Part shown: positions 1 through 64,000 of the stretch, piece by piece
Layout of the letters: each line of letters begins with the position of its first letter
Numbering within the stretch: position 1 is the stretch's first letter
Origin: a virus
Taxonomy: Duplodnaviria; Caudoviricetes
IMG/VR virus record: IMGVR_UViG_3300014969_000019
Location: 3,145 to 67,144 of that record
Strand: one strand, 5' to 3'
Length of the DNA: 64,000 bases
Program-made: the position numbers and the translations under genes
Notes under the pieces: generated by a model
Databases searched by the model: none
What the model saw: only the letters and a program-made list of their open reading frames with translations
Told to the model about the DNA's origin: nothing

Positions 1-372
1 CGGGTCTACGAGATGCGCCTGGGCGGGAAGCTGCCCTCTGAGATCGCCGAGGAGCTGAAGCTCCCGCACGACCAGGTGCTGCGGATGATCTCCGAGCTCT
101 TCGCCCACGATGCCTCCTTCCTCACCACGCAGGAGCGGACGTTCGCACTAGGGCAGGAGGTGATGAGGTTGGACCGGCTCCAGGCAGCGCTCTGGGAACA
201 GGCCATGTTGGGCGACCCGAAGAGCGTCGACTCGGTGGTCAAGATCATCCAGACTCGGGCCAAGATCACCGGCCTGGAGCAGGCCGACCCGATCATCAAC
301 AAGCAGCTGGTCCTGGTGATGGGCGACAAGGAAGAGGACTACATCGCTGCGCTGAAGGCCACGACCGAGTAG
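1..372 (+). CDS. terS: Terminase small subunit (5' truncated by window edge)
   Basis: Frame is open from position 1. HTH-like N-terminal part followed by RLDRLQAALWEQAMLGDPKSVDSVVKIIQTRAKITGL, typical of actinophage TerS. Confidence 0.75.
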   Translation, partial: RVYEMRLGGKLPSEIAEELKLPHDQVLRMISELFAHDASFLTTQERTFALGQEVMRLDRLQAALWEQAMLGDPKSVDSVVKIIQTRAKITGLEQADPIINKQLVLVMGDKEEDYIAALKATTE

Positions 373-394
373 CCAGAACCGGGAGACTGAGGAC

Positions 395-670
395 ATGGAG
401 AGTGCGTTCGGGGTCGACCACGGCGAGGTGAGCAAGAGCATCGGCTTGCCCAAGGGTCTGCGGGCAGCCAAGGGTCGAGGCGGCCTCTCGACCAACTACG
501 CCGGTAACCGCAAGATGGCTCACTTCACGGGGCGGTTGATCGCCCGGAACAAGGCGAAGGGTGGGGGCGTCTACCCACATGCGGGGCAGAGGTACCGCGA
601 GAAGAGCCGAGAGCTCGTGGACCAGGCCACCAAGAGCGGTCCGAGAAGGAAGCGGGTACAGCTGCCGTGA
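395..670 (+). CDS. Small basic protein with SAFGVDHGEVSK N-terminal tag (tag family member 1)
   Basis: Begins MESAFGVDHGEVSKS; RBS gagg upstream; stop overlaps next start (GTGA). Confidence 0.8.
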   Translation: MESAFGVDHGEVSKSIGLPKGLRAAKGRGGLSTNYAGNRKMAHFTGRLIARNKAKGGGVYPHAGQRYREKSRELVDQATKSGPRRKRVQLP

Positions 671-1062
671 GCGCTGCGAACGTGCCGATCGAGATCGACC
701 AGGGTGAGGACTGGACTGGCACGGTCATCTACACCGATGACTTCGACCAGCCCTACAACGTCATCCCTCCCTGTCGGATGGACATCAAGAACTCTGGTGG
801 TGCGACCCAGCTCTCCCTGATCACCCCGGACGAAGAGGTGCCCGAGGGCACGATCCCCGACATCGGCCTGAGCTCGGAGATCGGGCTCCTGCAGCTGCAC
901 ATCGAGGACTCGGTGACCGCAGCTCTGCGGCCCGGGGTCTACAAGTACGACCTGTTCGTCACCGTGAACGACGGCAACGAGTACGCCGGCAACCAGGTCC
1001 AGCGACTGATCTACGGCTCGGTCACCGTCAACCAGCGGGTCACTCAGCTAGGGAGCGAGTAA
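667..1062 (+). CDS. Virion structural/minor tail protein
   Basis: IEIDQGEDW ... YKYDLFV ... RLIYGSVTV beta-sandwich pattern seen in phage tail-associated proteins; coupled to neighbours. Confidence 0.6.
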   Translation: MSAANVPIEIDQGEDWTGTVIYTDDFDQPYNVIPPCRMDIKNSGGATQLSLITPDEEVPEGTIPDIGLSSEIGLLQLHIEDSVTAALRPGVYKYDLFVTVNDGNEYAGNQVQRLIYGSVTVNQRVTQLGSE

Positions 1063-1739
1063 TGAGCAACGTCGTACGCCTGGTCTCAGGCGGAGCCGTC
1101 CAGGTCCGCACGGGCGTGATCCAGGGGATCGGGCCTCAGGGGCCGCGCGGGGTGGCTGGTCCCCAGGGCCCCGATGGCGACCAGGGCCCGATCGGTGACA
1201 CCGGCCCGCAGGGACAGATCCTGCAGCTCCAGGGGCTGAGCTCGGTGGGCACATCCAACCCGCTGTCCTCGGGCGCGGACACGGTGATCGCGTTCGGCTC
1301 GGTGCCCTACGACGACCTGAGCTGCTTCACCTCGACCTCCAACATCACGCTCTCTGCTGCCGGCGACTACCTGCTCAGCGCCTGGCTGAGGTTCGACGCG
1401 GCCACGGCCACCAAGCGCGAGGTGTGGTTCCAGACCGGTTCGACCACGATCGCCCGGAAGTCGGTGATGGCTGACACCGGAGTGTTCTACGTGGACCTGG
1501 CGATGCCGTACCGAGCTGCTGGTGGCGAGGTGGTCAACGTGCACGCGCTCGCGGGCGTGGCCACTGCTGTCGGACAGGGATCGGTCTCAGTGACTCGGGT
1601 AGGGTCTGGGCCTCCGGGGCCGGTTGGTCCGTCTGGCGTCCAGGGCCCAATCGGGGCGACGGGTGCAACCGGCCCCGCCGGACCTGCGGGTTCGTCGAGC
1701 TCCGGCTACGCCTCGTACGCGCTGCTGCTTCCCCACTAG
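1062..1739 (+). CDS. Collagen-repeat tail fibre-like protein
   Basis: Gly-X-Y runs at both ends (GPQGPRGVAGPQGPDGDQGP; GPPGPVGPSGVQGP) around a beta-rich domain. Confidence 0.75.
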   Translation: MSNVVRLVSGGAVQVRTGVIQGIGPQGPRGVAGPQGPDGDQGPIGDTGPQGQILQLQGLSSVGTSNPLSSGADTVIAFGSVPYDDLSCFTSTSNITLSAAGDYLLSAWLRFDAATATKREVWFQTGSTTIARKSVMADTGVFYVDLAMPYRAAGGEVVNVHALAGVATAVGQGSVSVTRVGSGPPGPVGPSGVQGPIGATGATGPAGPAGSSSSGYASYALLLPH

Positions 1740-1748
1740 TCTCAGCGC

Positions 1749-4748
1749 ATGGTGTATGACCAGGCACAGAGTCCACGCCTGGGTCAGCGCGTTCCGATCG
1801 AGTCGACCTATGTCCAGATGGTCGACGACGAGAACCTGCTGGAGGCCGCCTACCCGGGCATGCTGATCTTCCAGAACTCGACTCAGCAGCTGCTGATCTG
1901 GAGCGAGGAGGACCAGGCCTGGGCCTCGGTGGCGGGTGGAGTGGCCGGGCATCTGGTCTTCGTCGGCCCGGATGAGCCCACCGGTCCCAACGTCTCGCTC
2001 GGGGACACCTGGTTCGAGACCGACAACAACTACCTGGGACACGTCTGGAACGGCAGCACCTGGCAGCCCACCGGAGTCTCGGCCAGCCAGGTCACCGGTG
2101 GCACCTTCACCCAGGACATCAACCTGCAGGCCAAGCTGGTCTCCCGGATCGGTCCGAATGGCGAGCGGGTGGAGATGGACCGGGACGGGCTGCGGGTCTA
2201 CGGCCCGCTGGGTACCGATGGAGAGCTGCGCACCAACCTGGACGCGGACGGCTCCCAGGTCTTCCGTGGTGGGGCGGAGATCGACTATCTGACCACCACC
2301 GAGCGGCTGACCATGCGGGAGGCTGACAACCAGGTCTCACGGGGTGGAGCGCTCACCCTGAACGCTGGAGTGACCGCTCCTGGTACTGCGCCCAGCCCCA
2401 GCATCGGCTGGGCCTCAGCGGCGTTGACCGGGTTCAACCTGTTCGGACTGAGGACCCTGGACCTGGCCTGGGACTCCTCGCTGTCGAGGTGGCTAGTGCC
2501 GGTCTCGGGAGGCGGGGTCGCGAAGATGCTGGCCTACACCGCGGCCGGGGCCTACGACACCACCATCGGTACCGACGTGGCCTACTCCACGTCTGGTGGC
2601 GCTGTGGCCGGCGCTCGTGCGGGTGGGGTGAACTACTACCTCTGGGACGACGGCATTGATCTCATCCTGGTCGGTAACGACGGCTCGTCGATCGAGTACT
2701 TGCCGATCAGCACCAGCGCGACGTTCTCGATGGTCGCTGACGGCACCGACATCGTGATCGCCGAGCGCCTGATGAGTGGGACGGATGCCTGGGTCGAGCT
2801 GACTCGGTACACGCCTGGTTCAGCAGCCGGCCCACAGCTGGTCACCAACCCGGGCTTCGAGACCAACCTGACCGACTGGACCTCGGGTGCCGGGGTCTCC
2901 GGCATCTCCCGGATCACCGGTGCGAACAAGATCAACGGCACCGGCTCGATGCAGGTGGTGATGGGTGGGGTCGCGCTCGGGTTCGTCGCGACCACCCAGT
3001 TCGTGGTGATCCCGCGCAGGAGGTACGACTTCTCCGGGCTGATCAAGCGGATCTCGGGGCCAGGCACGGCCTCGGTCGAGCTGGAGATCCTCTGGTTCAA
3101 CGCGGTCGGTACCACCATCAGCGGCACGACCGGGGTCACTCACACCGTCTCCTCGGGTGTGACTACTTTCGCCGGCACGGCGATGGCACCTCCGACTGCG
3201 GCCAAGGCTCGGGTCGAGATCGTCTTCCCGAACAACGCCGGCACCTACGTGGTCGACGACATCTCGTTCACCGCGACAGCTGGGACGAACTACACCAGCA
3301 CCGACGACATGCAGATCTTCTCCTCACCGACCGCGCCCGCGGATGGGATCTACATCGGGAACGGGGACTTCGGGTCCAAGCACTACGTGATCTCCACTGG
3401 CACCCCGGATGGGAACGTGGCTGCGGTGGCTCCGGTCACCTCCCCGTTCGAGGACAAGGTGAACAAGAGCTTCCCGCTCCCGCAGGTGCCCAGGGGGATC
3501 GGCTACGACGGGACCAGCTTCTGGTCACTGGGGATCAACGACGTGCTGTACAAGCACGAGAGCGGGAACAACTGGACCAGCCAGCCGGCCACCTGGTACG
3601 CGGCCAGCACCTACCGGGACACGGTGAACGGCTACCACACCACGATCTCGCCCTACTCCACGTTCACCATGAAGCGCCGGGCCCGGGTGACCATCTCGGC
3701 CAGCCCGATCAACGGCACCGGCTCTGACGACCCGAACGAGATCGGCTACTACCTCGCGCGCAAGACCTCTGCTCCGACCCTGACCGACTGGCACTTCCAG
3801 GACGACACACCGGCCTCCTCGCTGCTGATCACCGCTGCCAACTTCGGATCATCCAACCCCGATGCCACCGGCAACTTCCCGAGCGCGACGAACTCCGCGG
3901 AGATGAAGAGCGCAGCCGTCGATGGCTTCGGTGAGCTGATCCAGTTCTGGGGAGATGGGCACTGGCGGCTGGGCGACATGTCCGGGGACACCACCGGTGC
4001 GATCTCTGGGGCTGGTGGTGGCGGAGTGACTACCACTGCCGCGGTGCACCACCGACGGGCCACGGGTGGCACGCCCAACTTCACCTCTGGCGCGGCTGAC
4101 TCCACCTACGGGCTCGGCACCTCTCAGAACGATGTCGGCGGGATCGCCTTCAACACCACCACTCGGGAGTTCACCGTCCCCTCGGACGGCACCTACCTGC
4201 TGGCGTGTGAGTCGGCCTGGGATCCGACCGGTACCGGCAACCAGGGACGCCGTAGATCCTCGATCGCGGTGAACGGGACCATCGTCGCCTACCGGGACTC
4301 CCAGGTCGCTCAGCCCGGCTTCGGGGTCTCCTCAGGCACCGCTACCGCTCGGTCCCTGGTGACCGGGGACAAGGTGACCTTCCTGGTCTTCCAGAACTCC
4401 GGAGTGACCGCCAACTTCAACGGTGAGGTCGCGGGTAACTGGGTCTCGGTGACCAAGGTCGACGGGATCAAGGGCGACACTGGTCCGGCGGGGAGTCTGA
4501 CCGGGCCCGCGGGCGGGGACCTGAGCGGGACCTACCCGAACCCGACTCTGACCACGCTGACCTTCACCTTCGCGGTCGGCAGCACCACCTGGTCATGCAC
4601 GCACAACCTGGGCAAGGTGGGGGTCAAGGTCTTCTGCACCGACTCCTCGGGATCCGAGCAGCGCGGCGATGTGGTGCACGTCGACGCCGATCACGTCACC
4701 ATCCACTGGGTCAGTGCCACCACGGGCATCGCCTACATCACTCCCTAG
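1749..4748 (+). CDS. Large minor tail / receptor-binding protein with carbohydrate-binding-like module
   Basis: 999 aa, Gly/Thr/Ser-rich. LVTNPGFETNLTDW resembles the start of a CBM-like domain; short collagen stretch near the C-terminus. Confidence 0.65.
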   Translation: MVYDQAQSPRLGQRVPIESTYVQMVDDENLLEAAYPGMLIFQNSTQQLLIWSEEDQAWASVAGGVAGHLVFVGPDEPTGPNVSLGDTWFETDNNYLGHVWNGSTWQPTGVSASQVTGGTFTQDINLQAKLVSRIGPNGERVEMDRDGLRVYGPLGTDGELRTNLDADGSQVFRGGAEIDYLTTTERLTMREADNQVSRGGALTLNAGVTAPGTAPSPSIGWASAALTGFNLFGLRTLDLAWDSSLSRWLVPVSGGGVAKMLAYTAAGAYDTTIGTDVAYSTSGGAVAGARAGGVNYYLWDDGIDLILVGNDGSSIEYLPISTSATFSMVADGTDIVIAERLMSGTDAWVELTRYTPGSAAGPQLVTNPGFETNLTDWTSGAGVSGISRITGANKINGTGSMQVVMGGVALGFVATTQFVVIPRRRYDFSGLIKRISGPGTASVELEILWFNAVGTTISGTTGVTHTVSSGVTTFAGTAMAPPTAAKARVEIVFPNNAGTYVVDDISFTATAGTNYTSTDDMQIFSSPTAPADGIYIGNGDFGSKHYVISTGTPDGNVAAVAPVTSPFEDKVNKSFPLPQVPRGIGYDGTSFWSLGINDVLYKHESGNNWTSQPATWYAASTYRDTVNGYHTTISPYSTFTMKRRARVTISASPINGTGSDDPNEIGYYLARKTSAPTLTDWHFQDDTPASSLLITAANFGSSNPDATGNFPSATNSAEMKSAAVDGFGELIQFWGDGHWRLGDMSGDTTGAISGAGGGGVTTTAAVHHRRATGGTPNFTSGAADSTYGLGTSQNDVGGIAFNTTTREFTVPSDGTYLLACESAWDPTGTGNQGRRRSSIAVNGTIVAYRDSQVAQPGFGVSSGTATARSLVTGDKVTFLVFQNSGVTANFNGEVAGNWVSVTKVDGIKGDTGPAGSLTGPAGGDLSGTYPNPTLTTLTFTFAVGSTTWSCTHNLGKVGVKVFCTDSSGSEQRGDVVHVDADHVTIHWVSATTGIAYITP

Positions 4749-4757
4749 GAGAGCACC

Positions 4758-6080
4758 ATGCCACTGGTCATCGGCACCCAGATCGACACCCTGCGCATCC
4801 CGATGAAGGGACTGATCCCGGAGCAGAGCGCCACCGCTCTCGGTACCCCGGTCGAGGGGCTGATGTGGCACGACACGGTGAACAAGGTCGTCAAGATCTA
4901 CCTGAACGGCACCTGGATGACCCTGGGAGCCGCAGGCCAGGCTGTGGCGGACGGGGACAAGGGCGAGATCACGGTCGCCAGCGGAGGTTCCTCGTGGACC
5001 ATCGACGCCGGCGTGATCACGATGGCCAAGCTGGCCGCCGACACCAAGGACCAGCCAGCCGCCACCAGCTCCCTGCGCAAGCTGGGCCTGGCGTCCGGTC
5101 AGGCGATGCCGGGTACCTCCAGCCTGTCGGACATCGCCAGTGTCAACGCCTCGGTCGGGTCGGTCGGACTGAACGGCCAGAAGGCGACCAACCTGGGCGA
5201 CCCGACCGCGGCTCAGGACGCGGCCACCAAGGCGTACGTGGACTCGGTGGCTCAGGGCCTGGACGCCAAGGCGAGCTGCATCGTCGCCACCACCGGCTCG
5301 AACATCACCCTGGCCGGAGGTGCGCCCTCGACCGTGGATGGTGTCACGGTGGGGTCCTCCTACGGTGTGGGTGCGCGGATCCTGGTCAAGGACCAGACCA
5401 CGCAGACCGAGAACGGCATCTACGTCATCCAGACCGTGGGCACCGGGGCCAACGGCACCTGGGTGCGGGCCACCGACATGGATGTCGCTGCCGAGTTCGA
5501 GAACGCCTACACCTGGATCCAGTCCGGCACGGTCAACGCCGACACCGGATGGGTCTGTACCACTTCGTTCGGCACCTACGGTGTCACTCCGATCACCTGG
5601 ACCCAGTTCTCCGGGGCCGGGGCGATCAACGCCGGCTCGGGCATGACCAAGACCAGCAACACCCTGGACGTGATTGGGACCGCGTCGAGGATCCTGGCCA
5701 ACGCCGACTCGATCGACATCGACCCTGGCTACGTCGGTCAGGCGTCGATCACCACGGTGGGCACGATCGGCACCGGGTCTTGGAACGGCACCGCGATCCC
5801 GATGAACAAGGGCGGCACCGGAGGCACGGACGCGGCTACCGCACGCGCGTCGCTCGCCGCGGTGGGGAAGTACAGCGCCACCCTGGGTGCGCTCGGCGCG
5901 GGTGTGGAGACCTTGATCACCCATGGCCTGGGCAGCACCGAGGTGATCGCCCAGTTCCGGGACGCCACCACCAACTACGAGATCATGTTCGGCTGGCGGG
6001 TGGTGAGCACCACCCAGATCGGGGTCACCGCTGACGTCGCCTACGGCGCGAACGCGGTCAAGGTTGTCGTGGTCGGCTGA
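4758..6080 (+). CDS. Tail fibre-like virion protein
   Basis: DAATKAYVD and RILVKDQTTQTENGIYV motifs common in phage fibre proteins; RBS ggag. Confidence 0.65.
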   Translation: MPLVIGTQIDTLRIPMKGLIPEQSATALGTPVEGLMWHDTVNKVVKIYLNGTWMTLGAAGQAVADGDKGEITVASGGSSWTIDAGVITMAKLAADTKDQPAATSSLRKLGLASGQAMPGTSSLSDIASVNASVGSVGLNGQKATNLGDPTAAQDAATKAYVDSVAQGLDAKASCIVATTGSNITLAGGAPSTVDGVTVGSSYGVGARILVKDQTTQTENGIYVIQTVGTGANGTWVRATDMDVAAEFENAYTWIQSGTVNADTGWVCTTSFGTYGVTPITWTQFSGAGAINAGSGMTKTSNTLDVIGTASRILANADSIDIDPGYVGQASITTVGTIGTGSWNGTAIPMNKGGTGGTDAATARASLAAVGKYSATLGALGAGVETLITHGLGSTEVIAQFRDATTNYEIMFGWRVVSTTQIGVTADVAYGANAVKVVVVG

Positions 6081-6733
6081 TGCCCTCCAAGCTGGGCTCG
6101 ATCCTGGACATGGCCAACATGGTCATCAAGAACCTCGGCGCGCCCGTAGCTGCTACCGACGCCTCCACCAAGAAGTACGTGGACGACCAGGTAGCGCTCG
6201 CGTCCGGGGGCGCAGTGGTGCCGCCTGGAGTGATTCAGATGTACGGCGGGTCCACAGCCCCGACAGGGTGGGTGCTGTGCCAGGGGCAGTCCGTCCCTCG
6301 GACCGGAGGCACCTACGACGCGCTGTTCGCGGTGATCGGCACGAACTTCGGGATGGGCGCGAACTCCCCAACCAACGGCACCTTCAACCTGCCGGACATG
6401 CGCACGCGCGTACCGATCGGAGTGGGGGCCTGGGGCTCGTTGGGTACCACCGAGCTCGGAGCTCAGGCTGCGGTGGTCAACGCGGGTGGCGCGGAGGACA
6501 GTGGCCGAGTAGAGCGCTGGAGCCACATCCACGACCACACCTTCGGCACCCTGACCAACGCCTCCACCGACCTGAACCTGGCCACGAACACCACCACCGG
6601 CGGCACCGCGTCCCGCATCATGCAGCAGAACCACACCCACACCATCTCCGGTCGGACGCAGAGCACCACGGCTCTGGCCAACCCCGGCTCGGTGCATGCG
6701 ACCACGGCCATGAACTTCATCATCAAGCTCTAG
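6080..6733 (+). CDS. Tail collar domain protein
   Basis: VPPGVIQMYGGSTAPTGWVLCQGQ...YDALFAVIGTNFG...TFNLPDMRTRVPIG matches the phage tail collar signature. Confidence 0.9.
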   Translation: MPSKLGSILDMANMVIKNLGAPVAATDASTKKYVDDQVALASGGAVVPPGVIQMYGGSTAPTGWVLCQGQSVPRTGGTYDALFAVIGTNFGMGANSPTNGTFNLPDMRTRVPIGVGAWGSLGTTELGAQAAVVNAGGAEDSGRVERWSHIHDHTFGTLTNASTDLNLATNTTTGGTASRIMQQNHTHTISGRTQSTTALANPGSVHATTAMNFIIKL

Positions 6734-6775
6734 CGCGTGGCCGTTGATGAGACCATCTGAGTAGAGGAGGCAGAC

Positions 6776-7102
6776 ATGCCAGGAACGACTCCCGCCCAAG
6801 CCTTTCGGGTTCCGGTCGGCACCGATGACCCGGACGTAGTTGACGACATCACCCAGCTCGCCAAGCAGATCGAGAAGCGGGTGATGGGGGTCTACGCCAC
6901 CACGGCCGCGCGCGACGCTGCGACCACGGCAGCAGGTGTTCAGGAGGGGATGTTCGCCTTCACTCAGGACACCGACTCGGTCTGGTACTACTCGGGCTCG
7001 GCCTGGGTGAAGTTCCCACCCGCTCAGCCGGCGATCACCTCGGGGACCTCGGTGCCCTCGAACAGCTCCGGTGCTGACGGCGACGTCTTCTTCAAGGTCT
7101 AG
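6776..7102 (+). CDS. Minor tail protein
   Basis: YATTAARDAA...EGMFAF...YYSGSAW pattern typical of actinophage minor tail proteins; strong RBS gaggagg. Confidence 0.65.
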   Translation: MPGTTPAQAFRVPVGTDDPDVVDDITQLAKQIEKRVMGVYATTAARDAATTAAGVQEGMFAFTQDTDSVWYYSGSAWVKFPPAQPAITSGTSVPSNSSGADGDVFFKV

Positions 7103-7104
7103 CA

Positions 7105-8214
7105 GTGGCTCTCTACCAGAAGGTCAACGGCGTCTGGACCCTCTGTCAGCGACCCTACGTGCAGAGGGGCGAGGTCTGGACTGCGGTGATGGAGGCCCAC
7201 GTCAAGCGCTCCGGAGCCTGGGTCCAGGCCTACGAGTACGACGTCACTCCGCCCAGCCCGCCGATCATCGGGCTGTCCATCAACGAGGACTTCGACACGA
7301 TCAACGGCGTGAAGACCCTGAAGTCGCGCTGGATCAGAGTCTCGGTGCGGCTCCCTGGGACAGGCAACGACCCGGATGCTCGGCTCACTCGGGTGCTCAC
7401 CGACTACGCCGGCGCGGCTCCCACCACCCAGTTCGGTGGCACCTACACCTCGGCCTCGGACTCCAGCTACCCGAACGAGCCGTGGAGCGAGTGGCGCTAC
7501 AACGACTACGGCGGGCACAACGACACCTCGGTGGAGATCACCAAGCAGTGGCCGCGTAACGCCTCGGCCGGCACCATCATCAAGGGCGACCAGACCTACC
7601 ACTTCAAGGGCTGGGCCCTGGACAACTCGGGGAACTGGAGCGCTGCCACCGGCGCTCAGATCAGTGTCCCCAAGAACTCCGTGAACGTGCCGAACGTGGT
7701 CACCAAGGAGGCGAGGATCCAGCCGAACACCACCGGGAGCTGGATCACTGCTGGGTACCAGAGTGGGAACCTGGTCCAGGCCAAGTCCCCGCGTTCGGTG
7801 GGACTGTGGCTGTTCGGCAACCAGATCACCGACGCGATCGGCCAGCAGGGTGAGGTCACGATCAAGAGCGCCCAGATCTTCATCAAGCGGCTCGACGACA
7901 CCGGGGTGGCCAACGCCAACGTCTACATCTTCTGGACCGGGATCGCCACGGTGGGTGGGCTGCCGGCTCCGGGCGGGTCGCTGGGGAAGACGAACATCAC
8001 CAAGCTCGGGACGATCGCCAAGGGTCAGGGGAAGTGGTTCGACCTGCCGACCAGCTTCAACGGGGACCTGAACAAGAACGTCAAGGGGATGGGTCTGGAC
8101 TGGAAGGACCCGGTCAAGGCCGATGCCTTCCCCGAGGACTACTCCGAGATGGCCTCCCTGGGTACGAGTCTCCAGAGCGGGGAACTGCACCTGGTGTGGG
8201 AGGAAGCCCTGTAG
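7105..8214 (+). CDS. Minor tail protein
   Basis: 369-aa beta-rich ORF, GTG start 2 nt after the upstream stop, within the tail cassette. Confidence 0.6.
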   Translation: MALYQKVNGVWTLCQRPYVQRGEVWTAVMEAHVKRSGAWVQAYEYDVTPPSPPIIGLSINEDFDTINGVKTLKSRWIRVSVRLPGTGNDPDARLTRVLTDYAGAAPTTQFGGTYTSASDSSYPNEPWSEWRYNDYGGHNDTSVEITKQWPRNASAGTIIKGDQTYHFKGWALDNSGNWSAATGAQISVPKNSVNVPNVVTKEARIQPNTTGSWITAGYQSGNLVQAKSPRSVGLWLFGNQITDAIGQQGEVTIKSAQIFIKRLDDTGVANANVYIFWTGIATVGGLPAPGGSLGKTNITKLGTIAKGQGKWFDLPTSFNGDLNKNVKGMGLDWKDPVKADAFPEDYSEMASLGTSLQSGELHLVWEEAL

Positions 8215-8243
8215 TGACTAGCCCAACGAGTGAGGATGAAGAC

Positions 8244-8504
8244 ATGGCAACCAAGAGCAAGTCGGAAGAGACCGAGCCCGAGCAGTTCGCCAACCCCGGG
8301 GGTGACGACGACGCTCCTGGCATCCCGGGTCAGATCCAGTACCCGGATGTCCATGTCGACGCCGAGCGCGCAGCCGCGTTCGCCGGTGGCAAGGTGGACA
8401 ACCTCGACCCGGACGACGAGGACGGCGAGCACGACGGCTGGCAGAACCCAGCCGACCGCTCCAGCGAGGAGCAGACCGACGAGGACAAGGACTCGGATGA
8501 GTGA
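8244..8504 (+). CDS. Small highly acidic hypothetical protein
   Basis: MATKSKSEETEPEQ...; purine-rich RBS; D/E-rich; start may instead be GTG 8214. Confidence 0.6.
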   Translation: MATKSKSEETEPEQFANPGGDDDAPGIPGQIQYPDVHVDAERAAAFAGGKVDNLDPDDEDGEHDGWQNPADRSSEEQTDEDKDSDE

Positions 8505-8670
8505 GTCACCAGGGGACACTACGGAGGTCGTCGAGACCGACGAGGAAGTCCCCGAGCTCCTCGACGAGCCAGACAATGAGCCTGTCGAGGGTACGGAGTT
8601 TCAGGTGGTGGAAGTCCAGGACCGCGAGTGGACCGAACGACCTGAGGTCGACAAGCACCCGGAGGACTGA
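8497..8670 (+). CDS. Small highly acidic hypothetical protein
   Basis: MSESPGDTTEVVETDEE...; overlaps upstream gene; TGATG coupling to the lysin. Confidence 0.55.
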   Translation: MSESPGDTTEVVETDEEVPELLDEPDNEPVEGTEFQVVEVQDREWTERPEVDKHPED

Positions 8671-9218
8671 TGGCCTTCACCGCAGCAGTCGCCGCGCGTA
8701 ACGCGGAGAACGATCGGACCAACGACCCCGGCTACTGTCAGCAGCAGACCCGGATCTGGGCCGGGATCTCTGCTCGGTACCCGGATGCGATCACCGCCTG
8801 GCGGAACACCAACGACCGCCATCCGGGGAACCGGGACGCTCCACGCGGGTCGTTCGTGTTCTGGACCGGGGGATCCTCAGGTCACGGGCATGTCGCTCTG
8901 AGCCTGGGTGGTGGCAACATCCGCTCCACCGACGCGGGTGGGCGCGGGCGCGTGGCCACGGTCGACCTGGGCTGGATCGAGCGGAACTGGCACATGCCGT
9001 ACGCCGGCTGGGCCTGGGACAACAACGAGCAGACCGTCGTGCACAAGACCGCCTCGATCGTGAAGCAGGTGGCGACGAAGGACGAGCCGCGGACGAACAT
9101 CCTGAACGCGATCGAGGACATCAACAAGGCGATCAAGGCCAACAAGGGCAACAAGAAGTTGGTCGAGGAGCTGGAGAAGCACAAGACCGGACTGAAGAAG
9201 CTCGCCAAGAAGAAGTGA
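8670..9218 (+). CDS. Endolysin, NlpC/P60-CHAP-like cysteine peptidase
   Basis: PGYCQQ (catalytic Cys) ... APRGSFVFWTGGSSGHGHVALSLG (catalytic His) ... YAGWA; followed by a holin-like gene. Confidence 0.85.
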   Translation: MAFTAAVAARNAENDRTNDPGYCQQQTRIWAGISARYPDAITAWRNTNDRHPGNRDAPRGSFVFWTGGSSGHGHVALSLGGGNIRSTDAGGRGRVATVDLGWIERNWHMPYAGWAWDNNEQTVVHKTASIVKQVATKDEPRTNILNAIEDINKAIKANKGNKKLVEELEKHKTGLKKLAKKK

Positions 9219-9228
9219 GGTATGAGCC

Positions 9229-9468
9229 ATGGAGAACTGGCAGCACTACTGGAAGGGCATCCTGGGCTTCCTCGTGCCGGGCGCAGTGATCATCGGCTCC
9301 TCGGTGACCGGTGACTCCGATGGCGGCTCTACCATCACCACGGCTGAGTGGGTGACTGCTGTGGTGGCGATGATCGTGACCGGCGGTCTGGTCGTGGCCA
9401 AGGCCAACGCGCCCCTGAATCAGACTCCCACCGCACCACCAGCCCCCACGGCAGACCCTACGGTGTAG
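9229..9468 (+). CDS. Holin
   Basis: 79 aa with two hydrophobic segments; WKGILGFL...DGGSTITTAEWVTAVVA; directly after the lysin. Confidence 0.8.
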   Translation: MENWQHYWKGILGFLVPGAVIIGSSVTGDSDGGSTITTAEWVTAVVAMIVTGGLVVAKANAPLNQTPTAPPAPTADPTV

Positions 9469-9476
9469 TGGATAGG

Positions 9477-9803
9477 ATGGGATCCGTGCCGAGAACAGTC
9501 ACTGTCACAGGATCCTTCCAACACAAGAACGGGGAACCGGTCCAGGGCGTGGTCCAGTTCCTACCCACCAGGCTCTGGGTGATCCAGGAGGACATCGCCT
9601 GGGCCTGCCTGGCACCGGGACGCCGGCTGCTCGCTGACGGGAGCTTCTCGGTCCAGCTCACGCCGACCGACACCGACATGATCTGGTGGCGTTACCGTGT
9701 GCTCACCCCGGCGGGGTCCTTCGAGGTCTCGGTGCCTTGGGTGAAGACCGGGTACACGCTGAGGGAGCTGGTCGATGAGCATCATCCTGAACCGAGGACC
9801 TAG
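9477..9803 (+). CDS. Ig/prealbumin-like beta-sandwich hypothetical protein
   Basis: VTVTGSF...GEPVQGVVQFLP...DGSFSVQL..TD motif seen in actinophage structural-region proteins. Confidence 0.55.
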   Translation: MGSVPRTVTVTGSFQHKNGEPVQGVVQFLPTRLWVIQEDIAWACLAPGRRLLADGSFSVQLTPTDTDMIWWRYRVLTPAGSFEVSVPWVKTGYTLRELVDEHHPEPRT

Positions 9804-11277
9804 AACAGACGACGAGCTGTACGAGGTAGTCAAGGCCCTGTGGGGGATCACCATCCCTCGGCACAAGGTCTGCTCAGACCACGACGCTCCCTTCGACGCC
9901 TTCGCCACCGCCTACTTCAACCGAGAGCCGCAGATCTTGATCCACGGCTCTCGTGGCCTGTCAGGGAAGTCCAGGCTGCTGTCCATCCTGGGGCTGACCG
10001 TGGCCGCCATCCAGGGGTCCGACGTGAACATCGTCGGCGGCTCGCTGAACCAGTCGATCAACATCCACAACACCATTCGCGACGCCTGGGAGCACTCGAA
10101 CGCTCCGAGCTACCTGGTGAAGGAGGAGTCGGCGACCAAGATCAAGCTCACCAACAAGGCCACGATCATGCCGCTCACGGCCTCCCAGAAGACGGTCCGA
10201 GGCCCGCACCCGCCGACCCTGCTGCTGGACGAGATCGACGAGATGGACCAGGCCATCTTCGATGCGGCCAAGGGCCAGCCGATGCCGCAGAAGAACTGGC
10301 AGGGCGACATCATCCGGCCTCGGACGGCGATGTCCTCGACCTGGCAGTACCCCGACAAGACCTTCGCGCACGAGTACGCGCGGTTCCAGGAGGAGGAGCT
10401 GCCGATCTTCACCTGGTGCTACAAGGACACCTCCAACCCGATCGACGGCTGGCTGGACCAGGAGACCATCGACCAGAAGCGTCGTGAGATCCCCGCCGAG
10501 ATGTGGCGTGTGGAGTACGACCTGGGTGAGCCCAGCATCGGCTCTCGTGCGATCGACTCCGAGGCCGTGGAGAAGATGTTCGACCTGCCCGAGGAGTCCA
10601 TCCGGCAGAGCGTGAGCAAGGAGCGCCAGACCTACCGGTTCGAGGAGCCGAAGCCCGACGCGGAGTACGTGATCGGCGCGGACTGGGCCAAGGAGCAGGA
10701 CTGGACGGTGATCACGGTGGCCGACGTGAGCCGGTTCCCCTGCCGGGTCGTGCACTGGTCCCGGATGCGCCGGCTGCCCTACCCGGTGATGATCGGGGAG
10801 TTCAACCGGCTGATGAAGGAGTACAACGCCGAGGGCATCCACGACGCGACCGGGCTGGGTGGAGTGGTGGCCGACTACATCGACCGTCGCGCGCGCGGGT
10901 TCCTGATGACCGGAGCCCAGCGGGACAACATGCTGAGCGAGTACGTGAGCTCGATCGAGAACCACCGCTGGCTGGCCCCGCGGGTGCCGGTCTTCTACAA
11001 GGCCCATCTGTACGCCTCGGTGGACATGCTCTACGCGCGCGGGAAGGAGTTCCACCTCCCGGACGAGATCTGCTCGATGGCGCTGTGCTACCGGCTGGTC
11101 TCCAAGCGGGCGATCCCGGCGCACCCGATCGTGATCCCTGGCGACGACGGCCCGACCTTCATCGAGGAGGAGATGCGCAACAACCGCGACTCCGACCGGA
11201 AGCCCGGCAAGTGGGTCGTGGGCAGCGTGAAGAACAAGTCCCAGGAGGTCGCTGAGGAACTCGACCTGATGGTGTGA
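9775..11277 (+). CDS. terL: Terminase large subunit
   Basis: Walker A-like GSRGLSGKS, Walker B LLLDE, nuclease motif YVIGADWAK...D; immediately upstream of portal. Confidence 0.92.
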   Translation: MSIILNRGPRTDDELYEVVKALWGITIPRHKVCSDHDAPFDAFATAYFNREPQILIHGSRGLSGKSRLLSILGLTVAAIQGSDVNIVGGSLNQSINIHNTIRDAWEHSNAPSYLVKEESATKIKLTNKATIMPLTASQKTVRGPHPPTLLLDEIDEMDQAIFDAAKGQPMPQKNWQGDIIRPRTAMSSTWQYPDKTFAHEYARFQEEELPIFTWCYKDTSNPIDGWLDQETIDQKRREIPAEMWRVEYDLGEPSIGSRAIDSEAVEKMFDLPEESIRQSVSKERQTYRFEEPKPDAEYVIGADWAKEQDWTVITVADVSRFPCRVVHWSRMRRLPYPVMIGEFNRLMKEYNAEGIHDATGLGGVVADYIDRRARGFLMTGAQRDNMLSEYVSSIENHRWLAPRVPVFYKAHLYASVDMLYARGKEFHLPDEICSMALCYRLVSKRAIPAHPIVIPGDDGPTFIEEEMRNNRDSDRKPGKWVVGSVKNKSQEVAEELDLMV

Positions 11278-11298
11278 CACCGATGGGAGACTGAAGGC

Positions 11299-13161
11299 AT
11301 GGCTGACGTGAGGCTCCCGCAGGGGGACATCTCCACCTGGGACGAGGACAACGCGGGCGACGAGGTCCCCCAGCGCGTCGGCCCGATGGAGGAACTCGGT
11401 GTCTCCGGCCTGAAGCGGATGTCGGGCTACGTCGACGAGGAGTTCCTCCCCGCGCTGCGTGGTCGCAAGGCGGTCCGGGTCTACCGGGAGATGTCGTCGA
11501 ACGACTCCATGGTCGGCGCGCTGCTGTTCAGCATCGACAAGCTGATCCGCGAGGTGGAGTGGAAGGTGCTCCCGCCGGAGGGCGGCAAGGAGGGCGAGCA
11601 GGCCCAGGAGTTCCTCGAACAGTGCATGGAGGACATGTCCCACAGCTGGGACGACCTGATCGGCGAGATCCTCTCGATGATGACCTACGGCTGGTCCTGG
11701 CACGAGATCGTCTACAAGAAGCGGATCGGGCCCTGGGAGAGGGACCCGAAGAAGCGCTCGAAGTTCACCGACGGCAAGATCGGCTGGCGGAAGATGCCGA
11801 TCCGCGCGCAGGAGACCCTGCTGCGCTGGTCCTTCGACGAGACCGGTGGGATCCGGGCGATGGTGCAGATGGCCCCGCCGAGGTACCAGACCACGGTACT
11901 GCCGATCGAGAAGAGCATCCTGTTCCGCACCTCGATCGCCAAGGGCAACCCGGAGGGCCTCTCCCTGCTCCGGTCCTCCTACCGCTCCTGGTACTTCAAG
12001 AAGCGCCTGGAGGAGTTCGAGGCGATCGGCGTCGAGCGCGACCTGGCCGGCATGCCGGTGGGACGAGTGCCTGCCGACTACCTGACCGCGGCCAAGGGCA
12101 CCCCTCAGGCCAAGACCGTGGACGCCTTCAAGAAGATGGTGCGCGGGGTCAGGCGGGACGAGAACGAGGGCCTGGTGCTGCCCACCCAGTACGACCCGGA
12201 CACCAAGCAGCCGCTGTTCGACTTCGAGCTGATGAGTTCCGGGGGCACCCGCCAGTTCGACACGAACAGCATCATCAACCGCTACGAGCAGCGGATCCTG
12301 ATGGCCGTGCTGGCTGACTTCATCCTGGTCGGGCACGAGGACACCGGCTCCTACTCCCTGCATACCGACAAGACCGGCATCTTCCGGGCAGCCCTGAACG
12401 CGATCACCAAGACGATCGCGGACACCTTGAACCGGTACGCCGTGCCCCGGCTGTTCGCGGTGAACGGCTGGAAGCTCGACGAGCTCCCCCGGTTCGAGCC
12501 CACCAACGTGGACCCGCCGGCGCTGGACCAGCTGGCCGCCTTCATCAGCAGCACGGCGGGTGCCGGCATGCAGTGGTTCCCGGACCCGGAGCTGGAGAAG
12601 TACATCCGCGAGATCGCGCGCCTGCCGGAGATGACGGATGAGGATGTCGACTACAAGCGGATCATGCTGGAGCAGCAGCAGGCCATGGAGTACGGCTCGA
12701 ACCAGATGGAGCTGATGGGGCTGCAGCAGAAGGCCGAGATGACGGCTCAGGGGATGACCCCGGAGCAGGCCCAGATCCACTCCGAGACCCCGCACCCGGA
12801 GACGGCGATGGCCCAGACGGAGCAGGCCCAGATGCAGGCTCAGGCCACCAACATGCCGCCGCCCGAGGACCCGAACGCAGGACCGCAGCACGCGCGCGAG
12901 AAGGAGAAGCTGCTGCTGGCCGACAAGACCGCTGCCAGCGCGCACTCGCGCGAGAAGGAGAAGATGAGGCTGGCCGACACGATGGCCAACCGGGACCACA
13001 AGCGGACCAAGGAGCAGATCCGGGTGAAGGACAGCTCGGCTGCGAAGAACGCCAAGCTGAAGATCCAGCAGCAGAAGGCCGCTGGACCGGCCAAGGCGCT
13101 GGCTGCGAAGAAGACCGCGAAGACGGCCAAGAAGCCGCCGCCGAAGAAGAAGGGGCGTTGA
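11299..13161 (+). CDS. Portal protein with Gln/Lys-rich C-terminal extension
   Basis: Follows terL; 620 aa; GNPEGLSLLRSSYRSWYFKK and GIERDLAGMP-like motifs of Mu gp29/DUF935-type portals. Confidence 0.88.
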   Translation: MADVRLPQGDISTWDEDNAGDEVPQRVGPMEELGVSGLKRMSGYVDEEFLPALRGRKAVRVYREMSSNDSMVGALLFSIDKLIREVEWKVLPPEGGKEGEQAQEFLEQCMEDMSHSWDDLIGEILSMMTYGWSWHEIVYKKRIGPWERDPKKRSKFTDGKIGWRKMPIRAQETLLRWSFDETGGIRAMVQMAPPRYQTTVLPIEKSILFRTSIAKGNPEGLSLLRSSYRSWYFKKRLEEFEAIGVERDLAGMPVGRVPADYLTAAKGTPQAKTVDAFKKMVRGVRRDENEGLVLPTQYDPDTKQPLFDFELMSSGGTRQFDTNSIINRYEQRILMAVLADFILVGHEDTGSYSLHTDKTGIFRAALNAITKTIADTLNRYAVPRLFAVNGWKLDELPRFEPTNVDPPALDQLAAFISSTAGAGMQWFPDPELEKYIREIARLPEMTDEDVDYKRIMLEQQQAMEYGSNQMELMGLQQKAEMTAQGMTPEQAQIHSETPHPETAMAQTEQAQMQAQATNMPPPEDPNAGPQHAREKEKLLLADKTAASAHSREKEKMRLADTMANRDHKRTKEQIRVKDSSAAKNAKLKIQQQKAAGPAKALAAKKTAKTAKKPPPKKKGR

Positions 13162-13162
13162 G

Positions 13163-16100
13163 ATGCCGTACAAGAGCGCGGCTCAGCGCGGGTACCTGCA
13201 CGCTCGTCACCCGGAGATCGCAGCCAGGTGGGACGCTGAGATCCGCGGCAAGAAGAAGCGGATCAAGAAGAGCGGCACCGATCTGTTCGAGTTCGAGACT
13301 GAGGATGGCCGAACCCTGCACGACGAGCACATCGTCCCGGGCGTGCGTGAGGTCTACGACCCCGAGTCAGGAGACCATGTGGAGTTCCATGACGGTGAGG
13401 GGAACACCCTGACCAAGCGACAGGCCCAGACCCGGATCCGGAAGTACAAGCGGGACAAGGCGGGGAAGTTCTCCAAGATGAGCGCCAAGGACTCAGGCTG
13501 GCTGAAGGCGATCGCGGCTGGTACTGCCGCGGGTGCCCTGGCCAACCAGTTCCCGCGCGTGCAGGACGTCGAGCGGAACCGGCGGAAGAAGAAGGGCGTG
13601 GTCAAGAAGATGCTGCTCCCGGCCTCTGCTGACCCGGACTTCAACCAGGAGGCCGCTCAGCGGGCGTTCGACCTGGTGATGAAGATGGACGACGACACCG
13701 CCGAGATGTTCACCCACATCCTGGTGACCGAGCTGTTCACCGACGACATCGAGAAGAACCTCGGCACCCTGCAGCGTCACCTCGATGACGTGATCTCCAA
13801 GCAGCTGGATGGCCTGAAGAAGGCCCACCTCCGACTGGTGTCGAAGGGGATGGACAACGAGCAGGCGGTGGCCTACGCGCAGGCGCTGGCGCTGTTCTCC
13901 AAGGCTGTGGAGTGGGAGTCGAAGGAGCACCCGCGTGGGGCGAGCGGTCGGTTCCGGACCAAAGTCACCCACAACCAGGTCAAGGAGCTGCACCCGAAGA
14001 CGGCAGGAACACTCGGCATCGCGGCAGTTCCTGAGGGTCTGAAGGGGAAGGACCGGCCCAAGTTCCAGGACGAGTACCGGCAGCTGGCCGACTTCCTCTC
14101 CTCGGTGAACCAGTCCACAGGTGGCCATGGCAACCACGAGGTGACCCTGCACTTCCAGGACAGGGCAGGTCGTCAGTTCACTGACCGGATGACTGGCACG
14201 GTGCCGCCGACCGAACACCTGGCCAACCCCGACCTGACTCTGATCGGAGCCGAGGCGAAGCCGACCACGCTCACTGCGGGTGGTGCTGCCTTCGGTCTGG
14301 CTGGAGCCATGGGCGCGAACATGTCCCCGTCCCAGGTCGGGGTGGTGAACCGTGTCGACCAGAAGGGTGGTGCGTTCGCCGACCAGTGGACCAGTGCTGG
14401 GGACGATTTGCACTCGAACGCCAAGCTCTACGGCCGAACCAAGGCGACCGGTGAGTTCCTGAGCGCAGTCGGTCCTCCGGGGTCCAAGGCTCAGCTGGCC
14501 GGCAAGTTCGCCGAGATCGTGGGGAACGCGGGCCCGCAGGCCGAGAACGTGCTGGGCCCCACGGCCCGGAAGACCGCCTACCGGTACCGGGGCACCGAGA
14601 AGACCCCGGACCGCGAGCTCGTGCGCGAGTACGGGGTGGGCATCGAGCAGGGCAAGCTGCAGACCGAGGGAGAGGTTCCCGTCGGTCGGATGGGTGCTCG
14701 ACGGGTCGCTGCAGCCGACCGCGCACCCACCTGGGACGAGCGGGAGCTGGGTCGCCGTGCGGTGCTGACGAGCCTGCGGGAGACACTGCCCAGTCAGGGG
14801 CTCTACGCCCTGCAGCTGGCCTCGGGGAACACTCCTCCGTCCGAGGGCGTGATCATCAACTCCAACGGCCAGCTGGCCACCCAGGCAGTGGGCTACGCCG
14901 ATGACCACTACCTCCCGTTCAACCTGAAGAACCTGAAGTCGCTGAAGGGTGGGGAGTACATCCGGACTCGCTCGGTGGGTGGGCTGACTGCTGAGGATGT
15001 CTACGCCGGACTGGTCTCGGGTGCGCGCCAGGTGACGGTGACCTCACGCTCGGGCACGTTCACGATGACCTTCGAGGACGACTTCCGCGGTGGGCGTCGG
15101 CACTCGGACAAGGCGCGTCGGATGACCCGTCGCTACGAGCAGATCCTGGACGCGGTGCAGTCCGGGCAGGTGGAGCGGGCTCAGATCCCGCCCGAGATCA
15201 AGGCCACCATCCAGCGCCAGGTCCGGGAGCAGAACCCGGGCGAGGGCAACGTGACGATCCGGAACATCATCAAGGAGCGGGAGAAGGAGTACCGGGAGGA
15301 CCCGGAGCTCAGCGATGTCGACGAGCAGGCCGCTCGACACCTGGCCCTCGCTCGGTTCAACGACGACAACTCCCCGGAGTCCAAGGCCTTCATCCGGCAG
15401 CGCCTGAACGACCTACAGCGGAAGAAGCAGGTCAACTGGCAGCTGAACGGGGATGGGTACGAGGCTGCACTGACTGCTCTGGCCGAGCAGTTCCCGTACT
15501 ACATCAAGACCGACTCGCACGTCCTGGACGACGAGGACAAGACCAGCCTGGAGCCGGACCGCGGCTACGTGGAGCCCGGTCGGAACCGTCCCACCGCCGC
15601 TCGTGGTGTGGGCCTGTACGGGACCAAGATCAACCCCGGGCTGAAGCGAGAGGGGCTGGGGGCCTCCACTGCCTCGCACGCGGACTACCAGCGCGGTCGG
15701 TTCCCGACCCGCTCGAAGGAGCCCGAGGCCGAGAAGACCGAGGAAGAGAAGAAGGCAGCCGAGAAGGACTCGCCCAAGAAGTTCGCCGCCCAGGTGGCTC
15801 AGGACATCAAGCACCGGACCGCTGCCGACGCGCTGCACGAGGCGCTGTTCACGGGGCTGGAGGCGAAGACTGTCCACGCCGACGTCGGAAACGCCTACCC
15901 CTGGCTGAAGGACCGGGATGAGTACAACCGGATGATGGAGGGCATGGAGGGCCCGGCTGCGGTGGACACCCTGGTGGCCGGTCTAGACACGAACCTGAGC
16001 GCCTTCCCCAAGGGTGTCCAGGACGCGGTGAAGGCCTGGAAGATCTCCGGAACGGCCATCGGTGACCAGAAGTTCGTGGCTGGCCGCTGGCCCACCTCTC

Positions 16101-16825
16101 CGATCCCGTTCCCGGGTCCGGCCTACCAGAAGGGTGCTCCCCTGGAGACCCAGCAGGCCGAGTTCCGCCGGATCAACTCCGAGTACGGACGGAGCCTGAA
16201 GTTCGGTGGCAACATCGGCTCACTGAACGACCAGCAGCTGAAGCAGGAGCACGACTCTCTGGTGGGCGTGCTGCGCGCGATCCGACAGAACCCGGAGGTG
16301 GTGCAGGCCACCAACGAGCAGGGCGCTCAGACACGTCGGGCGATCGCTGCGACGTTCTACGAAAGCGCTGCTCCGGACACGGTGGAGATCCTGATGAGGC
16401 GTCCCGAGCAGATCGAGCGGAAGATGCTGGACCTCCAGCAGATGCGGGCCCTGAAGGCGATCGGGTCCTGGCCGGAGGGCGCGGAGTACCAGCACACCGC
16501 TCGGACTCCAGAGGCGCTGAACGAGGCCAAGCCGGCCACGCCGATTTTCGGCGACCAGGGCACCGACATCGTCGACGCCGAGGTGGTCGAGGAGCGTGAG
16601 CCGGTCGACGAGCGCGCGCGCGCGGTCATGCTGCGGGAGCAGAACGCTCGTCTGGTGCGTGCAGCCGGGGCACGGCTGGCGCAGAAGCCGGAGTCGGAGT
16701 GGACCGAGAACGAGCACGAGCTGAAGAGCGCGCTGGAGGACTACGCCGAGAACCCCCCGACCGACAGCGGTGAGCTGGAGGCGGCCCATGAGCACATGTA
16801 CGACCTGCACCGCCGGTCCTACTGA
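13163..16825 (+). CDS. Large multi-module head-associated protein (1220 aa), function unknown
   Basis: Long ORF coupled between portal and MuF; MPYKSAAQR N-terminal module, EHPRG..GRF motif, JAB-like segment. Confidence 0.8.
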   Translation: MPYKSAAQRGYLHARHPEIAARWDAEIRGKKKRIKKSGTDLFEFETEDGRTLHDEHIVPGVREVYDPESGDHVEFHDGEGNTLTKRQAQTRIRKYKRDKAGKFSKMSAKDSGWLKAIAAGTAAGALANQFPRVQDVERNRRKKKGVVKKMLLPASADPDFNQEAAQRAFDLVMKMDDDTAEMFTHILVTELFTDDIEKNLGTLQRHLDDVISKQLDGLKKAHLRLVSKGMDNEQAVAYAQALALFSKAVEWESKEHPRGASGRFRTKVTHNQVKELHPKTAGTLGIAAVPEGLKGKDRPKFQDEYRQLADFLSSVNQSTGGHGNHEVTLHFQDRAGRQFTDRMTGTVPPTEHLANPDLTLIGAEAKPTTLTAGGAAFGLAGAMGANMSPSQVGVVNRVDQKGGAFADQWTSAGDDLHSNAKLYGRTKATGEFLSAVGPPGSKAQLAGKFAEIVGNAGPQAENVLGPTARKTAYRYRGTEKTPDRELVREYGVGIEQGKLQTEGEVPVGRMGARRVAAADRAPTWDERELGRRAVLTSLRETLPSQGLYALQLASGNTPPSEGVIINSNGQLATQAVGYADDHYLPFNLKNLKSLKGGEYIRTRSVGGLTAEDVYAGLVSGARQVTVTSRSGTFTMTFEDDFRGGRRHSDKARRMTRRYEQILDAVQSGQVERAQIPPEIKATIQRQVREQNPGEGNVTIRNIIKEREKEYREDPELSDVDEQAARHLALARFNDDNSPESKAFIRQRLNDLQRKKQVNWQLNGDGYEAALTALAEQFPYYIKTDSHVLDDEDKTSLEPDRGYVEPGRNRPTAARGVGLYGTKINPGLKREGLGASTASHADYQRGRFPTRSKEPEAEKTEEEKKAAEKDSPKKFAAQVAQDIKHRTAADALHEALFTGLEAKTVHADVGNAYPWLKDRDEYNRMMEGMEGPAAVDTLVAGLDTNLSAFPKGVQDAVKAWKISGTAIGDQKFVAGRWPTSPIPFPGPAYQKGAPLETQQAEFRRINSEYGRSLKFGGNIGSLNDQQLKQEHDSLVGVLRAIRQNPEVVQATNEQGAQTRRAIAATFYESAAPDTVEILMRRPEQIERKMLDLQQMRALKAIGSWPEGAEYQHTARTPEALNEAKPATPIFGDQGTDIVDAEVVEEREPVDERARAVMLREQNARLVRAAGARLAQKPESEWTENEHELKSALEDYAENPPTDSGELEAAHEHMYDLHRRSY

Positions 16826-18768
16826 TGACCACCACCCCGTACGTCGAGCTCAGGTACAACCCGACTGACCTGCGGCCTCGGGACCTGCCCAAGATCGGGG
16901 AGTTCCTGGGGACTCCCTCAGACGCGATCCAGGCTGCCCTGATGGCTGCTCGGATGCGGATGATCTACGAGATGAAGACCGAGGTCCGCGGGCTGGTGGA
17001 GCCGACGGAGGCCTCGCTGCTGCGGGCTGCTGACCTGGCCTGGCAGGCGGTGTTCTGGCGGTACCGGAAGATCTCCGCCCCGATGATGGCTGACGCCTAC
17101 ATCCGCGCGTACCGGGCAGCTGGTGCCGGCGATGTCCCGATGAGCGTGATCTACGACCTGGCCGACAAGCACGCGGAGAAGATCGGGGACTACTTCCACG
17201 GCACCTCCAGAGACGCCCTGGCCCAGGGCTTCAACACCCTGGTCAACCGGCGGATCCCGGCCAAGGCCGCTGCTGACCGAGTCCTGGATGCCTACGGGCT
17301 GACTCCTCGACAGATGCGCGGGTTCACCTCGAACAAGCAGCTGATGGTGCCGGTGGAGTCGGTCTCTCCGTTCGACGTGAAGGCTCGCGCGCGGGCCTAC
17401 ATCGACAAGTCCTTCACCACCCGAGTCCGGAAACTGGCTCGCCAGGAGGAGCACAACATCGACGAACAGGCCAAGCAGTTCGCCTGGATGTGGATGCAGG
17501 ACAAGGGTCAGCTCAACAAGAAGGCCCAGAAGATCTGGATCACTGCCAAGGACGAGCGGGTCTGCCCGGTGTGCGGTCCTCTTCACGGTCAGAAGGTGGG
17601 GATCAACGAACAGTTCAAGACCCACGTCGGACAGTTCTGGACACCCGGCCTGCACCCGAACTGCCGGTGCGTGGTGCGGCTGATCGAGAACCGGTTCTCC
17701 AAGGCCGACGATGACTGGGACCCTGATGAGCACCCGCGCGGGGGAGACCCGGAGAACCGAGGCCGGTTCTCCCGAGTGGCGGACCGACCGACTGGTCCGG
17801 TGATCAACATCGCCGAACCGGATGTGATCGAGCAGGCTCCGCCGCCGGCCAACTTCGCGCCTGGGGCGATGGCCAACATCGCGAGAGGTGCACTGCGCCC
17901 GGTGACGGCCAACCTGGTAGCTCCTGCGAACATCGCCGCGCCCGCGAACATCTCCGTCGAGGCGGCCAACATCGTGTCGGCAGCAGCCAACATCGAGACA
18001 CCGCAGGCGACCATCCTGGGGCTGGCGTTGCCGACCGTGACGGCTCCGAAGGTCGCCGAAGTCACGGTGATTCAGAACCCCAAGAAGAAGACCAAGATGG
18101 TCCCGTACGAAGAGGTCAGGGACCTGGACGAGCCTTACTACAAGGTGGTCTCCGGCAGCCCGGCGTTCCAGCAGTTCGACCAGGAGGTCTTCTCCGCTGA
18201 CCGAGACCAGGTGATCCTGGACGCTGCCTCGGTCCGAGAGGCTGCGATCGAAGAGATGATGGACCACCACGTCGTGGATGGGGTGGTGAAGTTCAAGGAG
18301 GCGCACTCCAGCTACGGCATCCCGCTGGAGGCCCGGATCCCGTCGGAGGAGTTCCGCAACATCCTGGAGGTCCTGGCTCAGCACAGCACCTCCGAGCCTC
18401 CCAACGACGCGCTGATCGAGGTGGAGTACTTCGACCCGGACGGCTACTACACCGACCCGCCGACAGAGACGCAGGGGAAGACGGTGCTGGACATCGCGCA
18501 CGCGCTCGGGGTGGATCCCGATCACCTGGCTGTGTACGTGGCCAAGCTGGACCGGGTGCACTCAGAGAACGTGGGCCGCGGGACGGCCCAGCGTCAGCAG
18601 ATCGCGGGGCATGTCTACGACGAGTACTCGATCACCGGGGACTACCGGATAAGCGACTGGGAGCCGGAGTACGAGGAGGGCACTGGGACTCCGGTGGGGA
18701 TGGACATCGTCTCGATCGAGCCGCACGATCCGGTGACCGGGTTCTTCGAGGAAGACGTCCGCGACTAG
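16825..18768 (+). CDS. MuF-like minor capsid protein with C-terminal extension
   Basis: WITAKDERVCPVCGPLHG...HPNCRC is the MuF signature. Confidence 0.88.
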   Translation: MTTTPYVELRYNPTDLRPRDLPKIGEFLGTPSDAIQAALMAARMRMIYEMKTEVRGLVEPTEASLLRAADLAWQAVFWRYRKISAPMMADAYIRAYRAAGAGDVPMSVIYDLADKHAEKIGDYFHGTSRDALAQGFNTLVNRRIPAKAAADRVLDAYGLTPRQMRGFTSNKQLMVPVESVSPFDVKARARAYIDKSFTTRVRKLARQEEHNIDEQAKQFAWMWMQDKGQLNKKAQKIWITAKDERVCPVCGPLHGQKVGINEQFKTHVGQFWTPGLHPNCRCVVRLIENRFSKADDDWDPDEHPRGGDPENRGRFSRVADRPTGPVINIAEPDVIEQAPPPANFAPGAMANIARGALRPVTANLVAPANIAAPANISVEAANIVSAAANIETPQATILGLALPTVTAPKVAEVTVIQNPKKKTKMVPYEEVRDLDEPYYKVVSGSPAFQQFDQEVFSADRDQVILDAASVREAAIEEMMDHHVVDGVVKFKEAHSSYGIPLEARIPSEEFRNILEVLAQHSTSEPPNDALIEVEYFDPDGYYTDPPTETQGKTVLDIAHALGVDPDHLAVYVAKLDRVHSENVGRGTAQRQQIAGHVYDEYSITGDYRISDWEPEYEEGTGTPVGMDIVSIEPHDPVTGFFEEDVRD

Positions 18769-18790
18769 CGCAGGTGAGGACGATGGTGAC

Positions 18791-19816
18791 ATGAGCGACA
18801 TCCACAAGCTGCTGGCCACGGACGACACGTTCCGTGAGGTCGCCGACCTGCTCTTCGGTGGTGGCGGAGACGAGCTCATCGCCAAGATGTCCCCGACCCA
18901 GTCCGACCTGTCCACCCACGATCGGAAGAAGCGCAAGGTCACCGCCGGTCTGAGTGCGGTGGGCGCGGCTGCTGGCGCAGCCGGACTGGGTCTGGGCGCG
19001 CACAACCTGGGACGGTCTTTCAAGGCCGCTCGGGGTGCGCAGAAGCTGGCGGGTGAGTTCCGTGCTCCGGGTGCTCGGAGGGCGGCGGCCAAGACCGCGG
19101 TGGGCAAGGAGAAGCTGGCGACTGGGCTGGTCCCGCTGGAGGTGGCCGGCCTCGGTGGTGAGCTGATGGCCACCAAGATCCTGCACGGGGACACCAAGAA
19201 GAAGGGCTCCCTGGTCAAGAAAGACCTCGGCGACATGCTGAACAACGCCAAGGAGCCGCCGACCAAGGGCAGCGTCACTCGGGCGGTGATCTCCAGCCCG
19301 AAGGCCCGGAAGAAGGGGATGCTGTACACCAAGAAGGGCGCGGGGGCGCTGAAGAAGCTCCCGAACAAGATCAAGACCACCAACGAGGTCGAGAAGTCCT
19401 ACGACGAGGTCGACGTGATCTGGGAGGGCGAGTTCGCCAAGGCCGACGCCGACAAGCAGCAGGTCTTCGGCTGGGCCAGCGTGGTGGAGGTCAACGGCGA
19501 GCCGGTGGTGGACCTGCAGGGTGACTACATCTCCTCCGACGAGATGGAGAAGGCCGGCTACGAGTACGTGATGAAGTCGCGCAGAGGCGGGGACATGCAC
19601 CTGCGTGACGACTGGAGCCCGGTCCAGAAGAGCGACATGATCGAGAGCTTCATCGTCACCGAGGAGAAGCGCGACGCGATGGGCCTCCCGGACTCGGTCC
19701 CCACGGGCTGGTGGGTCGGGTTCCAGGTCCAGGACCCCGAAGTCTGGTCCAAGGTGAAGTCCGGTGAGCGGACCGGGTTCTCCATCCACGGGCACGGGAA
19801 GCGGAGCCCGGCATGA
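18791..19816 (+). CDS. Prohead (capsid maturation) serine protease, XkdF-like, with basic N-terminal pro-region
   Basis: C-terminal ~130 aa: KQQVFGWASV...VDLQGD.I...EMEKA...GGDMH (His)...WWVGF...VWSKVKSGERTGFSIHG (Ser). Confidence 0.85.
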   Translation: MSDIHKLLATDDTFREVADLLFGGGGDELIAKMSPTQSDLSTHDRKKRKVTAGLSAVGAAAGAAGLGLGAHNLGRSFKAARGAQKLAGEFRAPGARRAAAKTAVGKEKLATGLVPLEVAGLGGELMATKILHGDTKKKGSLVKKDLGDMLNNAKEPPTKGSVTRAVISSPKARKKGMLYTKKGAGALKKLPNKIKTTNEVEKSYDEVDVIWEGEFAKADADKQQVFGWASVVEVNGEPVVDLQGDYISSDEMEKAGYEYVMKSRRGGDMHLRDDWSPVQKSDMIESFIVTEEKRDAMGLPDSVPTGWWVGFQVQDPEVWSKVKSGERTGFSIHGHGKRSPA

Positions 19817-20031
19817 GCACCTCCGCCTTCGGAGTCGACCACGGCGAGATCTCCAAGGCGAGCCGCGCGCAGGTAGTCAACGTTGGCGAACTGTTGGGGA
19901 AGCCTAGTAGGGCTGAGCGTCTTCGGCTGCTGGGGCCGCAGAAGACCAAGAACAAGCGCAGAACTGCCATGGGTCTCGCTGCTGGCGCTGGCGGTGTGGG
20001 CGGTTACGCCGCAGGAAAGAGTAAGCGATGA
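19813..20031 (+). CDS. Small basic SAFG-tag protein (member 2)
   Basis: MSTSAFGVDHGEISKA...GLAAGAGGVGGYAAGKSKR; ATGA overlap with the protease stop. Confidence 0.8.
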   Translation: MSTSAFGVDHGEISKASRAQVVNVGELLGKPSRAERLRLLGPQKTKNKRRTAMGLAAGAGGVGGYAAGKSKR

Positions 20032-21386
20032 GCCTGAGTGCCTTCGGGATCGACCATGGCGACATCTACAAGGCCGAGGACCCGAACCGGAAGAAGAAGC
20101 AGGCCGCTGCCGCTGCTGGTGGCACTGCTGCGGTCGGCGGAGTCGGGTTGGCCGCGACCAAGATCCCTGAGCACTCTCACTACGACAAGAAGACTCGGAA
20201 GTACCTGCACTCGCTCCCCGCGGGCGAGCACGAGGTGCCTACCGCGATGCTGGGGAAGCGTCCTCGGAAGCTCGGGGCCAGGAAGCAGCAGGCCCCGTAC
20301 GTGGCCGCGATGGCGCAGGAGCGTCCGCTGGAGTCCTTCCACGCCTCGCCGGTTCCGATCACCAGGTACAAGGGCAAGGGCCACCCCACCATCCAGCGGG
20401 ACAACGCGCACACGGTGATGGCCAACGCGATGAAGGGCCGTACGACCAGGATCAAGATCGAGGACGCTCCCGGCTACCGCCCGAACCGGCGCACTGCTGA
20501 CGAGCTGGTCCGTCGTGGCCAGTCGAAGTACCAACAGCGCCGGCTGAGACTGCACACCAACCTCTCGGAGAAGGCGATCGAGGGGATCCGCGGGAAGTAC
20601 ACCGACAAGTCCCGAGCTGCGAACACGGCCAAGCGTCCGCACGGGGTGGTCGAGGAGTCCCTGAAGTACAACCCGAAGAAGTACGGGGTGGGCAGGGCAG
20701 TGGGCCGGGCCAAGAACCTCGCAGCAGTGGTGAAGAGGGATCGCCGGGGGCGAGACACGGCCGCCGGCGTCACCGGGGCGGCTGGGGTAGGCACGCTGGC
20801 ATCTACGCCGGTGCGTCGCTCAGCGGCCAAGGTGGACGTCTCCGGCGGCTCGATGTCGGCCTCTGACGCCAAGAAGGTTGTCTCCCCCGGCTACCGCCCT
20901 GGGAACAAGCGCGCGATCCGGACGATGGCTGCCAACCTCGGTCACCTGGAGAACAAGCCCACCACGGTGGTCAGGTACAAGAGCGGGCATGTGGTCCCCT
21001 TCGACGGGAACCACCGAGCCTCGGCGCGAGTCGCGCGCGGGGACGCGCGAGTCCCAGTGAACGTGATCGAGGGTGGTGAGCGTCCGGCGATCAGTGCTGC
21101 TCGGAACGCCTTCCACGTCGGTCAGCAGAAGGTGCATCGGAACCGGATGGACCGGGACGTGTTCAAGCCCAACGCCAGGATCGGACGGCACGCGGGTGAG
21201 ACCAAGGCCTACCGCTCCATCGCCAACGCCTCCCCACTCAGGTCCGGGAAGCGGGTCGCGGTCGGGTCCACCAAGATCGGATCGGGTCCGACCAAGGCCG
21301 TACTGAGGACCAAGCAGGGTGCGACCCTGGCTGCGGGAGCCGCTCTGCTCGGGACCTCTGCTCACCTCCACCGGAAGAAGAGCTGA
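20028..21386 (+). CDS. SAFG-tag protein (member 3) with ParB/Srx-like unit(s)
   Basis: MSLSAFGIDHGDIYKA; PFDGNHR motif at ~21003; very basic. Confidence 0.8.
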   Translation: MSLSAFGIDHGDIYKAEDPNRKKKQAAAAAGGTAAVGGVGLAATKIPEHSHYDKKTRKYLHSLPAGEHEVPTAMLGKRPRKLGARKQQAPYVAAMAQERPLESFHASPVPITRYKGKGHPTIQRDNAHTVMANAMKGRTTRIKIEDAPGYRPNRRTADELVRRGQSKYQQRRLRLHTNLSEKAIEGIRGKYTDKSRAANTAKRPHGVVEESLKYNPKKYGVGRAVGRAKNLAAVVKRDRRGRDTAAGVTGAAGVGTLASTPVRRSAAKVDVSGGSMSASDAKKVVSPGYRPGNKRAIRTMAANLGHLENKPTTVVRYKSGHVVPFDGNHRASARVARGDARVPVNVIEGGERPAISAARNAFHVGQQKVHRNRMDRDVFKPNARIGRHAGETKAYRSIANASPLRSGKRVAVGSTKIGSGPTKAVLRTKQGATLAAGAALLGTSAHLHRKKS

Positions 21387-22240
21387 TGAAGCCACTCATG
21401 AGCGATGCGGAGATGCGTCGCCGGCAGAAGCTCCAGGGCAAGATCGGGCGGACCACCTCCACCCTGGGTCTGTCCGGCGTGGCGCTGACCGGTGCAGCGA
21501 TCGCGACCAAGAAGAAGCCCGGCTCGCTGAAGGCGATCACCAAGGTGCCGGGTCTGAGCAGAGTGAGTCACGGCGGGCTGAAGAACGCGGCCTTCCACAC
21601 CTCGATCGCTGCCGGTGGTATCGGCGGTGTCGGCGGGTTCAACCAGGCGAGCATCTACTCGGCTGAGTCCAGGAAGCGCAAGGCGGCGGCTGTGGTGAAG
21701 AAGGGGTTCGGCATGGAGATGGGCTACTACGGCGAAGAGGGGAAGCCGCTGACGCACGAGGAGATCGAGGCCGAGATCGAGAAGGCCTGGACGCCCTCTG
21801 CTTCCAACTTCGACTCCGAGCGCAGCCGGCACAAGCGCACCAAGGGCTACGAGGGCGGTGCTCTGGTCGGGGCCGGAGCTGGTGCTGCGTACGCCACTCG
21901 GCACGGAGTGAAGGCCGGCAAGGCCGCCAGCAAGATCAAGTCCAAGGAGATGACGCCAGTCCTGCACCGAGTGAACTCCGCAGGCCAGCCCTACCGGATA
22001 GGGCTCGGGTCTCAGGGGGAGAAGGCCATCTCGACCGGTTCCCTGAAGAAGCTGGGAGGCCACAGCGGGAAGGCTGCGGTGGGTCTGGCCGCAGTGGGTG
22101 GCGCTGCTGCCACACACTCCGCGATCAAGCGGAAGAAGCAGAGTGGATGGCAGTCCTACGCCAAGCGCGATGCCACATCAGCGTTCGGGGTCGATCACAG
22201 CGACAACCCGAATGGACAGCACCGTGAGACTGAGAACTAG
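21386..22240 (+). CDS. Basic Gly/Ala-rich protein with C-terminal SAFGVDH remnant
   Basis: TGATG coupling; several hydrophobic Gly/Ala segments; ends KRDATSAFGVDHSDNPNGQHRETEN. Confidence 0.75.
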   Translation: MKPLMSDAEMRRRQKLQGKIGRTTSTLGLSGVALTGAAIATKKKPGSLKAITKVPGLSRVSHGGLKNAAFHTSIAAGGIGGVGGFNQASIYSAESRKRKAAAVVKKGFGMEMGYYGEEGKPLTHEEIEAEIEKAWTPSASNFDSERSRHKRTKGYEGGALVGAGAGAAYATRHGVKAGKAASKIKSKEMTPVLHRVNSAGQPYRIGLGSQGEKAISTGSLKKLGGHSGKAAVGLAAVGGAAATHSAIKRKKQSGWQSYAKRDATSAFGVDHSDNPNGQHRETEN

Positions 22241-22251
22241 AGGTAGATGAG

Positions 22252-23079
22252 ATGCCACGACCGAAGAACCACCTGACCGACATGGAGATCGACGAGATCT
22301 CCACCGTCGACAAGGCCGCGAACCAGCACTCACGGTTCGTCATCGCGAAGCGGGCTCCCGAGGAGGAAGAGATGCCCAAGCTCTACAACCAGGAGGGCCA
22401 GCCCCTCGACGAGGACCAGCTGGAGTTCGGCGACATCGTGTACGACGACGCAGGCGCTGCCTACGAGTACGTCGAGAACGAGGTCGAGGACGAGCCGGCG
22501 AAGAAGAAGGAAGACGAGGACGAGCCAGTGCCCGAGCTCGCAGGTGTGGGCAAGAGCGCCTTCTTCGAGAAGTCGGCTCCGAAGACCGGCAGCTTCAGCG
22601 CATCGGTGATGGAGGAGCTCTCCAAGGCGTTCTCCGACAACGACCGTGACGCGGTCATCGCCAAGGCGCTCGGCCGGGTCGAGGAGCTGGAGAAGGCACA
22701 GGAGGAGTCGGCCAAGATCGCCAAGTCCGAGCGCGACCTGCGCCTGACTCGTGAGTACATCTCCAAGGCCGCGGAGTACAACCTCCCGATCCCTGCTGAC
22801 GAGCTCGGTCCGGTGCTCTACCGGATGGCCGAGTCCATGAGCTTCGACGACTGCAAGGTGATCGCCAAGGCGCTGGAGACGGCCGGCGACATCATCTTCG
22901 AGGAGACGGGCTACACGGGTGGCGGCGACAACTCCGACGTGTACTCCCAGGTCGAGGCTCACGCCTACGACCAGTTCGGGAAGTCGGAGGGCTTCGACTC
23001 CGTCTCAGCCATCAATACGGTGTTCGACCAGAATCCGGACGCCTACGACGAGTACCTGCGCTCGCAGCAGGCCCGGTAG
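22252..23079 (+). CDS. Scaffolding protein
   Basis: Acidic, helical, between protease cluster and decoration/MCP; N-terminal LTDMEIDEISTVDKAAN. Confidence 0.8.
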   Translation: MPRPKNHLTDMEIDEISTVDKAANQHSRFVIAKRAPEEEEMPKLYNQEGQPLDEDQLEFGDIVYDDAGAAYEYVENEVEDEPAKKKEDEDEPVPELAGVGKSAFFEKSAPKTGSFSASVMEELSKAFSDNDRDAVIAKALGRVEELEKAQEESAKIAKSERDLRLTREYISKAAEYNLPIPADELGPVLYRMAESMSFDDCKVIAKALETAGDIIFEETGYTGGGDNSDVYSQVEAHAYDQFGKSEGFDSVSAINTVFDQNPDAYDEYLRSQQAR

Positions 23080-23094
23080 AGGAGGAAGTAGCTC

Positions 23095-23496
23095 ATGGCC
23101 TACGAAGAGAGCCTCCGGTCGATCACGCTGAACGCGGACTCGTCCCTGGGCATCTACACGGGAGTCCCGGGTCAGCCCGGCTCCCCTGATCCTCACGGAG
23201 GGAAGCAGTACCACTTCGTGAAGGTGACCGGGGTGCACCAGGTCGGCCTCGCGGGCGCGACTGGCGCTGTGGTCGGTGTCCTGCAGAACAAGCCGCAGGG
23301 CACTGGGCAGGCTGCCACGGTCGGGTTCCACGGCGTCTCGAAGGTGGTCAGCGACGTGGCCATCACCGCCGGCGACTCGATCCAGGTGTCTGCCGATGGG
23401 CAGGCCGCCAAGACCGGTGCCGGCCCCGTAGTCGGTATCGCCCTGTCCACCACCGCCAACCCCGGAGAACTCGTCAACGTTCTCCTGACGATCTGA
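23095..23496 (+). CDS. Capsid decoration/cement protein (DUF2190-like)
   Basis: QYHFVKV...VGVLQNKP...AATV...GVSKVV...ITAGD.I.....GQA..T...VVGIAL...A.PGELV pattern directly before MCP. Confidence 0.8.
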   Translation: MAYEESLRSITLNADSSLGIYTGVPGQPGSPDPHGGKQYHFVKVTGVHQVGLAGATGAVVGVLQNKPQGTGQAATVGFHGVSKVVSDVAITAGDSIQVSADGQAAKTGAGPVVGIALSTTANPGELVNVLLTI

Positions 23497-23509
23497 GAGG
23501 AGAGAAGCC

Positions 23510-24508
23510 ATGCCGAACCCCACTCAGAGCGATCTCCACGTCAACGTTCCGCTGACCAACGTCTCTGTGGCCTACATGCAGGACAAGGCCCAGTTCATCG
23601 CCGACAAGGTGTTCCCTCGGGTCCCCGTGCAGAAGCAGAGCGATCTGTACTGGAAGTACTCCAAGTCCGACTGGCGCAGGACGGACGCGCAGAAGCGTGC
23701 GCCCGGCACCGAGACGGCCGGAGTCGGCTGGAAGGTCGACACGGGGCAGTACTTCGCCGAGGTCTGGGGTGTCCACAAGGACATCGACGACCAGGTCCGG
23801 GCGAACGCTGACTCGAACTGGAGGCTCGACTCTGACGCCACCACCTTCGTCACGAACCAGCTCCTGCTGCGCCGTGACCTGGACTGGAACGACAAGTTCT
23901 TCAAGACGGGCCAGTGGGGTACGGACCTCGCCGGCGTGACGGGCACCGTGGGTGCCGGCCAGTTCCTGCAGTGGAGCGACCCGGCCTCGGACCCGATCGT
24001 GCAGTTCGCCGACCTGCAGACTAACTTCGTGGAGCAGTCAGGCCGCAAGGCCAACACGCTGGTCCTCGGTGCTCGGGCGATCACCCAGCTGAAGAACCAC
24101 CCGGACATCATCGACCGGATCAAGTACACCCAGCGTGGTGTCGTGACCACCGACCTGCTCGCGTCGCTGTTCGACGTGGAGCGGATCCTGGTCAGCTACG
24201 CGACGGTGACCGACGTGGCCGAGCTGAACGACGCGAAGGCCCAGGACGCTGCGGCGACCTACCGGTTCATGTCCAACTCCAAGTCGGCGCTGCTGGTCTA
24301 CACCCCCAGCTCGCCGTCGCTGATGACCCCGGCCGGCGGCTACACCTTCACCTGGAACGGGTACCTGGCTGGCAACAGCTACGGGATCCGGATGAAGAAC
24401 TTCCGGATGGAGCCGATCGCTGCGGACCGCATCGAGGGCGAGATGACCTACGACATGCGTGTCGTGGCCAAGGACATGGGCATCTTCCTGTCCGCCGCGG
24501 TGGCGTAA
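23510..24508 (+). CDS. Major capsid protein (HK97 fold)
   Basis: 332 aa; LHVNVPLTNVSVAY...IADKVFPRVPVQKQSD.Y pattern; strong RBS gaggag; followed by a hairpin. Confidence 0.92.
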   Translation: MPNPTQSDLHVNVPLTNVSVAYMQDKAQFIADKVFPRVPVQKQSDLYWKYSKSDWRRTDAQKRAPGTETAGVGWKVDTGQYFAEVWGVHKDIDDQVRANADSNWRLDSDATTFVTNQLLLRRDLDWNDKFFKTGQWGTDLAGVTGTVGAGQFLQWSDPASDPIVQFADLQTNFVEQSGRKANTLVLGARAITQLKNHPDIIDRIKYTQRGVVTTDLLASLFDVERILVSYATVTDVAELNDAKAQDAAATYRFMSNSKSALLVYTPSSPSLMTPAGGYTFTWNGYLAGNSYGIRMKNFRMEPIAADRIEGEMTYDMRVVAKDMGIFLSAAVA

Positions 24509-24520
24509 CCGATCTACTCT

Positions 24521-24556
24521 GAGACGGGCTGTGGGTTCCGGCCCGCGGCCCGTCTC
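24521..24556 (+). terminator. GC-rich hairpin after MCP (attenuator or processing site; no U-tract)
   Basis: gagacgggc (24521-29) pairs with gcccgtctc (24548-56). Confidence 0.5.
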
Positions 24557-24569
24557 TGACGAGGAGCAC

Positions 24570-24791
24570 ATGATGGAGAGTGCGTTCGGGGTAGACCACG
24601 GAGAAATCTCGAAGAAGGGACCGCTCTCGGCTTCGATGACCATCAGGGGTGCCAAGCTGAGCCCTGTGGTCGGACGCGGACTGCCCGGGAAGCGCGCCAA
24701 GGCCATGTCTCCGCTCACCGCTGGTAGTGCTGCAGCCGGGAAGCACCGGCTCGGTGGCGGTACCCACTCATCCGGACTGTTCGCGAGGTAG
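24570..24791 (+). CDS. Small basic SAFG-tag protein (member 5)
   Basis: MMESAFGVDHGEISKK; RBS gaggag 5 nt upstream; in frame with track ORF 24459..24791. Confidence 0.8.
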   Translation: MMESAFGVDHGEISKKGPLSASMTIRGAKLSPVVGRGLPGKRAKAMSPLTAGSAAAGKHRLGGGTHSSGLFAR

Positions 24792-24799
24792 GAGCGCAG

Positions 24800-25336
24800 A
24801 TGCCACAGCTGCTGAAGAACGAGGGGATCTCCTTCGTCGCGGCGAAGAACTTCACCTACGCCGGCGAGGACTTCGTGATGGGCCAGGAGTTCCCGGAGGA
24901 GAAGGCCCGCAACGTCGAGACGCTCATCCGCGCACGGTTCCTGCTCCCGGTGCTCGAAGAGGGCCACCTGCGGCCCCGGCACTGGCACACCCACATCCGT
25001 ACTCGGGAAGAGGCCGAGGAGTACCTGAACCGGGAGCGAGTGCAGCTGAGGATGCCGCACGAGCCGGACTCAGACGAGGTCGTGGACATCCCGGTCCTGA
25101 CCCACCCCGAGGACACCCCAGAGCCGGAGGGCGAGGGTGAGGACGCTCTGGCTCCCACTCAGGAGTCCGAGTCGGCTCCTGAGCCCCCGGAGAGCCTGGA
25201 GGAGACCTACGACCCGGCCGAGCACAACGTGGAGGCGGTCCTGGAGTACATCGCCGAGCATCCCGAGCAGAGGGATGAGGTCCTGGCGATGGAGCGGGCG
25301 AACCGTGGTCGCAAGGGGATCGTGGGGGAGGACTGA
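24800..25336 (+). CDS. Head-tail region protein with acidic linker and C-terminal HeH-like helical motif
   Basis: YDPAEHNVEAVLEYI...RDEVLAMERANRGRKGI; position after MCP. Confidence 0.6.
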   Translation: MPQLLKNEGISFVAAKNFTYAGEDFVMGQEFPEEKARNVETLIRARFLLPVLEEGHLRPRHWHTHIRTREEAEEYLNRERVQLRMPHEPDSDEVVDIPVLTHPEDTPEPEGEGEDALAPTQESESAPEPPESLEETYDPAEHNVEAVLEYIAEHPEQRDEVLAMERANRGRKGIVGED

Positions 25337-25674
25337 TGGAGTCAGCATTCGGCATCGACCACGGCGAAGAGGTCTCCAAGCTGGGCATCGGCGGGTTGGG
25401 GACCAAGATCGGCCAGAAGACCATGAAGATCGGCCAGGGACTGCGCCAGTCTGGGGCCAACAACATGGCCATGGGTCGCAAGGCCGGTGGCGGGTTCGGT
25501 GCCGGCATGCAGGTCGGTGGCGCGAAGCGAGTCCAGGCTGGAGGCCAGTTGCGCAAGCTCGGTCAGGGCATGCAGAAGCGTCCCGGTCTGACCGGCGGTC
25601 TCGCAGTCGGTGGTGGCGCAGCTGGCGTCGGTGCTGCAGGAGGCATGTTCGCGAACCGGCAGCGGCGGTTCTGA
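25336..25674 (+). CDS. SAFG-tag glycine-rich basic protein (member 6)
   Basis: MESAFGIDHGEEVSKL; TGATG coupling on both sides. Confidence 0.8.
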   Translation: MESAFGIDHGEEVSKLGIGGLGTKIGQKTMKIGQGLRQSGANNMAMGRKAGGGFGAGMQVGGAKRVQAGGQLRKLGQGMQKRPGLTGGLAVGGGAAGVGAAGGMFANRQRRF

Positions 25675-25979
25675 TGCAGAGCGCGTTCGGGATCGACCAC
25701 GGCGACGAGATCACCAAGATCCGTCTGCCCAGGCGGCCAGTGAAGACGCCGCCCCCGCGCGCGCCCTCGCGAGCCAGCCAGATCGGCGGGAAACTGAACC
25801 GACTCGGCGAGAAGGACATCTCGATCAAGGAGCTGGGCGGAAGCGCAGGGCGAGGCGTCGGCAACGTCGGCAGCTTCATGCAGCGGCACCCGGGTCTCAC
25901 CGGTACTGCACTGGTGGGAGGAGGCGGCGCGGGAGGCTACAAGGTCATCACTGACAGGCAGAGGAAGAAGGCCCGCTGA
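25674..25979 (+). CDS. SAFG-tag glycine-rich basic protein (member 7)
   Basis: MQSAFGIDHGDEITKI; C-terminus MQRHPGLTGTALVGGG is paralogous to member 6 (MQKRPGLTGGLAVGGG). Confidence 0.8.
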   Translation: MQSAFGIDHGDEITKIRLPRRPVKTPPPRAPSRASQIGGKLNRLGEKDISIKELGGSAGRGVGNVGSFMQRHPGLTGTALVGGGGAGGYKVITDRQRKKAR

Positions 25980-26488
25980 TGACCTACACCTACCTCGGCG
26001 CTGGTACCACCGACAAGGACACCGTCCGGTTCCTGCTCCAGGACACTGACCCGTTCAACGCGAACGAGTGGCAGGTCTCCGATGAGGACATCCAGTGGGC
26101 CTACGACACCTGGTACCCGCTCTACCACTCCCTGCAATATGTCGCGGCGAGCATCGCTGATACCATCGCGGCGCGTTACGCACGCGAGGCGTCCTACAGC
26201 GCCGACGGGGTGTCCGTCAGTCTCGGGCCGGTGGGGGACCAGTACCGAGCGCTGGCGGTGAATCTGCGCCAGCAGTACCAGGCGCAGCTCGTTGGGACGG
26301 TCCCATCTGCGGGTGGGATCGAGCCCAACGAGCCCCTGGAGCCCAACACCAAGGCGTTCGCCTTCGGCAAGGGCATGCACGACAACATGGAGGCCGGCGC
26401 TCAGGACTACGGCGGGGTCTACCCGCCGGACATCCCGCTCACCGGGAACCAGAACGTGCCCGACTACGAGAAGGTCGTCGAGCCGTGA
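25979..26488 (+). CDS. Head-to-tail adaptor
   Basis: DKDTVRFLLQDTD...VSDEDIQW...AASIADTIAARYAR...DGVSVS pattern. Confidence 0.75.
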   Translation: MTYTYLGAGTTDKDTVRFLLQDTDPFNANEWQVSDEDIQWAYDTWYPLYHSLQYVAASIADTIAARYAREASYSADGVSVSLGPVGDQYRALAVNLRQQYQAQLVGTVPSAGGIEPNEPLEPNTKAFAFGKGMHDNMEAGAQDYGGVYPPDIPLTGNQNVPDYEKVVEP

Positions 26489-26772
26489 GGTCCGCCTTCG
26501 GGGTGGAGCACTTCGCCAAGAGCTACACCAAGATGGCCCCGAAGCTGGCTGGGGCCCTGAAGTCGGTCGACCCGGCCAAGGCCACCACGATGGCCGGCAA
26601 GCTCCGTCACCACGCCGGGACCCTGCGCCTGGAGGCCGGTCACGTCGGTCGGACCCAGGGCTCGATGTCGCGCGGGTTCCCTCGGTCGATGGCGCAGCAG
26701 GACCGGAGTGAGTCTCGGCTGCTCACCACCGGAGCGATCAACGCCAACAAGCCGAAGCGGTTCCTGCCATGA
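26485..26772 (+). CDS. SAFG-tag variant protein (member 8)
   Basis: MRSAFGVEHFAKSY; GTGA overlap with the adaptor stop. Confidence 0.75.
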   Translation: MRSAFGVEHFAKSYTKMAPKLAGALKSVDPAKATTMAGKLRHHAGTLRLEAGHVGRTQGSMSRGFPRSMAQQDRSESRLLTTGAINANKPKRFLP

Positions 26773-27197
26773 GCACCACTCCCACGAGCTCACCGATCAG
26801 CGCCTACTCCCGCCAGTGGGTCCGGAACCGGGCCACCGCGGTGATGGAGTACACCTGTCGGATCGAGCGGTCAGGGGTCCCGGAGGGGTACGACGAGGAC
26901 ACCCTGATCTACACCGCCGAGGGGGTGGCCACGGTCATCTACGAAGGAACCTGCCGGATCTGGGAGGTGGCCAACGCCTCCTCGGTGGTGGTGGGGGACA
27001 CCGACGTCTACCAGATGACGACCAACCTCTCGATCCCCTGGGACACACCGGAGGAGATCAAGCGCTACGACGTGGTGACCATCCTGACCTCGCACACCGA
27101 TGACCAGATGGTCGGGAAGCGGTACGAGATCCAGACCGTCGCCAAGGCCGGGGAGCTGCGCGCCACTCGTCGCTTCGAGGTCACCGGGCTCATGTGA
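26769..27197 (+). CDS. Head-to-tail stopper (DUF6093-like)
   Basis: MEYTCRIER...VIYEGTCRI...LSIPWD pattern; synteny. Confidence 0.65.
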   Translation: MSTTPTSSPISAYSRQWVRNRATAVMEYTCRIERSGVPEGYDEDTLIYTAEGVATVIYEGTCRIWEVANASSVVVGDTDVYQMTTNLSIPWDTPEEIKRYDVVTILTSHTDDQMVGKRYEIQTVAKAGELRATRRFEVTGLM

Positions 27198-27655
27198 TGG
27201 GCGCGGTCGGACAGGCGGACATCTCCCGGCTGGCGGATGCTCTTCGCCAGACCGCGGACCAGTCCCAGATCACCACTCAGCAGGTCCTGATCGGGGCCTC
27301 CAACCAGATCCTGGCGGAGATGGAGTCGCGGGTCCCCGTCGACACCGGGAAGCTGCGGACCTCGCTGCGGATCAAGGTCGATCCCGATCGGGTCACGATC
27401 GGTCCGGACGAGAACATCGCCCCCTACGGCGGCTACGTGGAGTTCGGCACGAAGGCGCACACGATCCGTCCGAAGAAGCCGGACGGCGTCCTGGTGTTCA
27501 AGATGAACGGGAAGACGGTCTACACCAAGAAGGTCCATCACCCTGGCACCAAGGCCCAGCCGTACGTCCGCCCTGCGTTTGAGGCATGGGTGGACTCGCT
27601 TGGGACGATGGCAGCAGAAGCGAACATCAAGGTGATGAAGGACGGTGCGAGGTAG
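27194..27655 (+). CDS. HK97 gp10-family tail-head connector
   Basis: PVDTGKLRTSL...YGGYVEFGT...HPGTKAQPYVRPA signature. Confidence 0.88.
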   Translation: MMGAVGQADISRLADALRQTADQSQITTQQVLIGASNQILAEMESRVPVDTGKLRTSLRIKVDPDRVTIGPDENIAPYGGYVEFGTKAHTIRPKKPDGVLVFKMNGKTVYTKKVHHPGTKAQPYVRPAFEAWVDSLGTMAAEANIKVMKDGAR

Positions 27656-28119
27656 TGCCTAGCTCGATCTCACGAGGACCGATCACCTCTCGACTGCTGG
27701 TCGAGCTGGAGACCGAGGGCTTCCCCGTGGGCGACAACGCCTCGCCGACTTCCCCGTTCGGGTGGCAGGGAGAGCCGAACGAACCAGGGACTACCTTCAC
27801 TCCCTGGCTCTCCCTGTCACCTGGGGCAGCCAGCCTGCAGGCTCCCAGTGGGGCACTGGGAGACAGCCAGTCCGAGTGGCGACTGAGCTACTCGGTGGTC
27901 TACGCCGGCATCTCCCGGAAGCAGACGGAGGCGCTGGCAGACCGGATGAGGTTGAACCTGACGAACATCGCCAGGGAGAACGTGGACTCCGACACCGGCG
28001 CGTGGCGGATCCAGAAGATCACCTGCACCACGATCGGCAACACCAACCGGATCGGGTCTGCCTATCCGGACTACTTCACACAAGCGGACTCGTTCGAGGT
28101 CTGGGTCACGAAGGGATAG
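27655..28119 (+). CDS. Tail terminator
   Basis: GTG start overlapping the upstream stop; position before major tail gene. Confidence 0.6.
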   Translation: MPSSISRGPITSRLLVELETEGFPVGDNASPTSPFGWQGEPNEPGTTFTPWLSLSPGAASLQAPSGALGDSQSEWRLSYSVVYAGISRKQTEALADRMRLNLTNIARENVDSDTGAWRIQKITCTTIGNTNRIGSAYPDYFTQADSFEVWVTKG

Positions 28120-28122
28120 AAC

Positions 28123-28326
28123 ATGCCACGAGCACAGCAGATCAAGGTCACCAAGGACGGCCAGGAGGGCTTCGTCCTCCGCGAGTCGGTCGCCGCCTGG
28201 GAGCGCAACGGCTGGACGGTTGCGGATGATGAGAGTAGTGAGAAAGAAGCCGACGAGGTCACCGACAGGCCCATGGAGACCCAGAACAAGGCGGCGAAGA
28301 AGACGACCACGAGGAAGGCCGACTGA
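28123..28326 (+). CDS. Small hypothetical tail-region protein
   Basis: V..ESVAAWERNGW motif; TGATG coupling to major tail. Confidence 0.6.
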   Translation: MPRAQQIKVTKDGQEGFVLRESVAAWERNGWTVADDESSEKEADEVTDRPMETQNKAAKKTTTRKAD

Positions 28327-28805
28327 TGGCACGGATCATCCCGAATGAGAACACCTGGATCGGGTTCTCCATCGCCTCGATCAGTGACATCGAGGCCCCC
28401 ACGTCCGCACAGGTCGCGGCTGCTGTCGACCTGACTGGGTACTGCATCAGCCTGAACGCATCCTCGCGTGGCAACACGGTGCCGACCCCGTCGTTCGACT
28501 CGCTCTTCGAGACCAGCACCGCTGGCACCTCGGCTGCGACCTTCGACGCGGACTTCTACCGCGATGACGACGACGACCTCGCCTGGGAGACCCTCCCGCG
28601 CGGGACTCGTGGGTTCTTCATCATCGCCCGGTTCGGTGGCACGGGTACCGACAACCTCCCGATCGCGGCCGACGAGGTCGAGGTCTGGCCGGTGATGATC
28701 ACCTCGCGGACGATGGCGAACATGAGCTCCAACACGGTGCTCACCTTCACCGCGTCCTGCTCGGTGAACGTGGAGCCGGCCGAGGCAGCGATCGTCGCGG
28801 CGTAG
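28326..28805 (+). CDS. Major tail (tube) protein
   Basis: APTSAQVAAAVDLTGY...GTRGFFII.RFG...DEVEVWPV pattern of actinophage tail tube proteins. Confidence 0.85.
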   Translation: MARIIPNENTWIGFSIASISDIEAPTSAQVAAAVDLTGYCISLNASSRGNTVPTPSFDSLFETSTAGTSAATFDADFYRDDDDDLAWETLPRGTRGFFIIARFGGTGTDNLPIAADEVEVWPVMITSRTMANMSSNTVLTFTASCSVNVEPAEAAIVAA

Positions 28806-28861
28806 GTCCTGGGGAGGGATAGCATCAGATCGACTACATCCCTCCGCCCAGGAAGCGACCG

Positions 28862-29296
28862 ATGCCCAACACCACAGCCAAGACCGCAGAGGCCCGTCAG
28901 AAGCAGTCCTCCGCGTCCAAGCGCGCCACTCTCGACCAACTGGTCAACAAGCCGCGGTCGATCACCGAGTTCTCGCTGTACCTGTCCGACGGGAACGGTG
29001 GCACCAACGAGGTGACCCTGAAATACCAGGCGATCGGGATGCGCGCCTACGACCGGCTGGTGGCCAAGCACCCGCCGAAGCCGGAGCAGCGGGCCGAGGG
29101 CTCCAGCTTCGACATCGACTCGTTCGCGCCGGCGCTGATCGCAGCCTGCTCGGTGGAGCCGGAGCTGACCGCGGCCGAGGCCAAGTCCATCTGGGAGTCC
29201 GAGGACTGGTCTCGCGGCGACGTGATGGTGCTGTTCCGGAATGCCGTCGAGCTGAACAACCGGGGGCTCGACATCCCTTTCAGCGTGAGCGGCTGA
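28862..29296 (+). CDS. Tail assembly chaperone (G)
   Basis: Position after major tail; FAPALIAACSVEP...WSRGDVMVLFRNAVELN; ends at a slippery site. Confidence 0.85.
   Translation: MPNTTAKTAEARQKQSSASKRATLDQLVNKPRSITEFSLYLSDGNGGTNEVTLKYQAIGMRAYDRLVAKHPPKPEQRAEGSSFDIDSFAPALIAACSVEPELTAAEAKSIWESEDWSRGDVMVLFRNAVELNNRGLDIPFSVSG
29275..29281 (+). other. -1 programmed ribosomal frameshift site CCCTTTC
   Basis: C CCT TTC is in the chaperone frame; the -1 frame is open (PFQRERLRKDRNFYLEMSYC) into ORF 29323..29649. Confidence 0.85.
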
Positions 29297-29649
29297 GGAA
29301 GGACCGAAACTTCTACCTAGAGATGTCCTACTGCTTCGAGCACGCGATCCCGCACTCGAAGTTCCTGAAGTGGGATCCGGAGGACCGAGCGAAGACCCTC
29401 GCCTACGCGCTGGAGTCCTCAGCACGATGCCAGATGTGTGGGACCGCACCATGGGAGTGGGAGGAGAACAAGTTCGCGTTCACAGCGGTCGATGAGTTCT
29501 GTCAGGGCTGTTACCAGAAGTCCGTCTTCGGCGACACGCAGGGCTCGTCACTCCCGGGGACCAATGTCAAACTGATCCCGACCACCCCGCAGCTGACCGC
29601 TCAGATGGCCGTGAAGGCCAAGAAGAGACACTCGCTGAAGATGGAGTAG
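29275..29649 (+). CDS. Tail assembly chaperone (T part of the GT frameshift product)
   Basis: -1 frame continuation; HAIPHSKFLKWDPEDRAKTLAY...CQMCGT...CQGC. Confidence 0.8.
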   Translation, partial: PFQRERLRKDRNFYLEMSYCFEHAIPHSKFLKWDPEDRAKTLAYALESSARCQMCGTAPWEWEENKFAFTAVDEFCQGCYQKSVFGDTQGSSLPGTNVKLIPTTPQLTAQMAVKAKKRHSLKME

Positions 29650-29652
29650 GAC

Positions 29653-32600
29653 GTGACGGCTCAGCCGGTTGAAGCCAACGTCGTCCTGACGAGCGATAAC
29701 TCTCAGTACGACCGGGCGATGGTCACCTCGGCTGGGAACACCGACAGTCTGGGCGCGTCGGTCGACAACCTCGGCCGCAAGATCAACACCCTCTCCAAGA
29801 CCGCCGGCAAGACGCTGATCGGGATCAGCGCAGCCGACGTGGCGACGATCACCGGGGCCACCGCGGCCTGGTCCAGCTACGAGAAGCAGGTGAACCGGCT
29901 GCAGTCGCAGTCGGCGGTCTTGACCCGGACCAACGCCCAGCAGACCGTGGTGATGAAGGACTACACCAACGCGGTCAAGACCCTGCGAACCGAGTACGGG
30001 ACCACCACGTCCGAGGCCTCGAAGCTGGTCGAGGTGCTCTCCAAGGTCACCAGCGTCCGACAGAGCCGGGACCTGCAGGACCTGAGCAAGGTCTTCGTGG
30101 ACATGTCCCACGCCACTGGTGAGAGCTCGGAGGGCCTGGCCAACTCGCTGACCAACCTGCAGCGGGTGATGGGCGCACCGATCAACTCCAAGAACACCCG
30201 TACCTACGCCGACCAGTTCACCTACCTGGCTGCCCAGACGAACACCTCGGCCTCGGGTCTGGCCGACTTCACCTCTCAGCTGGCTCCCACCGCCAAGGCG
30301 ATGGGGATGCACCGCAACGAGATTGTTGGGTTCGCCGCCGCCTTCGCCAAGATCGGGCAGGACGGTGGGCCTGCGGCCAACGTCTTCACCAAGATCACCA
30401 CCGACATCTCCCACTCACTGGCGTCCGGGTCTCCGGAGATCGCTCACTACGCCAACCTGTTGGGGGTCACCCAGCGGCAGTTCAAGGCGATGGGTGCCGG
30501 CGAGCAGGTCGTCGAGATCTTCGAGAAGCTGCAGTCAGAGGGCAAGGGCGCGGCCACCGAGCTGAACCGGCTGGGTCTGGACGGGCCCCGCTCGATCCGG
30601 GCGATCCAGGCGATGATCGCCTCCGGTGGGCTGCGCGAGTCGATGGGGCTGGCCCGGGAGGGGGCGAGGTCTGACGCGGCAGCGGAGGGAGCCGGCGCTG
30701 CCCATGGCATGTCCGAGGAAGTCGACCAACTGCAGCAGAACTTCCAGCAGCTGACCGAGACCATGGGCGGCTACTTCGGTCCCACCCTGGAGAAGTTCGT
30801 CGAGGGCATGAACAAGGCCCTGGAGGTCACCAACAAGATCGCCGAGGGACCGCTCGGCCAGTTCGTGGCCCTGATCATGACCGTGGTGGCTCCGCTGGCC
30901 ACCGGAGCCGGGATGCTGCTGCTCTTCGCCGGCGCGCTGATGAAGGTGGCCGCCGCCTTCACCCTCTTCCGCTCCAGTGCGGCCTACGGCGTTCGCGAGG
31001 GCTTCAGTGGAGGTGGAGCGCTGGGCTCGGGAGCAGCAGGCACGCGCGGGCGGCAGCTGGAAGGTGCCGGTACCTGGTTCCAGCGTGCGCAGTACGGCGG
31101 CGGCCAGATGGCAGGGAGTCTGGCCAGCAGCGCGCTGGGTGTTACTCGGACGGGATGGCAGAAGGGCCGAGCCTGGGCTGACCCGAACTACACCCCGGGT
31201 CCTCCGCGCAGCATGTTGTCCTACATGGCTGGCGGTCTCGGACGCGGGATGGACATGTTCCTGACCCCCGGGTTCGACCAGATGCGGTACGCCGACCCGA
31301 CCATGCGGGAGCGGAGTCGGTTCTTCCAGCGGTCTCCGATGGGGATGTCCGCTGCCGTCGCTGAGGCTGGTGCCACTGCCGACGCTGCTCGCGAGCGGGC
31401 TCGGACAGCGGGTGCGGTCTACCAGTCGGTCTCGACTGCGCAGGGGTCCACCGACCAACAGATCGACCAGGCCAAGCGGGACATGCACCGGGCCAACCAG
31501 GAGGCGCTGTCCTCTACCCGAGCCTCGGTAACTGCTCAGAAGGAGCAGGTCGAGACGATCAAGAACCTGAACCGGGAGACGGGGAACACCACCACCGGGT
31601 TCCGTCGCCTGGCCGGCGCGACTGGTGGGTTCGCGGCTGGTGCCGGTGGTGCGGTGCTGGGTGGAGCAAGGGCTGCTGGTGGAGCCTTCCTGAGGTCCGG
31701 TGCAGCGCTGCCGGTCGGCGGGATGGCGGGCATGGCTGCGTCCAGCGCGTTCATGCCCGGGTCGAACACCGCGATGCTCGCCTCCATGGGTCTGATGATG
31801 GGCCCAGAAGGAGCCGCTGTCGGGGCTGGTGTCGGGGCCATCCTGGACACGGTCCAGGCCAACAACAAGATGTCGGACTCGGTCAAGGAGCTGACGGCCA
31901 ATGCCGACGAGGCGGTCAAGTCCGGGGGTGGACTGACCGAGCTGAACGACTCGCTGAGCACCACCAACAAGACGATCAGCGACACCGCCAAGAGCTTCGA
32001 CCAGAGCTCGATGTCCTACTGGTTCGGGAAGCCCGGGAGCCTCAGCACGCTGCTGGGAGGCACCAAGAACACGATCGAGGGGGTCTTCGGCAAGTCCGAC
32101 GTCGAGGAGGCTGCGGACGCCACGGCGAAGGAGCGCGCACGGATCCAGCAGATGGAGAGCGCTGCTCGTGACGTCGCCAAGGAGACCGGGACCAAGATCA
32201 CCGGTACCAGGCGCAACCAGCTGGCTCAGCTCGATGCCCTGATGCAGGGGACTGGTGCCCAGCGCCTGTCCACGGCCGGGATCGACCCCGAGGACCTGGT
32301 CGCGGCCCGGTCCGCGATGATCCGCGGAGACGAGGGTGCCGCCGAGAGATACGAGGGGATGCTGACCAAGATCGGCGCTCCCTCGGCAGCAGCCGGGCGT
32401 CGGTCGGCTACCACCGCTGCCGGTGCGGCGATGCAGGGATCCGACGTGGCTCAGATGTCGATCAAGCATCAGGAGAGCGTCAGGCTCTTCTACACCGCCA
32501 CCTCCGACATCTTCGACAAGCTCCACAAGCAGGGCATGACTGATCTGGACATCTTGGAGTCCACCGAGAAGGCCCAGGCCAGGATCGGGGATCAGAACGA

Positions 32601-35040
32601 CCGCCAGTACGAGCTGCAGATGGCGGTCTCGGCGAAGGCCCAGCAGAACCTGCAGATGCAGATGCCGTTCATGGGTCGGGGTGAGCAGTTCCAGGCCTCG
32701 ATCGGTCAGATGAACGCGCTGAGCTCGATCGTCCCGCGCACCGAGGAGCAGGCCGCACAGCTGGACCAGCAGAAGCAGGCCACCGCCCAGGCGTTCGTGG
32801 ACCAGGCGTCCTACTTCAAGCAGATGCTGCTGATGCAGGACCAGTACGAGATCCAGCGCCGGCGTGCTCAGCAGGACTACAGCCTCCAGCGGTCCTACCA
32901 GGAGCATGACTTTCAGCTCCAGCGCTCCCGCGCCGAGTACCAGTTCCACCTCTCCCAGGACCGAGCCACCGCCGACTACTACCGCGGCGTACGGCGAGCG
33001 CACTACGACTTCAACCTGCAGCGGAAGCGGGCAGAGGACGACTACGACCACTCGGTCCAGGTGCAGGCCAAGCAGATGGCGATGTCGGTCTACGACATCT
33101 ACCAGCGGGTGCAGGTACAGCGGACCAGCTCGGCCTCCCAGATTCTGAGCAACGCCGCCGACCAGCTGCAGCGGATGCGGACCCAGGAGCGGGACCTGGA
33201 CAAGCTCCGGGGCATGGGCGCGTCCGACGCCATGATCCAGCAGATGAAGTTCACGGACCCGGCCAACCAGCAGCAGCTGGCCAGGTTCATGACCGAGGCC
33301 ACTCCGCGGGTCATCCGCCAGTTCAACCAGGTAGCCGGGTCCCTGCGCGAGGGCGCTGCTCGGGAGCTGATGAACGACCCTTCCTCGCTGGATGCCGACG
33401 AGCGTCGTCGCCAGCACCGGATCCAGCTCCAGCGCTCACGGGACGACTTCGAGCGTCAGCTCCGGCTCGGTCACGACGACTTCCAGAGGGCCTTGCAGCG
33501 CCAGCGCAAGGACTTCAACCTGATGATGGACCAGCAGGCCACCGACTTCGACACCCAGATGGGTCGCCAGGCCGATGCCTACCAGCTGTCGATGAAGCGG
33601 AGCGCCGAGGACCTGGCCAACGTCGGCAAGGAGATCGACGGGAACTTCGAGTCGATCCTGGTCCAGGCCACGAAGCGGCTGTCTGGGCACGCGCAGAAGC
33701 AGGCCAAGGACGTGCTGGAGTCCTTCCGGACCCTGAAGGGCTCCACCAGTGCCGAGGCCATCGCCACCATGCAGGACCTGGCGGAGATCTTCGGGTTCAA
33801 GTACAAGATCCCGAAGGGGGTCTCCAACAACACCCCGCCGACTCACGACACTGGGTCCGACCCACGCGGTACGGGCACCAAGACCGGGCTGGCCAGCGGT
33901 GGTGTGGTGCCGGGCTGGTCCCCGGGCAGGGACACCACCATGGTGCCGCTCTCGGGTGGCGAGGCGATCATGCGCCCGGAGTGGGCTCGGGCGATGGGTG
34001 AGGGCTACATCAACGCGATGAACCACAAGGCCAAGCACGGTGGGTTCGCCGACGGCGGGATGGTGAACCCGGATGCTCGGGTCTACATGGACGGCGAGCC
34101 GATGTCCAAGATCGCTCGGGCCCAGGTGCTGCTGGCCGAGCACCTCTCGCACCTGAACTTCTCGATCATGCAGGGTTCCTGGCAGCCCTACACCTCCTAC
34201 TCCGGCTCCTCGCACATGGGGCCGGGCGTGGCCGACGTCGCGCCGGGCAACTTCAGGACCCAGTACTGGCTGCGTCGGGCCGGCTTCGCCGCCTGGGGCC
34301 GCAACTTCCCTGGCGCAGCCACTGCTGGTTCTGGAGCACACGTCCACGCGGTCTCGCTGCTGGACCCCGGTGCTGCAGACCAGGGCCAGATCGATGCCTA
34401 CTACGCCGGCCAGGACGGCCTGGGTGGGAAGGACTACGGGCCCGACCCCGGGATGGTCCCCGGTATTCGCGGGATGCTGAGCCAGTTCGCGGCGCTGGCC
34501 TCGATCCAGTCCATGGGCGGGTCCGGGCGCGCTGCTGTCCCCCGGCTGGCCTCGATCCTGAAGCACCGCTACCCGCACTCCGAGGCGGCTGCGGCGGCGA
34601 TGACCGGGGTGCACCCGCTGTTCCCCGGCGACATCTCTCATGTGATGAACCAGCTGATCCGGAAGCGGTACGCGGAGTCCCTGGAGGGGGTCAACCCGAA
34701 CCAGCACCAGAGCTGGTACGGCGCTGGTGGGGTGTTCACCGGCCCGAAGGGGATCGGGGTGGCCGAGGCTGGCCCGGAGGCGGTGATCCCGCTGAACGAC
34801 CAGGGAGCCGCCTTCCTGGCCACCGCCATCCATGGTGCGGAGGCGCGCGGGATCGGGATGGGCTCGTCGCCGATGCGGGGCGGGCTGAGTGTCTACAACA
34901 CCCGGATCGACAAGTCCACGAACTTCAGTGGTCCGATCACGGTCCAGGCGAACGACCCAGGCGAGCTGATCGCCAAGCTGCAGGCTCGCCAGCGGGTGAT
35001 GGCCCTGTCTCGACCGAGCCTGACAGGATCAGCGGCATGA
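29653..35040 (+). CDS. Tape measure protein with embedded metallopeptidase-like domain
   Basis: 1795 aa, Ala/Gly-rich, TP901-like region, GGVVPG/SGGEAIMR/EAGPEAVIPL motifs; follows the chaperones. Confidence 0.95.
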   Translation: MTAQPVEANVVLTSDNSQYDRAMVTSAGNTDSLGASVDNLGRKINTLSKTAGKTLIGISAADVATITGATAAWSSYEKQVNRLQSQSAVLTRTNAQQTVVMKDYTNAVKTLRTEYGTTTSEASKLVEVLSKVTSVRQSRDLQDLSKVFVDMSHATGESSEGLANSLTNLQRVMGAPINSKNTRTYADQFTYLAAQTNTSASGLADFTSQLAPTAKAMGMHRNEIVGFAAAFAKIGQDGGPAANVFTKITTDISHSLASGSPEIAHYANLLGVTQRQFKAMGAGEQVVEIFEKLQSEGKGAATELNRLGLDGPRSIRAIQAMIASGGLRESMGLAREGARSDAAAEGAGAAHGMSEEVDQLQQNFQQLTETMGGYFGPTLEKFVEGMNKALEVTNKIAEGPLGQFVALIMTVVAPLATGAGMLLLFAGALMKVAAAFTLFRSSAAYGVREGFSGGGALGSGAAGTRGRQLEGAGTWFQRAQYGGGQMAGSLASSALGVTRTGWQKGRAWADPNYTPGPPRSMLSYMAGGLGRGMDMFLTPGFDQMRYADPTMRERSRFFQRSPMGMSAAVAEAGATADAARERARTAGAVYQSVSTAQGSTDQQIDQAKRDMHRANQEALSSTRASVTAQKEQVETIKNLNRETGNTTTGFRRLAGATGGFAAGAGGAVLGGARAAGGAFLRSGAALPVGGMAGMAASSAFMPGSNTAMLASMGLMMGPEGAAVGAGVGAILDTVQANNKMSDSVKELTANADEAVKSGGGLTELNDSLSTTNKTISDTAKSFDQSSMSYWFGKPGSLSTLLGGTKNTIEGVFGKSDVEEAADATAKERARIQQMESAARDVAKETGTKITGTRRNQLAQLDALMQGTGAQRLSTAGIDPEDLVAARSAMIRGDEGAAERYEGMLTKIGAPSAAAGRRSATTAAGAAMQGSDVAQMSIKHQESVRLFYTATSDIFDKLHKQGMTDLDILESTEKAQARIGDQNDRQYELQMAVSAKAQQNLQMQMPFMGRGEQFQASIGQMNALSSIVPRTEEQAAQLDQQKQATAQAFVDQASYFKQMLLMQDQYEIQRRRAQQDYSLQRSYQEHDFQLQRSRAEYQFHLSQDRATADYYRGVRRAHYDFNLQRKRAEDDYDHSVQVQAKQMAMSVYDIYQRVQVQRTSSASQILSNAADQLQRMRTQERDLDKLRGMGASDAMIQQMKFTDPANQQQLARFMTEATPRVIRQFNQVAGSLREGAARELMNDPSSLDADERRRQHRIQLQRSRDDFERQLRLGHDDFQRALQRQRKDFNLMMDQQATDFDTQMGRQADAYQLSMKRSAEDLANVGKEIDGNFESILVQATKRLSGHAQKQAKDVLESFRTLKGSTSAEAIATMQDLAEIFGFKYKIPKGVSNNTPPTHDTGSDPRGTGTKTGLASGGVVPGWSPGRDTTMVPLSGGEAIMRPEWARAMGEGYINAMNHKAKHGGFADGGMVNPDARVYMDGEPMSKIARAQVLLAEHLSHLNFSIMQGSWQPYTSYSGSSHMGPGVADVAPGNFRTQYWLRRAGFAAWGRNFPGAATAGSGAHVHAVSLLDPGAADQGQIDAYYAGQDGLGGKDYGPDPGMVPGIRGMLSQFAALASIQSMGGSGRAAVPRLASILKHRYPHSEAAAAAMTGVHPLFPGDISHVMNQLIRKRYAESLEGVNPNQHQSWYGAGGVFTGPKGIGVAEAGPEAVIPLNDQGAAFLATAIHGAEARGIGMGSSPMRGGLSVYNTRIDKSTNFSGPITVQANDPGELIAKLQARQRVMALSRPSLTGSAA

Positions 35041-35333
35041 GGTCGGTCTGGGGCATCGAGCACGGAGAGGTCTCCAAGGCGTACCGGAAACTGGCCCCCA
35101 AGCTGTACCGGGCGTTGGACAAGATGCCTGAGTACGAGAAGCAGAACATGGATCAGCGGTTGCGCTACAACACGCTCCACATCCGTGGAGTGGCTGGTAA
35201 CTACGGTCGAGCGAACCGAACGAAGAAGTCAGCTGAGTACGCGGAGTTCAACCAAGGCTGGAAGAAGATGGCCGCTGCTTCCGCTCGTGGGGTTGAGGCC
35301 ATCTCCCGGCGGAAGGGACGGAAGTTGCCATGA
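35037..35333 (+). CDS. SAFG-tag variant protein (member 9)
   Basis: MRSVWGIEHGEVSKAY; ATGA overlap with the tape measure stop. Confidence 0.75.
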   Translation: MRSVWGIEHGEVSKAYRKLAPKLYRALDKMPEYEKQNMDQRLRYNTLHIRGVAGNYGRANRTKKSAEYAEFNQGWKKMAAASARGVEAISRRKGRKLP

Positions 35334-35782
35334 CCTCAAAGACCGGACTGGACTACCTGGCGGTCGAGGTCAGCTACGGCACTCGCTGGATCAACATCAA
35401 CAACGGGGAGAGCTACAAGATCGCCGGCGACACCACCCGGGACTCGACTGCGAAGACCTGGCGGAAGGTGACCGCGGACTCCCCGATCCTGGGCGGCAAC
35501 TACCTGGTGCACGCGGTCCCAGAGATGGTCCAGGAGCAGGTCGGGGTGTGGGTCTACGGGGCCACCCAGACCGAGGTGAGCGACAACCTGTTCGGTCTGA
35601 CCGAGCTGTTCGAGCAGTACGACTTCCGGATCCGGTGGACGTTCGACGAGTACCGGGAGTACTGGCGCTGCCAGCTGGCCGACACCACGATGAGCCGGGG
35701 TCAGGTCTGGACCCACTCGCTGATGGCCAGGGCCGAGTTCGCGATCCCTCGCTACCCGGATGTCTCCACGGAGCGCATCTGA
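35330..35782 (+). CDS. Minor tail (distal tail-like) protein
   Basis: First conventional gene after the tape measure; coupled starts. Confidence 0.6.
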   Translation: MTSKTGLDYLAVEVSYGTRWININNGESYKIAGDTTRDSTAKTWRKVTADSPILGGNYLVHAVPEMVQEQVGVWVYGATQTEVSDNLFGLTELFEQYDFRIRWTFDEYREYWRCQLADTTMSRGQVWTHSLMARAEFAIPRYPDVSTERI

Positions 35783-36222
35783 TGTCCGGACGCCTGACGA
35801 TCTGGGGAGCCAGTCAGCTCCTCACCACCTACTTCACGATGGGCACCACACCCCCGCCCTCGTTCTGGCTGGCTCTGGTGAGGACCACTCCTCCCGACCC
35901 GTACATGTCCGGCAGCGAGCTCGACGAGCCGGACTCCGATGACTACTCCCGGATCGAGATCCCCAACGACCTGGCCAACTGGATCAACGACTCCCAGCCC
36001 CAGGAGATCTACAACGTGCTGCCGGCGCAGTACATCACCGCCACCGCGGACTGGGGACAGATCGGGTTCTGGGCGCTCTGCAACGCTCCAGTTGACGGCT
36101 ACAACTTCCTGGTGGGAGACCTGGAGGACCCGCTCCTGGTCCTGACCGGAGACCAGGTAGAGATCTCGGAAGGTGATCTGAGCGTGTCCCTGGGCCCGTT
36201 CTTCCTCGCTGAGGAGGCCTGA
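35782..36222 (+). CDS. Minor tail protein
   Basis: MSGRLTIWG...YSRIEI...ATADWGQIGFWALCNA..G pattern; TGATG coupling. Confidence 0.7.
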   Translation: MSGRLTIWGASQLLTTYFTMGTTPPPSFWLALVRTTPPDPYMSGSELDEPDSDDYSRIEIPNDLANWINDSQPQEIYNVLPAQYITATADWGQIGFWALCNAPVDGYNFLVGDLEDPLLVLTGDQVEISEGDLSVSLGPFFLAEEA

Positions 36223-37199
36223 TGACCCTGATCTCGCTGGTACCGGGGAAGACCGAGGTCCAGCTCACCGCACGCGCGCGAGGCCAGCGGATCCCGCCGA
36301 TGCTGAGAGACGTCCCCGGTGGGCTCTACCCGCTGATGAGCGCGGCGTTCGAGGTCGACGAGTACCGGATCATGAGCGGCTGGCCGGTCCCGGTCCCGGA
36401 GTGCGACATCCGGATCGAGTGCCTGGTCTCGGCCGAGGGTGACGTGCTGGGGAACCGGGACGCTCCCACCGGGCTGGTCACCGAGGCCGATATGCGCTGG
36501 GTGGCTGACGTCTCCTACTACGACCTGACCACCCTGCAGTGGACGCCGATCCAGGGGTCCTCCTCTCCCTGGCAGACCTCGGTCGACCACGCGCCCACCC
36601 TGGTCACCGACTACGAGTACACGGTCGGGGACGAGCGGTTCACCTCGATGACCGCGCTGAACTTCGACTCCAACACCGACGACTACATGTGGAACAACCT
36701 CGACCTGTTCATGGGTGGGGTGAGTGGCTACACCGTGCTGATGGTGCTGAGCCCGAACTCGATCTACGGCAACGACGACGCGATCGACAACAACGCGCTG
36801 TGGGGCCCGGACACGATCGACGGAGCCTGGGCGATGTTCACGGTCAAGGACCAGGCGGTCTGGATGCGGACCGAGGCCCAGCCGGACCAGATGGGGGTGG
36901 CGATCGGGAACGGGCTGAACAGCACCGCACCGACCTTCCTGGCGCTGGTGGTGGGCAGACCGCAGACGACGCTGTACGCCGCCTCAGGGCCGTCCAGGGT
37001 GCTGACCAGGTCTGTGGCCGCAGGAGCGGCCCCGGAGCCGCTGAGCACCCGTTTCTGGCTCGGGAACGGTCCCTTCCTGGACTCGGCCACCATGGACATG
37101 GCACTGCTGGACCTGGGCATCTACGGCAGGCCGCTGACCCAGGCCGAGGTGGTCGCTGAGTTCACCTCGCTGAGTGGTGTCTACGGAGGCGACAGCTAG
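36222..37199 (+). CDS. Minor tail protein (LamG/beta-sandwich-like)
   Basis: Coupled ORF in tail tip cluster; ends IYGRPLTQAEV. Confidence 0.6.
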   Translation: MTLISLVPGKTEVQLTARARGQRIPPMLRDVPGGLYPLMSAAFEVDEYRIMSGWPVPVPECDIRIECLVSAEGDVLGNRDAPTGLVTEADMRWVADVSYYDLTTLQWTPIQGSSSPWQTSVDHAPTLVTDYEYTVGDERFTSMTALNFDSNTDDYMWNNLDLFMGGVSGYTVLMVLSPNSIYGNDDAIDNNALWGPDTIDGAWAMFTVKDQAVWMRTEAQPDQMGVAIGNGLNSTAPTFLALVVGRPQTTLYAASGPSRVLTRSVAAGAAPEPLSTRFWLGNGPFLDSATMDMALLDLGIYGRPLTQAEVVAEFTSLSGVYGGDS

Positions 37200-39454
37200 T
37201 GGCTGCATCGCTGACCGCGTACCCCTCCGAGCAGGAGCCGATGGGGTTCTTCCGGGTCTTCGCCACCCCTCCGGGGAAGTACCAGCAGGAGATCACCCTG
37301 TTCCGGGGTGTGCCGACCAAGATCGGCACGGTCTCCACCCAGGACCCGTTCACCGAGGTGACCGCTCAGCTGTCCTTCCCACAGATCACGGTCTTCGACT
37401 CCCCGGGCGAGGGCGACCTGGACTGGCTGGTCCCGAACTGCGACATCGACATCGTCTGGCAGAACGTGGGCGACTACGACTTCAACTGGCGCTGGGAGGG
37501 GTACATCGCGGCGTACAGCTTCTCCCTGACCGGCCAGGACTCCTCATTCAGCATGGACCTGAAGGGAGCCTTCTACGGTCTGGACGACTACCTGGCGATC
37601 CCGTCCTTCCCGAAGCAGCCGGTCCCCTACGAGATCCTGCTGGCTCAGGCCTTCGACCAGGACGAGCACCCCTCGCACCTGGGGAAGTTCCGGATCCTGT
37701 TCCCCGAGGACTGGGACCTGACGGTGCCTCCGTTCGACGACCCGAAGTACCTGGTGGCGTTGAAGCCCTGGGGAGTGGCCACCGGACAGCGCTGGACCGG
37801 GTTCACCTCGCGGAGCACGGGGAGCTGGGAGCCGCTGCTGACCGGTCACGTCCAGTCCCTGATCACCGTGATGTTCGCCGAGGGTGGGAGCCAGTGGAGC
37901 ATCCGGAACCGAGGCCAGCGCCGGCCCGAGCTGTTCCTACGTCGGATCCCCGACAGTGCTGATGACTCGATCATCGAGATCACCCTGGGTGCTCCCGGTG
38001 TCCAGATGGACGGGTCTCGGGACTACACCCAGCGAGCCGGGGTGATCTACGGAGCGGGGCAGGACGAGGCCGGGATCGCGTTCTCCAACGTCCAGGTGAC
38101 CCCGGACGGGAAGACCACCTACTTCAAGCCCTTCGCCTACAACTCCCGGATGTACCCGAGGAAGAACAACCCCAGCTACGACCCGCGGGTGAAGCCCAAG
38201 GAGACCCTGCTGAGGTTCCAGGACGGGGTCGACGAGCTCAGCGCGCTGAAGATCGCCCAGGGTCAGTACCAGCGGTTCGCCGAGCCCGGGATCACCGGCA
38301 CGATCACCCTGACCACCGACCCCCGGCTGTCCTCGGGTCAGCTGATGCCCCGGCTGATGATCCGGGGTGGGCAGACCATCCGGATCAACGGGCTGCTCGG
38401 GGTCAAGGAGGGTGTGCTGGCCCACATCACCCAGGTGAGCGCGGACTTCGACACGCTGACCGTGCAGCTGACCTACGACACCAAGTACCGCGACCAGCTG
38501 ACGGTGGAGGAGGTGAAGGCCAGGACCCGAGACGCGCTGACCCCACTGCGAGCACTCCAGGTGGGGAAGTACTCCAACACGATCCAGGACCTGGTGCTGC
38601 CCTGGTCCTACAAGGCGGGGTCTGGGATCGTCCCGACCGGAGCGAAGGAGTTCTTCACCGAGAAGCTGCCCGGGAACGCGACCTTCCCGTTCGAGGAGTG
38701 GACTCGGAAGTGGCCACCGTCGAACCCCAAGTCCAAGCCGTACTACATCGAGATCGGCAAGACCGACACGGCCAACTCCCTGAACAACTGGAGCTCGATG
38801 AAGCGCGATGGGATCGCTCTGGCCGCGGTCCCGATCCGGATGAGCCAGGCCGGGAGCATCCGGTTGACCCAGATCGCGGCGTACGACAAGGACGGCAACG
38901 TGCTGCCGGTGAAGTTCCACGTCAGCCTGTACGACAACTCGGGTGTGGATGCGAAGGCGATGCCTCGGTTCCCGGTGATCCGGTCCGACCCGCAGTTCCC
39001 GAACTACCTGCCGGCGCGCAAGGTGAACGGCACGGTGATCCCGACCACCTACCAGACCGACCTGACCCCGGCGATGACCCATCCCTTCTACAAGGGTGGC
39101 TGGGAGCACATCCAGCCGGACGGCACGAACTTCCCGTGGGGCGGAGACGCGCAGCTGCCTGCGCAGGGGGCCGAGGTGAAGGTCGGGTGGGGCACCTACT
39201 ACGAGCCCGCCGGGTACTCCCCGGGCCGGGCCTCCAAGGGTGCTGCTCGGACCGGTCTGCTGAACGACGACACCGTCTGGGGCTGGGACCTGAGCTCGCT
39301 GCTGAACCTGGACAAGCCCAAGAACCCCAAGCTCGGGAACCAGAACGACGAGTACGCGGGCATGCTCTTCATCATGATCTACTGCGACGATCAGGATGAT
39401 CAGTCTGTGTACTTCATGGGCCGCTTCATCAGGCAGGAGCCTGGTCAGACATGA
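37199..39454 (+). CDS. Minor tail / tail tip hub protein
   Basis: 751 aa, GTG start, WEGYI motif, in tail tip cluster. Confidence 0.65.
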   Translation: MAASLTAYPSEQEPMGFFRVFATPPGKYQQEITLFRGVPTKIGTVSTQDPFTEVTAQLSFPQITVFDSPGEGDLDWLVPNCDIDIVWQNVGDYDFNWRWEGYIAAYSFSLTGQDSSFSMDLKGAFYGLDDYLAIPSFPKQPVPYEILLAQAFDQDEHPSHLGKFRILFPEDWDLTVPPFDDPKYLVALKPWGVATGQRWTGFTSRSTGSWEPLLTGHVQSLITVMFAEGGSQWSIRNRGQRRPELFLRRIPDSADDSIIEITLGAPGVQMDGSRDYTQRAGVIYGAGQDEAGIAFSNVQVTPDGKTTYFKPFAYNSRMYPRKNNPSYDPRVKPKETLLRFQDGVDELSALKIAQGQYQRFAEPGITGTITLTTDPRLSSGQLMPRLMIRGGQTIRINGLLGVKEGVLAHITQVSADFDTLTVQLTYDTKYRDQLTVEEVKARTRDALTPLRALQVGKYSNTIQDLVLPWSYKAGSGIVPTGAKEFFTEKLPGNATFPFEEWTRKWPPSNPKSKPYYIEIGKTDTANSLNNWSSMKRDGIALAAVPIRMSQAGSIRLTQIAAYDKDGNVLPVKFHVSLYDNSGVDAKAMPRFPVIRSDPQFPNYLPARKVNGTVIPTTYQTDLTPAMTHPFYKGGWEHIQPDGTNFPWGGDAQLPAQGAEVKVGWGTYYEPAGYSPGRASKGAARTGLLNDDTVWGWDLSSLLNLDKPKNPKLGNQNDEYAGMLFIMIYCDDQDDQSVYFMGRFIRQEPGQT

Positions 39455-39816
39455 GCGATGGCAGCATCACCGACGAGCAGGCCCACCTGTGGCTGCAGGA
39501 CATCGCGAACGCGGGGTTCATCTCCCTGCACTACGACAGCCCGGCTCTGGGTGGTGCGGACCGAGCGGAGATCGCGGGGAGTGGCTACCAGCGGGTGAAG
39601 ATGGCCTTCTCCCAGCCCAACAACAGGGCGATCTGGTCTCTGGCCGACGCCAGGTTCACCGGCCTGCAGCAGACCAAGCTGGTCTACTTCGGGATCTGGG
39701 ACCAGCTGAACTTGGGGATGCTCCGCTCCTACGGTGAGCTGCCGACGCCGGCGGTGGTGCTGAACGGGAAGGGCTACGTTCTGCACGCCGGTCTGATCGT
39801 GGTCTCCTTCGGGTAA
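39451..39816 (+). CDS. Minor tail protein
   Basis: ISLHYDSP...AEIAGSGYQRV...YFGIWD...G.ML pattern; last rightward structural gene. Confidence 0.7.
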   Translation: MSDGSITDEQAHLWLQDIANAGFISLHYDSPALGGADRAEIAGSGYQRVKMAFSQPNNRAIWSLADARFTGLQQTKLVYFGIWDQLNLGMLRSYGELPTPAVVLNGKGYVLHAGLIVVSFG

Positions 39817-39827
39817 AAGGTCCAGAA

Positions 39828-39890
39828 ATGCAAAAAGGGCCGTAGGGGCCCCACCCCCACCCGTAGGTGGAGATGGGGCCCGCATGGCCA
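39828..39890 (-). terminator. Intrinsic terminator of the leftward arm
   Basis: GC stem gggcccca...tggggccc, followed on the minus strand by TTTTTGCAT. Confidence 0.65.
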
Positions 39891-40006
39891 TGGGACTCGT
39901 CGTGCGTCGACTATCCCTTTTCCCCGCAACGCCCGACTTGGACGCACTCCGCCAGCGCTTGTTGGGGTGGTTCTTGCTGCCGGAACTTCTTGGGTAGGTC
40001 TGTGAA

Positions 40007-40488
40007 CAGACCCGGCTCCCGTCACATCCGTGTACCGGGAGCCGGGTCTGGTTGATCTCCTCTCGGCACGAGAGGACTCCCCGCAGAAGGGAAGATGTGG
40101 AAAGACCCCCGTCCCTAGCACCCGGCAGCGCTGAGGGACGGGGGCCCACCTGGAACTCCTTCTCCACCACTTGGGAGATTCGGGAGAAGGAGCTTGGAAC
40201 CTCGTCCACACCGGGGAGGTTGATGGAGCGAGGTTCCTACCCGAGTGACCCCTGCCTCAACTGAAGGAGAGCGAGACAGGGGTTACCCGATTCGGTCTGC
40301 CCCTCACCGGGGAGGGAGATGCAGACCATCCCGAGTGGCCCTCCGCTCCGGCTAGGGACCGGAGTGGGGCCTTCTCGGACCTCCTTCTGTGGAGAAGATC
40401 CAAGCCTTGAAGGGAACCCCCGTCTCCATGGGACGCCTCCTGTAGGAGACGGGGGTCCTCCCTTGAACCCACCGTCAGAACGGTGGGT
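40007..40488. ncRNA. Candidate structured ncRNA: array of 11 tandem hairpins
   Basis: Stems of 6-15 bp packed back-to-back in a region without a credible ORF; see findings. Confidence 0.55.
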
Positions 40489-40489
40489 C

Positions 40490-40858
40490 TCAGACACCCG
40501 GCTGCTTCCCCTGGTCAGCTAGGTGCCGAGCTACATCCTCCGCGCGATGGGTCTCGCAGAGAGTCTTCAGCCAGTGGTATGTGGCCTTGGTCTCGCCAGG
40601 CTCACCACAGACCTCACAGACGTGGAGCGACTTCTCCTCGGCCACGCCGATCGCGTGGTGGAAGGCGGTACCGAAGTCGGTCCGGGTCTGGGCGTAGTAC
40701 CGCAGCCCACCGAACTTCTCCTTGACCTGCTGGAGCTCGAAGTCCGGGTCGAGCTTGTTCAGCTCAGTCTCCAGGTCGCGGACCAGAGGATGCCAGCCCT
40801 CGCCGATGTTGTTGGCGGAGGTCATCACGTTGCGTGGTTCGTCGAAGATGCTGGTCAT
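40490..40858 (-). CDS. Conserved phage hypothetical protein (QVKEKFGGLRYY family)
   Basis: GWHPLVRDL...QVKEKFGGLRYY...CEVCGEPG...WLKTLC; RBS ggag. Confidence 0.8.
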   Translation of the reverse strand: MTSIFDEPRNVMTSANNIGEGWHPLVRDLETELNKLDPDFELQQVKEKFGGLRYYAQTRTDFGTAFHHAIGVAEEKSLHVCEVCGEPGETKATYHWLKTLCETHRAEDVARHLADQGKQPGV

Positions 40859-40859
40859 G

Positions 40860-41210
40860 TCACTCCTGTTCTGGGCGGTCGAGCTGTCGCTGGACCGCAT
40901 CGGAGTAGAGAGCGAAGTGTTCTGCTAGCACCCAGCCCACCAACGGCCCACCCCAGTAGTGGGCGTCGTCGTAGGGCAGGAGGCGAGTCTGGCCATCGGT
41001 GTTCACCGTCAGGCACAGATCGTCGTTGACGTAGAGCCCGCAGTGTCCCCAGGGCTCGGCGGCGTAGAAGCACACCGATCCGAACGCCGGCTTCGCGTCC
41101 GTGATCAGTGGCAGCGCTCGTGCTGCCTGCTTCGCGGTGCCCCACTTGGCCGGGCACCGGAGGAGCCGGCGAACGAAGGCCAGGCTCCGACCGGAGTAGT
41201 CCTCGCTCAC
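40860..41210 (-). CDS. NlpC/P60-CHAP-like protein with Ser at the catalytic Cys position
   Basis: GRSLAFVR...PAFGSVCFY...WGHCGLY...WGGPLVGW aligns by eye with the endolysin; GTG start overlaps the upstream stop. Confidence 0.6.
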   Translation of the reverse strand: MSEDYSGRSLAFVRRLLRCPAKWGTAKQAARALPLITDAKPAFGSVCFYAAEPWGHCGLYVNDDLCLTVNTDGQTRLLPYDDAHYWGGPLVGWVLAEHFALYSDAVQRQLDRPEQE

Positions 41211-41389
41211 ATGTCCTCCGAGGCCTGCGCGTAGTAGTCCCGCAGCGCGGTCCGCAGCCCAGAGAGCCTGTCCCCGATCACCGTGTCGAGACAGCCGGCG
41301 CAGGACTGCGCGCCGTTGACGCTGACGATGGAGGGCTTCCCACAGCCACATTTCGGTGTCTCGGCTTCGCTAGTCGTGGTCATCGGCAT
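41207..41389 (-). CDS. Small Cys-rich hypothetical protein
   Basis: CGCG...CAGC; overlaps neighbours. Confidence 0.55.
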   Translation of the reverse strand: MPMTTTSEAETPKCGCGKPSIVSVNGAQSCAGCLDTVIGDRLSGLRTALRDYYAQASEDM

Positions 41390-41663
41390 GCTTCTTCTGG
41401 TAGGCGTCGAACCTCATCCCGATCACGAACCCCATGGCGTAGCACTGGATCAGTTCCTCCAGAGCCGTGCCCGAGCGGGGGCCGAAGATGTTGACGATGG
41501 CTTCGGTCGCGTGCGGGATCATCTTGTTGAGCGGGATACCGGTGACCTCGTCGAAGGTCGGGTTGTCCGAGATCTCGTCCTCCAGGCCCTCCAGGACCTT
41601 GTCGAGCGTGTTCTCCAGAGCGACGTCTGGCCTCTCACCCCAGTTGGGCATATATCTATTCAC
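41370..41663 (-). CDS. Hypothetical protein
   Basis: ORF downstream of a hairpin with RBS ggaag; start may be MPNW at 41651. Confidence 0.6.
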   Translation of the reverse strand: MNRYMPNWGERPDVALENTLDKVLEGLEDEISDNPTFDEVTGIPLNKMIPHATEAIVNIFGPRSGTALEELIQCYAMGFVIGMRFDAYQKKHADDHD

Positions 41664-41733
41664 TTCCTATCTATGGGTAGACCCCACCGAGAGAGCGACA
41701 CAGGGCTGTTTTTCTCTCTCGGTGGGGGGTCGG

Positions 41734-42501
41734 TTACACCTGGGTGACGTCCCAGGTGCCGTCGTTACCGAGGCGTTCAGTGAGCAACTCCGCGCGCGCC
41801 GTTCCCTCTCCTGCGCCGACCAACGCGGACTGGATGAGCTTCCGCTCGTTCAGCGCGGTGAGCGTGGCCATATCGGTGTGGAACAGCCGATATTCCGGGT
41901 CGGTCACCAACTCGCTCAGCATCGCCGTGATCGGGTTGCGATCGGTGTCCTCGGCGATCCGCTCCTCGATGGTCGACTGAGCCATCGCTCGTTGGAGGTA
42001 GTCGAACATCGCCCCCGAGGCCTCCCCTTCCTCATCACTGGAAGAGATGGTCATCTGCTGCTCGGTCCACTCGACCTTGTCGCCCACGATCCGGTAGCCG
42101 TTCGAGGAGAGGATGTAGGCCCCTCCTCGCTCGTGCGCGGTGGTGGTGATGCACTCATCGACCCAGTGCTCTACCGCGTTGCGTGGCTCGGTCTCGAAGA
42201 CGAACTGCATCTCCTGAGGCCGCCAGTCCTTCCCAGAAAGCGGGGAGGTCCGGGTGTTGCTGTGGTACGACTCGAACGTGATCGCCATCGAGTCCGCGGC
42301 GAAGCCCATCGCCCCGATCTCACCGGCCTGAATCGCCTTGTCCCGGTCCACCTCGCACTGCAAGGTGATGACCAGATCATCACCACGCCAGAAGTGCAGG
42401 TAGATCGCGATGTCGACGTTGTCGGGCTTGGTGGCGACCCAGTCCTCCTTGGTCTTCTTCATCACCTCAGTGATCTGATCTGTCTTCTCCCGTAGGTCCA
42501 A
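41734..42501 (-). CDS. Hypothetical protein
   Basis: Probable TTG start (MDLREKT) after RBS gaggaggg; acidic 255 aa. Confidence 0.65.
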   Translation of the reverse strand: MDLREKTDQITEVMKKTKEDWVATKPDNVDIAIYLHFWRGDDLVITLQCEVDRDKAIQAGEIGAMGFAADSMAITFESYHSNTRTSPLSGKDWRPQEMQFVFETEPRNAVEHWVDECITTTAHERGGAYILSSNGYRIVGDKVEWTEQQMTISSSDEEGEASGAMFDYLQRAMAQSTIEERIAEDTDRNPITAMLSELVTDPEYRLFHTDMATLTALNERKLIQSALVGAGEGTARAELLTERLGNDGTWDVTQV

Positions 42502-43147
42502 CAGGACCCTCCTCAGTCGCGATCTCGATGCCGTCCAGCACATCGCGCTCGCGCCACGTTGTTCCGAGTTTGGTGCCGGCGAGATAGCACGCGCAGACGC
42601 TCGCCATCCCACCCATGACCCAGATGTCCCAGACCTTGGTCGGCTCCACCTGCGTGTGCGCGAAACCAGTGACGTGCGCCAGATGGTTGATCCCGCCCCT
42701 CAGGTATTCGGCGAACCAGTTGCACACCGCGTCGTCGTCGGCGAACCCACTGCCGAGCTCCTTCGACGCTGCCAGGAACTCGTCCTCGCCCCACAGCTCG
42801 TCGGCCTGCTCGAAGTAGATCCGCTGCCGCACCAGATGGTTGGTCTGATGCCCTACCAGCACCCCGTCCGAGAAGGCTCGGAACATGGTGGCCAGCGTGG
42901 GCGTGAGCATCACCTGCGCGGTCTGGGTCAGTAGAGCGTCCGCGTCATCGGTCAGCGTGGCTCCCGCGAAGTACCGGTAGCCACGTCGGTTGATGATCAA
43001 GATCCGAGTCTCGAAGTAGCTCTTCATCGCGTGGAAGCCGGGAGTCTCGACGACATCCGAAGCGGACATCACGGTGACCGGGCTCCCCTTCTCGACGCCC
43101 TTGGGTGTCTCGAAGCTGGTTCTGACCTGGTCGATCAGGTCGCTCAT
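42467..43147 (-). CDS. Hypothetical protein
   Basis: 226-aa ORF with RBS aaaggag. Confidence 0.7.
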   Translation of the reverse strand: MSDLIDQVRTSFETPKGVEKGSPVTVMSASDVVETPGFHAMKSYFETRILIINRRGYRYFAGATLTDDADALLTQTAQVMLTPTLATMFRAFSDGVLVGHQTNHLVRQRIYFEQADELWGEDEFLAASKELGSGFADDDAVCNWFAEYLRGGINHLAHVTGFAHTQVEPTKVWDIWVMGGMASVCACYLAGTKLGTTWRERDVLDGIEIATEEGPVGPTGEDRSDH

Positions 43148-43434
43148 GGTGCTCCTTTCTGAGCCGCCAGAACCAGGAAGCGGATGAACTCGCTGGTCAG
43201 CTCTGGAGTCATGTCGATGGAGAGCGTCGCGGGCTCAGGCTGCAGGTCGGACTGGTAGGTCCGCCCAGCCACGAAGCAGAGCATGGCGACGTTCACATGG
43301 TCGTCTGTCATCGCGATCTCGTTGGTCTCATAGATCCGCTTGATCACGTCCTTCAGCTCGTCCTCGGTCTCGTCAGCGACGTTGGTGCCGAGGCCGTTGA
43401 TCGCGTCCTCGGTGAAGGCATCTTCTACATCCAT
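43144..43434 (-). CDS. Hypothetical protein
   Basis: MDVEDAFT...; RBS gagagg; overlaps the next start. Confidence 0.65.
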   Translation of the reverse strand: MDVEDAFTEDAINGLGTNVADETEDELKDVIKRIYETNEIAMTDDHVNVAMLCFVAGRTYQSDLQPEPATLSIDMTPELTSEFIRFLVLAAQKGAP

Positions 43435-43519
43435 CTCGTTCCTCTCATGTCCGGGCCCCGAAGGGGCGGGCGAAGGGAAGCCAACTCCCGCCCCTCCGAG
43501 GCGTCTAGAGGGGACTAGA

Positions 43520-45013
43520 TCAGTCCCGGACCAGGATGTCGCCGGTGTCCTCCACGTCCACGAAGTGGGACTGGAGTTCCTGAGCGACCACCGTGCGCAG
43601 TGCAGTCTCCAGCTCGGGCTTCGTGGGCCGGTCCTCGGCATCCGTGTGCAGCTGCCAGGCTGCACGCAGAGCGTGGGCACAGCGCACGAAGTCGTCGGTC
43701 GCCAGAGGCTGGCCGAGCTCCTTCGTCCGGATCACCGACTGCTTGGAGACGCCCTTCAGCGCCTGCACGATCCACGACGGGGCGAACCCCTCGTAGGCCG
43801 CGTGCAGGGCCTCGTAGTCGAGCTCCTCGCGCTGACCTGCCGGGATGAGCACGTTGATCAAGCGCTCCACCCCGTCCTTGTCCAGATCGCTGACGTAGAT
43901 CATCCGGTTGATCCGGCCGGCCCGCGTCATCGCCTTGGGCAGCTCCCCGACGTGGTTCGACGTCAGCAGCAGCAGGACCTCACGGCCCTTGGTCCGCATG
44001 CCGTCGAACTGCTCCAGGAGCTGGTCCATCTTCTGTGGGGTGTTGCCGATCAGCTTCTCCACGTCCTCGATCACGATGACCGTCGGCGTGCCGAGGAGCT
44101 CTGCGAAGCGCATCACATGCTTCAGATCCTCGTCCCACCGAGCCTGGATGAACGACCAGTCGGACTCCAGGCAGATCTGCGCGGTGATCGAGGCGGCCAG
44201 CGTCTTGCCGGTGCCGTTCTCACCCCACAGGAGCACCTTGTTCCCCAGGTCGTCGCCGTTCTCCCGGAGGAGGTCAGCGGTCTCGACCACGCCCCAGATC
44301 TCGTCCACGAGAGCCTCGTAGACGTCCTTGGCGTAGACCACCTGCTCGCGGTCGATGGTGTACGGGTTGAAGAACTCCGGCTCCTTGTACTGCCCGGAGA
44401 CGATCCGACCGACACCGATCAGGGCCTTGTTCCGGTAGATGGAGTGCTCCCGGATGTAGGCCTCGACCAGCATGAGCAGGCCGCGGATCTCCACCTCGTA
44501 CTTCTTCTTGGCCATCACGTAGACCTGGAAGGCCATGCCGTAGTCGTCGTCCGCGCGCTCCTGGAGGTAGAACTGAGCGCCGAGCGGCGGGAACTCCAGG
44601 AGCCCGAACGGGACCTGGACCTCCTCGGTAGGGCTGACCTTGACGGTCCTGAGCTCGGGGAGCTGGTTGCCGAAGAAGCTCCGGATCTCCTTGCCCAGTG
44701 CGGTCATGCCGTAGACGTCCTTCAGGACCTTGTTGAAGGCGAAGGCACCGTCCATGGGACGGCAGTCGAACGGCTTGGTGTACTCATGCATGGCCTCCTC
44801 TGCCTCGGCCTGAGCCAGCAGCATGTTGGCTGCCTTCTTCAGTCCGAGCTTCGAGGGGACCTGCGGGAGTGCGATCCTGATTCCGCCGTCTTCGCGGTAT
44901 TCGAATGCGCTCTCCACCGTGATCCGGCCGCCGGCGACGTCCTTCAGGAAGTCGTTGGCCTTCTTCACGTCCTTGCGTGCTGCCTTGTCGCTCCACATGC
45001 TCTCTTCGGACAT
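43520..45013 (-). CDS. AAA+ ATPase (classical AAA clade) with N-terminal domain
   Basis: Walker A GENGTGKT, Walker B VIVIED, sensor TSN, second region of homology AMTRAGRINR. Confidence 0.9.
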   Translation of the reverse strand: MSEESMWSDKAARKDVKKANDFLKDVAGGRITVESAFEYREDGGIRIALPQVPSKLGLKKAANMLLAQAEAEEAMHEYTKPFDCRPMDGAFAFNKVLKDVYGMTALGKEIRSFFGNQLPELRTVKVSPTEEVQVPFGLLEFPPLGAQFYLQERADDDYGMAFQVYVMAKKKYEVEIRGLLMLVEAYIREHSIYRNKALIGVGRIVSGQYKEPEFFNPYTIDREQVVYAKDVYEALVDEIWGVVETADLLRENGDDLGNKVLLWGENGTGKTLAASITAQICLESDWSFIQARWDEDLKHVMRFAELLGTPTVIVIEDVEKLIGNTPQKMDQLLEQFDGMRTKGREVLLLLTSNHVGELPKAMTRAGRINRMIYVSDLDKDGVERLINVLIPAGQREELDYEALHAAYEGFAPSWIVQALKGVSKQSVIRTKELGQPLATDDFVRCAHALRAAWQLHTDAEDRPTKPELETALRTVVAQELQSHFVDVEDTGDILVRD

Positions 45014-45059
45014 ACGTGTATAGCTCCTTCAGGGTGTAGGTGTCCGTTGATTAGCAGGA

Positions 45060-45329
45060 CTACTCGATGTGGCCGAGCTCGTCCCTTGATGCGTTGAGGT
45101 CAACACGGCACTGCTCATACCTGGCGTCGTGGTGATGCGTGTGCTGATGGCGAGAGCCTTCGTCGAAGATGACCCTCTTGATCTTGTGGTCCTCTTCGAG
45201 ACCCTCAACTCCGCCGGTACGGATGTAGGTACCGGTCCTGTTGGTGATGCGGGTCAGGAGAGCGGAGGTCAGCGGCTTGTCTGCTTCATAGAGCAGGTCC
45301 ACTGAGACTCGCGCCCGATAGATGGTCAT
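45060..45329 (-). CDS. Hypothetical protein
   Basis: RBS gaaggg; 89 aa. Confidence 0.6.
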   Translation of the reverse strand: MTIYRARVSVDLLYEADKPLTSALLTRITNRTGTYIRTGGVEGLEEDHKIKRVIFDEGSRHQHTHHHDARYEQCRVDLNASRDELGHIE

Positions 45330-45359
45330 GCGTATCCCTTCTGATGATCTGAGTTGGGA

Positions 45360-45758
45360 TCACTTCTCGGGTATCTCCTTGTCGCCTCCCTTCGCGTAGC
45401 GCTTCTCGATCCACTGGTCGATGTTCTTCTCCGGAACCCCGAACCAGTTGGACTTGTCCTCCATCCGGGTGAGCAGCACATGGGTAGTGCGCTCTCCTTC
45501 GTGAAAGAACTCGGCGAGACTGATCTGGAATAAGTCCTCCATCGCCAGGGCACGCAGATAGACCACTGCACTCAGCTGACCAGAGCTGAGCAGGGCCTTG
45601 CGCGCGGTGAGGAGCGCGGGGTCGCCCTTGGCAAACACCTCACGCACCTCACCGCGTGGGCCGAGGAGCATCGCTCTCTCGTCCCTCACAGACCACTGGC
45701 CCCAGGCGAGGTCTCGGACCACGCGAGCCAGCTTGCGATCCGTAGGCGCATCCGTCAT
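45360..45758 (-). CDS. Hypothetical protein
   Basis: ATGA overlap with the upstream gene. Confidence 0.6.
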   Translation of the reverse strand: MTDAPTDRKLARVVRDLAWGQWSVRDERAMLLGPRGEVREVFAKGDPALLTARKALLSSGQLSAVVYLRALAMEDLFQISLAEFFHEGERTTHVLLTRMEDKSNWFGVPEKNIDQWIEKRYAKGGDKEIPEK

Positions 45759-46015
45759 GCGGGCTGCGCCTCTGATGGCTCGATCGGACCGAAGTGGTAG
45801 TCCATCAGTCGCTTCATCTCCTTGCTGGGGTTGCCGAACGTGACGGTCCGCACCACCTCGCCGGCCTCGTCACGAATGGCGAGAGAGACGTTGGCGTTGC
45901 GGAGCCCGGGAAACGCTGTGGTCAGCGCCTGCATCAGGTAGATCTCGGTCCGGTCGACGTTGTTGTCCTGCGACTCGAACACGATGTCTACCGAGATCAC
46001 TCTCTGCTTGGTCAT
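45755..46015 (-). CDS. Hypothetical protein
   Basis: MTKQRVISVD; RBS ggagg. Confidence 0.6.
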   Translation of the reverse strand: MTKQRVISVDIVFESQDNNVDRTEIYLMQALTTAFPGLRNANVSLAIRDEAGEVVRTVTFGNPSKEMKRLMDYHFGPIEPSEAQPA

Positions 46016-46073
46016 CAGTCCTCCTTCGGACATGGAGGAAGGGGCAGAGGATCTCTCCCCTGCCCCTCCTCAA

Positions 46074-46997
46074 TCAGGCCTCGACCACGATGGCTTCGGT
46101 CTGGTGCTCCACGAGAAGCTTGTCGACCTTCGAGTTCGCGGTCCGCATGCCGGTGCTGACAGCCAGCGCATCGAACCGATCCCACTCGCCGACCTCGGTC
46201 ATGGCCAGCTTGTAGCTCTCGAAGATGTCCTTGACCGTCCCGGTCTCTCCACTCATCCGGGCCCGGATCAGGGTGATCTGGCCGGTGAGGTTGGAGATCT
46301 GCGGAACGGTGCCCTTGGCGGCCTTCGCCTCGCGCTCCTCCTCGACCTCGTTCTGGAGCGTCTGCAGCGCCTCCATCTGAGCCGGGTTCAGTGCCAGGGT
46401 CTCCTGGCCCATCAGGTCCTCGACGACCTTCTTGTCGGCCTTCTTGACCTTGCGGCCATGGCGGACCTTCACGATCCGGGTGGTGACTCGCGTGCTGGAC
46501 AGGGCCAGGTAGACCAGCAGGCCGAGACCCACTGTCAACACGGTGGTGGCGCTGAAGACCTGCCAGATCGTCAGACCGAGCAGAGACCCGACGACCGCTC
46601 GGGTGGGAGTGCTCGCCCAGGCGAAGACCGGAGCGGTGTAGCTCCACGCCCAGGCTGCGGCTGTGGTCGCTCGGACCCAGGTCGAACTCGCGACAGCGGA
46701 GACCACCGAGGCCCCGGCGATCGCCTTGGCCTTGGTCCACTTCGCGGCGGTCTTGGCCCAGGCCATCCCACGGAGGTAGGCCTTCCGGCTCTTCTTGGAC
46801 ATCCAGCGCATGGCCTTCTTCATCAGGCGCATGGTCTTCTTGTAGGCCTTCTTGGCCCGCTTCTGGGCCCGCTTCATGAAGGAGACATCCTCGATGAGGA
46901 CGACCTCCTTCTTGGAGCCCTTCTTGGGCTTCTTGCCGGACTTGATCTTCACCTTCTCCGGCGGAGCGACAGGGCGCTCCAGAGTTGCAGTAGTCAT
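46074..46997 (-). CDS. Membrane protein with Lys-rich N-terminus
   Basis: KSGKKPKKGSKK / KRAQKRAKKAYKK then hydrophobic segments; RBS aaggaa. Confidence 0.75.
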   Translation of the reverse strand: MTTATLERPVAPPEKVKIKSGKKPKKGSKKEVVLIEDVSFMKRAQKRAKKAYKKTMRLMKKAMRWMSKKSRKAYLRGMAWAKTAAKWTKAKAIAGASVVSAVASSTWVRATTAAAWAWSYTAPVFAWASTPTRAVVGSLLGLTIWQVFSATTVLTVGLGLLVYLALSSTRVTTRIVKVRHGRKVKKADKKVVEDLMGQETLALNPAQMEALQTLQNEVEEEREAKAAKGTVPQISNLTGQITLIRARMSGETGTVKDIFESYKLAMTEVGEWDRFDALAVSTGMRTANSKVDKLLVEHQTEAIVVEA

Positions 46998-47028
46998 GAG
47001 TACTTGTTCCTTGTCTGGTTGTGCGGAC

Positions 47029-47064
47029 ATGCAAAAACCCCCACGGCTATCTGAGCCGTGAGGG
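47029..47064 (-). terminator. Hairpin + TTTTTGCAT element
   Basis: cacggct/agccgtg stem followed on the minus strand by a U-run. Confidence 0.6.
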
Positions 47065-47102
47065 CTGGGTACCTGGGGACGGGTGTCCCTGGGTACGTGT
47101 CT

Positions 47103-47131
47103 ATTGTATCACAAACACTACATCCCGTCTA
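47103..47131 (-). promoter_or_regulatory. SigA-type leftward promoter
   Basis: Minus strand TAGACG-17nt-TACAAT with extended -10 TGn. Confidence 0.7.
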
Positions 47132-47837
47132 GGCCAGCGGAGAGTCCGGGGAGTCTCCACTCGTTATCGGCGAGAGTTGCCTGTGAGTCACAGTTGTTGC
47201 ACTGCAGTCTGGCGACGTGGATCGTGCTCTCCTTCGGTTCGGTGACCGGAATGAAGAGCTCGTGCCCATCGATCATCAGAGAGCCCACCCGACCACGAAA
47301 GTCGTTCGTCTGGACGACGACGATCTCGACGTCGGTGGAGTTGCAGTTCGGGCAGTGAGCCGGTCGAGGCACCGTGTCCGGCGAGTGCTCGGCGAGGGCC
47401 TCGGTGTACTTCTCGAAACTGGTCCGGATCCAGTCCGGCCACTCCTTGGGGAAGCCGTTCTTGCGCCACCCCCGGGCCTGCTTGTACCGGTAGTTCCGAA
47501 TCGGCAGGAGCTTCAGCCGGCTGAACCAGCCGATGCTGAACTCCGGGTCCTCTGCACTGAAGTACTCGCAGAGGACGTAGGAGTTCATCTCCCGGTCCGC
47601 CCAGTCGGGGAAGGTCTCCTGGTGCTGCTCGGGGTTGACCGCCCGCGCGAAGACCAGGTCGTTCTCCAGCTGGGTGTTGGCCTGAGCGACGATCGCGACA
47701 TCACCCACGGTGAACGACAGCTGCTCGTCGACCGGCATGATCTCGTTCTCGACCTTCTCCGCAGCCCCGACGAAGGAGGTCTGGGAGAAGAGCAGGACCA
47801 TCAGGGGATCTGGGTGATGCTCATGGTCGTCGCTCAT
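47118..47837 (-). CDS. Hypothetical protein with two CxxC motifs
   Basis: HCPNCNS...LQCNNCD; TGATG coupling. Confidence 0.7.
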   Translation of the reverse strand: MSDDHEHHPDPLMVLLFSQTSFVGAAEKVENEIMPVDEQLSFTVGDVAIVAQANTQLENDLVFARAVNPEQHQETFPDWADREMNSYVLCEYFSAEDPEFSIGWFSRLKLLPIRNYRYKQARGWRKNGFPKEWPDWIRTSFEKYTEALAEHSPDTVPRPAHCPNCNSTDVEIVVVQTNDFRGRVGSLMIDGHELFIPVTEPKESTIHVARLQCNNCDSQATLADNEWRLPGLSAGLDGM

Positions 47838-47971
47838 CAGATCTCCTGGTTGGTGTGGATGATGAGGCTGATCTCCAGGTCGAGATCAGCAGCGGCCTTC
47901 TCGAAGGTCTCTCGGAACTCCGTCCAGTCGTCGACGAACTCCTCGCCTTCGAGTTGCACCTTGATCTTCAT
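47837..47971 (-). CDS. Small acidic hypothetical protein (44 aa, below the ORF-track cutoff)
   Basis: MKIKVQLEGEEFVDDW...; RBS gaggagg; stop overlaps the next start. Confidence 0.6.
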   Translation of the reverse strand: MKIKVQLEGEEFVDDWTEFRETFEKAAADLDLEISLIIHTNQEI

Positions 47972-47980
47972 GTGTCCTCC

Positions 47981-48127
47981 TCAGCCCGCCTTGTGAGCCG
48001 GGCCCTCCATGTCGGGGTCGTGGTCGCCCATCTCGTTCTGGGCCTTCCGCTTGAAGTAGGCCTCCATGAACACGCAGGTGATCACCGAGGAGCCCACCGC
48101 GGTGAGCACGGTTCCTAGCCAGTCCAT
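47981..48127 (-). CDS. Small membrane protein
   Basis: MDWLGTVLTAVGSSVITCVF; RBS gaaagg after a hairpin. Confidence 0.6.
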   Translation of the reverse strand: MDWLGTVLTAVGSSVITCVFMEAYFKRKAQNEMGDHDPDMEGPAHKAG

Positions 48128-48256
48128 AACGGACCTTTCTGTGTATGAGGCCGCCCCCAAAGCCAACGTGGGGACGGCCGTCTCATGTGTGTTCTCAGCC
48201 CTTCGGCCTGGTGAAGAGACGACGCAGATAGAGCATCAGGTCGTCCCACCACTGCC

Positions 48257-48427
48257 TCATGACTCCGCCTGCCGTGGCAGGACCTTGTCACCCAGCTCAG
48301 CCTGCAGGAGGGTGTACGCCTCCTCGCTGATGTGGCCATCCATGAAGGCCTGGCGCACCTCATCCCACGCGCCCGGGATGTACCCGTCCTGCTGTTCGCC
48401 GGGCGCGTGCTCTCCGTGGAGCTTCAT
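48257..48427 (-). CDS. Hypothetical protein
   Basis: MKLHGEHAPG...; overlaps the upstream stop. Confidence 0.5.
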   Translation of the reverse strand: MKLHGEHAPGEQQDGYIPGAWDEVRQAFMDGHISEEAYTLLQAELGDKVLPRQAES

Positions 48428-48777
48428 GAGTTGTAGAGGGTGTTGGTGCCGACGAAGGCGTTGTGCCACTCCCAGTCGTCGTCCCAGTAGGACGCGAACT
48501 CCCTCTCGTCCAGCTCCACGGTGGGGTTCACCTCAGCGTCGAGACGAGACAGCATCCGGTCGTAGGACCTCAGGTAGTGCTGGGGCATGGGCAACGAACG
48601 GACTGGATCCTGGTCGATCCAGCCCGTCTTCTTGGCCTTCTTGGCCGCCTTGGCGAGCGCCTTGGCGGCCTTCTTGACCCAGACCTTCTTGGCCGCACGA
48701 AACTCCTTCTCGTGCTTGGCCCGGTTGGTCTTCAGCCGCTCCGCGAGCTCGCCGACGTCGACCGTGGTGGTCTTCAC
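48424..48777 (-). CDS. Conserved phage hypothetical protein
   Basis: GTG start; ELAERLKTNRAKHEKEF...P..YLRSYDRML..L......VEL...EF..YW.DDWEW pattern. Confidence 0.7.
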   Translation of the reverse strand: MKTTTVDVGELAERLKTNRAKHEKEFRAAKKVWVKKAAKALAKAAKKAKKTGWIDQDPVRSLPMPQHYLRSYDRMLSRLDAEVNPTVELDEREFASYWDDDWEWHNAFVGTNTLYNS

Positions 48778-49238
48778 GACTCCTCGATCTCCACCGGGAT
48801 GGCGTCCGAGTGGCCACCATGGATGGGGCAGTCCGGGTCCTCGGTGAAGATCTCCGGGGTGGTCCAGGTGCAGGTGCAGGTCTTCGTGACCCGCTCCTCC
48901 TCGGCCTTCAGTTCGGCCGCAGCCTCCTGCATCTTCTGGTGCTGACGATTCCGAGCCACGATCTCGTCGAGGATGGTGGCATCCTCGGGCTCCAGCGCGT
49001 CGTTGAGCCGCCCCAGATGCACGTTCAGCAGCATCGAGGTCATCCGAGCGTCCTCGATCATCTTGTCGGCCTCGTCGAGCGCGCCGACCGCGATGTCGAC
49101 ACACTCCCGGCAGATCGGTTTGTCGAGGGGGATGTCGTCCCACTTGGTCTTGAACTTGAAGTCCTTGCCACAGAGCCCGAGAACTCTGTCGCCCAGCTGA
49201 GCCCCCGGCCCGCTGGTGATATGCGCCTGCTTGGTCAT
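48774..49238 (-). CDS. DUF3039-like Zn-binding protein with C-terminal CxC..CPIH motif
   Basis: H...VLGLCGKDF...PICREC resembles DUF3039. Confidence 0.55.
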   Translation of the reverse strand: MTKQAHITSGPGAQLGDRVLGLCGKDFKFKTKWDDIPLDKPICRECVDIAVGALDEADKMIEDARMTSMLLNVHLGRLNDALEPEDATILDEIVARNRQHQKMQEAAAELKAEEERVTKTCTCTWTTPEIFTEDPDCPIHGGHSDAIPVEIEES

Positions 49239-49597
49239 CGATGGTCCTTCCATGGGTCATTACGAATGGGACGAGTAGGCCGAATCGGAGTAGGCGACTC
49301 CAACATCAGCTCGTCCTCGATGGCGTCACCGAAGGTGGTTCCGCCGGGGTTGAGGATCTTCGTTCCGCAGTCCTTGCATCGCAGGCTCGGCGGCTTCTTG
49401 GACGGGTGGTAGGCCTCGATCTCCTCCCAGAAGATGGCCGGGACGATCGCGAACACCAGGCCGGGGATGCCGATCGAGACCGCGGTGGCGTTCAGGGCTG
49501 TGCCGACAGCCCCGGGCAGCCAGAAGCTGACCATCATCGTGATCCACCCGATCAGGGTCATCAGGATGCCGGCCATGATCACCGGCTTGACCCGCAT
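49235..49597 (-). CDS. Membrane protein
   Basis: Two hydrophobic helices then CKDC. Confidence 0.65.
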   Translation of the reverse strand: MRVKPVIMAGILMTLIGWITMMVSFWLPGAVGTALNATAVSIGIPGLVFAIVPAIFWEEIEAYHPSKKPPSLRCKDCGTKILNPGGTTFGDAIEDELMLESPTPIRPTRPIRNDPWKDHR

Positions 49598-49980
49598 CAG
49601 TACCCCCTGGCCTTGCGAGCCGCCTGGTAGGCCACGTCGTCCACCAGATCGGCCAGCTGTGGGGACAGCACGACTTTGCCCTCGTCGTCGGTGACGATGG
49701 CGAGGTCCTTGCTGTTGCTGGTGATGTCGACAGGCGCGTCCTGGTCCTCCTGCTGGATGTAGACGGCCTTGGCGAACCTCATCTCCGCCTTGTGGTTGGC
49801 GTGGTAGAACCCCAGCGCAACGTTGCTGGCCAGGGCCACCCCGAAGCACAGGACGGCCGACCAGATGAACCGATAGTTGATACCGGTCGGCATCCAGATG
49901 CCGAGCACCATCAACACGACCGCGAGCCCGTAGAAGACCGCGATGTACTTGCTGTACCTCAGGAAATCAGCCCAGGTCAT
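49597..49980 (-). CDS. Membrane protein
   Basis: Two hydrophobic helices; coupled. Confidence 0.7.
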   Translation of the reverse strand: MTWADFLRYSKYIAVFYGLAVVLMVLGIWMPTGINYRFIWSAVLCFGVALASNVALGFYHANHKAEMRFAKAVYIQQEDQDAPVDITSNSKDLAIVTDDEGKVVLSPQLADLVDDVAYQAARKARGY

Positions 49981-50726
49981 GGCAGTTCCTCCAGCTCCTT
50001 GATCCCGTCCTGGATCACTTTCAGGTTGGTCCCGACTCCGTTGACGTACGCCAGGTACTCCTCGTGGGTGAGGATCACGTCGTGGCGGGAGTCCAGCTCC
50101 AGCTCCTCGATCTGACCGTCGAAGACCGACGACATGTCGGTGTGGACGGTCATGATGCCGCCGTCCTTGTTCTTGACCAGGACCTGGTTCTGCGGGATCT
50201 CACCGCGGACGTGGCGCTCGGACTGGTTGCTCCACTCCTCGGCGTACAGGTCCTTGTACTGAGCGAGCGCCAGCCGGTAGTCGTCCCGGTTCCCGGTGAC
50301 TCTCTGGAGCAGGGTCTCTCGGTTGATGTGGTGTTCCATTGGTTTCTTCCCTTCATCGGTTGGTTCGTTCGACAGGTAGTAATGGGCGCTGGATGTGGTG
50401 TTGGCCGACATGGTGAAGGACACGGTGGGAGGGGTGTATCCCGGACGCCAGCCCCCGCTCGGTGCCTGGATCTTCCAGGGGAGCTGGATCTGGGTCCTGT
50501 TCCGGTCGTGGTCGAGGCTGTAGCCGCTCTTGGACTTCGTGGTGAACCAGGCGTCGTCGACGTAGGTGACCTGGCAGCCGGCGAAGAAGGCCGAGCCACC
50601 GAAGTCCTGGAGCTCGCGCTCGGAGATCCGGATCCAGGTCCCGCCTTTCAGGTTCCGCTCCAGCATGGCCAGGATGTAGTCCCGCCGCGTCTGGGTCATC
50701 GGGACGCCGTCTCGGTAACTAGCCAT
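49977..50726 (-). CDS. Hypothetical protein (possible internal second start MEHH)
   Basis: 249-aa ORF overlapping neighbours; RBS-like gaagggaagaaacca before the internal ATG. Confidence 0.6.
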   Translation of the reverse strand: MASYRDGVPMTQTRRDYILAMLERNLKGGTWIRISERELQDFGGSAFFAGCQVTYVDDAWFTTKSKSGYSLDHDRNRTQIQLPWKIQAPSGGWRPGYTPPTVSFTMSANTTSSAHYYLSNEPTDEGKKPMEHHINRETLLQRVTGNRDDYRLALAQYKDLYAEEWSNQSERHVRGEIPQNQVLVKNKDGGIMTVHTDMSSVFDGQIEELELDSRHDVILTHEEYLAYVNGVGTNLKVIQDGIKELEELP

Positions 50727-51006
50727 CGCTCGGCTCCTCCGGGTGCTGGGCCAGGTAGTGGTCGATGGAGCCGAGCACCATCTGCCCCCAGAGGTTCACG
50801 TCGGAGACGTCGGGACCGAACTGAGCACCGAAGGCCAGGGCTACCTCCTCGCAGAGGATCTCCTTGTCATCGGAGACCCGACGCACGGTGAGAACACCGC
50901 GGTAGTTGTTGGCCTCGATGCCGTTCACCTCGGCCTTCCAGGCGTGGTCATCGACGGTGGCCTCCCAGATCGGAGGCACCGGCTTCTCTACTGGTGTCTC
51001 GGTCAT
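50719..51006 (-). CDS. Hypothetical protein
   Basis: FGAQFGPDVSDVNLW motif; RBS ggagagg. Confidence 0.65.
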   Translation of the reverse strand: MTETPVEKPVPPIWEATVDDHAWKAEVNGIEANNYRGVLTVRRVSDDKEILCEEVALAFGAQFGPDVSDVNLWGQMVLGSIDHYLAQHPEEPSDG

Positions 51007-51248
51007 GCGACCTCTCCTGACAGTCGGATGTAGTTGCGGCAGACGAGCTCGAACCACTGCATCCAGCGGGTGACGGTGGCGTTCCTGATCCCCACCGTCC
51101 CCTCGACCTTGATGCGGTCGACGACTCCGACGGGCTGAGCGAGGTCGATCCGGCTGACCTCGATCTCCGGTGTCTTCCCGTCCCAGGTGAAGTTGAGCCC
51201 GGAGTCTGGCTCGTAGAAGGACAGCTGCGGGGCTGCTTCCTCAGACAT
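51003..51248 (-). CDS. Hypothetical protein
   Basis: Coupled ORF. Confidence 0.6.
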   Translation of the reverse strand: MSEEAAPQLSFYEPDSGLNFTWDGKTPEIEVSRIDLAQPVGVVDRIKVEGTVGIRNATVTRWMQWFELVCRNYIRLSGEVA

Positions 51249-51441
51249 GCTTCGTCTTCTCCCAGTCGTTGAAGGTCTTGGTCTCCTCCATGTCCCACTC
51301 GGGGTTGGCCAGGGCGGTAGAGGCCACCTCGTTCACTGCGATGTCCCAGTGGGTCCCGCCGAGGAGCCTCTTGATGGTCAGGTACTCCCGACGGGTGATC
51401 GGCTCTGAGGCGCACATCGAGCGCCACTTGGTCTCAGGCAT
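51241..51441 (-). CDS. Hypothetical protein
   Basis: RBS gaagggaagaag after a hairpin. Confidence 0.65.
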   Translation of the reverse strand: MPETKWRSMCASEPITRREYLTIKRLLGGTHWDIAVNEVASTALANPEWDMEETKTFNDWEKTKHV

Positions 51442-51503
51442 CTTCTTCCCTTCGCATAGCGAAGCCGGGCCCCTTCCTCTAGGGGCCCGGCCTCGGATCT
51501 GGT

Positions 51504-52721
51504 TTACAGGCTGAATGCTTCGCGAGCTAGAGCGAACTTCGTCTCGATGTCCGCGAGCTTCGTCTTCAGCTCATCCAGCTCTGTCTGTAGTGATGTGTTC
51601 TTGGCCTTCAGAGCGGTGTTCTTCTCCTTCAGGTCTTTGATCTCGGCGTCCAGGGGTGAGGTGTCCACCGGCTTCGGTGGTTCGACACCGATCACCGCCT
51701 GGAGAGTCCCGATCGCCTTCAGGATCTCGCCCTTGGCCTTGTTGGTGAAGTGGGTCTCGATCGCCTTCTTCTTGGCGTCCGGGCCCCACAGCGAGGTGGT
51801 GTCGGTGTGGTGCGTACGGGTGTGACCACCCGTGCTCCGCGCGGTGCCGACGATCGGTTGGCCCTCGCACTCCACGCACTTCACCTGGCCCTTGGCGTTG
51901 ATGAGATAGCGCTTGTCAACGTCCTGCTTGCTGCTGCCCTTGTTCTTGACGTAGGGCATCCACTCCTCCGGGGTAGCCGGCTCCGGATCTGTCTTCGCCT
52001 TCGGCTCCTCCTTGGGAGGCGCAGGAGGTGCTGGAGCCTTCTTGGCAGGTGTCTTCTTGGCAACGGCCTTCTCGGCGGGTGCCTCTGCCTTCGGCTCTTC
52101 CTTGGGGAGGTGTTCCTCGGAGTTGAGTACCTCCGCCAGCTCGTGGACCGCCTCCTCGTCGACCGGTCTAGTTGACACGGCCTTCTTGACCTCTCTGATC
52201 GGCTTGTCCGTGGGGACGATGTGCCGCACGAACCACTGCTTCGCCGGCTTGACCTGCCGATCTCCGTTGCGAGCGTTGATGGCGTACGGCTGGGTTCCGT
52301 CGAGCGGGAACAAGATCACGCTGTGTGCGGTGAGCCGGTACTTCGCGTGGTACTCGTTGACCGCCGTCAGGATCACGTCGACCAGTTCAGCGTTGTAGGC
52401 GCGCAGAGCGCGTCTCTCGATCCGAGGCTGTTCCTCGGTGGGTGTGGTTGGTGTCATGTGCTCTGGCTCCTTTCGGGGGTGACGACGACCGTCGTCCTTA
52501 CCCGGCCAGTCGTGATCGAACGGTTGACCACACCAGCACCAGTCCATGGACCCGGCTGTGTCGTCTGAGGAGACGGTCTTGTTGCCGCCATGAGGTACAC
52601 CGGGTACTGCTCGGAAGCCGGCCCCGAAGCTGTCAGCAGCGTCTTGGCGGCCGGCCCACCAGGCCTTGTGGACCTTGGCAGCAACGTCCTCGTCCTCGTC
52701 TTCGTCACGGGTTCCGGTCAT
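51504..52721 (-). CDS. Protein with PAKK-rich linker, C2H2-like finger and C-terminal coiled coil (internal start at 52457 likely)
   Basis: CVEC...GGHTRTHH; coiled coil LDAEIKDLKEKNTALK; RBS aaaggag before MTPTTP. Confidence 0.7.
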   Translation of the reverse strand: MTGTRDEDEDEDVAAKVHKAWWAGRQDAADSFGAGFRAVPGVPHGGNKTVSSDDTAGSMDWCWCGQPFDHDWPGKDDGRRHPRKEPEHMTPTTPTEEQPRIERRALRAYNAELVDVILTAVNEYHAKYRLTAHSVILFPLDGTQPYAINARNGDRQVKPAKQWFVRHIVPTDKPIREVKKAVSTRPVDEEAVHELAEVLNSEEHLPKEEPKAEAPAEKAVAKKTPAKKAPAPPAPPKEEPKAKTDPEPATPEEWMPYVKNKGSSKQDVDKRYLINAKGQVKCVECEGQPIVGTARSTGGHTRTHHTDTTSLWGPDAKKKAIETHFTNKAKGEILKAIGTLQAVIGVEPPKPVDTSPLDAEIKDLKEKNTALKAKNTSLQTELDELKTKLADIETKFALAREAFSL

Positions 52722-52966
52722 CGCACCATCACGGTTTCGGCGTCGATGATCTCGATGCGTGTGTAGGAACCGTCGAGCAGCGCCTTGGCGGCTTCGAGCA
52801 CCATCGTCTCGACCACAAGGTGCTTGTGAACGGCCTGGTTGCGCTTCTCCGGGCTTCTCCGACGTCTCTTGGGCATGGGGTCCACCGTGCCGCTCGCGAT
52901 CGCCTGAACGGCGTTCTCGTGAAGACTGGCGGTGTCCTGAACTTGCTTGTCTCTCGTGTCGATCAT
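52718..52966 (-). CDS. Hypothetical protein
   Basis: MIDTRDK; RBS gaaagg. Confidence 0.65.
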   Translation of the reverse strand: MIDTRDKQVQDTASLHENAVQAIASGTVDPMPKRRRRSPEKRNQAVHKHLVVETMVLEAAKALLDGSYTRIEIIDAETVMVR

Positions 52967-53006
52967 CGTGGTGCCTTTCATGAGTGGTGTATCTGATTGG
53001 ATGTTA

Positions 53007-53492
53007 CTAGATGTGCTCCCTCTTCCAGAACAGGAAGAGGTTGCGGATTTGGAGCCACCGGTTGGCGTACAGCTCGATCCGTTCTTGCTTGGCCATGGCT
53101 ACTTCCGTTGCTGCCCTGGCCTGGGCTTCGCGTGCTGCCTGACTCGCCCGGTGCTCTTGTCGAGCCTTGTCCAGACCGACCTGCCTCTCCCGAGCCTGCT
53201 CTGGGGTCCAGATCCAGGTATCGGCTTCGCACTCATGGAACGAGTGCTCGCTCTTGGCCTCGTCTTCGGATTTGAACTCCTCCTCGAAGTCGCAGGTGTA
53301 ACACCCCACGACCCAGACCTCGCGCGTACCAGGTGCGTCGGGGCCATGGTCGGGACACCAGGCGAGCTCCTCGTCATCGGAGAAGCTCCACCCGGCGTCC
53401 CTAGCGAACAGAAGGAGGTGCCACCTGGGCACCTCCTGGTTGAACTCCTGACCACAGCGCGCCGCAGCGCACCGCAGAGTGGTCAGCAGCAT
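53007..53492 (-). CDS. Cys/His-rich hypothetical protein
   Basis: C-x4-C, CPDH, CYTC..H..HEC; RBS gaggag. Confidence 0.65.
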   Translation of the reverse strand: MLLTTLRCAAARCGQEFNQEVPRWHLLLFARDAGWSFSDDEELAWCPDHGPDAPGTREVWVVGCYTCDFEEEFKSEDEAKSEHSFHECEADTWIWTPEQARERQVGLDKARQEHRASQAAREAQARAATEVAMAKQERIELYANRWLQIRNLFLFWKREHI

Positions 53493-53509
53493 CTCTCCTC
53501 CTCGCTGTG

Positions 53510-53695
53510 TCAGACCTTCTTGCGTCTGAGGGGGTGGATGACCCACACCCACAGGAGACCCAGCACCACGATCGTCCAGAGGACGGCAGCCTGGATCCCG
53601 TTGAAGCCGTTGCTGTTCCCGAACAGACCCAGCGCCAGCAGCACCAGATAGGGCGATGCCACCAGCAGGACTGTCCATCTCACCTTGCCGGCCAT
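53510..53695 (-). CDS. Small two-TM membrane protein
   Basis: Hydrophobic with a basic tail. Confidence 0.65.
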   Translation of the reverse strand: MAGKVRWTVLLVASPYLVLLALGLFGNSNGFNGIQAAVLWTIVVLGLLWVWVIHPLRRKKV

Positions 53696-53696
53696 G

Positions 53697-54284
53697 TCAG
53701 CCCTTCAGCCAGTACCAGAGGTTGTCCTTGGCGAGGATCAGGTTCTCCGGGCGGTCGTGACGGGTCAGGCCGAGGTGGATCAGGCTGGGACCACTGAACT
53801 GGCCCTTCTTGTAGTGCCGGAACCCCGAGTGCGACTCGCCGCAGCAGGCGTTGTAGTACTCGCTCGTGCTGTCGACGACGCCGTCGTACTCCCAGAACTG
53901 GTCGACGGCATCACCGTTGACGCCCTTGTCGACGACGTTGATCACATGCAGCAGCCCCGGTCCCTGGAGCTTGTAGTTCCACTTCAGCCAGGTGGTGAAG
54001 TGCCAGAGGGAGAACCCGAGCGTGCTGTGCCCGGTCTGGGTGATCTCGATCTTGCACGGGTTGACGTCGCAGTCACCCGAGTTATCGCTGCCTCGCGCGA
54101 CCACCTTGCCGGTCGCGTTGGTGGTGACGGTCTTGGTGGTGGTGTAGGCCAGGCCGTGCACGAGGTCGACTGCCTTGGCCTGGGTGGTGGGGGCCGCCGG
54201 CCGAGCTTCAGCCGGTGGGTTCGCTAGGACGCCACCGGTGATCAGCAAGGCTGTCGCTCCGGCAGCGAGTAGTGCTCGTTTCAT
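53697..54284 (-). CDS. Secreted protein with Sec signal peptide
   Basis: MKRALLAAGATALLITGGVLANPPAEA (basic-hydrophobic-AxA). Confidence 0.75.
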   Translation of the reverse strand: MKRALLAAGATALLITGGVLANPPAEARPAAPTTQAKAVDLVHGLAYTTTKTVTTNATGKVVARGSDNSGDCDVNPCKIEITQTGHSTLGFSLWHFTTWLKWNYKLQGPGLLHVINVVDKGVNGDAVDQFWEYDGVVDSTSEYYNACCGESHSGFRHYKKGQFSGPSLIHLGLTRHDRPENLILAKDNLWYWLKG

Positions 54285-54469
54285 GGTCGCTTCCCTTCAT
54301 AGGGCACCGAGCGAATGTGATTGCTCGGATGCCGCTGCATCGACGCTCGGCGAGCATCGACGTCGATCTTCTGCTGCTCGCGACCCATCGCATGCCCGAA
54401 GTAATACATCAGGGCACCGACAGCGATGGTGACGAGTCCGAGTACCTCTAACCAGGACAAGGTGCTCAT
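54281..54469 (-). CDS. Small membrane protein
   Basis: N-terminal hydrophobic helix. Confidence 0.65.
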   Translation of the reverse strand: MSTLSWLEVLGLVTIAVGALMYYFGHAMGREQQKIDVDARRASMQRHPSNHIRSVPYEGKRP

Positions 54470-54735
54470 TGGGTCTCCTTCAGGTTGATCCGCTTGCCCA
54501 CCTGGTTGTGGGCCTGGGGGTGTTCTGCGAGTTCACAGTCGGTGCAGAACGGCTGGTCCGGGTTGTTGACCTTCGCGTGGCACTTGTCCTTGACCTCCCG
54601 GACCTCGATCAGGTCGCCGATCGGTGCCGTGCCGTCGAGCAGCTTCTGCAGGTTCTCGCTCGTCGGCATCATCGGTTGGTGAAGAGTCAGTAGGCATACG
54701 CACTCGTGTGACTGGGTGTTCTCTCGAAGATCCAT
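54466..54735 (-). CDS. Cys/His-rich hypothetical protein
   Basis: HECVC..LH; C...CTDC..H; RBS gagg. Confidence 0.6.
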   Translation of the reverse strand: MDLRENTQSHECVCLLTLHQPMMPTSENLQKLLDGTAPIGDLIEVREVKDKCHAKVNNPDQPFCTDCELAEHPQAHNQVGKRINLKETQ

Positions 54736-54966
54736 GTATCACCTCTATGTGATGTCGGCCGGTGGGGCTCACCCCTCGTGGAGCCCCACCGGCGGTCTTG
54801 CGGACACATCTCCTCTCACCCCATGCACAGAGGAGATGAAGAGGGGCACCTGCACCCCCGTGTTACTCAGGTGCCCCTCAGATCGGGAGAGGTCAGCTAG
54901 GCTGCCCTCGTTCCTTTCATGGTTGAACAGGGGCCCCCGGAAATGCCGACATCCGGGGGCCCTTGC

Positions 54967-55227
54967 TCACGTCTTCGGCCGTCGATGGCTGCAGTCGTCG
55001 TTCATGACTCCAGAGTCGATGTGCCGGGTCACCTCACCCTTCTCGTTGGTCTTGATCAGGGTGACCTGACGGACGTGCTTGCGCTCGGCCATCAGCTCGG
55101 AGGGCTCGAAGCCCTCGCTGAGCGCGTCTGCGTAGTCCGCGCTCGCGTCGGTGGCGTTCGGGTGGTCGTGAAGCAGAACTTGGCCGTCGCAGAAACCGAT
55201 CGCGACTTGGTACGGATCGCCTTGCAT
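54967..55227 (-). CDS. Hypothetical protein
   Basis: MQGDPYQV; RBS gagagg. Confidence 0.6.
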   Translation of the reverse strand: MQGDPYQVAIGFCDGQVLLHDHPNATDASADYADALSEGFEPSELMAERKHVRQVTLIKTNEKGEVTRHIDSGVMNDDCSHRRPKT

Positions 55228-55330
55228 GGTGTTCCTCTCGATGTGATGGATGAATCTGTGTGTTGTGGGGGGTGGACGGCGGGCCCATGAGCCGATCCCA
55301 CGGGGGTCAAGGACCACCCGCCGTCCACGT

Positions 55331-55798
55331 CTAGAAGGCGTTGGCGTAGCACAGGAAGTTCTGCTCGTCGTACTTCAACGCCAGATACTGCCCGAGCCAG
55401 ATGTCGGATCTGGGGAGGGACAGCGGCTGGGTGTTCTGGTCGTTGGCCTCGGCCCGTGCTGCCAGCATTAGGTCTCGGTCTACGCGCAGACCACTGATGA
55501 TGTAGTCGTTCCAGGGATTGGGACCTCCACAGAGACCCCCTCGGTAACCCTTCACGGAGTCGATCCGGGCGATGTTCTCCGAGGTGCCCTGGAACCAGAT
55601 CTGGTACTGGTACTGACCCGACTGACCCATGAACTCCAGGTGGGTGAGCACTCGCTCCAGACACCCATATGGGACTGCGCGGCCCGGTATCTGGGGGACA
55701 CGCTGGACCTCCCAGCGCAGCTCCTCTTCGGGGACGATGCTGCGGAGGAGCGCATGAGCACGCTCCTCCGCCGCCGCCCGCTGTTGGGCGATCGTCAC
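55331..55798 (-). CDS. Conserved hypothetical protein, partner of the VGG-ending protein
   Basis: GTG start 1 nt after the upstream stop; RAHALLRSIV...YQIW...C...LPRSDIWLGQYLALKYDEQNFL.AN. Confidence 0.7.
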   Translation of the reverse strand: MTIAQQRAAAEERAHALLRSIVPEEELRWEVQRVPQIPGRAVPYGCLERVLTHLEFMGQSGQYQYQIWFQGTSENIARIDSVKGYRGGLCGGPNPWNDYIISGLRVDRDLMLAARAEANDQNTQPLSLPRSDIWLGQYLALKYDEQNFLCYANAF

Positions 55799-55799
55799 A

Positions 55800-56063
55800 T
55801 CACCCTCCGACGTACCGAGGCTCGACCACGGTGTGCACGGCCTCCTGCTCCAGGGTGCGGGTGACGTACCCCTGGCCTCCGCTCTCGGTCTCCAGGACGA
55901 AGGCCGTCCCGCCCTTGGCCACCGACTCTTCGAGCGCGGCCTCGGCCGTGATGCGCTCGGCCTCGACCGTCGGGTCGTAGGTGATGGTCCGGTCACCTTC
56001 GTTGTTCAGGATCCTCAGGACGTGCTTCCCCGTGGGGATCTCGATCGGTGTGAGTAGCGACAT
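55800..56063 (-). CDS. Small protein with C-terminal diglycine (PRYVGG)
   Basis: LRILNNEGDRTITYDP...TAF...VVEPRYVGG-stop; RBS ggaagg. Confidence 0.75.
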   Translation of the reverse strand: MSLLTPIEIPTGKHVLRILNNEGDRTITYDPTVEAERITAEAALEESVAKGGTAFVLETESGGQGYVTRTLEQEAVHTVVEPRYVGG

Positions 56064-56090
56064 GTATCTCGTTCCTTCCATGCGATTGAC

Positions 56091-56125
56091 ATGAAAAAAC
56101 CCCCGGCACAGGGAGTGGCGGGGGG
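56091..56125 (-). terminator. Hairpin + TTTTTTCAT element
   Basis: cccccg/cggggg stem, U6 on the minus strand. Confidence 0.6.
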
Positions 56126-56261
56126 CTAGACATCCCGAGATGTCTAGGACTGAGTGCTGTGCATCATCACCAGAGTGACGACAGCGATCAGCAGGTTCAC
56201 GGAGAACGTGAGCGTCAGGTAGAGCTCCCGTCGTCCCCGCCTCTTCTTGGTGCGCCGGGAG

Positions 56262-56597
56262 TCATCCAGCGAGGTCGTCATCGCCGTCCCCGGTGTGCTC
56301 GCAGGTGTAGGTCCGCTCAGCGAACGGCTTCACCTTGTCTGAGTGGTGGTTCATCTTGTTCACCTGCACACGGGTCAGGTGAGACCACCCCGGGAAGTCG
56401 GTGAGCCAGCTCTCCGGGTCCTTGGCCTCCCCGACCTTCTGGCCGCCCATGCCGATCATGGACAGCGCGCCCAGCGCCTGGTTCGCGAGAGCTCTGGACT
56501 CTCGGAACGAGGGCTTGTCGAACTGGATCTTCTTGGTGTCGCCGGTGCAGGTCTCGATGACCACTTCGGCGTAGTCGAAGATGTTGCCGTTACCCAT
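56262..56597 (-). CDS. Hypothetical protein
   Basis: MGNGNIFD; RBS gaagggaag. Confidence 0.65.
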   Translation of the reverse strand: MGNGNIFDYAEVVIETCTGDTKKIQFDKPSFRESRALANQALGALSMIGMGGQKVGEAKDPESWLTDFPGWSHLTRVQVNKMNHHSDKVKPFAERTYTCEHTGDGDDDLAG

Positions 56598-56665
56598 GGT
56601 GCTTCCCTTCCATGCATATGTGTGAGGCCCCACAGCCGTGTTGCTGTGGGGCCAGGTTGTACTGG

Positions 56666-57151
56666 TCAGGCTCCCAGGCCGGAGCTCGGGCCGCACACGT
56701 CCTGCAGCTCACCGTCGTAGGACTGGTGAGAGTCCAGAATGCTGGTGACCTTGTGCATCTCCGAGGTGGCCTTGGGCAGCCAGATGATCGAACCCCAGGT
56801 GCCGCCAGTGACTGCCTTCAGCTCGTACGTCATGGCGTTCGACATGTGCCTGGTGACGGCCGGGTAGACCGAGCACTTCGCAGCGTTGTCAGACAGCGTC
56901 TGGTTCTGCGAGGTCAGGTCGGCGTTGTCGGACTTGGCCGCGGCCAGGTCCTTCTTGGTGCTGGTCAGCTGGCTGCTGACCGAGGCGGCGTGCTCCCGGG
57001 ACTGACCCAGGATCTGGTGCTGGTGGAAGGTGTACGCACCGAGCGCGATGAACATGAGCACGACGCTCATGACCAGCAGGTACAGACCGATCTTCCGCTG
57101 CTTGGCGGGAGCGTCCTGCATCGCGATGAACTCGGGTGTGGTGTCAATCAT
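56666..57151 (-). CDS. Single-pass membrane protein with coiled coil
   Basis: TM helix then heptad repeats; RBS gaaagg. Confidence 0.7.
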   Translation of the reverse strand: MIDTTPEFIAMQDAPAKQRKIGLYLLVMSVVLMFIALGAYTFHQHQILGQSREHAASVSSQLTSTKKDLAAAKSDNADLTSQNQTLSDNAAKCSVYPAVTRHMSNAMTYELKAVTGGTWGSIIWLPKATSEMHKVTSILDSHQSYDGELQDVCGPSSGLGA

Positions 57152-57185
57152 GGTGGTGCCTTTCATCTATGTGTGTGTGTATGAC

Positions 57186-57217
57186 ATGCGAAAGCCCCCA
57201 GCCATGTGACTGGGGGC
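57186..57217 (-). terminator. Hairpin + TTTCGCAT element
   Basis: gcccccag/ctgggggc stem. Confidence 0.6.
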
Positions 57218-57225
57218 CGGTGGTG

Positions 57226-57402
57226 CTAGGAGCTGAGTGACCTGAGGTACACGTCGTGGTGCTCCCTCTCGCGGGGGCATGAGCCGTCCGCTTCGAGCTC
57301 GGTGAGGCACTGGTAGTGACCTCCACCGTCGTTGCCATCCGCCGCGACGATGCGGCGTTCCTTCAGGCAGTGTGGAACTTCGGATCTCCAGAGTTCGTCC
57401 AT
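57226..57402 (-). CDS. Small Cys/His-rich protein
   Basis: RBS gaagggaag; HC...HYQC...CP..H. Confidence 0.6.
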   Translation of the reverse strand: MDELWRSEVPHCLKERRIVAADGNDGGGHYQCLTELEADGSCPREREHHDVYLRSLSS

Positions 57403-57419
57403 GGGCTTCCCTTCCATGC

Positions 57420-57453
57420 ATGCGAAAGCCCCACCGCCGAGTTGCGGTGGGGC
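57420..57453 (-). terminator. Hairpin + TTTCGCAT element
   Basis: gccccaccgc/gcggtggggc 10-bp stem. Confidence 0.65.
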
Positions 57454-57461
57454 CGGGTGGA

Positions 57462-57698
57462 TCAGGACTGGATGTAGACCCGATCCTTCTCCATGAAGAG
57501 GGCCACGACGCCCTTCATGGTGAGTCCGACGAACTCGCTCTCGGTGAAGGTGAGCTCGTCGTCGAAGTAGCGCAGAACCTCCTCGACACCACCGGTGTCG
57601 AAGGTGGCAGTCACGACTGCCTGGTACTCACCTGCGCGGGGATCGGAGCGGGTGATCGTGGCCTGCGTGATCTTGGGGGCGTCCTGAGCGGTGCTCAT
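57462..57698 (-). CDS. Hypothetical protein
   Basis: ATGA overlap; EVLRYFDDELTFTESEFVGLT pattern. Confidence 0.65.
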   Translation of the reverse strand: MSTAQDAPKITQATITRSDPRAGEYQAVVTATFDTGGVEEVLRYFDDELTFTESEFVGLTMKGVVALFMEKDRVYIQS

Positions 57699-57892
57699 GC
57701 CGCACCGCCCATCGAGCGCTGCATCCGAGTGATGCACCACTGACAGACGGGTAGGTCCCTCTCCTTCAGCGTGGCCCTGCGCAGCTTCCCCGGGGAGGAG
57801 AAGTAGTCGCAGTCGAGCAGATGCCGCTTCCGCGGCTGTTCGCCACCTACCCACACGGCGGCCTGACTCCCTGGATACTTCAGTGTTGCCAT
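57695..57892 (-). CDS. Small hypothetical protein (H..C, CQWC)
   Basis: RBS gaaagaagg. Confidence 0.6.
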   Translation of the reverse strand: MATLKYPGSQAAVWVGGEQPRKRHLLDCDYFSSPGKLRRATLKERDLPVCQWCITRMQRSMGGAA

Positions 57893-57914
57893 GTTGCGCC
57901 TTCTTTCTGGTGAA

Positions 57915-57948
57915 ATGCGAAAAGGCCCCCTACCGAAGTAGGAGGCCT
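57915..57948 (-). terminator. Intrinsic terminator with C(UUCG)G loop + TTTTCGCAT
   Basis: Minus strand aggcctcctac-ttcg-gtagggggcc-ttttcgcat; the G-U pair supports minus-strand RNA. Confidence 0.75.
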
Positions 57949-57989
57949 CTCGCGCCTGTATCAGGGTATGCAGTCGCCCTGACCCTCTT

Positions 57990-58019
57990 ATTATAGCCTA
58001 TTTAGGGCACTAAATGCCA
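57990..58019 (-). promoter_or_regulatory. Leftward promoter (TATAAT) overlapped by palindrome ATTTAG-N4-CTAAAT
   Basis: attata at 57990-95; palindrome at 58000-58015; weak -35 TGGCAT at 18 nt. Confidence 0.5.
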
Positions 58020-58028
58020 CCCTAAACA

Positions 58029-58415
58029 CTACTTTTCGGGGTCTGTGGACGCTTCCGAGGTCGTTTCATAGGGGTTTTCGACGTATGTGGCCTTGATCAG
58101 GGTCACCATGTCCTGGTGCCCCCGGCGGGCTTCATGTTCTGTGCTGTACCGGACACAGTCCAGATCCAGCAGTCCCTCGTGGCCTTCCTCGCTCCGATCG
58201 GCGTTCCAGGCCGTGGTGGTGAAGACCATGGTCTCGAAGATGAGCGGAGGACCACCCTCCATGAACTGGTGGTCCAGTCCGATCCAGACAGTGGAGACCA
58301 TGTACGGCCCCACCTGGTCCAGACCGACCCTGTGGTAGTCCTCATCCTCTTTCAGCCGACCCCACTCCTCGGTGGAGATCGGCTTCCCCTCCTTGTCCAG
58401 CCAGTCCATGCTCAA
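58029..58415 (-). CDS. Conserved phage hypothetical protein
   Basis: VSTVWIGLDHQF...PPLIFETMVF...RYSTE.EA..GH pattern. Confidence 0.75.
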   Translation of the reverse strand: MSMDWLDKEGKPISTEEWGRLKEDEDYHRVGLDQVGPYMVSTVWIGLDHQFMEGGPPLIFETMVFTTTAWNADRSEEGHEGLLDLDCVRYSTEHEARRGHQDMVTLIKATYVENPYETTSEASTDPEK

Positions 58416-58657
58416 TCAGTAGCGCCTCCCTCCTGAATCTGGTCTATCGCTAGGTTCACCAACTGGATCCCGACCAGGAGACGGATCGCCTGGTGAGCTC
58501 GGGACCACTCGTAGTGCAGGGCCGACATCTCCTCGTGCTCGTAGCGCCCTTCCTCGGGCACCTGAGGCTCTACTGCGCCGTGCTCCCGGAGGTGCTTCAG
58601 CAGCATCAGAGCCATCGAGTCGAGCTCGATGAGATGGGTCTTGGCCGCGTCGTTCAC
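58412..58657 (-). CDS. Hypothetical protein
   Basis: GTG start overlapping the upstream stop. Confidence 0.55.
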   Translation of the reverse strand: MNDAAKTHLIELDSMALMLLKHLREHGAVEPQVPEEGRYEHEEMSALHYEWSRAHQAIRLLVGIQLVNLAIDQIQEGGATD

Positions 58658-58962
58658 CTGATCACCATCTTCCAGACCTGCAGAGCGGACTCCCGGTAGG
58701 ACAGGCCCATGTCCGGATCGCCTACCTGCCGGCACCAGTAGAGGTGGTCTCGGTAGTGACCGATCCCGCCAGTCACGGAGCGCAGTGAGCACTCCTTGTG
58801 GGACGGAACCAGACCCTTCTCCGAGCCCATGAAGCTGCCCTGATCGTTCTCCTGGATGGGGGTTCCACACAGGATGCAGAGCTCCCCGACCGGAGTCGGG
58901 ACCTGGATGCCGTTGTCGCAGACCCCCGAGGGCCATGGCTCACCGAAGTAGGGCTCACTCAT
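58654..58962 (-). CDS. Cys/His-rich hypothetical protein
   Basis: CILC...HKEC...GGIGH..DH..WC. Confidence 0.7.
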   Translation of the reverse strand: MSEPYFGEPWPSGVCDNGIQVPTPVGELCILCGTPIQENDQGSFMGSEKGLVPSHKECSLRSVTGGIGHYRDHLYWCRQVGDPDMGLSYRESALQVWKMVIR

Positions 58963-59095
58963 CCTGCCTCACCTCCCAGAATCCGTCGTTGTCGTGTACC
59001 GGGCAGTTCAGATCAGCGATCCGCCGCTCCCCGATGTCGGTGAACATCGGGCAGATGCAGTCCTCGGGTCGGATGAACCGCGGGTTCTCAGTCAC
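58955..59095 (-). CDS. Small CxC..CPVH protein (46 aa, below the track cutoff)
   Basis: GTG-TENPRFIRPEDCICP...LNCPVHD; RBS gagagg; fills the gap between neighbours. Confidence 0.55.
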   Translation of the reverse strand: MTENPRFIRPEDCICPMFTDIGERRIADLNCPVHDNDGFWEVRQDE

Positions 59096-59321
59096 TTCCT
59101 CTCGTCCAGTCATGGCAGTTGCCGCAGTACCCCTCTCGGATGTCGTTCGGGTTGTAGGACGTCATCAGGCACCGGGGACAGGTGATGGACCCCTTCTCGG
59201 CACGTTCGACTGCTGCCCGGACCCGGGGGTCCGGATGAGACCGGTTCAGCTCGGCGTACGTGCCTTCCCCGAGCACCTCGTCGGTGATCTGACGGGCGAT
59301 GTCGTAGAGGTCGCCCATCAC
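59088..59321 (-). CDS. Small Zn-ribbon protein
   Basis: SITCPRC.MTSYNPNDIREGYCGNCHDW. Confidence 0.7.
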   Translation of the reverse strand: MMGDLYDIARQITDEVLGEGTYAELNRSHPDPRVRAAVERAEKGSITCPRCLMTSYNPNDIREGYCGNCHDWTRGSD

Positions 59322-59590
59322 AGCTCCATGAACCCGTCGTCGGTCATCACACCGAACTGCTTGCCCTCGGACTGCAAGATCGCCTTGATGTGCATGACCA
59401 GCTGGCCGACTGCCTCCAGGTTGTCCTTGAAGCCGAACACGACGATCCCGCCCTCCCCCTCAGAGGAGAGGCAGATGACTCCCTGCACGTCGGCGTTCTC
59501 CTTGGTCGCTGCCAGCTGCTTCATCTCGTCGGCCAGCTCGGTGAGCCGGTCGAACGGGATCGGTGCGAAGTGGATGTCACTGATCGCCAT
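59318..59590 (-). CDS. Hypothetical protein
   Basis: TGATG coupling; RBS ggagg. Confidence 0.65.
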   Translation of the reverse strand: MAISDIHFAPIPFDRLTELADEMKQLAATKENADVQGVICLSSEGEGGIVVFGFKDNLEAVGQLVMHIKAILQSEGKQFGVMTDDGFMEL

Positions 59591-59772
59591 CAGACCTCCT
59601 CCAAGATCTCGTAGGTGATCGGGTGCCGGTGGACGCTCGACTCGACTGTCACCGAGGCCAGCGCGATCGTCTGTGGCTCCACGATGTGCATCACCGCGTA
59701 TGGCGGGTTCTCCTTCACCTTGAAATACCGTCGACAGGTCGGGCAGTAGGCCGGCTCTGTCATCTTCTTCAT
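59590..59772 (-). CDS. Small hypothetical protein (CPTC)
   Basis: MKKMTEPAYCPTC; RBS gaggag. Confidence 0.55.
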   Translation of the reverse strand: MKKMTEPAYCPTCRRYFKVKENPPYAVMHIVEPQTIALASVTVESSVHRHPITYEILEEV

Positions 59773-59782
59773 CTGTCTCCTC

Positions 59783-60001
59783 TCATGGACTGCTCCGAGC
59801 CACGGTCTTCCCGTGCTTGCGGCACTGCATCTCCGTGCCCAGGTCAACGACGTGACCGCCATAGGCCACGCACCGGCGCTCGAAGTTGTAGGTACTCATG
59901 GGGTCGTGTCGTTCCATCCACAACGTCCCCTGCCAGACCCCCAGCACGAAGGTCGCGGTACCTACCACGGTCGCCAGTGCGATGGCCCATGGCTTCCTCA
60001 T
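59783..60001 (-). CDS. Small membrane protein
   Basis: MRKPWAIALATVVGTATFVLGVW. Confidence 0.6.
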   Translation of the reverse strand: MRKPWAIALATVVGTATFVLGVWQGTLWMERHDPMSTYNFERRCVAYGGHVVDLGTEMQCRKHGKTVARSSP

Positions 60002-60486
60002 GGCGTAGAGCCGGCGTCTTCGCCTCTCCAAGGCCCGAGGAGTTCCTGGTACAGCCGGTACTCCGGGTCGAAGTCCTCGTGCCAGGGGAACCGATCCTGT
60101 GCATCGGGCCAGACCAGCTGCAGAGCCTGGAACTCACCCATCAGGTGTCGGGTCATGGTCATCGGGTACTCGCCGAAGGGATCGGTGATCTCCACGAAGG
60201 CCACCCGGTGGTTCTCGATCACGAACTGGTAGTAGGTGTCCGGGTTGAACCGAGTACCTGACTTCACCTGCTCGTAGATCACACCCAGAAGACCATGCAT
60301 GGTCTCCATGTTCAGGCCCATGATCAGCAGCTCCGGATGCTCCCGGAGCTTGAAGCCCACCGTGTAGTTGAACGGCGGACCGTCACCCTCCTTGGTCGGG
60401 AAGATGGCCATGTCCGACCAGCCGTGCTCGGCGATGTCTTCGAGCACCCGTTGATCCAGCGCGTCTCTGCGCTCCTTGGAGATCAC
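59998..60486 (-). CDS. DUF4262-like protein
   Basis: PPFNYTVGF...HPELLIMGL...ALQLVWPDAQDRFPW. Confidence 0.8.
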   Translation of the reverse strand: MISKERRDALDQRVLEDIAEHGWSDMAIFPTKEGDGPPFNYTVGFKLREHPELLIMGLNMETMHGLLGVIYEQVKSGTRFNPDTYYQFVIENHRVAFVEITDPFGEYPMTMTRHLMGEFQALQLVWPDAQDRFPWHEDFDPEYRLYQELLGPWRGEDAGSTP

Positions 60487-60836
60487 GGAGCATCAGGGTC
60501 GAAACCGGCCCGTTCCCACTTCTCGGCCTTGGCCAGGACGTCCAGGACGTCTTGCTTGTTCTTGGCCCCGTCGAACTGGTCGTCGTTCCAGTCCGGGACA
60601 GCTCTGAAGCCCAAGGGCTTGATCACCCGGAGGATGGCGTCCGTCGCCAGTTGAGCCCTCGGGTCGAGGTTGACGCTGACCTGACCTTTCAGCCCCAGGA
60701 CACGGGCCATGCCTCCATAGACACAGGCCTGGCGACCGTTCGGACCGTACATAGAGCCTCGCCACCAGCCGTTCTTCTCGATGTACTCCCGGGTGCCGGC
60801 GATGACATCGGCGATCTCGTCACTCAACGTTTCCAC
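60483..60836 (-). CDS. DUF6197-like hypothetical protein
   Basis: GWWRG...G..C.YGG...WND...K.DVLDVL.KA. Confidence 0.6.
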   Translation of the reverse strand: METLSDEIADVIAGTREYIEKNGWWRGSMYGPNGRQACVYGGMARVLGLKGQVSVNLDPRAQLATDAILRVIKPLGFRAVPDWNDDQFDGAKNKQDVLDVLAKAEKWERAGFDPDAP

Positions 60837-61254
60837 TCCTCGCGTTCTTCTCGGCCAGGATGAAGGCGTCCTGGACCTCCTCCCACTTGGTCCGGGAGTC
60901 GTTCCAGACGGTGACCCAGTTGACGGTGCACCGGCAGTTGATCCCGGTGCAGTTCTCGGCGTGGGTGAGTCCCTCTGGGATGTCGATCACCCGACATAGG
61001 GCATCTGCCACGGCCAGGACCTTCGGGTTCTCGCAGCAGAACCTGTCCTCGATGCCCTGGCTGTACAGGACACCACCGATGGCGCAGTAGCCGATCACGT
61101 CGCCGTAGATGATCTCCTCCTTCTCGGCGTCGTAGTGGCCGTCGACGACCTTGAACTCGCCCTGTGCCCAGCCGTACTCGTCCAGGAACTCCTGGGTCTC
61201 GGCCAGGAGGTCAGCCAGTTGGTCGTTGGTCAGTTCGGTGATCTCAGTGGTCAT
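60820..61254 (-). CDS. DUF6197-like hypothetical protein (tandem paralog)
   Basis: GWAQG...GYCAIGG...WNDSRTKWEEVQDAF..A. Confidence 0.6.
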   Translation of the reverse strand: MTTEITELTNDQLADLLAETQEFLDEYGWAQGEFKVVDGHYDAEKEEIIYGDVIGYCAIGGVLYSQGIEDRFCCENPKVLAVADALCRVIDIPEGLTHAENCTGINCRCTVNWVTVWNDSRTKWEEVQDAFILAEKNARSGNVE

Positions 61255-61586
61255 GCCTCGCTCCTCTCATCTGCTGCCTTGCAGGTCCCACAGACGCCGA
61301 AGGCCAGCAGGATCTGGATGTCCTCGATGTTCCGGACGGTGTATCCGGTGTAGTAGTCCTCCCCGGACGCGGAGTCCGGAGCGATGTACCTGCCGCAGTT
61401 GTCACAGGTGCGTTCCCAGAGCTCCTGCTCCTCTTCGGTCATGTCTTCGTCACCCTCGTCGAGGAGACTCATGATGAAGAGCGTGCTGGACTCTCGGGCG
61501 ATGTCGATCGCGCCCTCCTTGACCATCAGTTCGACGCGCTGATCGGTCATGTTCTTCAACCACGGTGCTTCATACGGAGTGTTCAT
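61251..61586 (-). CDS. Hypothetical protein with CxxC pairs
   Basis: CDNC...CGTC; ATGA overlaps. Confidence 0.65.
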   Translation of the reverse strand: MNTPYEAPWLKNMTDQRVELMVKEGAIDIARESSTLFIMSLLDEGDEDMTEEEQELWERTCDNCGRYIAPDSASGEDYYTGYTVRNIEDIQILLAFGVCGTCKAADERSEA

Positions 61587-62041
61587 GACTTCCCCTTCTC
61601 CACTTGGTCATCCCAGGCCTTGCGGAAGGTGATGTTCTCTTCCTTGGTATTCGGTGTTGGTGGCTCCGGTTCGTAGGTCACTGAGGTAGTGAACCGGAGG
61701 CCGGACTCAGTCACGATGGTGAAGGTCTGGATCTGCCCATCGTCATCGAAGTTGTCCTCGATGTGGTCGACCTTGATCGGGAACAGCTCGGTCTGAGCTG
61801 CTCCTCTGAAACAGCCCAGGATCAACCATCCGAGAGCTGCATCTGGGATCGGATTGTCGTCGTGTTCGATGTCCGTCGTTCTCATCCCTTTCTGGTGTGG
61901 TTCGGGCATGAAAAAGACCCGGTGTCGGAGGATGGGTATGTTCACCTTCTCCTCCGACACCGGGTCGGTTCTCCTCCCTGGCATGGGGTCCAGGTCAGAG
62001 GGTGAATCATCCGCGCATGGCGAATGAATCACTGTGTTCAT
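61583..62041 (-). CDS. Hypothetical protein (true start probably downstream, e.g. 61984)
   Basis: The longest ATG overlaps the predicted -10 box. Confidence 0.55.
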   Translation of the reverse strand: MNTVIHSPCADDSPSDLDPMPGRRTDPVSEEKVNIPILRHRVFFMPEPHQKGMRTTDIEHDDNPIPDAALGWLILGCFRGAAQTELFPIKVDHIEDNFDDDGQIQTFTIVTESGLRFTTSVTYEPEPPTPNTKEENITFRKAWDDQVEKGKS

Positions 62042-62069
62042 TGTATCATAAGCACTACATACAGCACAA
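62040..62069 (-). promoter_or_regulatory. SigA-type leftward promoter
   Basis: TTGTGC-18nt-TACAAT with TGn; shares ATGTAGTG-T-(T/A)TGATACAAT with the 47.1 kb promoter. Confidence 0.65.
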
Positions 62070-62224
62070 GGGCCAGACCCTGATGGGCCTGGCCTGTTCT
62101 GGAGTGTCGGTGCCCCTCATCGAGGGGTCTTAACCGAGTGACTCCGATGGAACCTTCACCCCTAGCCGCTTCGGTTCCGTACCTAGAGCTAGGGAGGGTA
62201 GAGATCGGATGACCTCATGAGTCC

Positions 62225-62254
62225 ATTGTACTACATACACCACACCCATCGCAA
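62225..62254 (-). promoter_or_regulatory. SigA-type leftward promoter
   Basis: TTGCGA-18nt-TACAAT; the spacer again contains ATGTAG. Confidence 0.5.
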
Positions 62255-62265
62255 GGGCATGACGG

Positions 62266-62544
62266 GTGCTCGCAGTTACCGTGAGACGAGAGGTGGAGGT
62301 GTGTATGAGCCCTCGTCTGAGAGACCGTCCTACCGCTGACATCTTGGTGATCATGGTGGCTCTCACCATCTGTGGAGCGATCATCGGTGGTGGTACAGCT
62401 CTGATCATCCTGGCCTTCATCCACCCGAAGATGGATGCCGGTCCTGGAGCTCGAACGATCGCGGATCTACTGACCACGATGGTCGGTCTACTGGCCGGCT
62501 TCCTGGCTGGTCGTACCACGATCAAGAAGGAGGAGGAGAAGTAG
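62266..62544 (+). CDS. Two-TM membrane protein
   Basis: ILVIMVALTICGAIIGGGTALIILAF...LLTTMVGLLAGFLAG; start may be 62305 after ggagg. Confidence 0.65.
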   Translation: MLAVTVRREVEVCMSPRLRDRPTADILVIMVALTICGAIIGGGTALIILAFIHPKMDAGPGARTIADLLTTMVGLLAGFLAGRTTIKKEEEK

Positions 62545-62764
62545 GGGAGACCCTCCACCTCCGGGCTTCGCCCTCCGGCTCCGGGTCTCCTACCTTGTAC
62601 CTGGCGTACTGAGCTCGGGCTAGATCTAAGCCATCGGGCTTCCAGTTCAGTTCTGGTCTGTCACGAGCTGGTCTGATGATGGTGACTGGACCAGACTTCG
62701 CGGCCCAGCGTGCTTCCTCTCTCTGCTTCCGGGACCTCTTCTGGTAGCCCCTCTTCTTCGACAT
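62522..62764 (-). CDS. Possible small basic protein
   Basis: MSKKRGYQKRSRKQREEARW; RBS gaggag; overlaps the end of the opposite-strand gene. Confidence 0.4.
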   Translation of the reverse strand: MSKKRGYQKRSRKQREEARWAAKSGPVTIIRPARDRPELNWKPDGLDLARAQYARYKVGDPEPEGEARRWRVSPTSPPPS

Positions 62765-63072
62765 ACCCCATCTCCTCGGGCTCCTCAGGAGCCTCCGCGC
62801 TTCGCACTGTGCTCTCTGGCCCCCCTTCCCCCCACGATGTTGGGGGGAGCTCTCGAACCGCCGGGGACCTTTCCGGCACGCGGTCGCAACCGCCTCTAGT
62901 GCGGGTGTCTCCGGTTCGACGTCCGGGTCCTGATCGGCTTCACCCCGCCGCGGGGTCGCATGAACGCTCTCCAGTTGGATCTGGATGCGCGAGAGGGGAG
63001 GTACTTGCTACCATCGACCCGCGTATCTGACACAGCGCACGCTAGACCCGAGGTCGTAGTGGGTCAAGCGAC

Positions 63073-63164
63073 AGAGGCCCCGGGAACATGACGACACTCC
63101 CGGGGCCTCTTCTCATCTGCTACCTTCATCTGGAAGCCCCGGTGACCCGAGACGCCGGGGCTTC
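63073..63164 (+). terminator. Two tandem hairpins followed by TCTCAT / TTCATG (rightward version of the hairpin element)
   Basis: 13-bp stem agaggccccggga/tcccggggcctct; 10-bp stem gaagccccgg/ccggggcttc. Confidence 0.55.
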
Positions 63165-63183
63165 TTCATGCCCAGGGGAGAGC

Positions 63184-63348
63184 ATGCAGCGGCCGCCATG
63201 GTGGTACTGGCTGCAGTGGAGGGACCTCGTCCCAGTGCTCATCTCGATGCTGGTTCTGGTCGGGTTTCTGAGCGTCTCGACCTGGCTGTTCGGTCAGTCA
63301 GTGGTGCTGGTGCTGAACCACATCCGGAAGGCCTGGGACCACCCATAG
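63184..63348 (+). CDS. Small membrane protein
   Basis: MQRPPWWYWLQWRDLVPVLISMLVLVGFL; RBS ggggag. Confidence 0.55.
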   Translation: MQRPPWWYWLQWRDLVPVLISMLVLVGFLSVSTWLFGQSVVLVLNHIRKAWDHP

Positions 63349-63726
63349 ATGCGGGTTCCGAGGAGTGTCGAACAGGAGTACGTTCTCAGGATGCCGACGG
63401 TCTGGATGCGCTACGAGTCCAGATACCGCACGAGGTTCCACCGGTCTCCAGACTGTCGTCAGCTGACCAAGAAGCCGGCTCGCGGCGAGGGGTTACCTCT
63501 CATCGCCGTGGACCTGGAAGAGGTCGACGCCCGGCCCTGCGCGACCTGCTACCCGGACGCTCCTCGGATCAAGGTGCTCCACCGCTACTGCGACATCTGT
63601 GACTCGCCGTACCCCTGCGAGCACAACGGCGGGGTCCTGATCCTCGACCGTGCCGGCCGGCGCTACTGGGTCTGGCCGGACACCAACTCGATGCCGCTCT
63701 ACCGGCGTCGTCTGGTGTCATCTTAG
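63349..63726 (+). CDS. Cys/His-rich (Zn-binding) hypothetical protein
   Basis: FHRSPDC...PCATC...CDICDSPYPCEHNGGV. Confidence 0.7.
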   Translation: MRVPRSVEQEYVLRMPTVWMRYESRYRTRFHRSPDCRQLTKKPARGEGLPLIAVDLEEVDARPCATCYPDAPRIKVLHRYCDICDSPYPCEHNGGVLILDRAGRRYWVWPDTNSMPLYRRRLVSS

Positions 63727-63794
63727 TCACTGCAGTCATTGCATCTACCACATTCACTGCATAGTGTGTGGGAACGTCAACTGCTGGAGGGTTC

Positions 63795-64000
63795 GTGCCA
63801 CTGTCGTCAGAGGGATTGTTGATCAGCGCACTCCTGAACACCGAGTCAGTCGGGGAGGAGGTGAAGTACGGGATCACTGCCGGTCTCTTCGAGGGGTACA
63901 GCGATGAGTACAACTGGCTGACCAACTACATCGAGACCTACGGCTGCCAGCCCACCCGGGACATCTTCAGCCACAAGTTCCCGGGGTTCGTCTTCTCCGA
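63795..64000 (+). CDS. N-terminus of probable DnaB-like replicative helicase (3' truncated)
   Basis: GTG after ggaggg; SEGLLISALL...GI...LFEGY..EYNWL.NY...YG..PT...F..KFPGF resembles actinophage helicase N-termini; catalytic motifs lie outside the window. Confidence 0.5.
   Translation, partial: MPLSSEGLLISALLNTESVGEEVKYGITAGLFEGYSDEYNWLTNYIETYGCQPTRDIFSHKFPGFVFS

Follow-up and report, generated by a model that had tools for sequence, protein, structure and literature searches.

To our knowledge, how proteins are directed into phage heads has been well characterized mainly in T4 and its giant relatives. The T4 capsid-targeting sequence (CTS) ends in the cleavage motif of the protease gp21, LxE/ (here and below, the slash marks a known or predicted cut), and gets removed. 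In encapsulins, the cargo-loading peptides are short and disordered, sit at either terminus of the cargo, and bind the interior of an HK97-fold shell; they stay uncleaved, and the cargo consists of enzymes. The adenovirus proteins pVII and pX/mu are highly basic, DNA-associated internal precursors that are cut at short consensus sites within the capsid. In HK97 itself, we know of no family of separately encoded tagged cargo. The T4 CTS is N-terminal and about 10 amino acids (aa) long; IPII, IPIII, and foreign proteins (GFP, for example) are directed by it into the prohead scaffolding core, which is later digested by the prohead protease gp21 (PMC9958956). The S78 protease of HK97 cleaves K103/S104 (PMC10275583).

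The stretch of DNA analyzed here (the window, 64,000 nt) carries a structural operon in which one short peptide tag recurs. In a six-frame search, S[AV][FW]G[VI][DE]H matched in frame at nine places and no others, every one on the plus strand, and all nine tagged open reading frames (ORFs) were located where the original prediction had placed them; a profile run against the full 67-kb record returned the same nine tags and none further. Eight of the nine are N-terminal. The copy at about 22170-22200 had been taken to be internal and is actually the C-terminal tag of ORF D, 20 residues ahead of the stop codon. The DNA pattern of the core, GCNTTYGGNRTNGANCAY, has 8 matches in the window against 0.02 expected, a count reached in 0 of 100 shuffles. 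The features of the operon are the following.

395 to 670, plus strand: tagged ORF A, 91 aa, pI 11.2; starts MESAFGVDHGEVSK/ and ends RVQLP-stop
11299 to 13161, plus strand: portal protein (phrog_113) whose C-terminus is extended by a basic segment
18791 to 19816, plus strand: prohead protease; aa 214-338 form a Peptidase_S78_2 (XkdF) domain, and 7 aa follow GFSIHG before the ORF ends
19813 to 20031, plus strand: tagged ORF B, 72 aa; starts MSTSAFGVDHGEISK/A, has a Gly/Ala segment and a polybasic end, and overlaps the protease stop by ATGA
20028 to 21386, plus strand: tagged ORF C, 452 aa, net charge +57; starts MSLSAFGIDHGDIYK/A; its body gives a weak ParB_N-like lead
21386 to 22240, plus strand: ORF D, 284 aa, with a C-terminal tag (core at 22178-22198); ends WQSYAK/RDAT-SAFGVDH-SDNPNGQHRETEN-stop
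22252 to 23079, plus strand: scaffold-like protein, acidic, 275 aa, pI 4.3
23510 to 24508, plus strand: major capsid protein (MCP; phrog_1005, lambda-E-like)
24570 to 24791, plus strand: tagged ORF E, 73 aa; judging by the consensus M-x-S, it may start at 24573 (MESAFGVDHGEISK/K)
25336 to 25674, plus strand: tagged ORF F, 112 aa
25674 to 25979, plus strand: tagged ORF G, 101 aa, a tandem paralog of F with homologs at 22 loci
26485 to 26772, plus strand: tagged ORF H, 95 aa, GTG start; starts (M)RSAFGVEHFAK/S and ends KRFLP-stop
35037 to 35333, plus strand: tagged ORF I, 98 aa, with the variant SVWGIEH; starts MRSVWGIEHGEVSK/A, ends RKLP-stop, and overlaps the tape-measure stop by ATGA

Outside the window, the tag marks one uncultured clade of siphoviruses, tailed phages of soil. 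In IMG/VR, 62 contigs carry it, with 4-9 copies per genome; 62 of the 69 matches to the DNA pattern are syntenic relatives (MCP identity 50-97%) with 2-7 tags per locus, and complete relatives of about 80 kb have 4-8 tags each, all on the structural strand. The profile search that the original prediction had proposed was productive, with 516 protein clusters at E<=1e-3 out of 1.84 billion representatives searched; of the 150 best matches, about 135 begin at residue 1. All database homologs of the tagged proteins are unnamed metagenome proteins; no named protein, paper, or cultured member with the tag was found in databases and literature, and Arthrobacter phage Kovu, whose MCP (47%) is the nearest among cultured phages, is without it. 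No Pfam or PHROG family passes in searches with the nine tagged proteins of the window. Bacterial genomes gave 120 matches to the DNA pattern, which were set aside as chance-like: the residue before AFG is random, there is no M-x-S and no ISK, and the copies are single.

Across the clade, 142 unique N-terminal tags were compared. The tag is bipartite, with a core, SAFGV[D/E]H, then a spacer of 0-5 residues, then a second block, [IV]-[SEA]-K. The second block is present in 140 of the 142, in keeping with the predicted terminal Lys, and its basic residue is Lys over Arg by 138:2 even though the proteins are Arg-rich; the residue that follows is A, G, or S. Serine is encoded by AGY in 84 tags and TCN in 55, and glycine by all four codons. 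This use of both serine codon families, together with the excess of DNA matches in the window, argues that the tag is selected as a peptide, as had been proposed. The core Ser is residue 3 in 120 of 142 tags, a fixed M-x spacing that has no explanation in a targeting model.

The tag had been presented as N-terminal, but copies are also found at C-termini and between the modules of polyproteins. Whichever the position, a hydrophobic-x-K site lies between tag and payload in every case. Tags internal to polyproteins have K at -1 in 24 of 30 cases and a hydrophobic residue at -3, and each of the 24 genuine C-terminal tags has hydrophobic-x-K ahead of it. Cleavage of a C-terminal tag would free merely a peptide of 7-25 residues, a point against the reading given below. 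In an AF2 model of ORF F, residues 1-18, the tag, are disordered and residues 19-81 fold into a helical hairpin; RPGLTGG, a Gly/Ala segment, and then a polybasic end come after it.

The original prediction of a tag that could be joined to any payload does not hold. The payloads are Gly/Ala-rich, and 138 of 139 have a pI above 10; the nine tagged proteins of the window are all very basic (pI 10.3-11.8). Nor are the bodies completely unrelated, as had been supposed, since F and G are paralogs, A, H, and I have the end [KR]xLP-stop in common, and K[ML]APKL is found in both H and I.

The same lysine motif is concentrated in the scaffold, where hydrophobic-x-K/[SA] occurs at 10 sites against 0.78 expected (about 13-fold; 0 of 5000 shuffles), although this excess could in part be the helix periodicity of a helical, Ala/Lys-rich protein. 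Most of the sites are invariant among 26 homologs, VGK/SAF[FG] included; in the window this is a conserved half-tag, VGK/SAFF (aa 99-105, nt 22546-22566). The scaffold N-terminus carries the S78 strand EISTVDKAAN. The prohead protease has 5 hydrophobic-x-K/[SA] sites (P = 0.013), no site was found in the MCP, and there is no enrichment in MuF or the 1220-aa protein. The protease matches PF14550 (aa 214-338, E = 1e-19), with the scaffold and MCP genes adjoining in synteny, and both the tag and the scaffold motif would fit the K/S specificity of the prototype S78 protease, that of HK97. The C-terminus of a portal protein is generally taken to point into the head. In one relative (G005), a single ORF reads portal-VKK-SDTT-SAFGVDHGDISK-82 aa, which places a tag and module at the portal C-terminus. 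The bipartite design, the position independence, the scaffold motif, the portal fusion, and the restriction to basic payloads are all new here.

The tag resembles the T4 CTS in being a short peptide common to small, basic, non-essential-looking proteins encoded among head genes, but the two have no sequence similarity. The proteases differ as well, gp21 cutting at LxE/ and the clade having an S78_2/XkdF-type enzyme with an apparent Lys at P1, and T4 is a myovirus, whereas the clade consists of siphoviruses of about 80 kb. Unlike the CTS, the tag is found also at C-termini and as a polyprotein junction, its genes are scattered among core genes, 4-9 to a genome, and its function is predicted from sequence. 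The likeness to HK97 lies in the protease family (PF14550 is related to S78) and in a probable cut after Lys and before Ser/Ala; however, what the HK97 enzyme cuts is a domain of the capsid protein gp5 that serves as scaffold, and the clade MCP is without such a site. With encapsulins the tag shares the form of a short, disordered terminal peptide, whereas the payloads here are basic, low-complexity modules. An encapsulin-type peptide, which belongs to a portal-less compartment, was considered and rejected, the locus being that of a complete tailed phage with terL, portal, tail tube, tape measure, protease, and scaffold. The adenovirus core precursors differ in virus, protease, and motifs, and serve as an analogy only.

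The reading that we put forward, and consider evenly balanced between right and wrong, is that the tag is a peptide that targets basic internal head proteins, takes part in their processing, and is itself removed. The core, SAFG[VI][DE]H, would act as a disordered short linear motif by which every tagged protein docks on the same component of the prohead during assembly; the best candidates for this component are the S78-type protease and the scaffold core. The prohead protease would then cut at the hydrophobic-x-Lys site, which is placed after the core in N-terminal tags, before it in C-terminal tags, and on both sides in polyproteins. A cut between core and payload would mean that the tag is discarded. 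The payloads are small, very basic modules, along with a few larger bodies; the modules are predicted helical hairpins that also have a Gly/Ala-rich segment and end in a polybasic tail. They would end up as internal head proteins, whether made from separate genes or as beads-on-a-string polyproteins. We infer the docking, the cleavage, the location in the head, and any function following ejection from what is observed directly, namely, the motif, its positions and flanks, its restriction to the clade, the payload chemistry, and the scaffold enrichment. The original idea of a capsid address label is supported in part, and indirectly. A more specific version, in which a position-independent code loads protamine-like basic arrays and polyproteins into the prohead and the S78 protease frees the modules, is tentative, and we lean somewhat against it. 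That the tag docks by mimicking the last strand of the protease fold, a strand carried in this clade by the scaffold gene, is highly unlikely.

If the proposal is right, a siphovirus lineage of ordinary size, and frequent in metagenomes, has an independent, sequence-defined packaging and processing code, unusual in acting from either end of a protein, as a polyprotein junction, and on protamine-like basic proteins. It would amount to a core-protein polyprotein system in phages. It would also supply a concrete cleavage rule for XkdF/S78_2 proteases, an annotation route for hundreds of unnamed metagenome proteins, and a short, portable, engineerable tag as a candidate for loading cargo into HK97-fold capsids.

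One could instead consider the tag a processing junction only, that is, an extended protease site between the modules of polyproteins, existing or ancestral, with the basic payloads, rather than the core, providing localization by electrostatic binding to scaffold or DNA. This is unlikely, but several observations agree with it. In multi-tag polyproteins the tags fall exactly at module boundaries, the scaffold contains K/SAFF, and the high payload pI faces a scaffold net charge of -33 (pI 4.3); proteins so uniformly basic could enter the head by charge alone. Against this, the residue ahead of Ser in N-terminal tags is I, E, L, Y, or Q and not K, so the core is conserved where an upstream cut is impossible. 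The invariant 7-residue core also far exceeds the need of the scaffold's hydrophobic-x-K sites, and C-terminal tags retain the core while the second block is missing.

Common descent combined with another binding partner is distinctly unlikely. Here the tagged proteins would be one family of fast-evolving basic Gly-zipper paralogs whose tag, their sole constrained part, binds a non-capsid partner (neck, tail, tape-measure lumen, or chaperone), and they might aid membrane penetration at infection, bypassing the head. The largest cluster does hold 60 of 170 payloads, F and G are tandem duplicates, one homolog matches the Gly-zipper family PF13441, and many tagged genes lie between connector genes, with one after the tape measure. 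However, the 170 payloads fall into 58 clusters, among them the 452-aa body with the ParB-like lead, and C-tagged ORFs are found only in the interval from protease to scaffold. The portal fusion and the excess of Lys-motif sites in the scaffold also speak against this reading.

The chance is very slim that the tag, together with the hydrophobic segment and basic tail at the C-terminus, acts in secretion or in membrane or cell-wall sorting and directs its proteins to the envelope of the host, with a role in lysis, superinfection exclusion, or sortase-like anchoring. RPG[LV]TG, the hydrophobic Gly/Ala segment, and the polybasic tail do superficially look like a cell-wall sorting signal, but there is no LPXTG or LAXTG motif, RPG[LV]TG is confined to the F/G family, and the tag is polar and acidic, unlike a signal peptide. 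Export is also at odds with the internal copies and the portal fusion, and the bacterial-genome matches are chance-like. Barely credible is a translational or nascent-peptide element tuning initiation or coupling of small overlapping genes: 58 of the 142 starts overlap an upstream stop codon and most others are <=12 nt from one, but the codons vary synonymously across AGY and TCN, and the motif also occurs at C-termini and within long ORFs.

The start/stop overlaps within the window are as originally described, and so is the genomic setting, in that the tag is limited to late structural-operon genes, chiefly in the head and connector intervals. The gene ahead of ORF A (13-372) had been called terS, for which there was no confirmation, phrog_645 being its sole match. 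Less in keeping with a head location, a few tagged genes lie in tail or tail-fiber intervals, namely, ORF I after the tape measure and ORF A at 395, whose downstream neighbors are tail-fiber-like genes.

When all six frames of the window are searched, S[AV][FW]G[VI][DE]H turns up nine times in frame, each time on the + strand, and the matches lie where the original prediction had placed nine copies of a peptide tag (the core SAFG[VI][DE]H, a spacer and a lysine motif). Eight of the tags, in ORFs A, B, C, E, F, G, H and I, are N-terminal in the translations. The copy at ~22170-22200, which had been described as internal, is real, but it lies in ORF D (21386-22240) at only 20 residues from the stop and is thus a C-terminal tag. 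A degenerate DNA pattern gave eight matches versus 0.02 expected. The window makes up most of the 67,144-bp IMG/VR virus record (estimated completeness 83%), and a profile search of the whole record returned the same nine tags, with none in the 3.1 kb beyond the window. In family scans, none of the nine tagged proteins matched a Pfam or PHROG entry. The tagged genes are dispersed along a siphovirus structural operon on the + strand.

Tagged ORFs and neighbouring genes of the window (position, strand, description; a single position is a start)
395-670, +, A, N-terminal tag; upstream, amid tail-fibre-like genes
1062-1739, collagen repeat, tail-fibre-like
6080-6733, tail collar
9775, +, terL
11299, +, portal
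13163, +, 1220-aa protein
16825, +, MuF-like protein
18791-19816, +, Peptidase_S78_2 (XkdF) protease
19813, +, B, N-terminal tag (B, C and D span 19813-22240)
20028-21386, +, C, N-terminal tag
21386-22240, +, D, C-terminal tag
22252, +, acidic 275-aa scaffold-like protein
23095, +, 133-aa protein
23510, +, lambda-E-like major capsid protein (MCP)
24570/24573, +, E, N-terminal tag
24800, +, 178-aa acidic protein (g24800)
25336, +, F, N-terminal tag (F and G span 25336-25979)
25674, +, G, N-terminal tag
25979, +, g25979, phrog_1732 (unknown function); connector gene by position
26485-26772, +, H, N-terminal tag; GTG start
26769, +, DUF6093 (g26769)
27194, +, HK97-gp10/Neck1-like
28326, +, tail tube
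29653-35040, +, tape measure
35037-35333, +, I, N-terminal tag, variant SVWGIEH

Tail-fibre-like genes are found upstream of terL (1-9468), and this set also includes a 999-aa protein. ORF 13-372, originally called terS, has an HTH-like look, but its match is phrog_645, which is no small terminase family.

We consider it an even chance that the tag serves as a removable peptide for addressing and processing. Its core, which is disordered, would bind a putative common partner in the prohead, the S78-type protease would cut at the adjoining hydrophobic-x-K site, and the basic modules would remain as internal head proteins, encoded singly or as polyproteins. The capsid-targeting sequence of the T4 internal proteins is a working precedent for such an address peptide (PMC9958956), and the tag may work in the same manner. 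However, it falls outside the T4 system, being position-independent and differing in sequence and in protease family.

Among 142 unique N-terminal tags (e.g. M-E-SAFGVDHGEISK-A...), the core S-A-F-G-[VI]-[DE]-H is nearly invariant, and its Ser is preceded by exactly Met and one residue in 120. An [IV]-[SEA]-K motif lies 0-5 residues (mode 2) past the core in 140/142, ending in Lys rather than Arg by 138 to 2 despite the Arg-rich proteins, and the residue that follows is mostly A, G or S. The C-terminal tags (25 ORFs, 24 of them real) consist of the core only, at the extreme C-terminus, as in ..WxSYAK/RDxx-SAFGVDH(0-13 aa)-stop and ..VKK/xx-SAFGVEH-stop, where the slash marks the candidate cut; hydrophobic-x-K is always found 0-9 residues upstream of the core. 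Polyproteins with 2-4 tags also occur among the matches of the representative search, including five metagenomic ones of 399-692 aa with 3-4 tags (P0004, P0006, P0007, P0019 and P0054). Their unit runs [hydrophobic-x-K]-SAFGV[DE]H-x-[IV]-x-K, basic spacer, Gly/Ala-rich segment, polybasic stretch, and then the next tag. Internal tags have K at -1 in 24/30, with a hydrophobic residue at -3, and the other six retain the M-x prefix. The same modules are found fused or as separate genes. In every one of these layouts, then, a hydrophobic-x-K site lies between core and payload, the rest of the tagged protein.

Scaffolds are classic prohead protease substrates. The scaffold-like protein of the window has 10 hydrophobic-x-K/[SA] sites versus a mean of 0.78 in composition-preserving shuffles (0/5000 reach 10), an enrichment to which helix periodicity could contribute. 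Most of these Lys sites are invariant among 26 homologues; one of them is a half-tag, VGK/SAFF, which reads KSAFG in two homologues. The protease itself has five such sites (P = 0.013), the MCP has zero, and the MuF-like and 1220-aa proteins show no enrichment of the motif. The HK97 prototype of the S78 proteases cleaves K103/S104 (PMC10275583). There is thus indirect but independent support for hydrophobic-x-K as the putative cut site of the window's S78-type protease. A rival reading, in which the tag is a processing junction with no targeting role, is unlikely.

The protease and scaffold genes share a further peculiarity. In the window and among homologues in loci L003-L070, the protease ORF stops 5-10 residues past the GFSIHG motif wherever its C-terminus was recovered (13 of the 14 loci that have a protease hit), and a strongly conserved S78-type strand, EIS[TL]VD[KR]xAN, is at the scaffold N-terminus (22252-22330 in the window), not in the protease ORF. 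This split persists where the two genes are adjacent; 0-3 tagged genes are inserted between them. The scaffold homologue of Arthrobacter phage Kovu (L192 17865-18647) has seven [IVLFMY]-x-K/[SA] sites, with Tyr counted as hydrophobic there, though the phage is tagless, so the Lys motif may be older than the tag. Its N-terminus includes ..EETSGVDHPAH; a relation of the tag's GVDH to the last S78 strand was considered on this account and set aside, as the resemblance is too short for evidence.

The payloads are diverse in sequence and chemically uniform. They fall into many BLAST clusters (58 from 170 payloads; the largest, n=60, includes F and G), and 138/139 unique payloads have a pI above 10 (median 11.5), with a median net charge of +14 over about 99 residues and 33% Gly + Ala. 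The proposal that the tag could load any payload therefore fails. The nine tagged proteins of the window have pI 10.3-11.8, and most neighbouring structural proteins are acidic. Many members of the F/G cluster end in RPG[LV]TG followed by a hydrophobic, Gly/Ala-rich segment and a polybasic tail. A segment of this Gly/Ala kind is also seen in the protease pro-region, and one F/G-family homologue matches Gly-zipper_YMGG (PF13441). In an AF2 model of F, built on 71 aligned sequences, residues 1-18 are without structure (pLDDT about 51) and 19-81 form a helical hairpin (pLDDT 74-89); Foldseek returned generic hairpins only, none below E = 1. A DGNHR motif occurs in the C payload (452 aa, net charge +57), for which the ESM Atlas offered nothing beyond weak leads to ParB_N/DUF6551 (score 0.80-0.84, TM below 0.3). 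The ending [KR]-x-L-P-stop recurs in A, H, I and 18/139 payloads and may be a second terminal signal. H and I also have a common K[ML]APKL directly past the tag.

Most tags are in head and connector intervals, as is seen when unique tagged ORFs are grouped by the preceding core gene.

Unique tagged ORFs by preceding core gene
After g24800, 50 N-tagged, 0 C-tagged
After MCP, 24 N-tagged, 1 C-tagged
After g26769, 17 N-tagged, 0 C-tagged
After protease, 6 N-tagged, 10 C-tagged
After g25979, 11 N-tagged, 0 C-tagged
After portal, 7 N-tagged, 1 C-tagged
After terL, 5 N-tagged, 0 C-tagged
After tape measure, 1 N-tagged, 0 C-tagged

The C-tagged ORFs are almost confined to the protease-scaffold interval. 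Portal C-termini are generally taken to face the head interior. In the relative IMGVR_UViG_3300021560_000015, the portal ORF (L193 564-2492, 642 aa) runs on as ..KKKVKK-SDTT-SAFGVDHGDISK-82 aa, that is, a Lys-rich linker followed by a full tag and a basic module of 82 aa. It is followed by five consecutive tagged ORFs, one of them two-tagged, and then by the 1220-aa protein homologue. Set beside these locations, it is rather doubtful that the tagged genes form a single paralogous family that evolves fast and works elsewhere (neck, tail or membrane), with the tag as its conserved end for binding a partner. An envelope-sorting signal is very improbable, and the sortase-signal reading was rejected. 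Least credible of all is a translational element: an SD-like sequence stands ahead of 101/142 starts, and in 58 cases the start overlaps the stop of the preceding gene, but this reading was also rejected. Among unique tags, AGY and TCN codons both occur for Ser and all four codons for Gly, so selection acts on the peptide, as had been predicted.

The pattern GCNTTYGGNRTNGAYCAYGGNGA is matched by 69 IMG/VR contigs. In 62 of them there are 2-7 tags per fetched locus, the window's gene order and an MCP identity of 50-97%; the remaining seven look like chance matches. Five relatives of 77-83 kb (four at least 99% complete) have 4-8 tags each, on a single strand in the structural region. As a negative control, the same pattern was run on bacterial and archaeal genomes (596 Gb), where it gave 120 single, chance-like matches; a random residue precedes AFG in these, and M-x-S and [IV]SK are both absent, so the tag is neither a host motif nor a prophage one. 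A text search of the literature did not match the motif letters, protein A, compared by tblastn with cultured phages, had chance matches only (reverse strand of lysin B genes), and megablast found no cultured relative of the region. The closest cultured phage by MCP is Kovu (47%), in which the profile search was empty and a k-mer repeat scan gave uninformative high-GC noise. Homologues in a 5.8-billion-protein collection are all unnamed metagenome proteins. Searched against 1.84 billion representatives, the tag profile (31 columns, built from 108 N-termini) matched 516 clusters (50% identity) at E<=1e-3, and in about 135 of the best 150 representatives, the tag is at residue 1.

What the first reader, a model, noticed from the sequence alone, without database searches (positions are those of the whole stretch)
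13163..23079. Recurrent hydrophobic-x-Lys|Ala/Ser motif suggests head proteins are polyproteins cut by the prohead protease
Seen: the scaffold contains VIAK|R, VGK|S, FEK|S, LSK|A, IAK|A, IAK|S, ISK|A, IAK|A and FGK|S. The same motif falls at apparent module boundaries elsewhere: giant protein (IKK|S, FSK|M, VVKK|M, FSK|A), MuF (FSK|A before the extension), protease precursor (IAK|M, LVKK|D, VEK|S, FAK|A just before the catalytic domain), ORF 20028 (IYK|A, VVKR|D) and ORF 21386 (VVKK|G, IEK|A, YAK|R). Every N-terminal SAFG tag ends the same way (VSK, ISK, IYK, ITK, FAK). Established, from memory: Listeria phage A511 major capsid protein is matured between Lys23 and Ser24. Inference: one protease specificity releases a dozen or more small peptides from these precursors. 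The MCP here has no such leader.
Basis: partly seen in the sequence, partly recalled or inferred. Interest (0 to 1): 0.85.

Follow-up and report, generated by a model that had tools for sequence, protein, structure and literature searches.

The report
Lysine cut-site code in phage head
In an uncultured soil phage and its many relatives, a short motif (hydrophobic residue, any residue, lysine) is packed into the head scaffold, ends every shared leader tag and is avoided in the cargo proteins, so it is most likely where the phage's head protease cuts, although no cut has been measured.

Summary
Count enrichment, however, is real only in the scaffold: 10 [VIFLY]-x-K-[AS] observed against 0.87 expected. 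The 1220-aa protein, MuF, the protease precursor, ORF452 and ORF284 sit at background.

Comparative data strengthen the core idea.
- In 139 diverse scaffold relatives, phi-x-K is 2.6-fold over-represented. phi-x-R is not (1.06-fold).
- All eight family-conserved scaffold lysines have a hydrophobic residue at P3. Every other lysine is unconserved.
- 72 of 76 distinct SAFG leader tags end in [IVF]-x-K at variable spacing.
- The motif is about two-fold depleted in the 1220-aa protein body, the MuF C-terminal extensions and 73 tagged cargo bodies.
- Relatives carry in-frame fusions with V-x-K at the joints.
- Scaffold-position proteins of four cultured phages with the same protease family show the enrichment. 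A haloarchaeal virus does not.

Best reading (about 0.6): [IV]-[SA]-K|[AS] is the cleavage signal of the XkdF-type prohead protease. It would dismantle the scaffold and clip leaders, as T4 gp21 does at L/I-x-E. Cleavage is inferred, not shown. FAK|A lies inside the protease fold and is doubtful. Several other listed sites are individually unproven. The scan has noted similar lysine-ended leaders in other phages.

The parts
22252..23079 (+). Scaffold-position protein (275 aa), the main carrier of the motif
   Evidence: phi-x-K 12 obs/5.0 exp; [VIFLY]xK[AS] 10/0.87. PHROG 13547, unknown function. It lies between the protease and the MCP. AF2 model has pLDDT 78 and is mostly helical from residue 115.
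22342..22353 (+). Site IAK|R (K33)
   Evidence: K in 56/56 diverse relatives, all with hydrophobic P3. Lies in a low-confidence coil just after the EVSLVD-PAN-like N-terminal motif.
22546..22557 (+). Site VGK|S (K101), followed by SAFF
   Evidence: K in 47/51 relatives, hydrophobic P3 in 45. Lies in a disordered stretch.
22618..22629 (+). Site LSK|A (K125)
   Evidence: K in 51/56 relatives, P1' Ala in 49. Lies at the end of helix 115-125.
22657..22668 (+). Site IAK|A (K138)
   Evidence: K in 50/56 relatives, P2 S24/A24, P1' Ala in 46. Lies inside predicted helix 129-176.
22717..22728 (+). Site IAK|S (K158)
   Evidence: K in 36/56 relatives, all with hydrophobic P3. Lies inside helix 129-176.
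22759..22770 (+). Site ISK|A (K172)
   Evidence: K in 33/56 relatives, all followed by Ala; A173 is invariant. Close relatives swap ISKA for IAKS.
22861..22872 (+). Site IAK|A (K206)
   Evidence: K in 45/56 relatives; P1' A26/C13/V4. Lies inside helix 198-222.
22975..22986 (+). Site FGK|S (K244)
   Evidence: K in 54/54 relatives, P2 A/S/G, P1' S23/A12. Lies in the loop after helix 230-242.
18791..19816 (+). Prohead protease precursor (341 aa); XkdF-type domain at residues 214-338
   Evidence: Pfam PF14550, 71.2 bits against a cut-off of 24. H270, S331 and H333 are invariant in 21 relatives. The model's best PDB match is T4 gp21 (5jbl): Z 7.7, rmsd 3.3 over 114 residues. phi-x-K is retained in relatives at IAK|M (18878-18889), LVKK|D (19211-19225) and VEK|S (19388-19399). 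FAK|A (19433-19444) lies in strand 1 of the fold.
13163..13966 (+). N-terminal region of the 1220-aa protein (residues 1-268), candidate propeptide or anchor region
   Evidence: phi-x-K 12/7.0 here; 129/90.5 over 15 homologues. FSK|M (13469-13480) and VVKK|M (13598-13612) are retained in 14/14. FSK|A (13895-13906) is retained 15/15 by eye, although an alignment gap gives 0.43 by the automatic count.
13967..16825 (+). Body of the 1220-aa protein, depleted of the motif
   Evidence: phi-x-K 4/11.3 in the window. Over 15 homologues it is 99/197, and 99/203 with block shuffles (null 173-238). K-x-phi is 1.3x and phi-x-R 1.1x.
16825..18768 (+). MuF-like protein (647 aa) with FSK|A (17695-17706) at the end of the MuF domain and a variable C-terminal extension
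   Evidence: Pfam PF04233 at residues 198-284. Relatives keep FSK, LAK or LEK at this point and then diverge; one relative has FSK|SAFGI. Extensions are depleted of phi-x-K: 22/37.9, below the null range 23-51.
395..670 (+). SAFG-tagged small ORF; tag ends VSK|S
19813..20031 (+). SAFG-tagged small ORF; tag ends ISK|A
20028..21386 (+). ORF452, SAFG-tagged; tag ends IYK|A
   Evidence: phi-x-K 5/8.5 over the whole protein.
21386..22240 (+). ORF284 with VVKK|G, IEK|A and YAK|R, and a C-terminal SAFGVDH (22178-22198)
   Evidence: The three sites are kept as phi-x-K in 88-100% of 17 relatives. Family counts are at background, 111/112. In-frame fusions in relatives have V-x-K 3-5 residues before this module in 6/6 cases.
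24570..24791 (+). SAFG-tagged small ORF; tag ends ISK|K
25336..25674 (+). SAFG-tagged small ORF; tag ends VSK|L
25674..25979 (+). SAFG-tagged small ORF; tag ends ITK|I
26485..26772 (+). SAFG-tagged small ORF (GTG start); tag ends FAK|S
23510..24508 (+). Major capsid protein (lambda gpE-like), no leader
   Evidence: PHROG 1005, E 1e-86. 40-47% identical to MCPs of Arthrobacter, Rhizobium, Pseudomonas and Roseobacter phages. phi-x-K 6/5.0.

Best explanation
The motif [IV(LFMY)]-[S/A/x]-K, usually followed by Ala or Ser, is most likely the cleavage signal of the phage's XkdF-type (Pfam Peptidase_S78_2) prohead serine protease. Four steps make up the model, all inferred by analogy with T4 gp21 and its L/I-x-E sites.
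1. Inside the prohead, the protease cuts the scaffold at eight conserved sites (after K33, K101, K125, K138, K158, K172, K206, K244). The resulting pieces of 13-68 residues can leave the shell.
2. It clips the 12-17-residue SAFG leader peptides from the small cargo proteins and ORF452.
3. It separates N-terminal regions or modules from the bodies of the 1220-aa protein and the MuF extension.
4. Cargo bodies that must survive in the head have been purged of the motif, with Arg tolerated in place of Lys.

Shown here: the sequence statistics, their conservation, the motif avoidance, the protease family and the fold. Not shown: any cleavage, the identity of the acting protease, or packaging of the cargo.
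For: Scaffold enrichment:
- 10/0.87 for the four-residue motif and 12/5.0 for phi-x-K.
- phi-x-K ranks at or next to the top of 676 residue-class patterns in the window scaffold, and top in a distant one (z 3.9 and 5.1).

Family-wide pattern, Lys-specific and directional:
- 139 representatives, each under 50% identical to the others: phi-x-K 1507/582 (2.59x). Controls: phi-x-R 1.06x, phi-x-E 1.29x, K-x-phi 1.51x.
- 69% of all Lys have a hydrophobic residue at P3.
- Logo: P3 I 7.4x/V 3.2x; P2 S 3.3x/A 2.0x; P1' S 3.3x/A 2.3x.
- All eight Lys conserved in at least 33/56 relatives have a hydrophobic P3. All eleven other Lys are unconserved.

Tags:
- 72/76 distinct N-terminal tags have [IVF]-x-K ending 3-10 residues after the tag core (shuffle null 21%, maximum 33%).
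- The spacer length varies, so the motif is constrained separately from the core.
- Codons vary synonymously, including AGY/TCN for Ser, so selection acts on the peptide.

Avoidance in cargo:
- 1220-aa protein body 99/197 in 15 homologues, below expectation in all 15. Block-shuffle null range 173-238.
- MuF extensions 22/37.9.
- 73 tagged cargo bodies 90/153.9 (null 122-184), while phi-x-R is 1.37x.
- Baselines in the window: tail 1.12x, right arm 0.96x, TerL/portal/MCP 0.94x.

Polyprotein joints in relatives:
- VSK|SAFGVDHEVSK|A, FSK|SAFGI and YAKR|SAFG.
- V-[SFG]-K sits before the ORF284-type module in 6/6 in-frame fusions.

Same protease family in cultured phages, scaffold-position proteins enriched:
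- RDJL Phi1 gp72 18/6.2 and RHph_Y60 gp057 21/9.0.
- DLP5 gp005 17/10.9 and PDP46 0042 17/10.2, with recurrent VQK|S.

Protease: Pfam PF14550, invariant His/Ser/His, T4 gp21-like model.

Precedents:
- SPN3US gp245 cuts at A-x-E, with multiple cuts inside propeptides (PMC10052503).
- T4 internal proteins share only a capsid targeting sequence (PMC3012670).
Against: - No direct evidence of cleavage. The virus is known only from metagenomes.
- Four of the eight scaffold sites lie inside predicted helices.
- Outside the scaffold, Lys with a hydrophobic P3 are not better conserved than other Lys (16/29 against 44/105, Fisher p 0.14).
- The protease N-region (0.97x), the ORF284 family (0.99x) and the portal (0.99x) show no enrichment.
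- The MCP and portal carry the motif at the expected frequency, so they would have to be protected by folding.
- Tail-fibre-like genes upstream of the terminase show 1.7x enrichment (39/22.6) without being plausible substrates. Modest enrichment, such as 1.4x in the 1220-aa protein's N-region, is therefore not diagnostic.
- FAK|A sits in strand 1 of the protease model. The same phi-x-K-[VA]-D opens the protease domain of relatives with almost no N-terminal extension, so that Lys may be structural.
- Haloarchaeal virus HHTV-2, with the same protease family, shows no enrichment (5/4.5).
- The homologue sets share ancestry, so counts over relatives are not independent.
Confidence: 0.62

Rival explanations
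1. The motif is a structural or binding feature and not a cut site. In the helical scaffold, hydrophobic-x-Lys-Ala would be a repeated contact unit, for example with the acidic capsid interior or with other scaffold chains. The [IV]-S-K at the tag end would be part of the docking epitope.
For: - Four of the eight conserved scaffold sites lie in long predicted helices.
- The tag end GE-[IV]-SK-A resembles strand 1 of the protease domain (GEFAKA). The L057 protease starts with a tag-like MTSFNAHGTISK joined directly to the domain.
- Helical or beta-rich proteins such as the tape measure and tail fibres also show some phi-x-K excess.
Against: - The excess is Lys-specific (phi-x-R 1.06x) and directional (K-x-phi 1.5x against 2.6x). 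Simple amphipathic periodicity does not predict either.
- P2 varies freely at conserved sites.
- The motif is two-fold depleted in three independent sets of cargo sequence, while phi-x-R and K-x-phi are not. That is expected for a harmful cut site, not for a contact motif.
- The motif sits at in-frame module joints in relatives.
Confidence: 0.2
2. The motif is a cleavage signal, but it is read by another protease: a host enzyme, or another phage protein such as a domain of the 1220-aa protein. The XkdF-type protease would not be the reader.
For: - The link between motif and protease rests only on gene neighbourhood and analogy.
- HHTV-2 has the protease family without the enrichment.
- In Staphylococcus phage 80alpha, a host protease removes the leaders of scaffold and capsid proteins (from memory, not checked here).
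Against: - Enrichment in the scaffold-position protein travels with the XkdF-type protease in six bacterial phages or contigs from very different hosts and G+C contents.
- No other protease family was found in the head module.
Confidence: 0.08
3. Partial rival. Only the scaffold and the tag ends carry functional sites. The instances listed in the protease N-region, ORF452, ORF284 and parts of the 1220-aa protein are what a Lys-rich background gives by chance.
For: - Counts are at expectation in those proteins.
- Their phi-x-K lysines are no better conserved than neighbouring lysines in basic patches.
- IKK|S in the 1220-aa protein is retained in only 23% of relatives, and FEK|S in 1/41.
Against: - Several listed sites keep hydrophobic-x-K with a varying middle residue in otherwise variable linkers. 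These are the 1220-aa protein's FSK|M and VVKK|M (14/14), protease IAK|M (19/19) and VEK|S (89%), and ORF284 YAK|R (17/17) and IEK|A (94%).
- Fused relatives place V-x-K at module joints.
Confidence: 0.35

Closest known systems
Phage T4 prohead protease gp21 (MEROPS S77) with its L/I-x-E sites, scaffold gp22 degradation and the capsid targeting sequence of internal proteins
   Same: - Hydrophobic P3, free P2 and charged P1.
- Many cuts in the scaffold.
- Short shared leaders on otherwise unrelated head-internal proteins, each ending in the protease's motif.
- The protease model's best structural match is gp21 (Z 7.7).
- The concept is described in PMC3012670.
   Different: - P1 is Lys here, not Glu.
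- The protease belongs to Pfam PF14550 (XkdF type).
- The tag (SAFG[IV][DE]H...) is unrelated to the T4 tag, and it also occurs at C-termini and inside fused ORFs.
- The MCP is not processed.
- Nothing has been measured.
Giant-phage proteases phiKZ gp175 and SPN3US gp245 (A/S/G-x-E code)
   Same: One motif marks many head proteins. Long propeptides are cut several times (PMC10052503).
   Different: A different P1 residue, a different protease family, much smaller heads, and here no proteomic data.
HK97 gp4 (MEROPS S78) and the Listeria phage A511 / Herelleviridae capsid maturation cut after Lys (both recalled from memory, not verified here)
   Same: Cleavage after Lys with a small P1' residue (Ser) would match the motif proposed here.
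   Different: Those cuts remove an N-terminal delta domain or leader of the MCP. Here the MCP has no leader, and the predicted substrates are a separate scaffold and internal proteins.
Mu-like head module (portal gp29, MuF gp30, protease I / scaffold Z)
   Same: - Mu-type portal (PF06074) and MuF (PF04233) lie next to a protease and a scaffold.
- The Mu portal C-terminus is reported to be removed by protease I (PMC11915804).
   Different: - The protease family differs.
- The portal C-terminal extension here has few phi-x-K, and the portal family shows no enrichment.
Polyvalent or polymorphic MuF-linked cargo proteins of phages
   Same: Swappable modules hang behind a MuF domain and inside long head-module ORFs. 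The fusions differ between relatives.
   Different: Here a specific short motif marks the joints and is avoided inside the modules.

Membership tests
Peptidase_S78_2 (XkdF-type putative phage serine protease, Pfam PF14550) | Match to the family model above Pfam's gathering score | tested here: met
   71.2 bits against a cut-off of 24; residues 214-338 cover profile positions 4-124 of 126
Peptidase_S78_2 (XkdF-type putative phage serine protease, Pfam PF14550) | Conserved candidate catalytic Ser and His residues | tested here: met
   H270, S331 and H333 (FSIHG) are invariant in 21 sequences, including a 56%-identical one. Their catalytic role is not tested.
Peptidase_S78_2 (XkdF-type putative phage serine protease, Pfam PF14550) | Herpesvirus assemblin / T4 gp21-like prohead protease fold | tested here: inconclusive
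   AF2 model has pLDDT 67. Best PDB match is 5jbl (T4 gp21): Z 7.7, rmsd 3.3, 114 residues, 2 Z units above the next hit. Foldseek gave E 0.99, TM 0.51.
Peptidase_S78_2 (XkdF-type putative phage serine protease, Pfam PF14550) | Proteolytic activity and its specificity | not testable with these tools
T4-type head maturation code (one protease motif in scaffold, propeptides and leader tags) | Motif strongly over-represented in the scaffold and conserved across the family | tested here: met
T4-type head maturation code (one protease motif in scaffold, propeptides and leader tags) | Shared short leader on unrelated proteins that ends in the motif | tested here: met
   72/76 distinct tags
T4-type head maturation code (one protease motif in scaffold, propeptides and leader tags) | S77 protease with Glu at P1 | tested here: not met
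   The protease is PF14550, and the motif has Lys at P1. phi-x-E is only 1.29x in scaffolds. It works like the T4 system but is not a member of it.
T4-type head maturation code (one protease motif in scaffold, propeptides and leader tags) | Cleavage at the motif and packaging of the tagged proteins demonstrated | not testable with these tools
   Uncultured virus; no proteomic data
HK97-type maturation (protease removes an N-terminal delta domain of the MCP) | MCP with an N-terminal delta domain or leader | tested here: not met
   The MCP is 332 aa and lambda gpE-like. The ORF opens 2-8 codons before the Met, and relatives align from residue 1.
Head-module polyproteins | Modules that are separate genes in some genomes and fused in frame in others, with a common joint | tested here: met
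   In-frame tag-flanked fusions (L052, L014, L053, L025). MuF and 1220-aa-protein homologues range from 637 to 1919 aa. V-x-K precedes the ORF284-type module in 6/6 fusions.

The most novel reading that the evidence does not exclude
XkdF-type prohead proteases as a family read an [IV]-x-K code. A large uncultured soil-phage clade (over 800 scaffold relatives, genomes near 80 kb) uses this code with a SAFG tag as a modular capsid-loading system. Any protein given the tag, at either end or inside a fusion, would be loaded and trimmed, and cargo evolves under motif avoidance with Lys-to-Arg replacement. That would make cargo sets predictable from sequence alone and the system reusable for packaging foreign proteins.
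Probability: 0.35. Interest if true: 0.6.

Novelty: new member of a known kind. Interest (0 to 1): 0.45.

Why it matters
I found no published cleavage specificity for the widespread XkdF-type prohead proteases. A sequence-derived prediction, [IV]-[SA]-K|[AS], is directly testable in cultured phages: Roseobacter phage RDJL Phi1, Rhizobium phage RHph_Y60, Stenotrophomonas phage DLP5 and E. coli phage PDP46.

Enrichment in the scaffold, presence at tag ends and two-fold avoidance in cargo together give a purely computational way to tell which head-module proteins are likely trimmed and which are likely packaged intact. It also helps annotation. Mature protein boundaries in this large uncultured clade probably differ from the ORF boundaries.

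Tried and rejected
- Megablast of the region against cultured phages found nothing. tblastn of the scaffold against cultured phages also found nothing.
- The genome-contig scan with the MCP gave only two MAG contigs and no host assignment. One of them (L057) served as a distant test case.
- A sequence search of the PDB with the protease domain gave nothing meaningful. Foldseek against the PDB gave no hit at E <= 0.001.
- Complex prediction (protease domain with scaffold N-terminus) was unavailable, so nothing was folded.
- Literature searches for XkdF specificity, Lys-specific prohead cleavage, the HK97 residue-103 cut and the A511 Lys23/Ser24 cut returned no usable statement. Those precedents remain from memory.
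- Nucleic-acid-level conservation of the tags (a translation signal read as peptide) is rejected for the N-terminal tags, because synonymous codons vary, including both Ser codon families.
- Amphipathic-helix periodicity as the cause of the scaffold pattern is rejected as the sole cause. phi-x-R is not enriched, and the reverse pattern K-x-phi much less so.
- The conservation test of Lys with hydrophobic P3 against other Lys outside the scaffold came out negative. It is reported as such.

Full report
**Context.** The window is 64 kb of a 67-kb IMG/VR virus record with no cultured close relative. G+C is 66%. The head module runs on the + strand in this order:
- large terminase, 9775-11277;
- Mu-type portal, 11299-13161 (PF06074);
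- a 1220-aa ORF with no family match, 13163-16825;
- MuF-like protein, 16825-18768 (PF04233, residues 198-284);
- protease precursor, 18791-19816 (PF14550, XkdF type, residues 214-338);
- three ORFs at 19813, 20028 and 21386;
- an acidic, mostly helical 275-aa protein at the scaffold position, 22252-23079;
- a decoration-like protein;
- a lambda gpE-like MCP, 23510-24508.

**Checking the observation.** Within-protein shuffles for [VIFLY]-x-K-[AS] gave, observed/expected:
- scaffold 10/0.87 (p<0.0005);
- protease precursor 4/1.4;
- 1220-aa protein 3/2.8;
- MuF 2/1.2;
- ORF452 1/1.6;
- ORF284 1/1.2;
- other left-arm genes 12/14;
- right arm 11/9.5.

The looser phi-x-K behaves the same way. By counts, therefore, the motif is recurrent in the scaffold only. 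To guard against a pattern picked by eye, I scanned 676 residue-class pair patterns. phi-x-K is the top or second outlier in the window scaffold (z 3.9). It is the top outlier in the scaffold of a distant contig, L057 (16 observed, 5.4 expected, z 5.1).

**The scaffold family.** About 50 related viral contigs were fetched, and 150 representatives of the scaffold family, each under 50% identical to the others.
- In 139 full-length representatives, phi-x-K occurs 1507 times against 582 expected (2.59x), with z>2 in 96% of them.
- Controls: phi-x-R 1.06x, phi-x-E 1.29x, and the reversed K-x-phi 1.51x.
- 69% of all lysines have a hydrophobic residue two positions upstream, against a hydrophobic frequency of 26.5%.
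- The logo around all 2120 lysines is P3 Ile/Val, P2 Ser/Ala/Gly, P1' Ala/Ser (also Arg) and P2' Phe/Leu.
- In a 57-sequence alignment (34-52% identity to the window for most rows), eight lysines are kept in 59-100% of sequences: K33, K101, K125, K138, K158, K172, K206 and K244.
- In practically every sequence that keeps one of these lysines, P3 is hydrophobic while P2 varies.
- The other eleven lysines of the window protein, including those of FEK|S and LEK|A, are unconserved.

Cutting at the eight sites would give pieces of 33, 68, 24, 13, 20, 14, 34, 38 and 31 residues. The AF2 model (pLDDT 78) puts K33 and K101 in disordered stretches. K125 and K244 lie at helix ends or in a loop. K138, K158, K172 and K206 lie inside helices.

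**Tags.** Seven ORFs in the window start M-x-SAFG[IV][DE]H, and ORF284 ends with SAFGVDH.
- Across the window and its relatives there are 76 distinct N-terminal tags.
- 72 of them (95%) have [IVF]-x-K ending 3-10 residues after the core. Shuffling the downstream 30 residues gives 21%, with a maximum of 33% in 500 trials.
- P3 is I36/V33/F3, P2 is S43/E16, and P1' is A27/G14/L8/F6.
- The spacer varies (GEISK, GISK, TVSK, GYEEVDK, GDLGEVSK, GEISTTTVSK). The Lys motif is therefore constrained separately from the tag core.
- Synonymous codons vary, including both Ser codon families, so selection is on the peptide.
- Forty further SAFG motifs are internal or C-terminal, and most are preceded by phi-x-K or phi-x-K-R: VSK|SAFG, FGK|SAFG, VRK|SAFG, YAKR|SAFG.
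- Some relatives continue in frame into another module, for example ...KVSK|SAFGVDHEVSK|ASILG....
- One MuF homologue reads FSK|SAFGI where the window has FSK|A.
- The scaffold itself has a near-invariant GK|SAF.

**Other proteins.** Several listed sites keep hydrophobic-x-K with a changing middle residue in otherwise variable stretches:
- 1220-aa protein: FSK|M and VVKK|M in 14/14; FSK|A in 15/15 by eye;
- protease: IAK|M in 19/19, VEK|S in 89%, LVKK|D in 89%;
- ORF284: VVKK|G in 88%, IEK|A in 94%, YAK|R in 17/17;
- MuF: FSK, LAK or LEK at the domain end.

In six of six in-frame fusions, V-[SFG]-K sits 3-5 residues before the ORF284-type module. A fair control weakens this, however. Outside the scaffold, lysines with a hydrophobic P3 are not better conserved than other lysines, many of which lie in conserved basic patches (16/29 against 44/105 retained, Fisher p 0.14). 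These sites are therefore plausible but individually unproven. IKK|S is poorly retained (23%).

FAK|A is doubtful for a different reason. The protease-domain model places it in strand 1, which pairs with strand 2. The same phi-x-K-[VA]-D opens the protease domain in RDJL Phi1 gp71, RHph_Y60 and L057, where little or nothing precedes it.

**Motif avoidance.** This was the most informative new result. If something in the head cuts at phi-x-K, proteins that must survive there should lose the motif.
- In 15 homologues of the 1220-aa protein (about 40% identity), the N-terminal 195-268 residues carry 129 phi-x-K against 90.5 expected.
- The C-terminal body of about 1000 residues carries 99 against 197, below expectation in all 15. 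Shuffles within 20-residue blocks give 99 against 203, with a null range of 173-238.
- In the same bodies, K-x-phi is 1.3x, phi-x-R 1.1x and phi-x-E 0.98x.
- MuF C-terminal extensions give 22 against 37.9, below the null range of 23-51.
- The bodies of 73 distinct tagged ORFs (8490 residues, 9.1% Lys) give 90 against 153.9 (null 122-184). There, phi-x-R is 1.37x and K-x-phi 1.22x.
- Baselines in the window are near 1: tail 1.12, right arm 0.96, terminase/portal/decoration/MCP 0.94.

One caveat applies. Tail-fibre-like genes upstream of the terminase show 1.7x enrichment (39/22.6). Modest enrichment alone is therefore not diagnostic.

**Link to the protease.** The protease domain matches PF14550 well above threshold. 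His270, Ser331 and His333 are invariant. Its model is closest to T4 gp21 (5jbl, Z 7.7, rmsd 3.3 over 114 residues), two Z units above unrelated folds, although Foldseek was not significant.

Cultured phages with the same protease family and gene order show the same enrichment in the scaffold-position protein:
- Roseobacter phage RDJL Phi1 gp72, 18/6.2;
- Rhizobium phage RHph_Y60 gp057, 21/9.0 (both p<0.001, with phi-x-R not enriched);
- Stenotrophomonas phage DLP5 gp005, 17/10.9;
- E. coli phage PDP46 0042, 17/10.2.

The last two have recurrent VQK|S or VQK|T. The haloarchaeal virus HHTV-2 does not show the enrichment (5/4.5).

**Interpretation.** The best-supported reading is a cleavage code, [IV]-[SA]-K followed by a small residue, read by the XkdF-type prohead protease. 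It would work like T4 gp21 with L/I-x-E and the capsid targeting sequence (PMC3012670), and like SPN3US gp245 with A-x-E and multiple cuts in propeptides (PMC10052503). The system is not a member of those families. The P1 residue and the Pfam family differ, and the MCP is not a substrate.

The Lys-after-hydrophobic rule resembles what I recall for HK97 and A511, but I could not verify those in the library.

Remaining doubts:
- there is no direct evidence of cutting;
- half the scaffold sites lie in helices;
- the acting protease is inferred from neighbourhood alone;
- homologue counts share ancestry.

**Novelty.** The scan has already recorded lysine-ended leaders and phi-x-K(A/S/G) codes in other uncultured phages. 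This is a further member of a known kind of system, with a testable specificity for a protease family that the searchable literature does not characterise.

Noticed in passing
L002:1205-1400, L030:9150-9350, L032:4020-4215 and other relatives; window 22178-22240: C-terminal SAFGVDH motifs end ORFs 0-19 residues before the stop. In several relatives the codons for FGVDH (TTCGGAGTTGATCATG) contain a GGAG Shine-Dalgarno sequence and the ATG of the next gene in another frame. The tag peptide and the downstream start signal therefore share the same bases.
   Followed up: partly
window 22285-22353 (scaffold residues 12-34): The scaffold N-terminus carries an E[IV]S[LT]VD-x-[AP]AN motif followed by the invariant IAK|R. 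The family consensus is EVSLVDxPANQHA. It resembles the conserved strand found after the catalytic Ser in HK97-type proteases (from memory), while the protease ORF stops right after FSIHG. It may dock the scaffold onto the protease.
   Followed up: partly
window 13895-13966 and 17695-17790: Both FSK|A sites (1220-aa protein and MuF) are followed at a variable distance by an EHPRG...GRF-type motif. Relatives keep it as HPR..G[RQ]F or RRDP.SG.F.
   Followed up: partly
L057:1785-1830: In a distant relative the protease ORF starts with a tag-like MTSFNAHGTISK joined directly to the catalytic domain. The ORF then continues for 580 more residues of Gly/Ala-rich and other modules.
   Followed up: no
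window 13271-13465 (1220-aa protein residues 37-101): The window's 1220-aa protein has an insertion of about 65 residues that is absent from 13 of 14 homologues. It lies between the conserved N-terminal peptide and the retained FSK|M site.
   Followed up: no
window 4758-9218: Tail-fibre-like genes (collagen repeat, tail collar domain and neighbours) lie upstream of the terminase. They show 1.7x phi-x-K enrichment (39/22.6) without being plausible protease substrates.
   Followed up: partly
window 12640-13161 (portal residues about 448-620): The Mu-type portal has a low-complexity C-terminal extension of about 170 residues, rich in Lys, Ala, Glu and Gln. The Mu portal loses its C-terminus to protease I (PMC11915804), but this extension contains no phi-x-K.
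   Followed up: partly
whole clade: The scaffold has 810-823 relatives at E<=0.001 in the protein collections. None of the listed ones carries an informative name, and they sit on contigs up to about 83 kb. This is a large, entirely uncultured phage clade.
   Followed up: partly

Follow-up and report, generated by a model that had tools for sequence, protein, structure and literature searches.

The intergenic RNase III hairpins of phage T7 and the sib retroregulator of lambda are hairpins of untranslated RNA that set message stability via processing; unlike the array described here, they show a defined internal-loop architecture and occur as single sites. The REP/BIME clusters of enterobacteria are, like this array, runs of extragenic palindromic hairpins without a U-tract; they occupy 3' untranslated regions, in many cases where two genes converge. 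They terminate transcription partially and block 3' exonucleases, and their location varies among strains (bioRxiv 10.64898/2026.03.23.713779; PMC3479197). In E. coli, REP325 combines terminator and stabiliser activity and produces truncated transcripts in a ladder (bioRxiv 10.64898/2026.03.23.713779), and stem-loops without U-tracts shield 3' ends from PNPase and RNase II (PMC6061677). Hairpins proposed to define and protect RNA 3' ends are, as those of the array, stable, located downstream of the last gene and without U-runs; however, they are single and have a rut site behind them, whereas the array contains eleven hairpins ahead of a canonical intrinsic terminator. The Pleft RNA of the Cluster A mycobacteriophages L5, D29 and StarStuff is ~500 nt long and has no conserved ORF, as in the array, and it is highly structured, stable, present as several smaller species and of unknown function (PMC5712189). 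It differs in being a 5' leader directly behind an early promoter, while the array reads as a promoterless 3' trailer without sequence similarity to it.

The array lies in a window of 64 kb (the whole stretch of DNA analysed, 64,000 nucleotides) that belongs to a 67-kb IMG/VR virus record and has a G+C content of ~64%. The left arm is encoded on the plus strand and carries the structural genes (terminase, Mu-like portal, MuF, tape measure and a Gp80-like fibre), and the genes of the right arm lie on the minus strand and are mostly unknown, apart from an AAA ATPase. The terminase is only ~23-25% identical to that of any cultured phage, with nothing above ~25% among 50,697 cultured-phage records. 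Complete relatives are ~80 kb long and the lineage ranges from roughly 67 to 80 kb. The phage is a member of an uncultured soil/rhizosphere lineage, and it was found near-unchanged in metagenomes of soil, roots and rhizosphere; these come from several studies, with runs dated 2017-2025. The public runs listed with this sequence include no RNA run. Gene orientation and AT skew both switch at the site of the array, and the last genes of the two arms are as follows:

39451..39816, plus strand: Gp80-like tail-fibre protein of 121 amino acids, last gene of the left arm (PF23140, E 8.7e-9; phrog_240), convergent with the hairpin array
40490..40900, minus strand: p136, last gene of the right-arm operon (from the ORF list and its translation), with its stop at 40490

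The protein database gives p136 as 122 amino acids, in which case its start is at 40858. Its third-position G+C is ~0.9, its homologues are found in many very diverse phage contigs (G+C 34-67%), and it shows no match to a Pfam or PHROG family. Its tail carries CxxC...C..H. No relative of p136 with an identity between 74% and 100% is present in the protein database, and a metagenome scan with p136 gave no relative closer than 62% identity.

The original prediction placed eleven stems between 40007 and 40488, and all of them were found at those coordinates. The order on the minus strand is the p136 stop, H11, H10, H9 to H1, a further module named Hx and a terminator named T0:

40467..40488, minus strand: H11, a hairpin of 9 bp immediately past the p136 stop, at a position that is also a hairpin in relatives
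40410..40462, minus strand: H10, with a 12-bp core stem (40416-27/40445-56), conserved across five lineages, in which the stem shows compensatory changes and the loops are unrelated
40377..40401, minus strand: H9, an imperfect hairpin (-15.9 kcal/mol on minus vs -9.2 on plus)
40337..40371, minus strand: H8, a paralogue of H6
40294..40327, minus strand: H7, with a loop motif common to H5 and a different stem that still pairs
40242..40289, minus strand: H6, with a 17-position stem (-29.0 kcal/mol on minus vs -23.7 on plus)
40196..40237, minus strand: H5, with a 9-bp perfect stem, a paralogue of H7
40156..40192, minus strand: H4, with a 10-bp perfect stem and a 17-nt loop
40103..40147, minus strand: H3, a second copy of the H10 module (-39.5 kcal/mol on minus vs -29.0 on plus)
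40058..40076, minus strand: H2, an 8-bp hairpin with a 3-nt loop
40007..40050, minus strand: H1, the strongest hairpin of the lineage-specific block, with a perfect stem of 15 bp
39893..39985, minus strand: Hx, a structured non-coding module that adjoins T0 on its upstream side
39832..39892, minus strand: T0, the intrinsic terminator of the right-arm operon (hairpin 39837-39892, T-run 39832-39836, tail TTTTTGCAT)

As in REP/BIME elements, a hairpin cluster occupies the 3' untranslated, convergent gap, with eleven hairpins between stop codon and terminator. Shuffled fold z-scores, which had been suggested as a check, were -9.99 on the plus and -10.70 on the minus strand for 40000-40495, with fold energies of -284.2 and -299.3 kcal/mol, respectively, that no dinucleotide shuffle matched. 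The entire gap (39817-40492) folds at -363.8 kcal/mol on plus (z -10.1) and -393.1 kcal/mol on minus (z -11.3), with equal shuffle means. A sliding-window fold scan shows the array region as a sustained outlier. Furthermore, six of the 29 perfect hairpins of the window with stems of at least 9 bp are located within these 480 nt, which are 0.75% of its length, while a Markov model expects 8-19 such hairpins per whole 64 kb. The claim that the junction of the convergent arms holds more structure than termination needs was therefore borne out, with fold z-scores of about -10 on both strands.

The reported lack of a credible ORF also held. Codon-phase G+C is flat across 39810-40530, while the flanking genes reach ~0.9 at third positions, and the array region is non-coding because of this flat profile. 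A hidden ORF was rejected given that the gap has no codon periodicity, and a 25-codon frame after the AGGAGG of the H10 loop is missing in relatives. Contigs from four further metagenome studies carry the array with at most four substitutions and one 3-nt deletion; it is nearly identical in four further runs and is therefore no assembly artefact. A loose end at 39971 in run X5 gives a glimpse of a possible diverged strain with the array. The eleven back-to-back hairpins are real and non-coding.

Searches for homologues and known families gave few matches. With blastn in distant mode, the 39700-40700 query had no match among 50,697 phage records, the L5/D29 right-end region included, and blastn and nhmmer searches of the array against all viral and metagenome loci collected gave matches limited to T0/Hx and H10/H11. 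H9 to H1 have no homologue in the phage, viral or metagenome sequences searched. Scans of IMG/VR with the loop, loop plus flank and D1 repeat motifs returned only chance or coding matches, and a genome-collection scan with the H3/H10 palindrome returned single chance palindromes across many phyla. In Rfam 15 (including GOLLD, ROOL, OLE and 6C/B11), a search proposed with the original prediction, the best matches were 14.8-24.4 bits against thresholds of 40-80, with E values of 0.3-8. ARAGORN finds 0 genes in the whole window, and a tRNA/tmRNA array was discarded.

REPs consist of one conserved unit of ~35-40 nt with hundreds of dispersed copies and are linked to RAYT, whereas this array is heterogeneous and confined to one phage gap. 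Neither further copies of the array nor REP-like dispersed copies were found in the 67-kb phage record or in five related viral records; both were also absent from 401 sampled Actinomycetota genomes, and the array from five pattern-hit genomes, a result of little weight as these genomes need not include the host. No RAYT gene was noted in the proteins scanned from the window. Unlike a MITE-like mobile hairpin-array repeat, the array was found at a single locus, without copies at unrelated sites in the sequences searched.

The original prediction leaned towards a plus-strand RNA and stated that G-U pairs favour this strand, a view that did not hold: T0 polarity, wobble counts, energy and natural variants all favour minus. 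Folds of the individual hairpins give 5 G-U pairs on plus and 23 on minus, and in whole-region folds the minus-strand G-U excess is ~2 sd over shuffles. The gap is more stable on minus by ~29 kcal/mol. In the H10 family (7 members) and in Hx-T0 (4 lineages), many G-U pairs would be A-C mismatches on the opposite strand. None of the four natural SNPs breaks a minus-strand pair and two of the four break plus-strand pairs: 40186 G>A in H4 changes a minus C-G to U-G and breaks the plus pair; 40284 T>C in H6 changes a minus A-C to G-C; 40398 A>G in H9 changes a minus U-G to C-G, so that the pair is kept or created; and 40228 falls at a mismatch. The minus-strand terminator reported just beyond the array (~39830) is real. 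Five lines of evidence, all read from sequence, agree and point to an array RNA on the minus strand.

A plus-strand RNA with GGAG/GGAGG displayed in its loops, sequestering ribosomes or an RNA-binding protein, would agree with the plus loops of H4-H7, which contain GGAG or GGGGAGG, and with the folding of the plus strand at z -10. However, GGAG is 3-fold enriched and CTCC likewise, with most copies of both within stems, so that the proposed display of GGAG in loops is not borne out. On plus, moreover, the array is downstream of T0 and past the end of the late operon, no promoter was found for it on that strand, and the wobble pairs of the conserved modules are valid on minus only. Together with the ~29 kcal/mol lower stability and the two SNPs that break plus pairs, this makes such a sponge very improbable. 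A role at the DNA level, with cruciforms or single-strand hairpins as replication origin or terminus, recombination site or packaging site, is likewise highly unlikely. Perfect Watson-Crick palindromic stems that fold on either strand, the location at the switch point of orientation and skew, and the conserved H10 and Hx flanks, which could be recombination anchors for slot swapping, would suit it; however, G-U asymmetry and wobble-only changes are RNA-level signatures, and the array is absent from relatives with the same genome plan. It shows no iterons and no A+T-rich stretch (G+C 0.64, genome-like), and a replication origin was rejected on these grounds.

Each of the 11 relatives compared has T0 just past the stop codon of its last left-arm gene. 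In the RNAalifold consensus of 11 sequences, two-sided changes affect 9 of the 11 pairs, and the T-run is common to all sequences. The terminators of this phage at T0, ~47040 and ~61920 show TTTTT followed by (G)CATG. A terminator scan of 40007-40488 on both strands found no hairpin with a T-run, and in the whole gap only T0 on minus and one weak plus match (39952-39965) within Hx were detected. The array hairpins share the G+C-rich stem of intrinsic terminators but have no 3' U-run, the tails of the H10 family being merely U/C-rich, and a stack of canonical terminators was ruled out as the array is without T-runs. The array hairpins are probably not precise terminators because they lack the terminator tail of this phage.

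Hx shows 72-84% identity among lineages that differ in the contents between H10 and Hx, while the neighbouring p136 is only 67-74% identical. Its counterparts are at 3491-3580 of L297, 4173-4260 of L294 and 3960-4045 of L303, and a motif scan gave the L055 contig as the only match. The RNAalifold consensus of Hx plus T0 (4 lineages) shows two-sided changes at 13 of 43 pairs and conserved U-G pairs that are valid on minus only. Compensatory changes support two helices in Hx. The module may have a role as a small RNA derived from the 3' end, or as an anchor for recombination that swaps the slot cargo.

A promoter-like motif of the extended -10 type, GTAGTGnnTnTGnTACAAT, is common to the window and its relatives on the early-arm strand. 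Its sites at minus 47123, 62060 and 62245 reach 29-39 bits, with the next best site at 16, and in relatives it is found at L302 2305, L303 3680, L006 5034 and L069 6842 (minus). A weaker site of the window is located at minus 63762. In the gap this motif is absent (best score -2.6 bits), and the nearest one upstream on minus is that at 47123. Three minus-strand stretches (61905-62060, 62075-62245 and 47035-47123) show the same order of promoter motif, ~60-170 nt of hairpins, terminator-like hairpin and first gene. The hairpins at 61916-61966 and ~47040-47075 have a T-run with the tail TTTTT(G)CATG, and the hairpin after 62245 is without a T-run. These promoter-proximal terminators recall lambda PR'-tR' and, by analogy, suggest antitermination control or small leader RNAs.

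We tentatively favour, at slightly less than even confidence, a reading in which the array is transcribed by read-through as a densely folded trailer at the 3' end of the right-arm message, its hairpins blocking exonucleases and insulating the convergent junction in a REP/BIME-like manner. Transcripts would start, probably, at the phage promoter near 47123 on the minus strand and would pass the p136 stop, H11 and H10, then H9 to H1 and Hx, to end at T0. If the transcript is read through to T0 in this way, the array is a structured 3' trailer of ~650 nt and not a separate gene. The hairpins would stop 3'-to-5' exonucleases, stabilising the upstream message and leaving a ladder of protected ends; they would also keep a long untranslated RNA folded, denying Rho loading, and may impede polymerases arriving from the convergent late operon. 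A pure barrier does not explain, however, why H5 and H7 conserve an 11-nt loop on differing stems, and the promoter-driven structured RNAs found at the same place in relatives hint at trans-acting roles.

Comparison with relatives shows that this place is a slot with variable contents. H11 and H10 follow the p136 stop in the window, L055/L297, L294, L301 and L303, and Hx precedes T0 in the window, L055/L297, L294 and L303. In L056 and L300, T0 comes directly after the p136 homologue, with gaps of 73 and 90 nt. The slot of L055/L297 contains an HNH endonuclease (PF01844, E 2.3e-9). This free-standing HNH homing endonuclease gene (L055 6807-7331, minus; L297 2966-3490) sits exactly at the place of H9-H1 in the closest relative. 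The neighbouring p136-type protein of L055, P0013, is found on 16 contigs, with the HNH gene alongside at all places shown. The slot of L294 has ~740 nt and is partly coding-like. Its 3460-3780 stretch, uncalled and inside a 971-nt 'intergenic' gap, shows strong periodicity by codon (phase G+C 0.38/0.96/0.52) and is probably a missed or frameshifted small gene. The slot of L303 contains a 234-aa gene followed by a promoter-driven structured RNA. As the contents between H10 and Hx are different in every lineage, the array is cargo of a hypervariable slot with conserved RNA-like modules on both sides, and it is dispensable for this phage type because the closest relatives have a bare terminator or an HNH gene. 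Compared with L055, the borders of the array are at ~39976 and ~40405, with no convincing terminal repeat by eye. A remnant of the L055 HNH gene was rejected, since a tblastn search of the gap was empty.

Structured sequence also occupies this slot in other relatives. The region 3680-3952 of L303 consists of a promoter and structured non-coding sequence (fold z -6.5) with its own terminator; L069 shows structured non-coding sequence at 6622-6832 on minus (fold z -7.8) with a promoter at 6842; and in L302 the promoter (2305) is followed by four back-to-back hairpins. These slot RNAs resemble the array in slot, in strand relative to p136 and in their dense hairpins (z -6.5 to -7.8), but they differ in having the phage promoter motif and, in L303, a terminator of their own, and they show no sequence similarity to H1-H9. 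An Rfam 15 search of relatives' slots that covered the structured RNA of L303 found nothing. The slot RNAs of L303 and L069, with 200-250 nt, start at the 5' end with a hairpin, followed by a long helix, AGGUCACCC...GGGUGA(C/U)C, and are a candidate new phage RNA family. In L006/L007, 5-6 hairpins (z -6.9) lie between the last ORF and a terminator with TTTTTGCATG, and the sense strand is favoured by 15 kcal/mol, which shows the same design in unrelated sequence. Several hairpins are also present in other right-arm gaps of this phage. Within the window, a 231-nt gap between co-directional right-arm genes (54736-54966) contains four strong hairpins (z ~-7) without a T-run. Their perfect stems have 10-13 bp and their loops 10-15 nt, as in a smaller version of the array.

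The internal paralogy reported in the original prediction was confirmed, with two copies each of CACCGGGGAGG, CCCGAGTG and ACCCCCGTC. The pairs H3 and H10, H5 and H7, and H6 and H8 align above shuffles (z 4-6), the unit H5-H6 resembles H7-H8, and H4 resembles H9. The H3 copy includes the flanks of H10, TTCCAGG before and TCTTTCCACAT after the hairpin. An 11-nt loop motif (CACCGGGGAGG on plus, CCTCCCCGGTG on minus) and an 8-nt flank are common to H5 and H7, whose stems differ yet still pair. These resemblances, at sequence level, show that the array grew partly through local duplication. In the RNAalifold consensus of the H10 family (7 members), 14 contiguous pairs are kept and 8 of the 18 pairs show two-sided changes, while the loops differ wholly in sequence and in length (7-23 nt). 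The two-sided stem changes and the divergent loops therefore indicate selection on pairing. In H5 and H7 the reverse is seen, with an 11-nt loop conserved on different stems. The alignment of the H11 position took in L294, L301, L303 and L297, and the natural 3-nt deletion at 40473 leaves H11 as a 7-bp hairpin.

The same data bear on whether the array has a function at all. Duplication-prone palindromic filler, or a decayed or selfish insert in a permissive slot, would fit the slot's variability (bare in L056/L300, HNH in L055/L297, coding-like in L294, two genes in L303), the lack of homologues of H9-H1 in the searches and the evident internal duplications. However, paralogous stems remain paired via two-sided changes while their loops are saturated, G-U pairs are biased to one strand and natural variants spare minus pairing. 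In addition, there are no further copies in the phage genome or its relatives, unlike a mobile repeat, and near-identical copies recur in runs from 2017 to 2025 and several studies. Stem conservation makes neutral filler less likely, and we regard a functionless array as unlikely. The locus shows that one conserved hairpin of the 3' end can be expanded into a long structured array, and the array is most likely an unusual form of a known RNA-end element, made by copying a conserved hairpin, and not a new RNA class.

Another explanation, which we consider possible but rather doubtful, is a functional non-coding RNA that is processed out of the operon transcript and acts in trans, by loop pairing or as a protein or nuclease decoy. 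In this case the minus-strand loops of H4-H7 with CUCC or CCUCC could pair with G-rich ribosome-binding sites; the C/U-rich loops are CCUCCCCGG in H5 and H7, CUCUCCUU in H6 and UCUCCC in H4. The loop motif and flank shared by H5 and H7 despite different stems, the promoter-driven structured RNAs in the equivalent slot of L303, L069 and L302, and the precedent of the abundant, processed and toxic ~500-nt non-coding RNA of Cluster A mycobacteriophages (PMC5712189) are consistent with it. The minus-strand loops hold 5 CUCC vs 1 GGAG, but this asymmetry is not significant and most GGAG/CTCC copies are in stems. Against a trans-acting RNA, the gap is without the phage promoter motif, only H10 and H11 are conserved outside the lineage, most loops are unconstrained between paralogues and no Rfam match was obtained. 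The sponge or decoy and nuclease-processed-array functions put forward in the original prediction are therefore a putative, minority reading. In its fullest form, with a multivalent regulatory or decoy RNA cut from the 3' end of the operon, loops that mimic the 16S rRNA end with the anti-Shine-Dalgarno sequence or titrate a host nuclease or defence protein, and an as yet undescribed habit of the soil phage group to keep non-coding RNA 'cargo' in the terminal slot of its early arm, it is an improbable account.

Were the array a true trans actor, it would be a new phage RNA effector. If, as in the favoured 3' trailer, it stabilises messages or insulates the arms, it would be a phage counterpart of REP/BIME regulation. 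The terminal slot of the early arm in this phage group swaps widely differing cargo: it may be empty, or carry a homing endonuclease, other proteins, or structured RNAs that are promoter-driven and not in Rfam.
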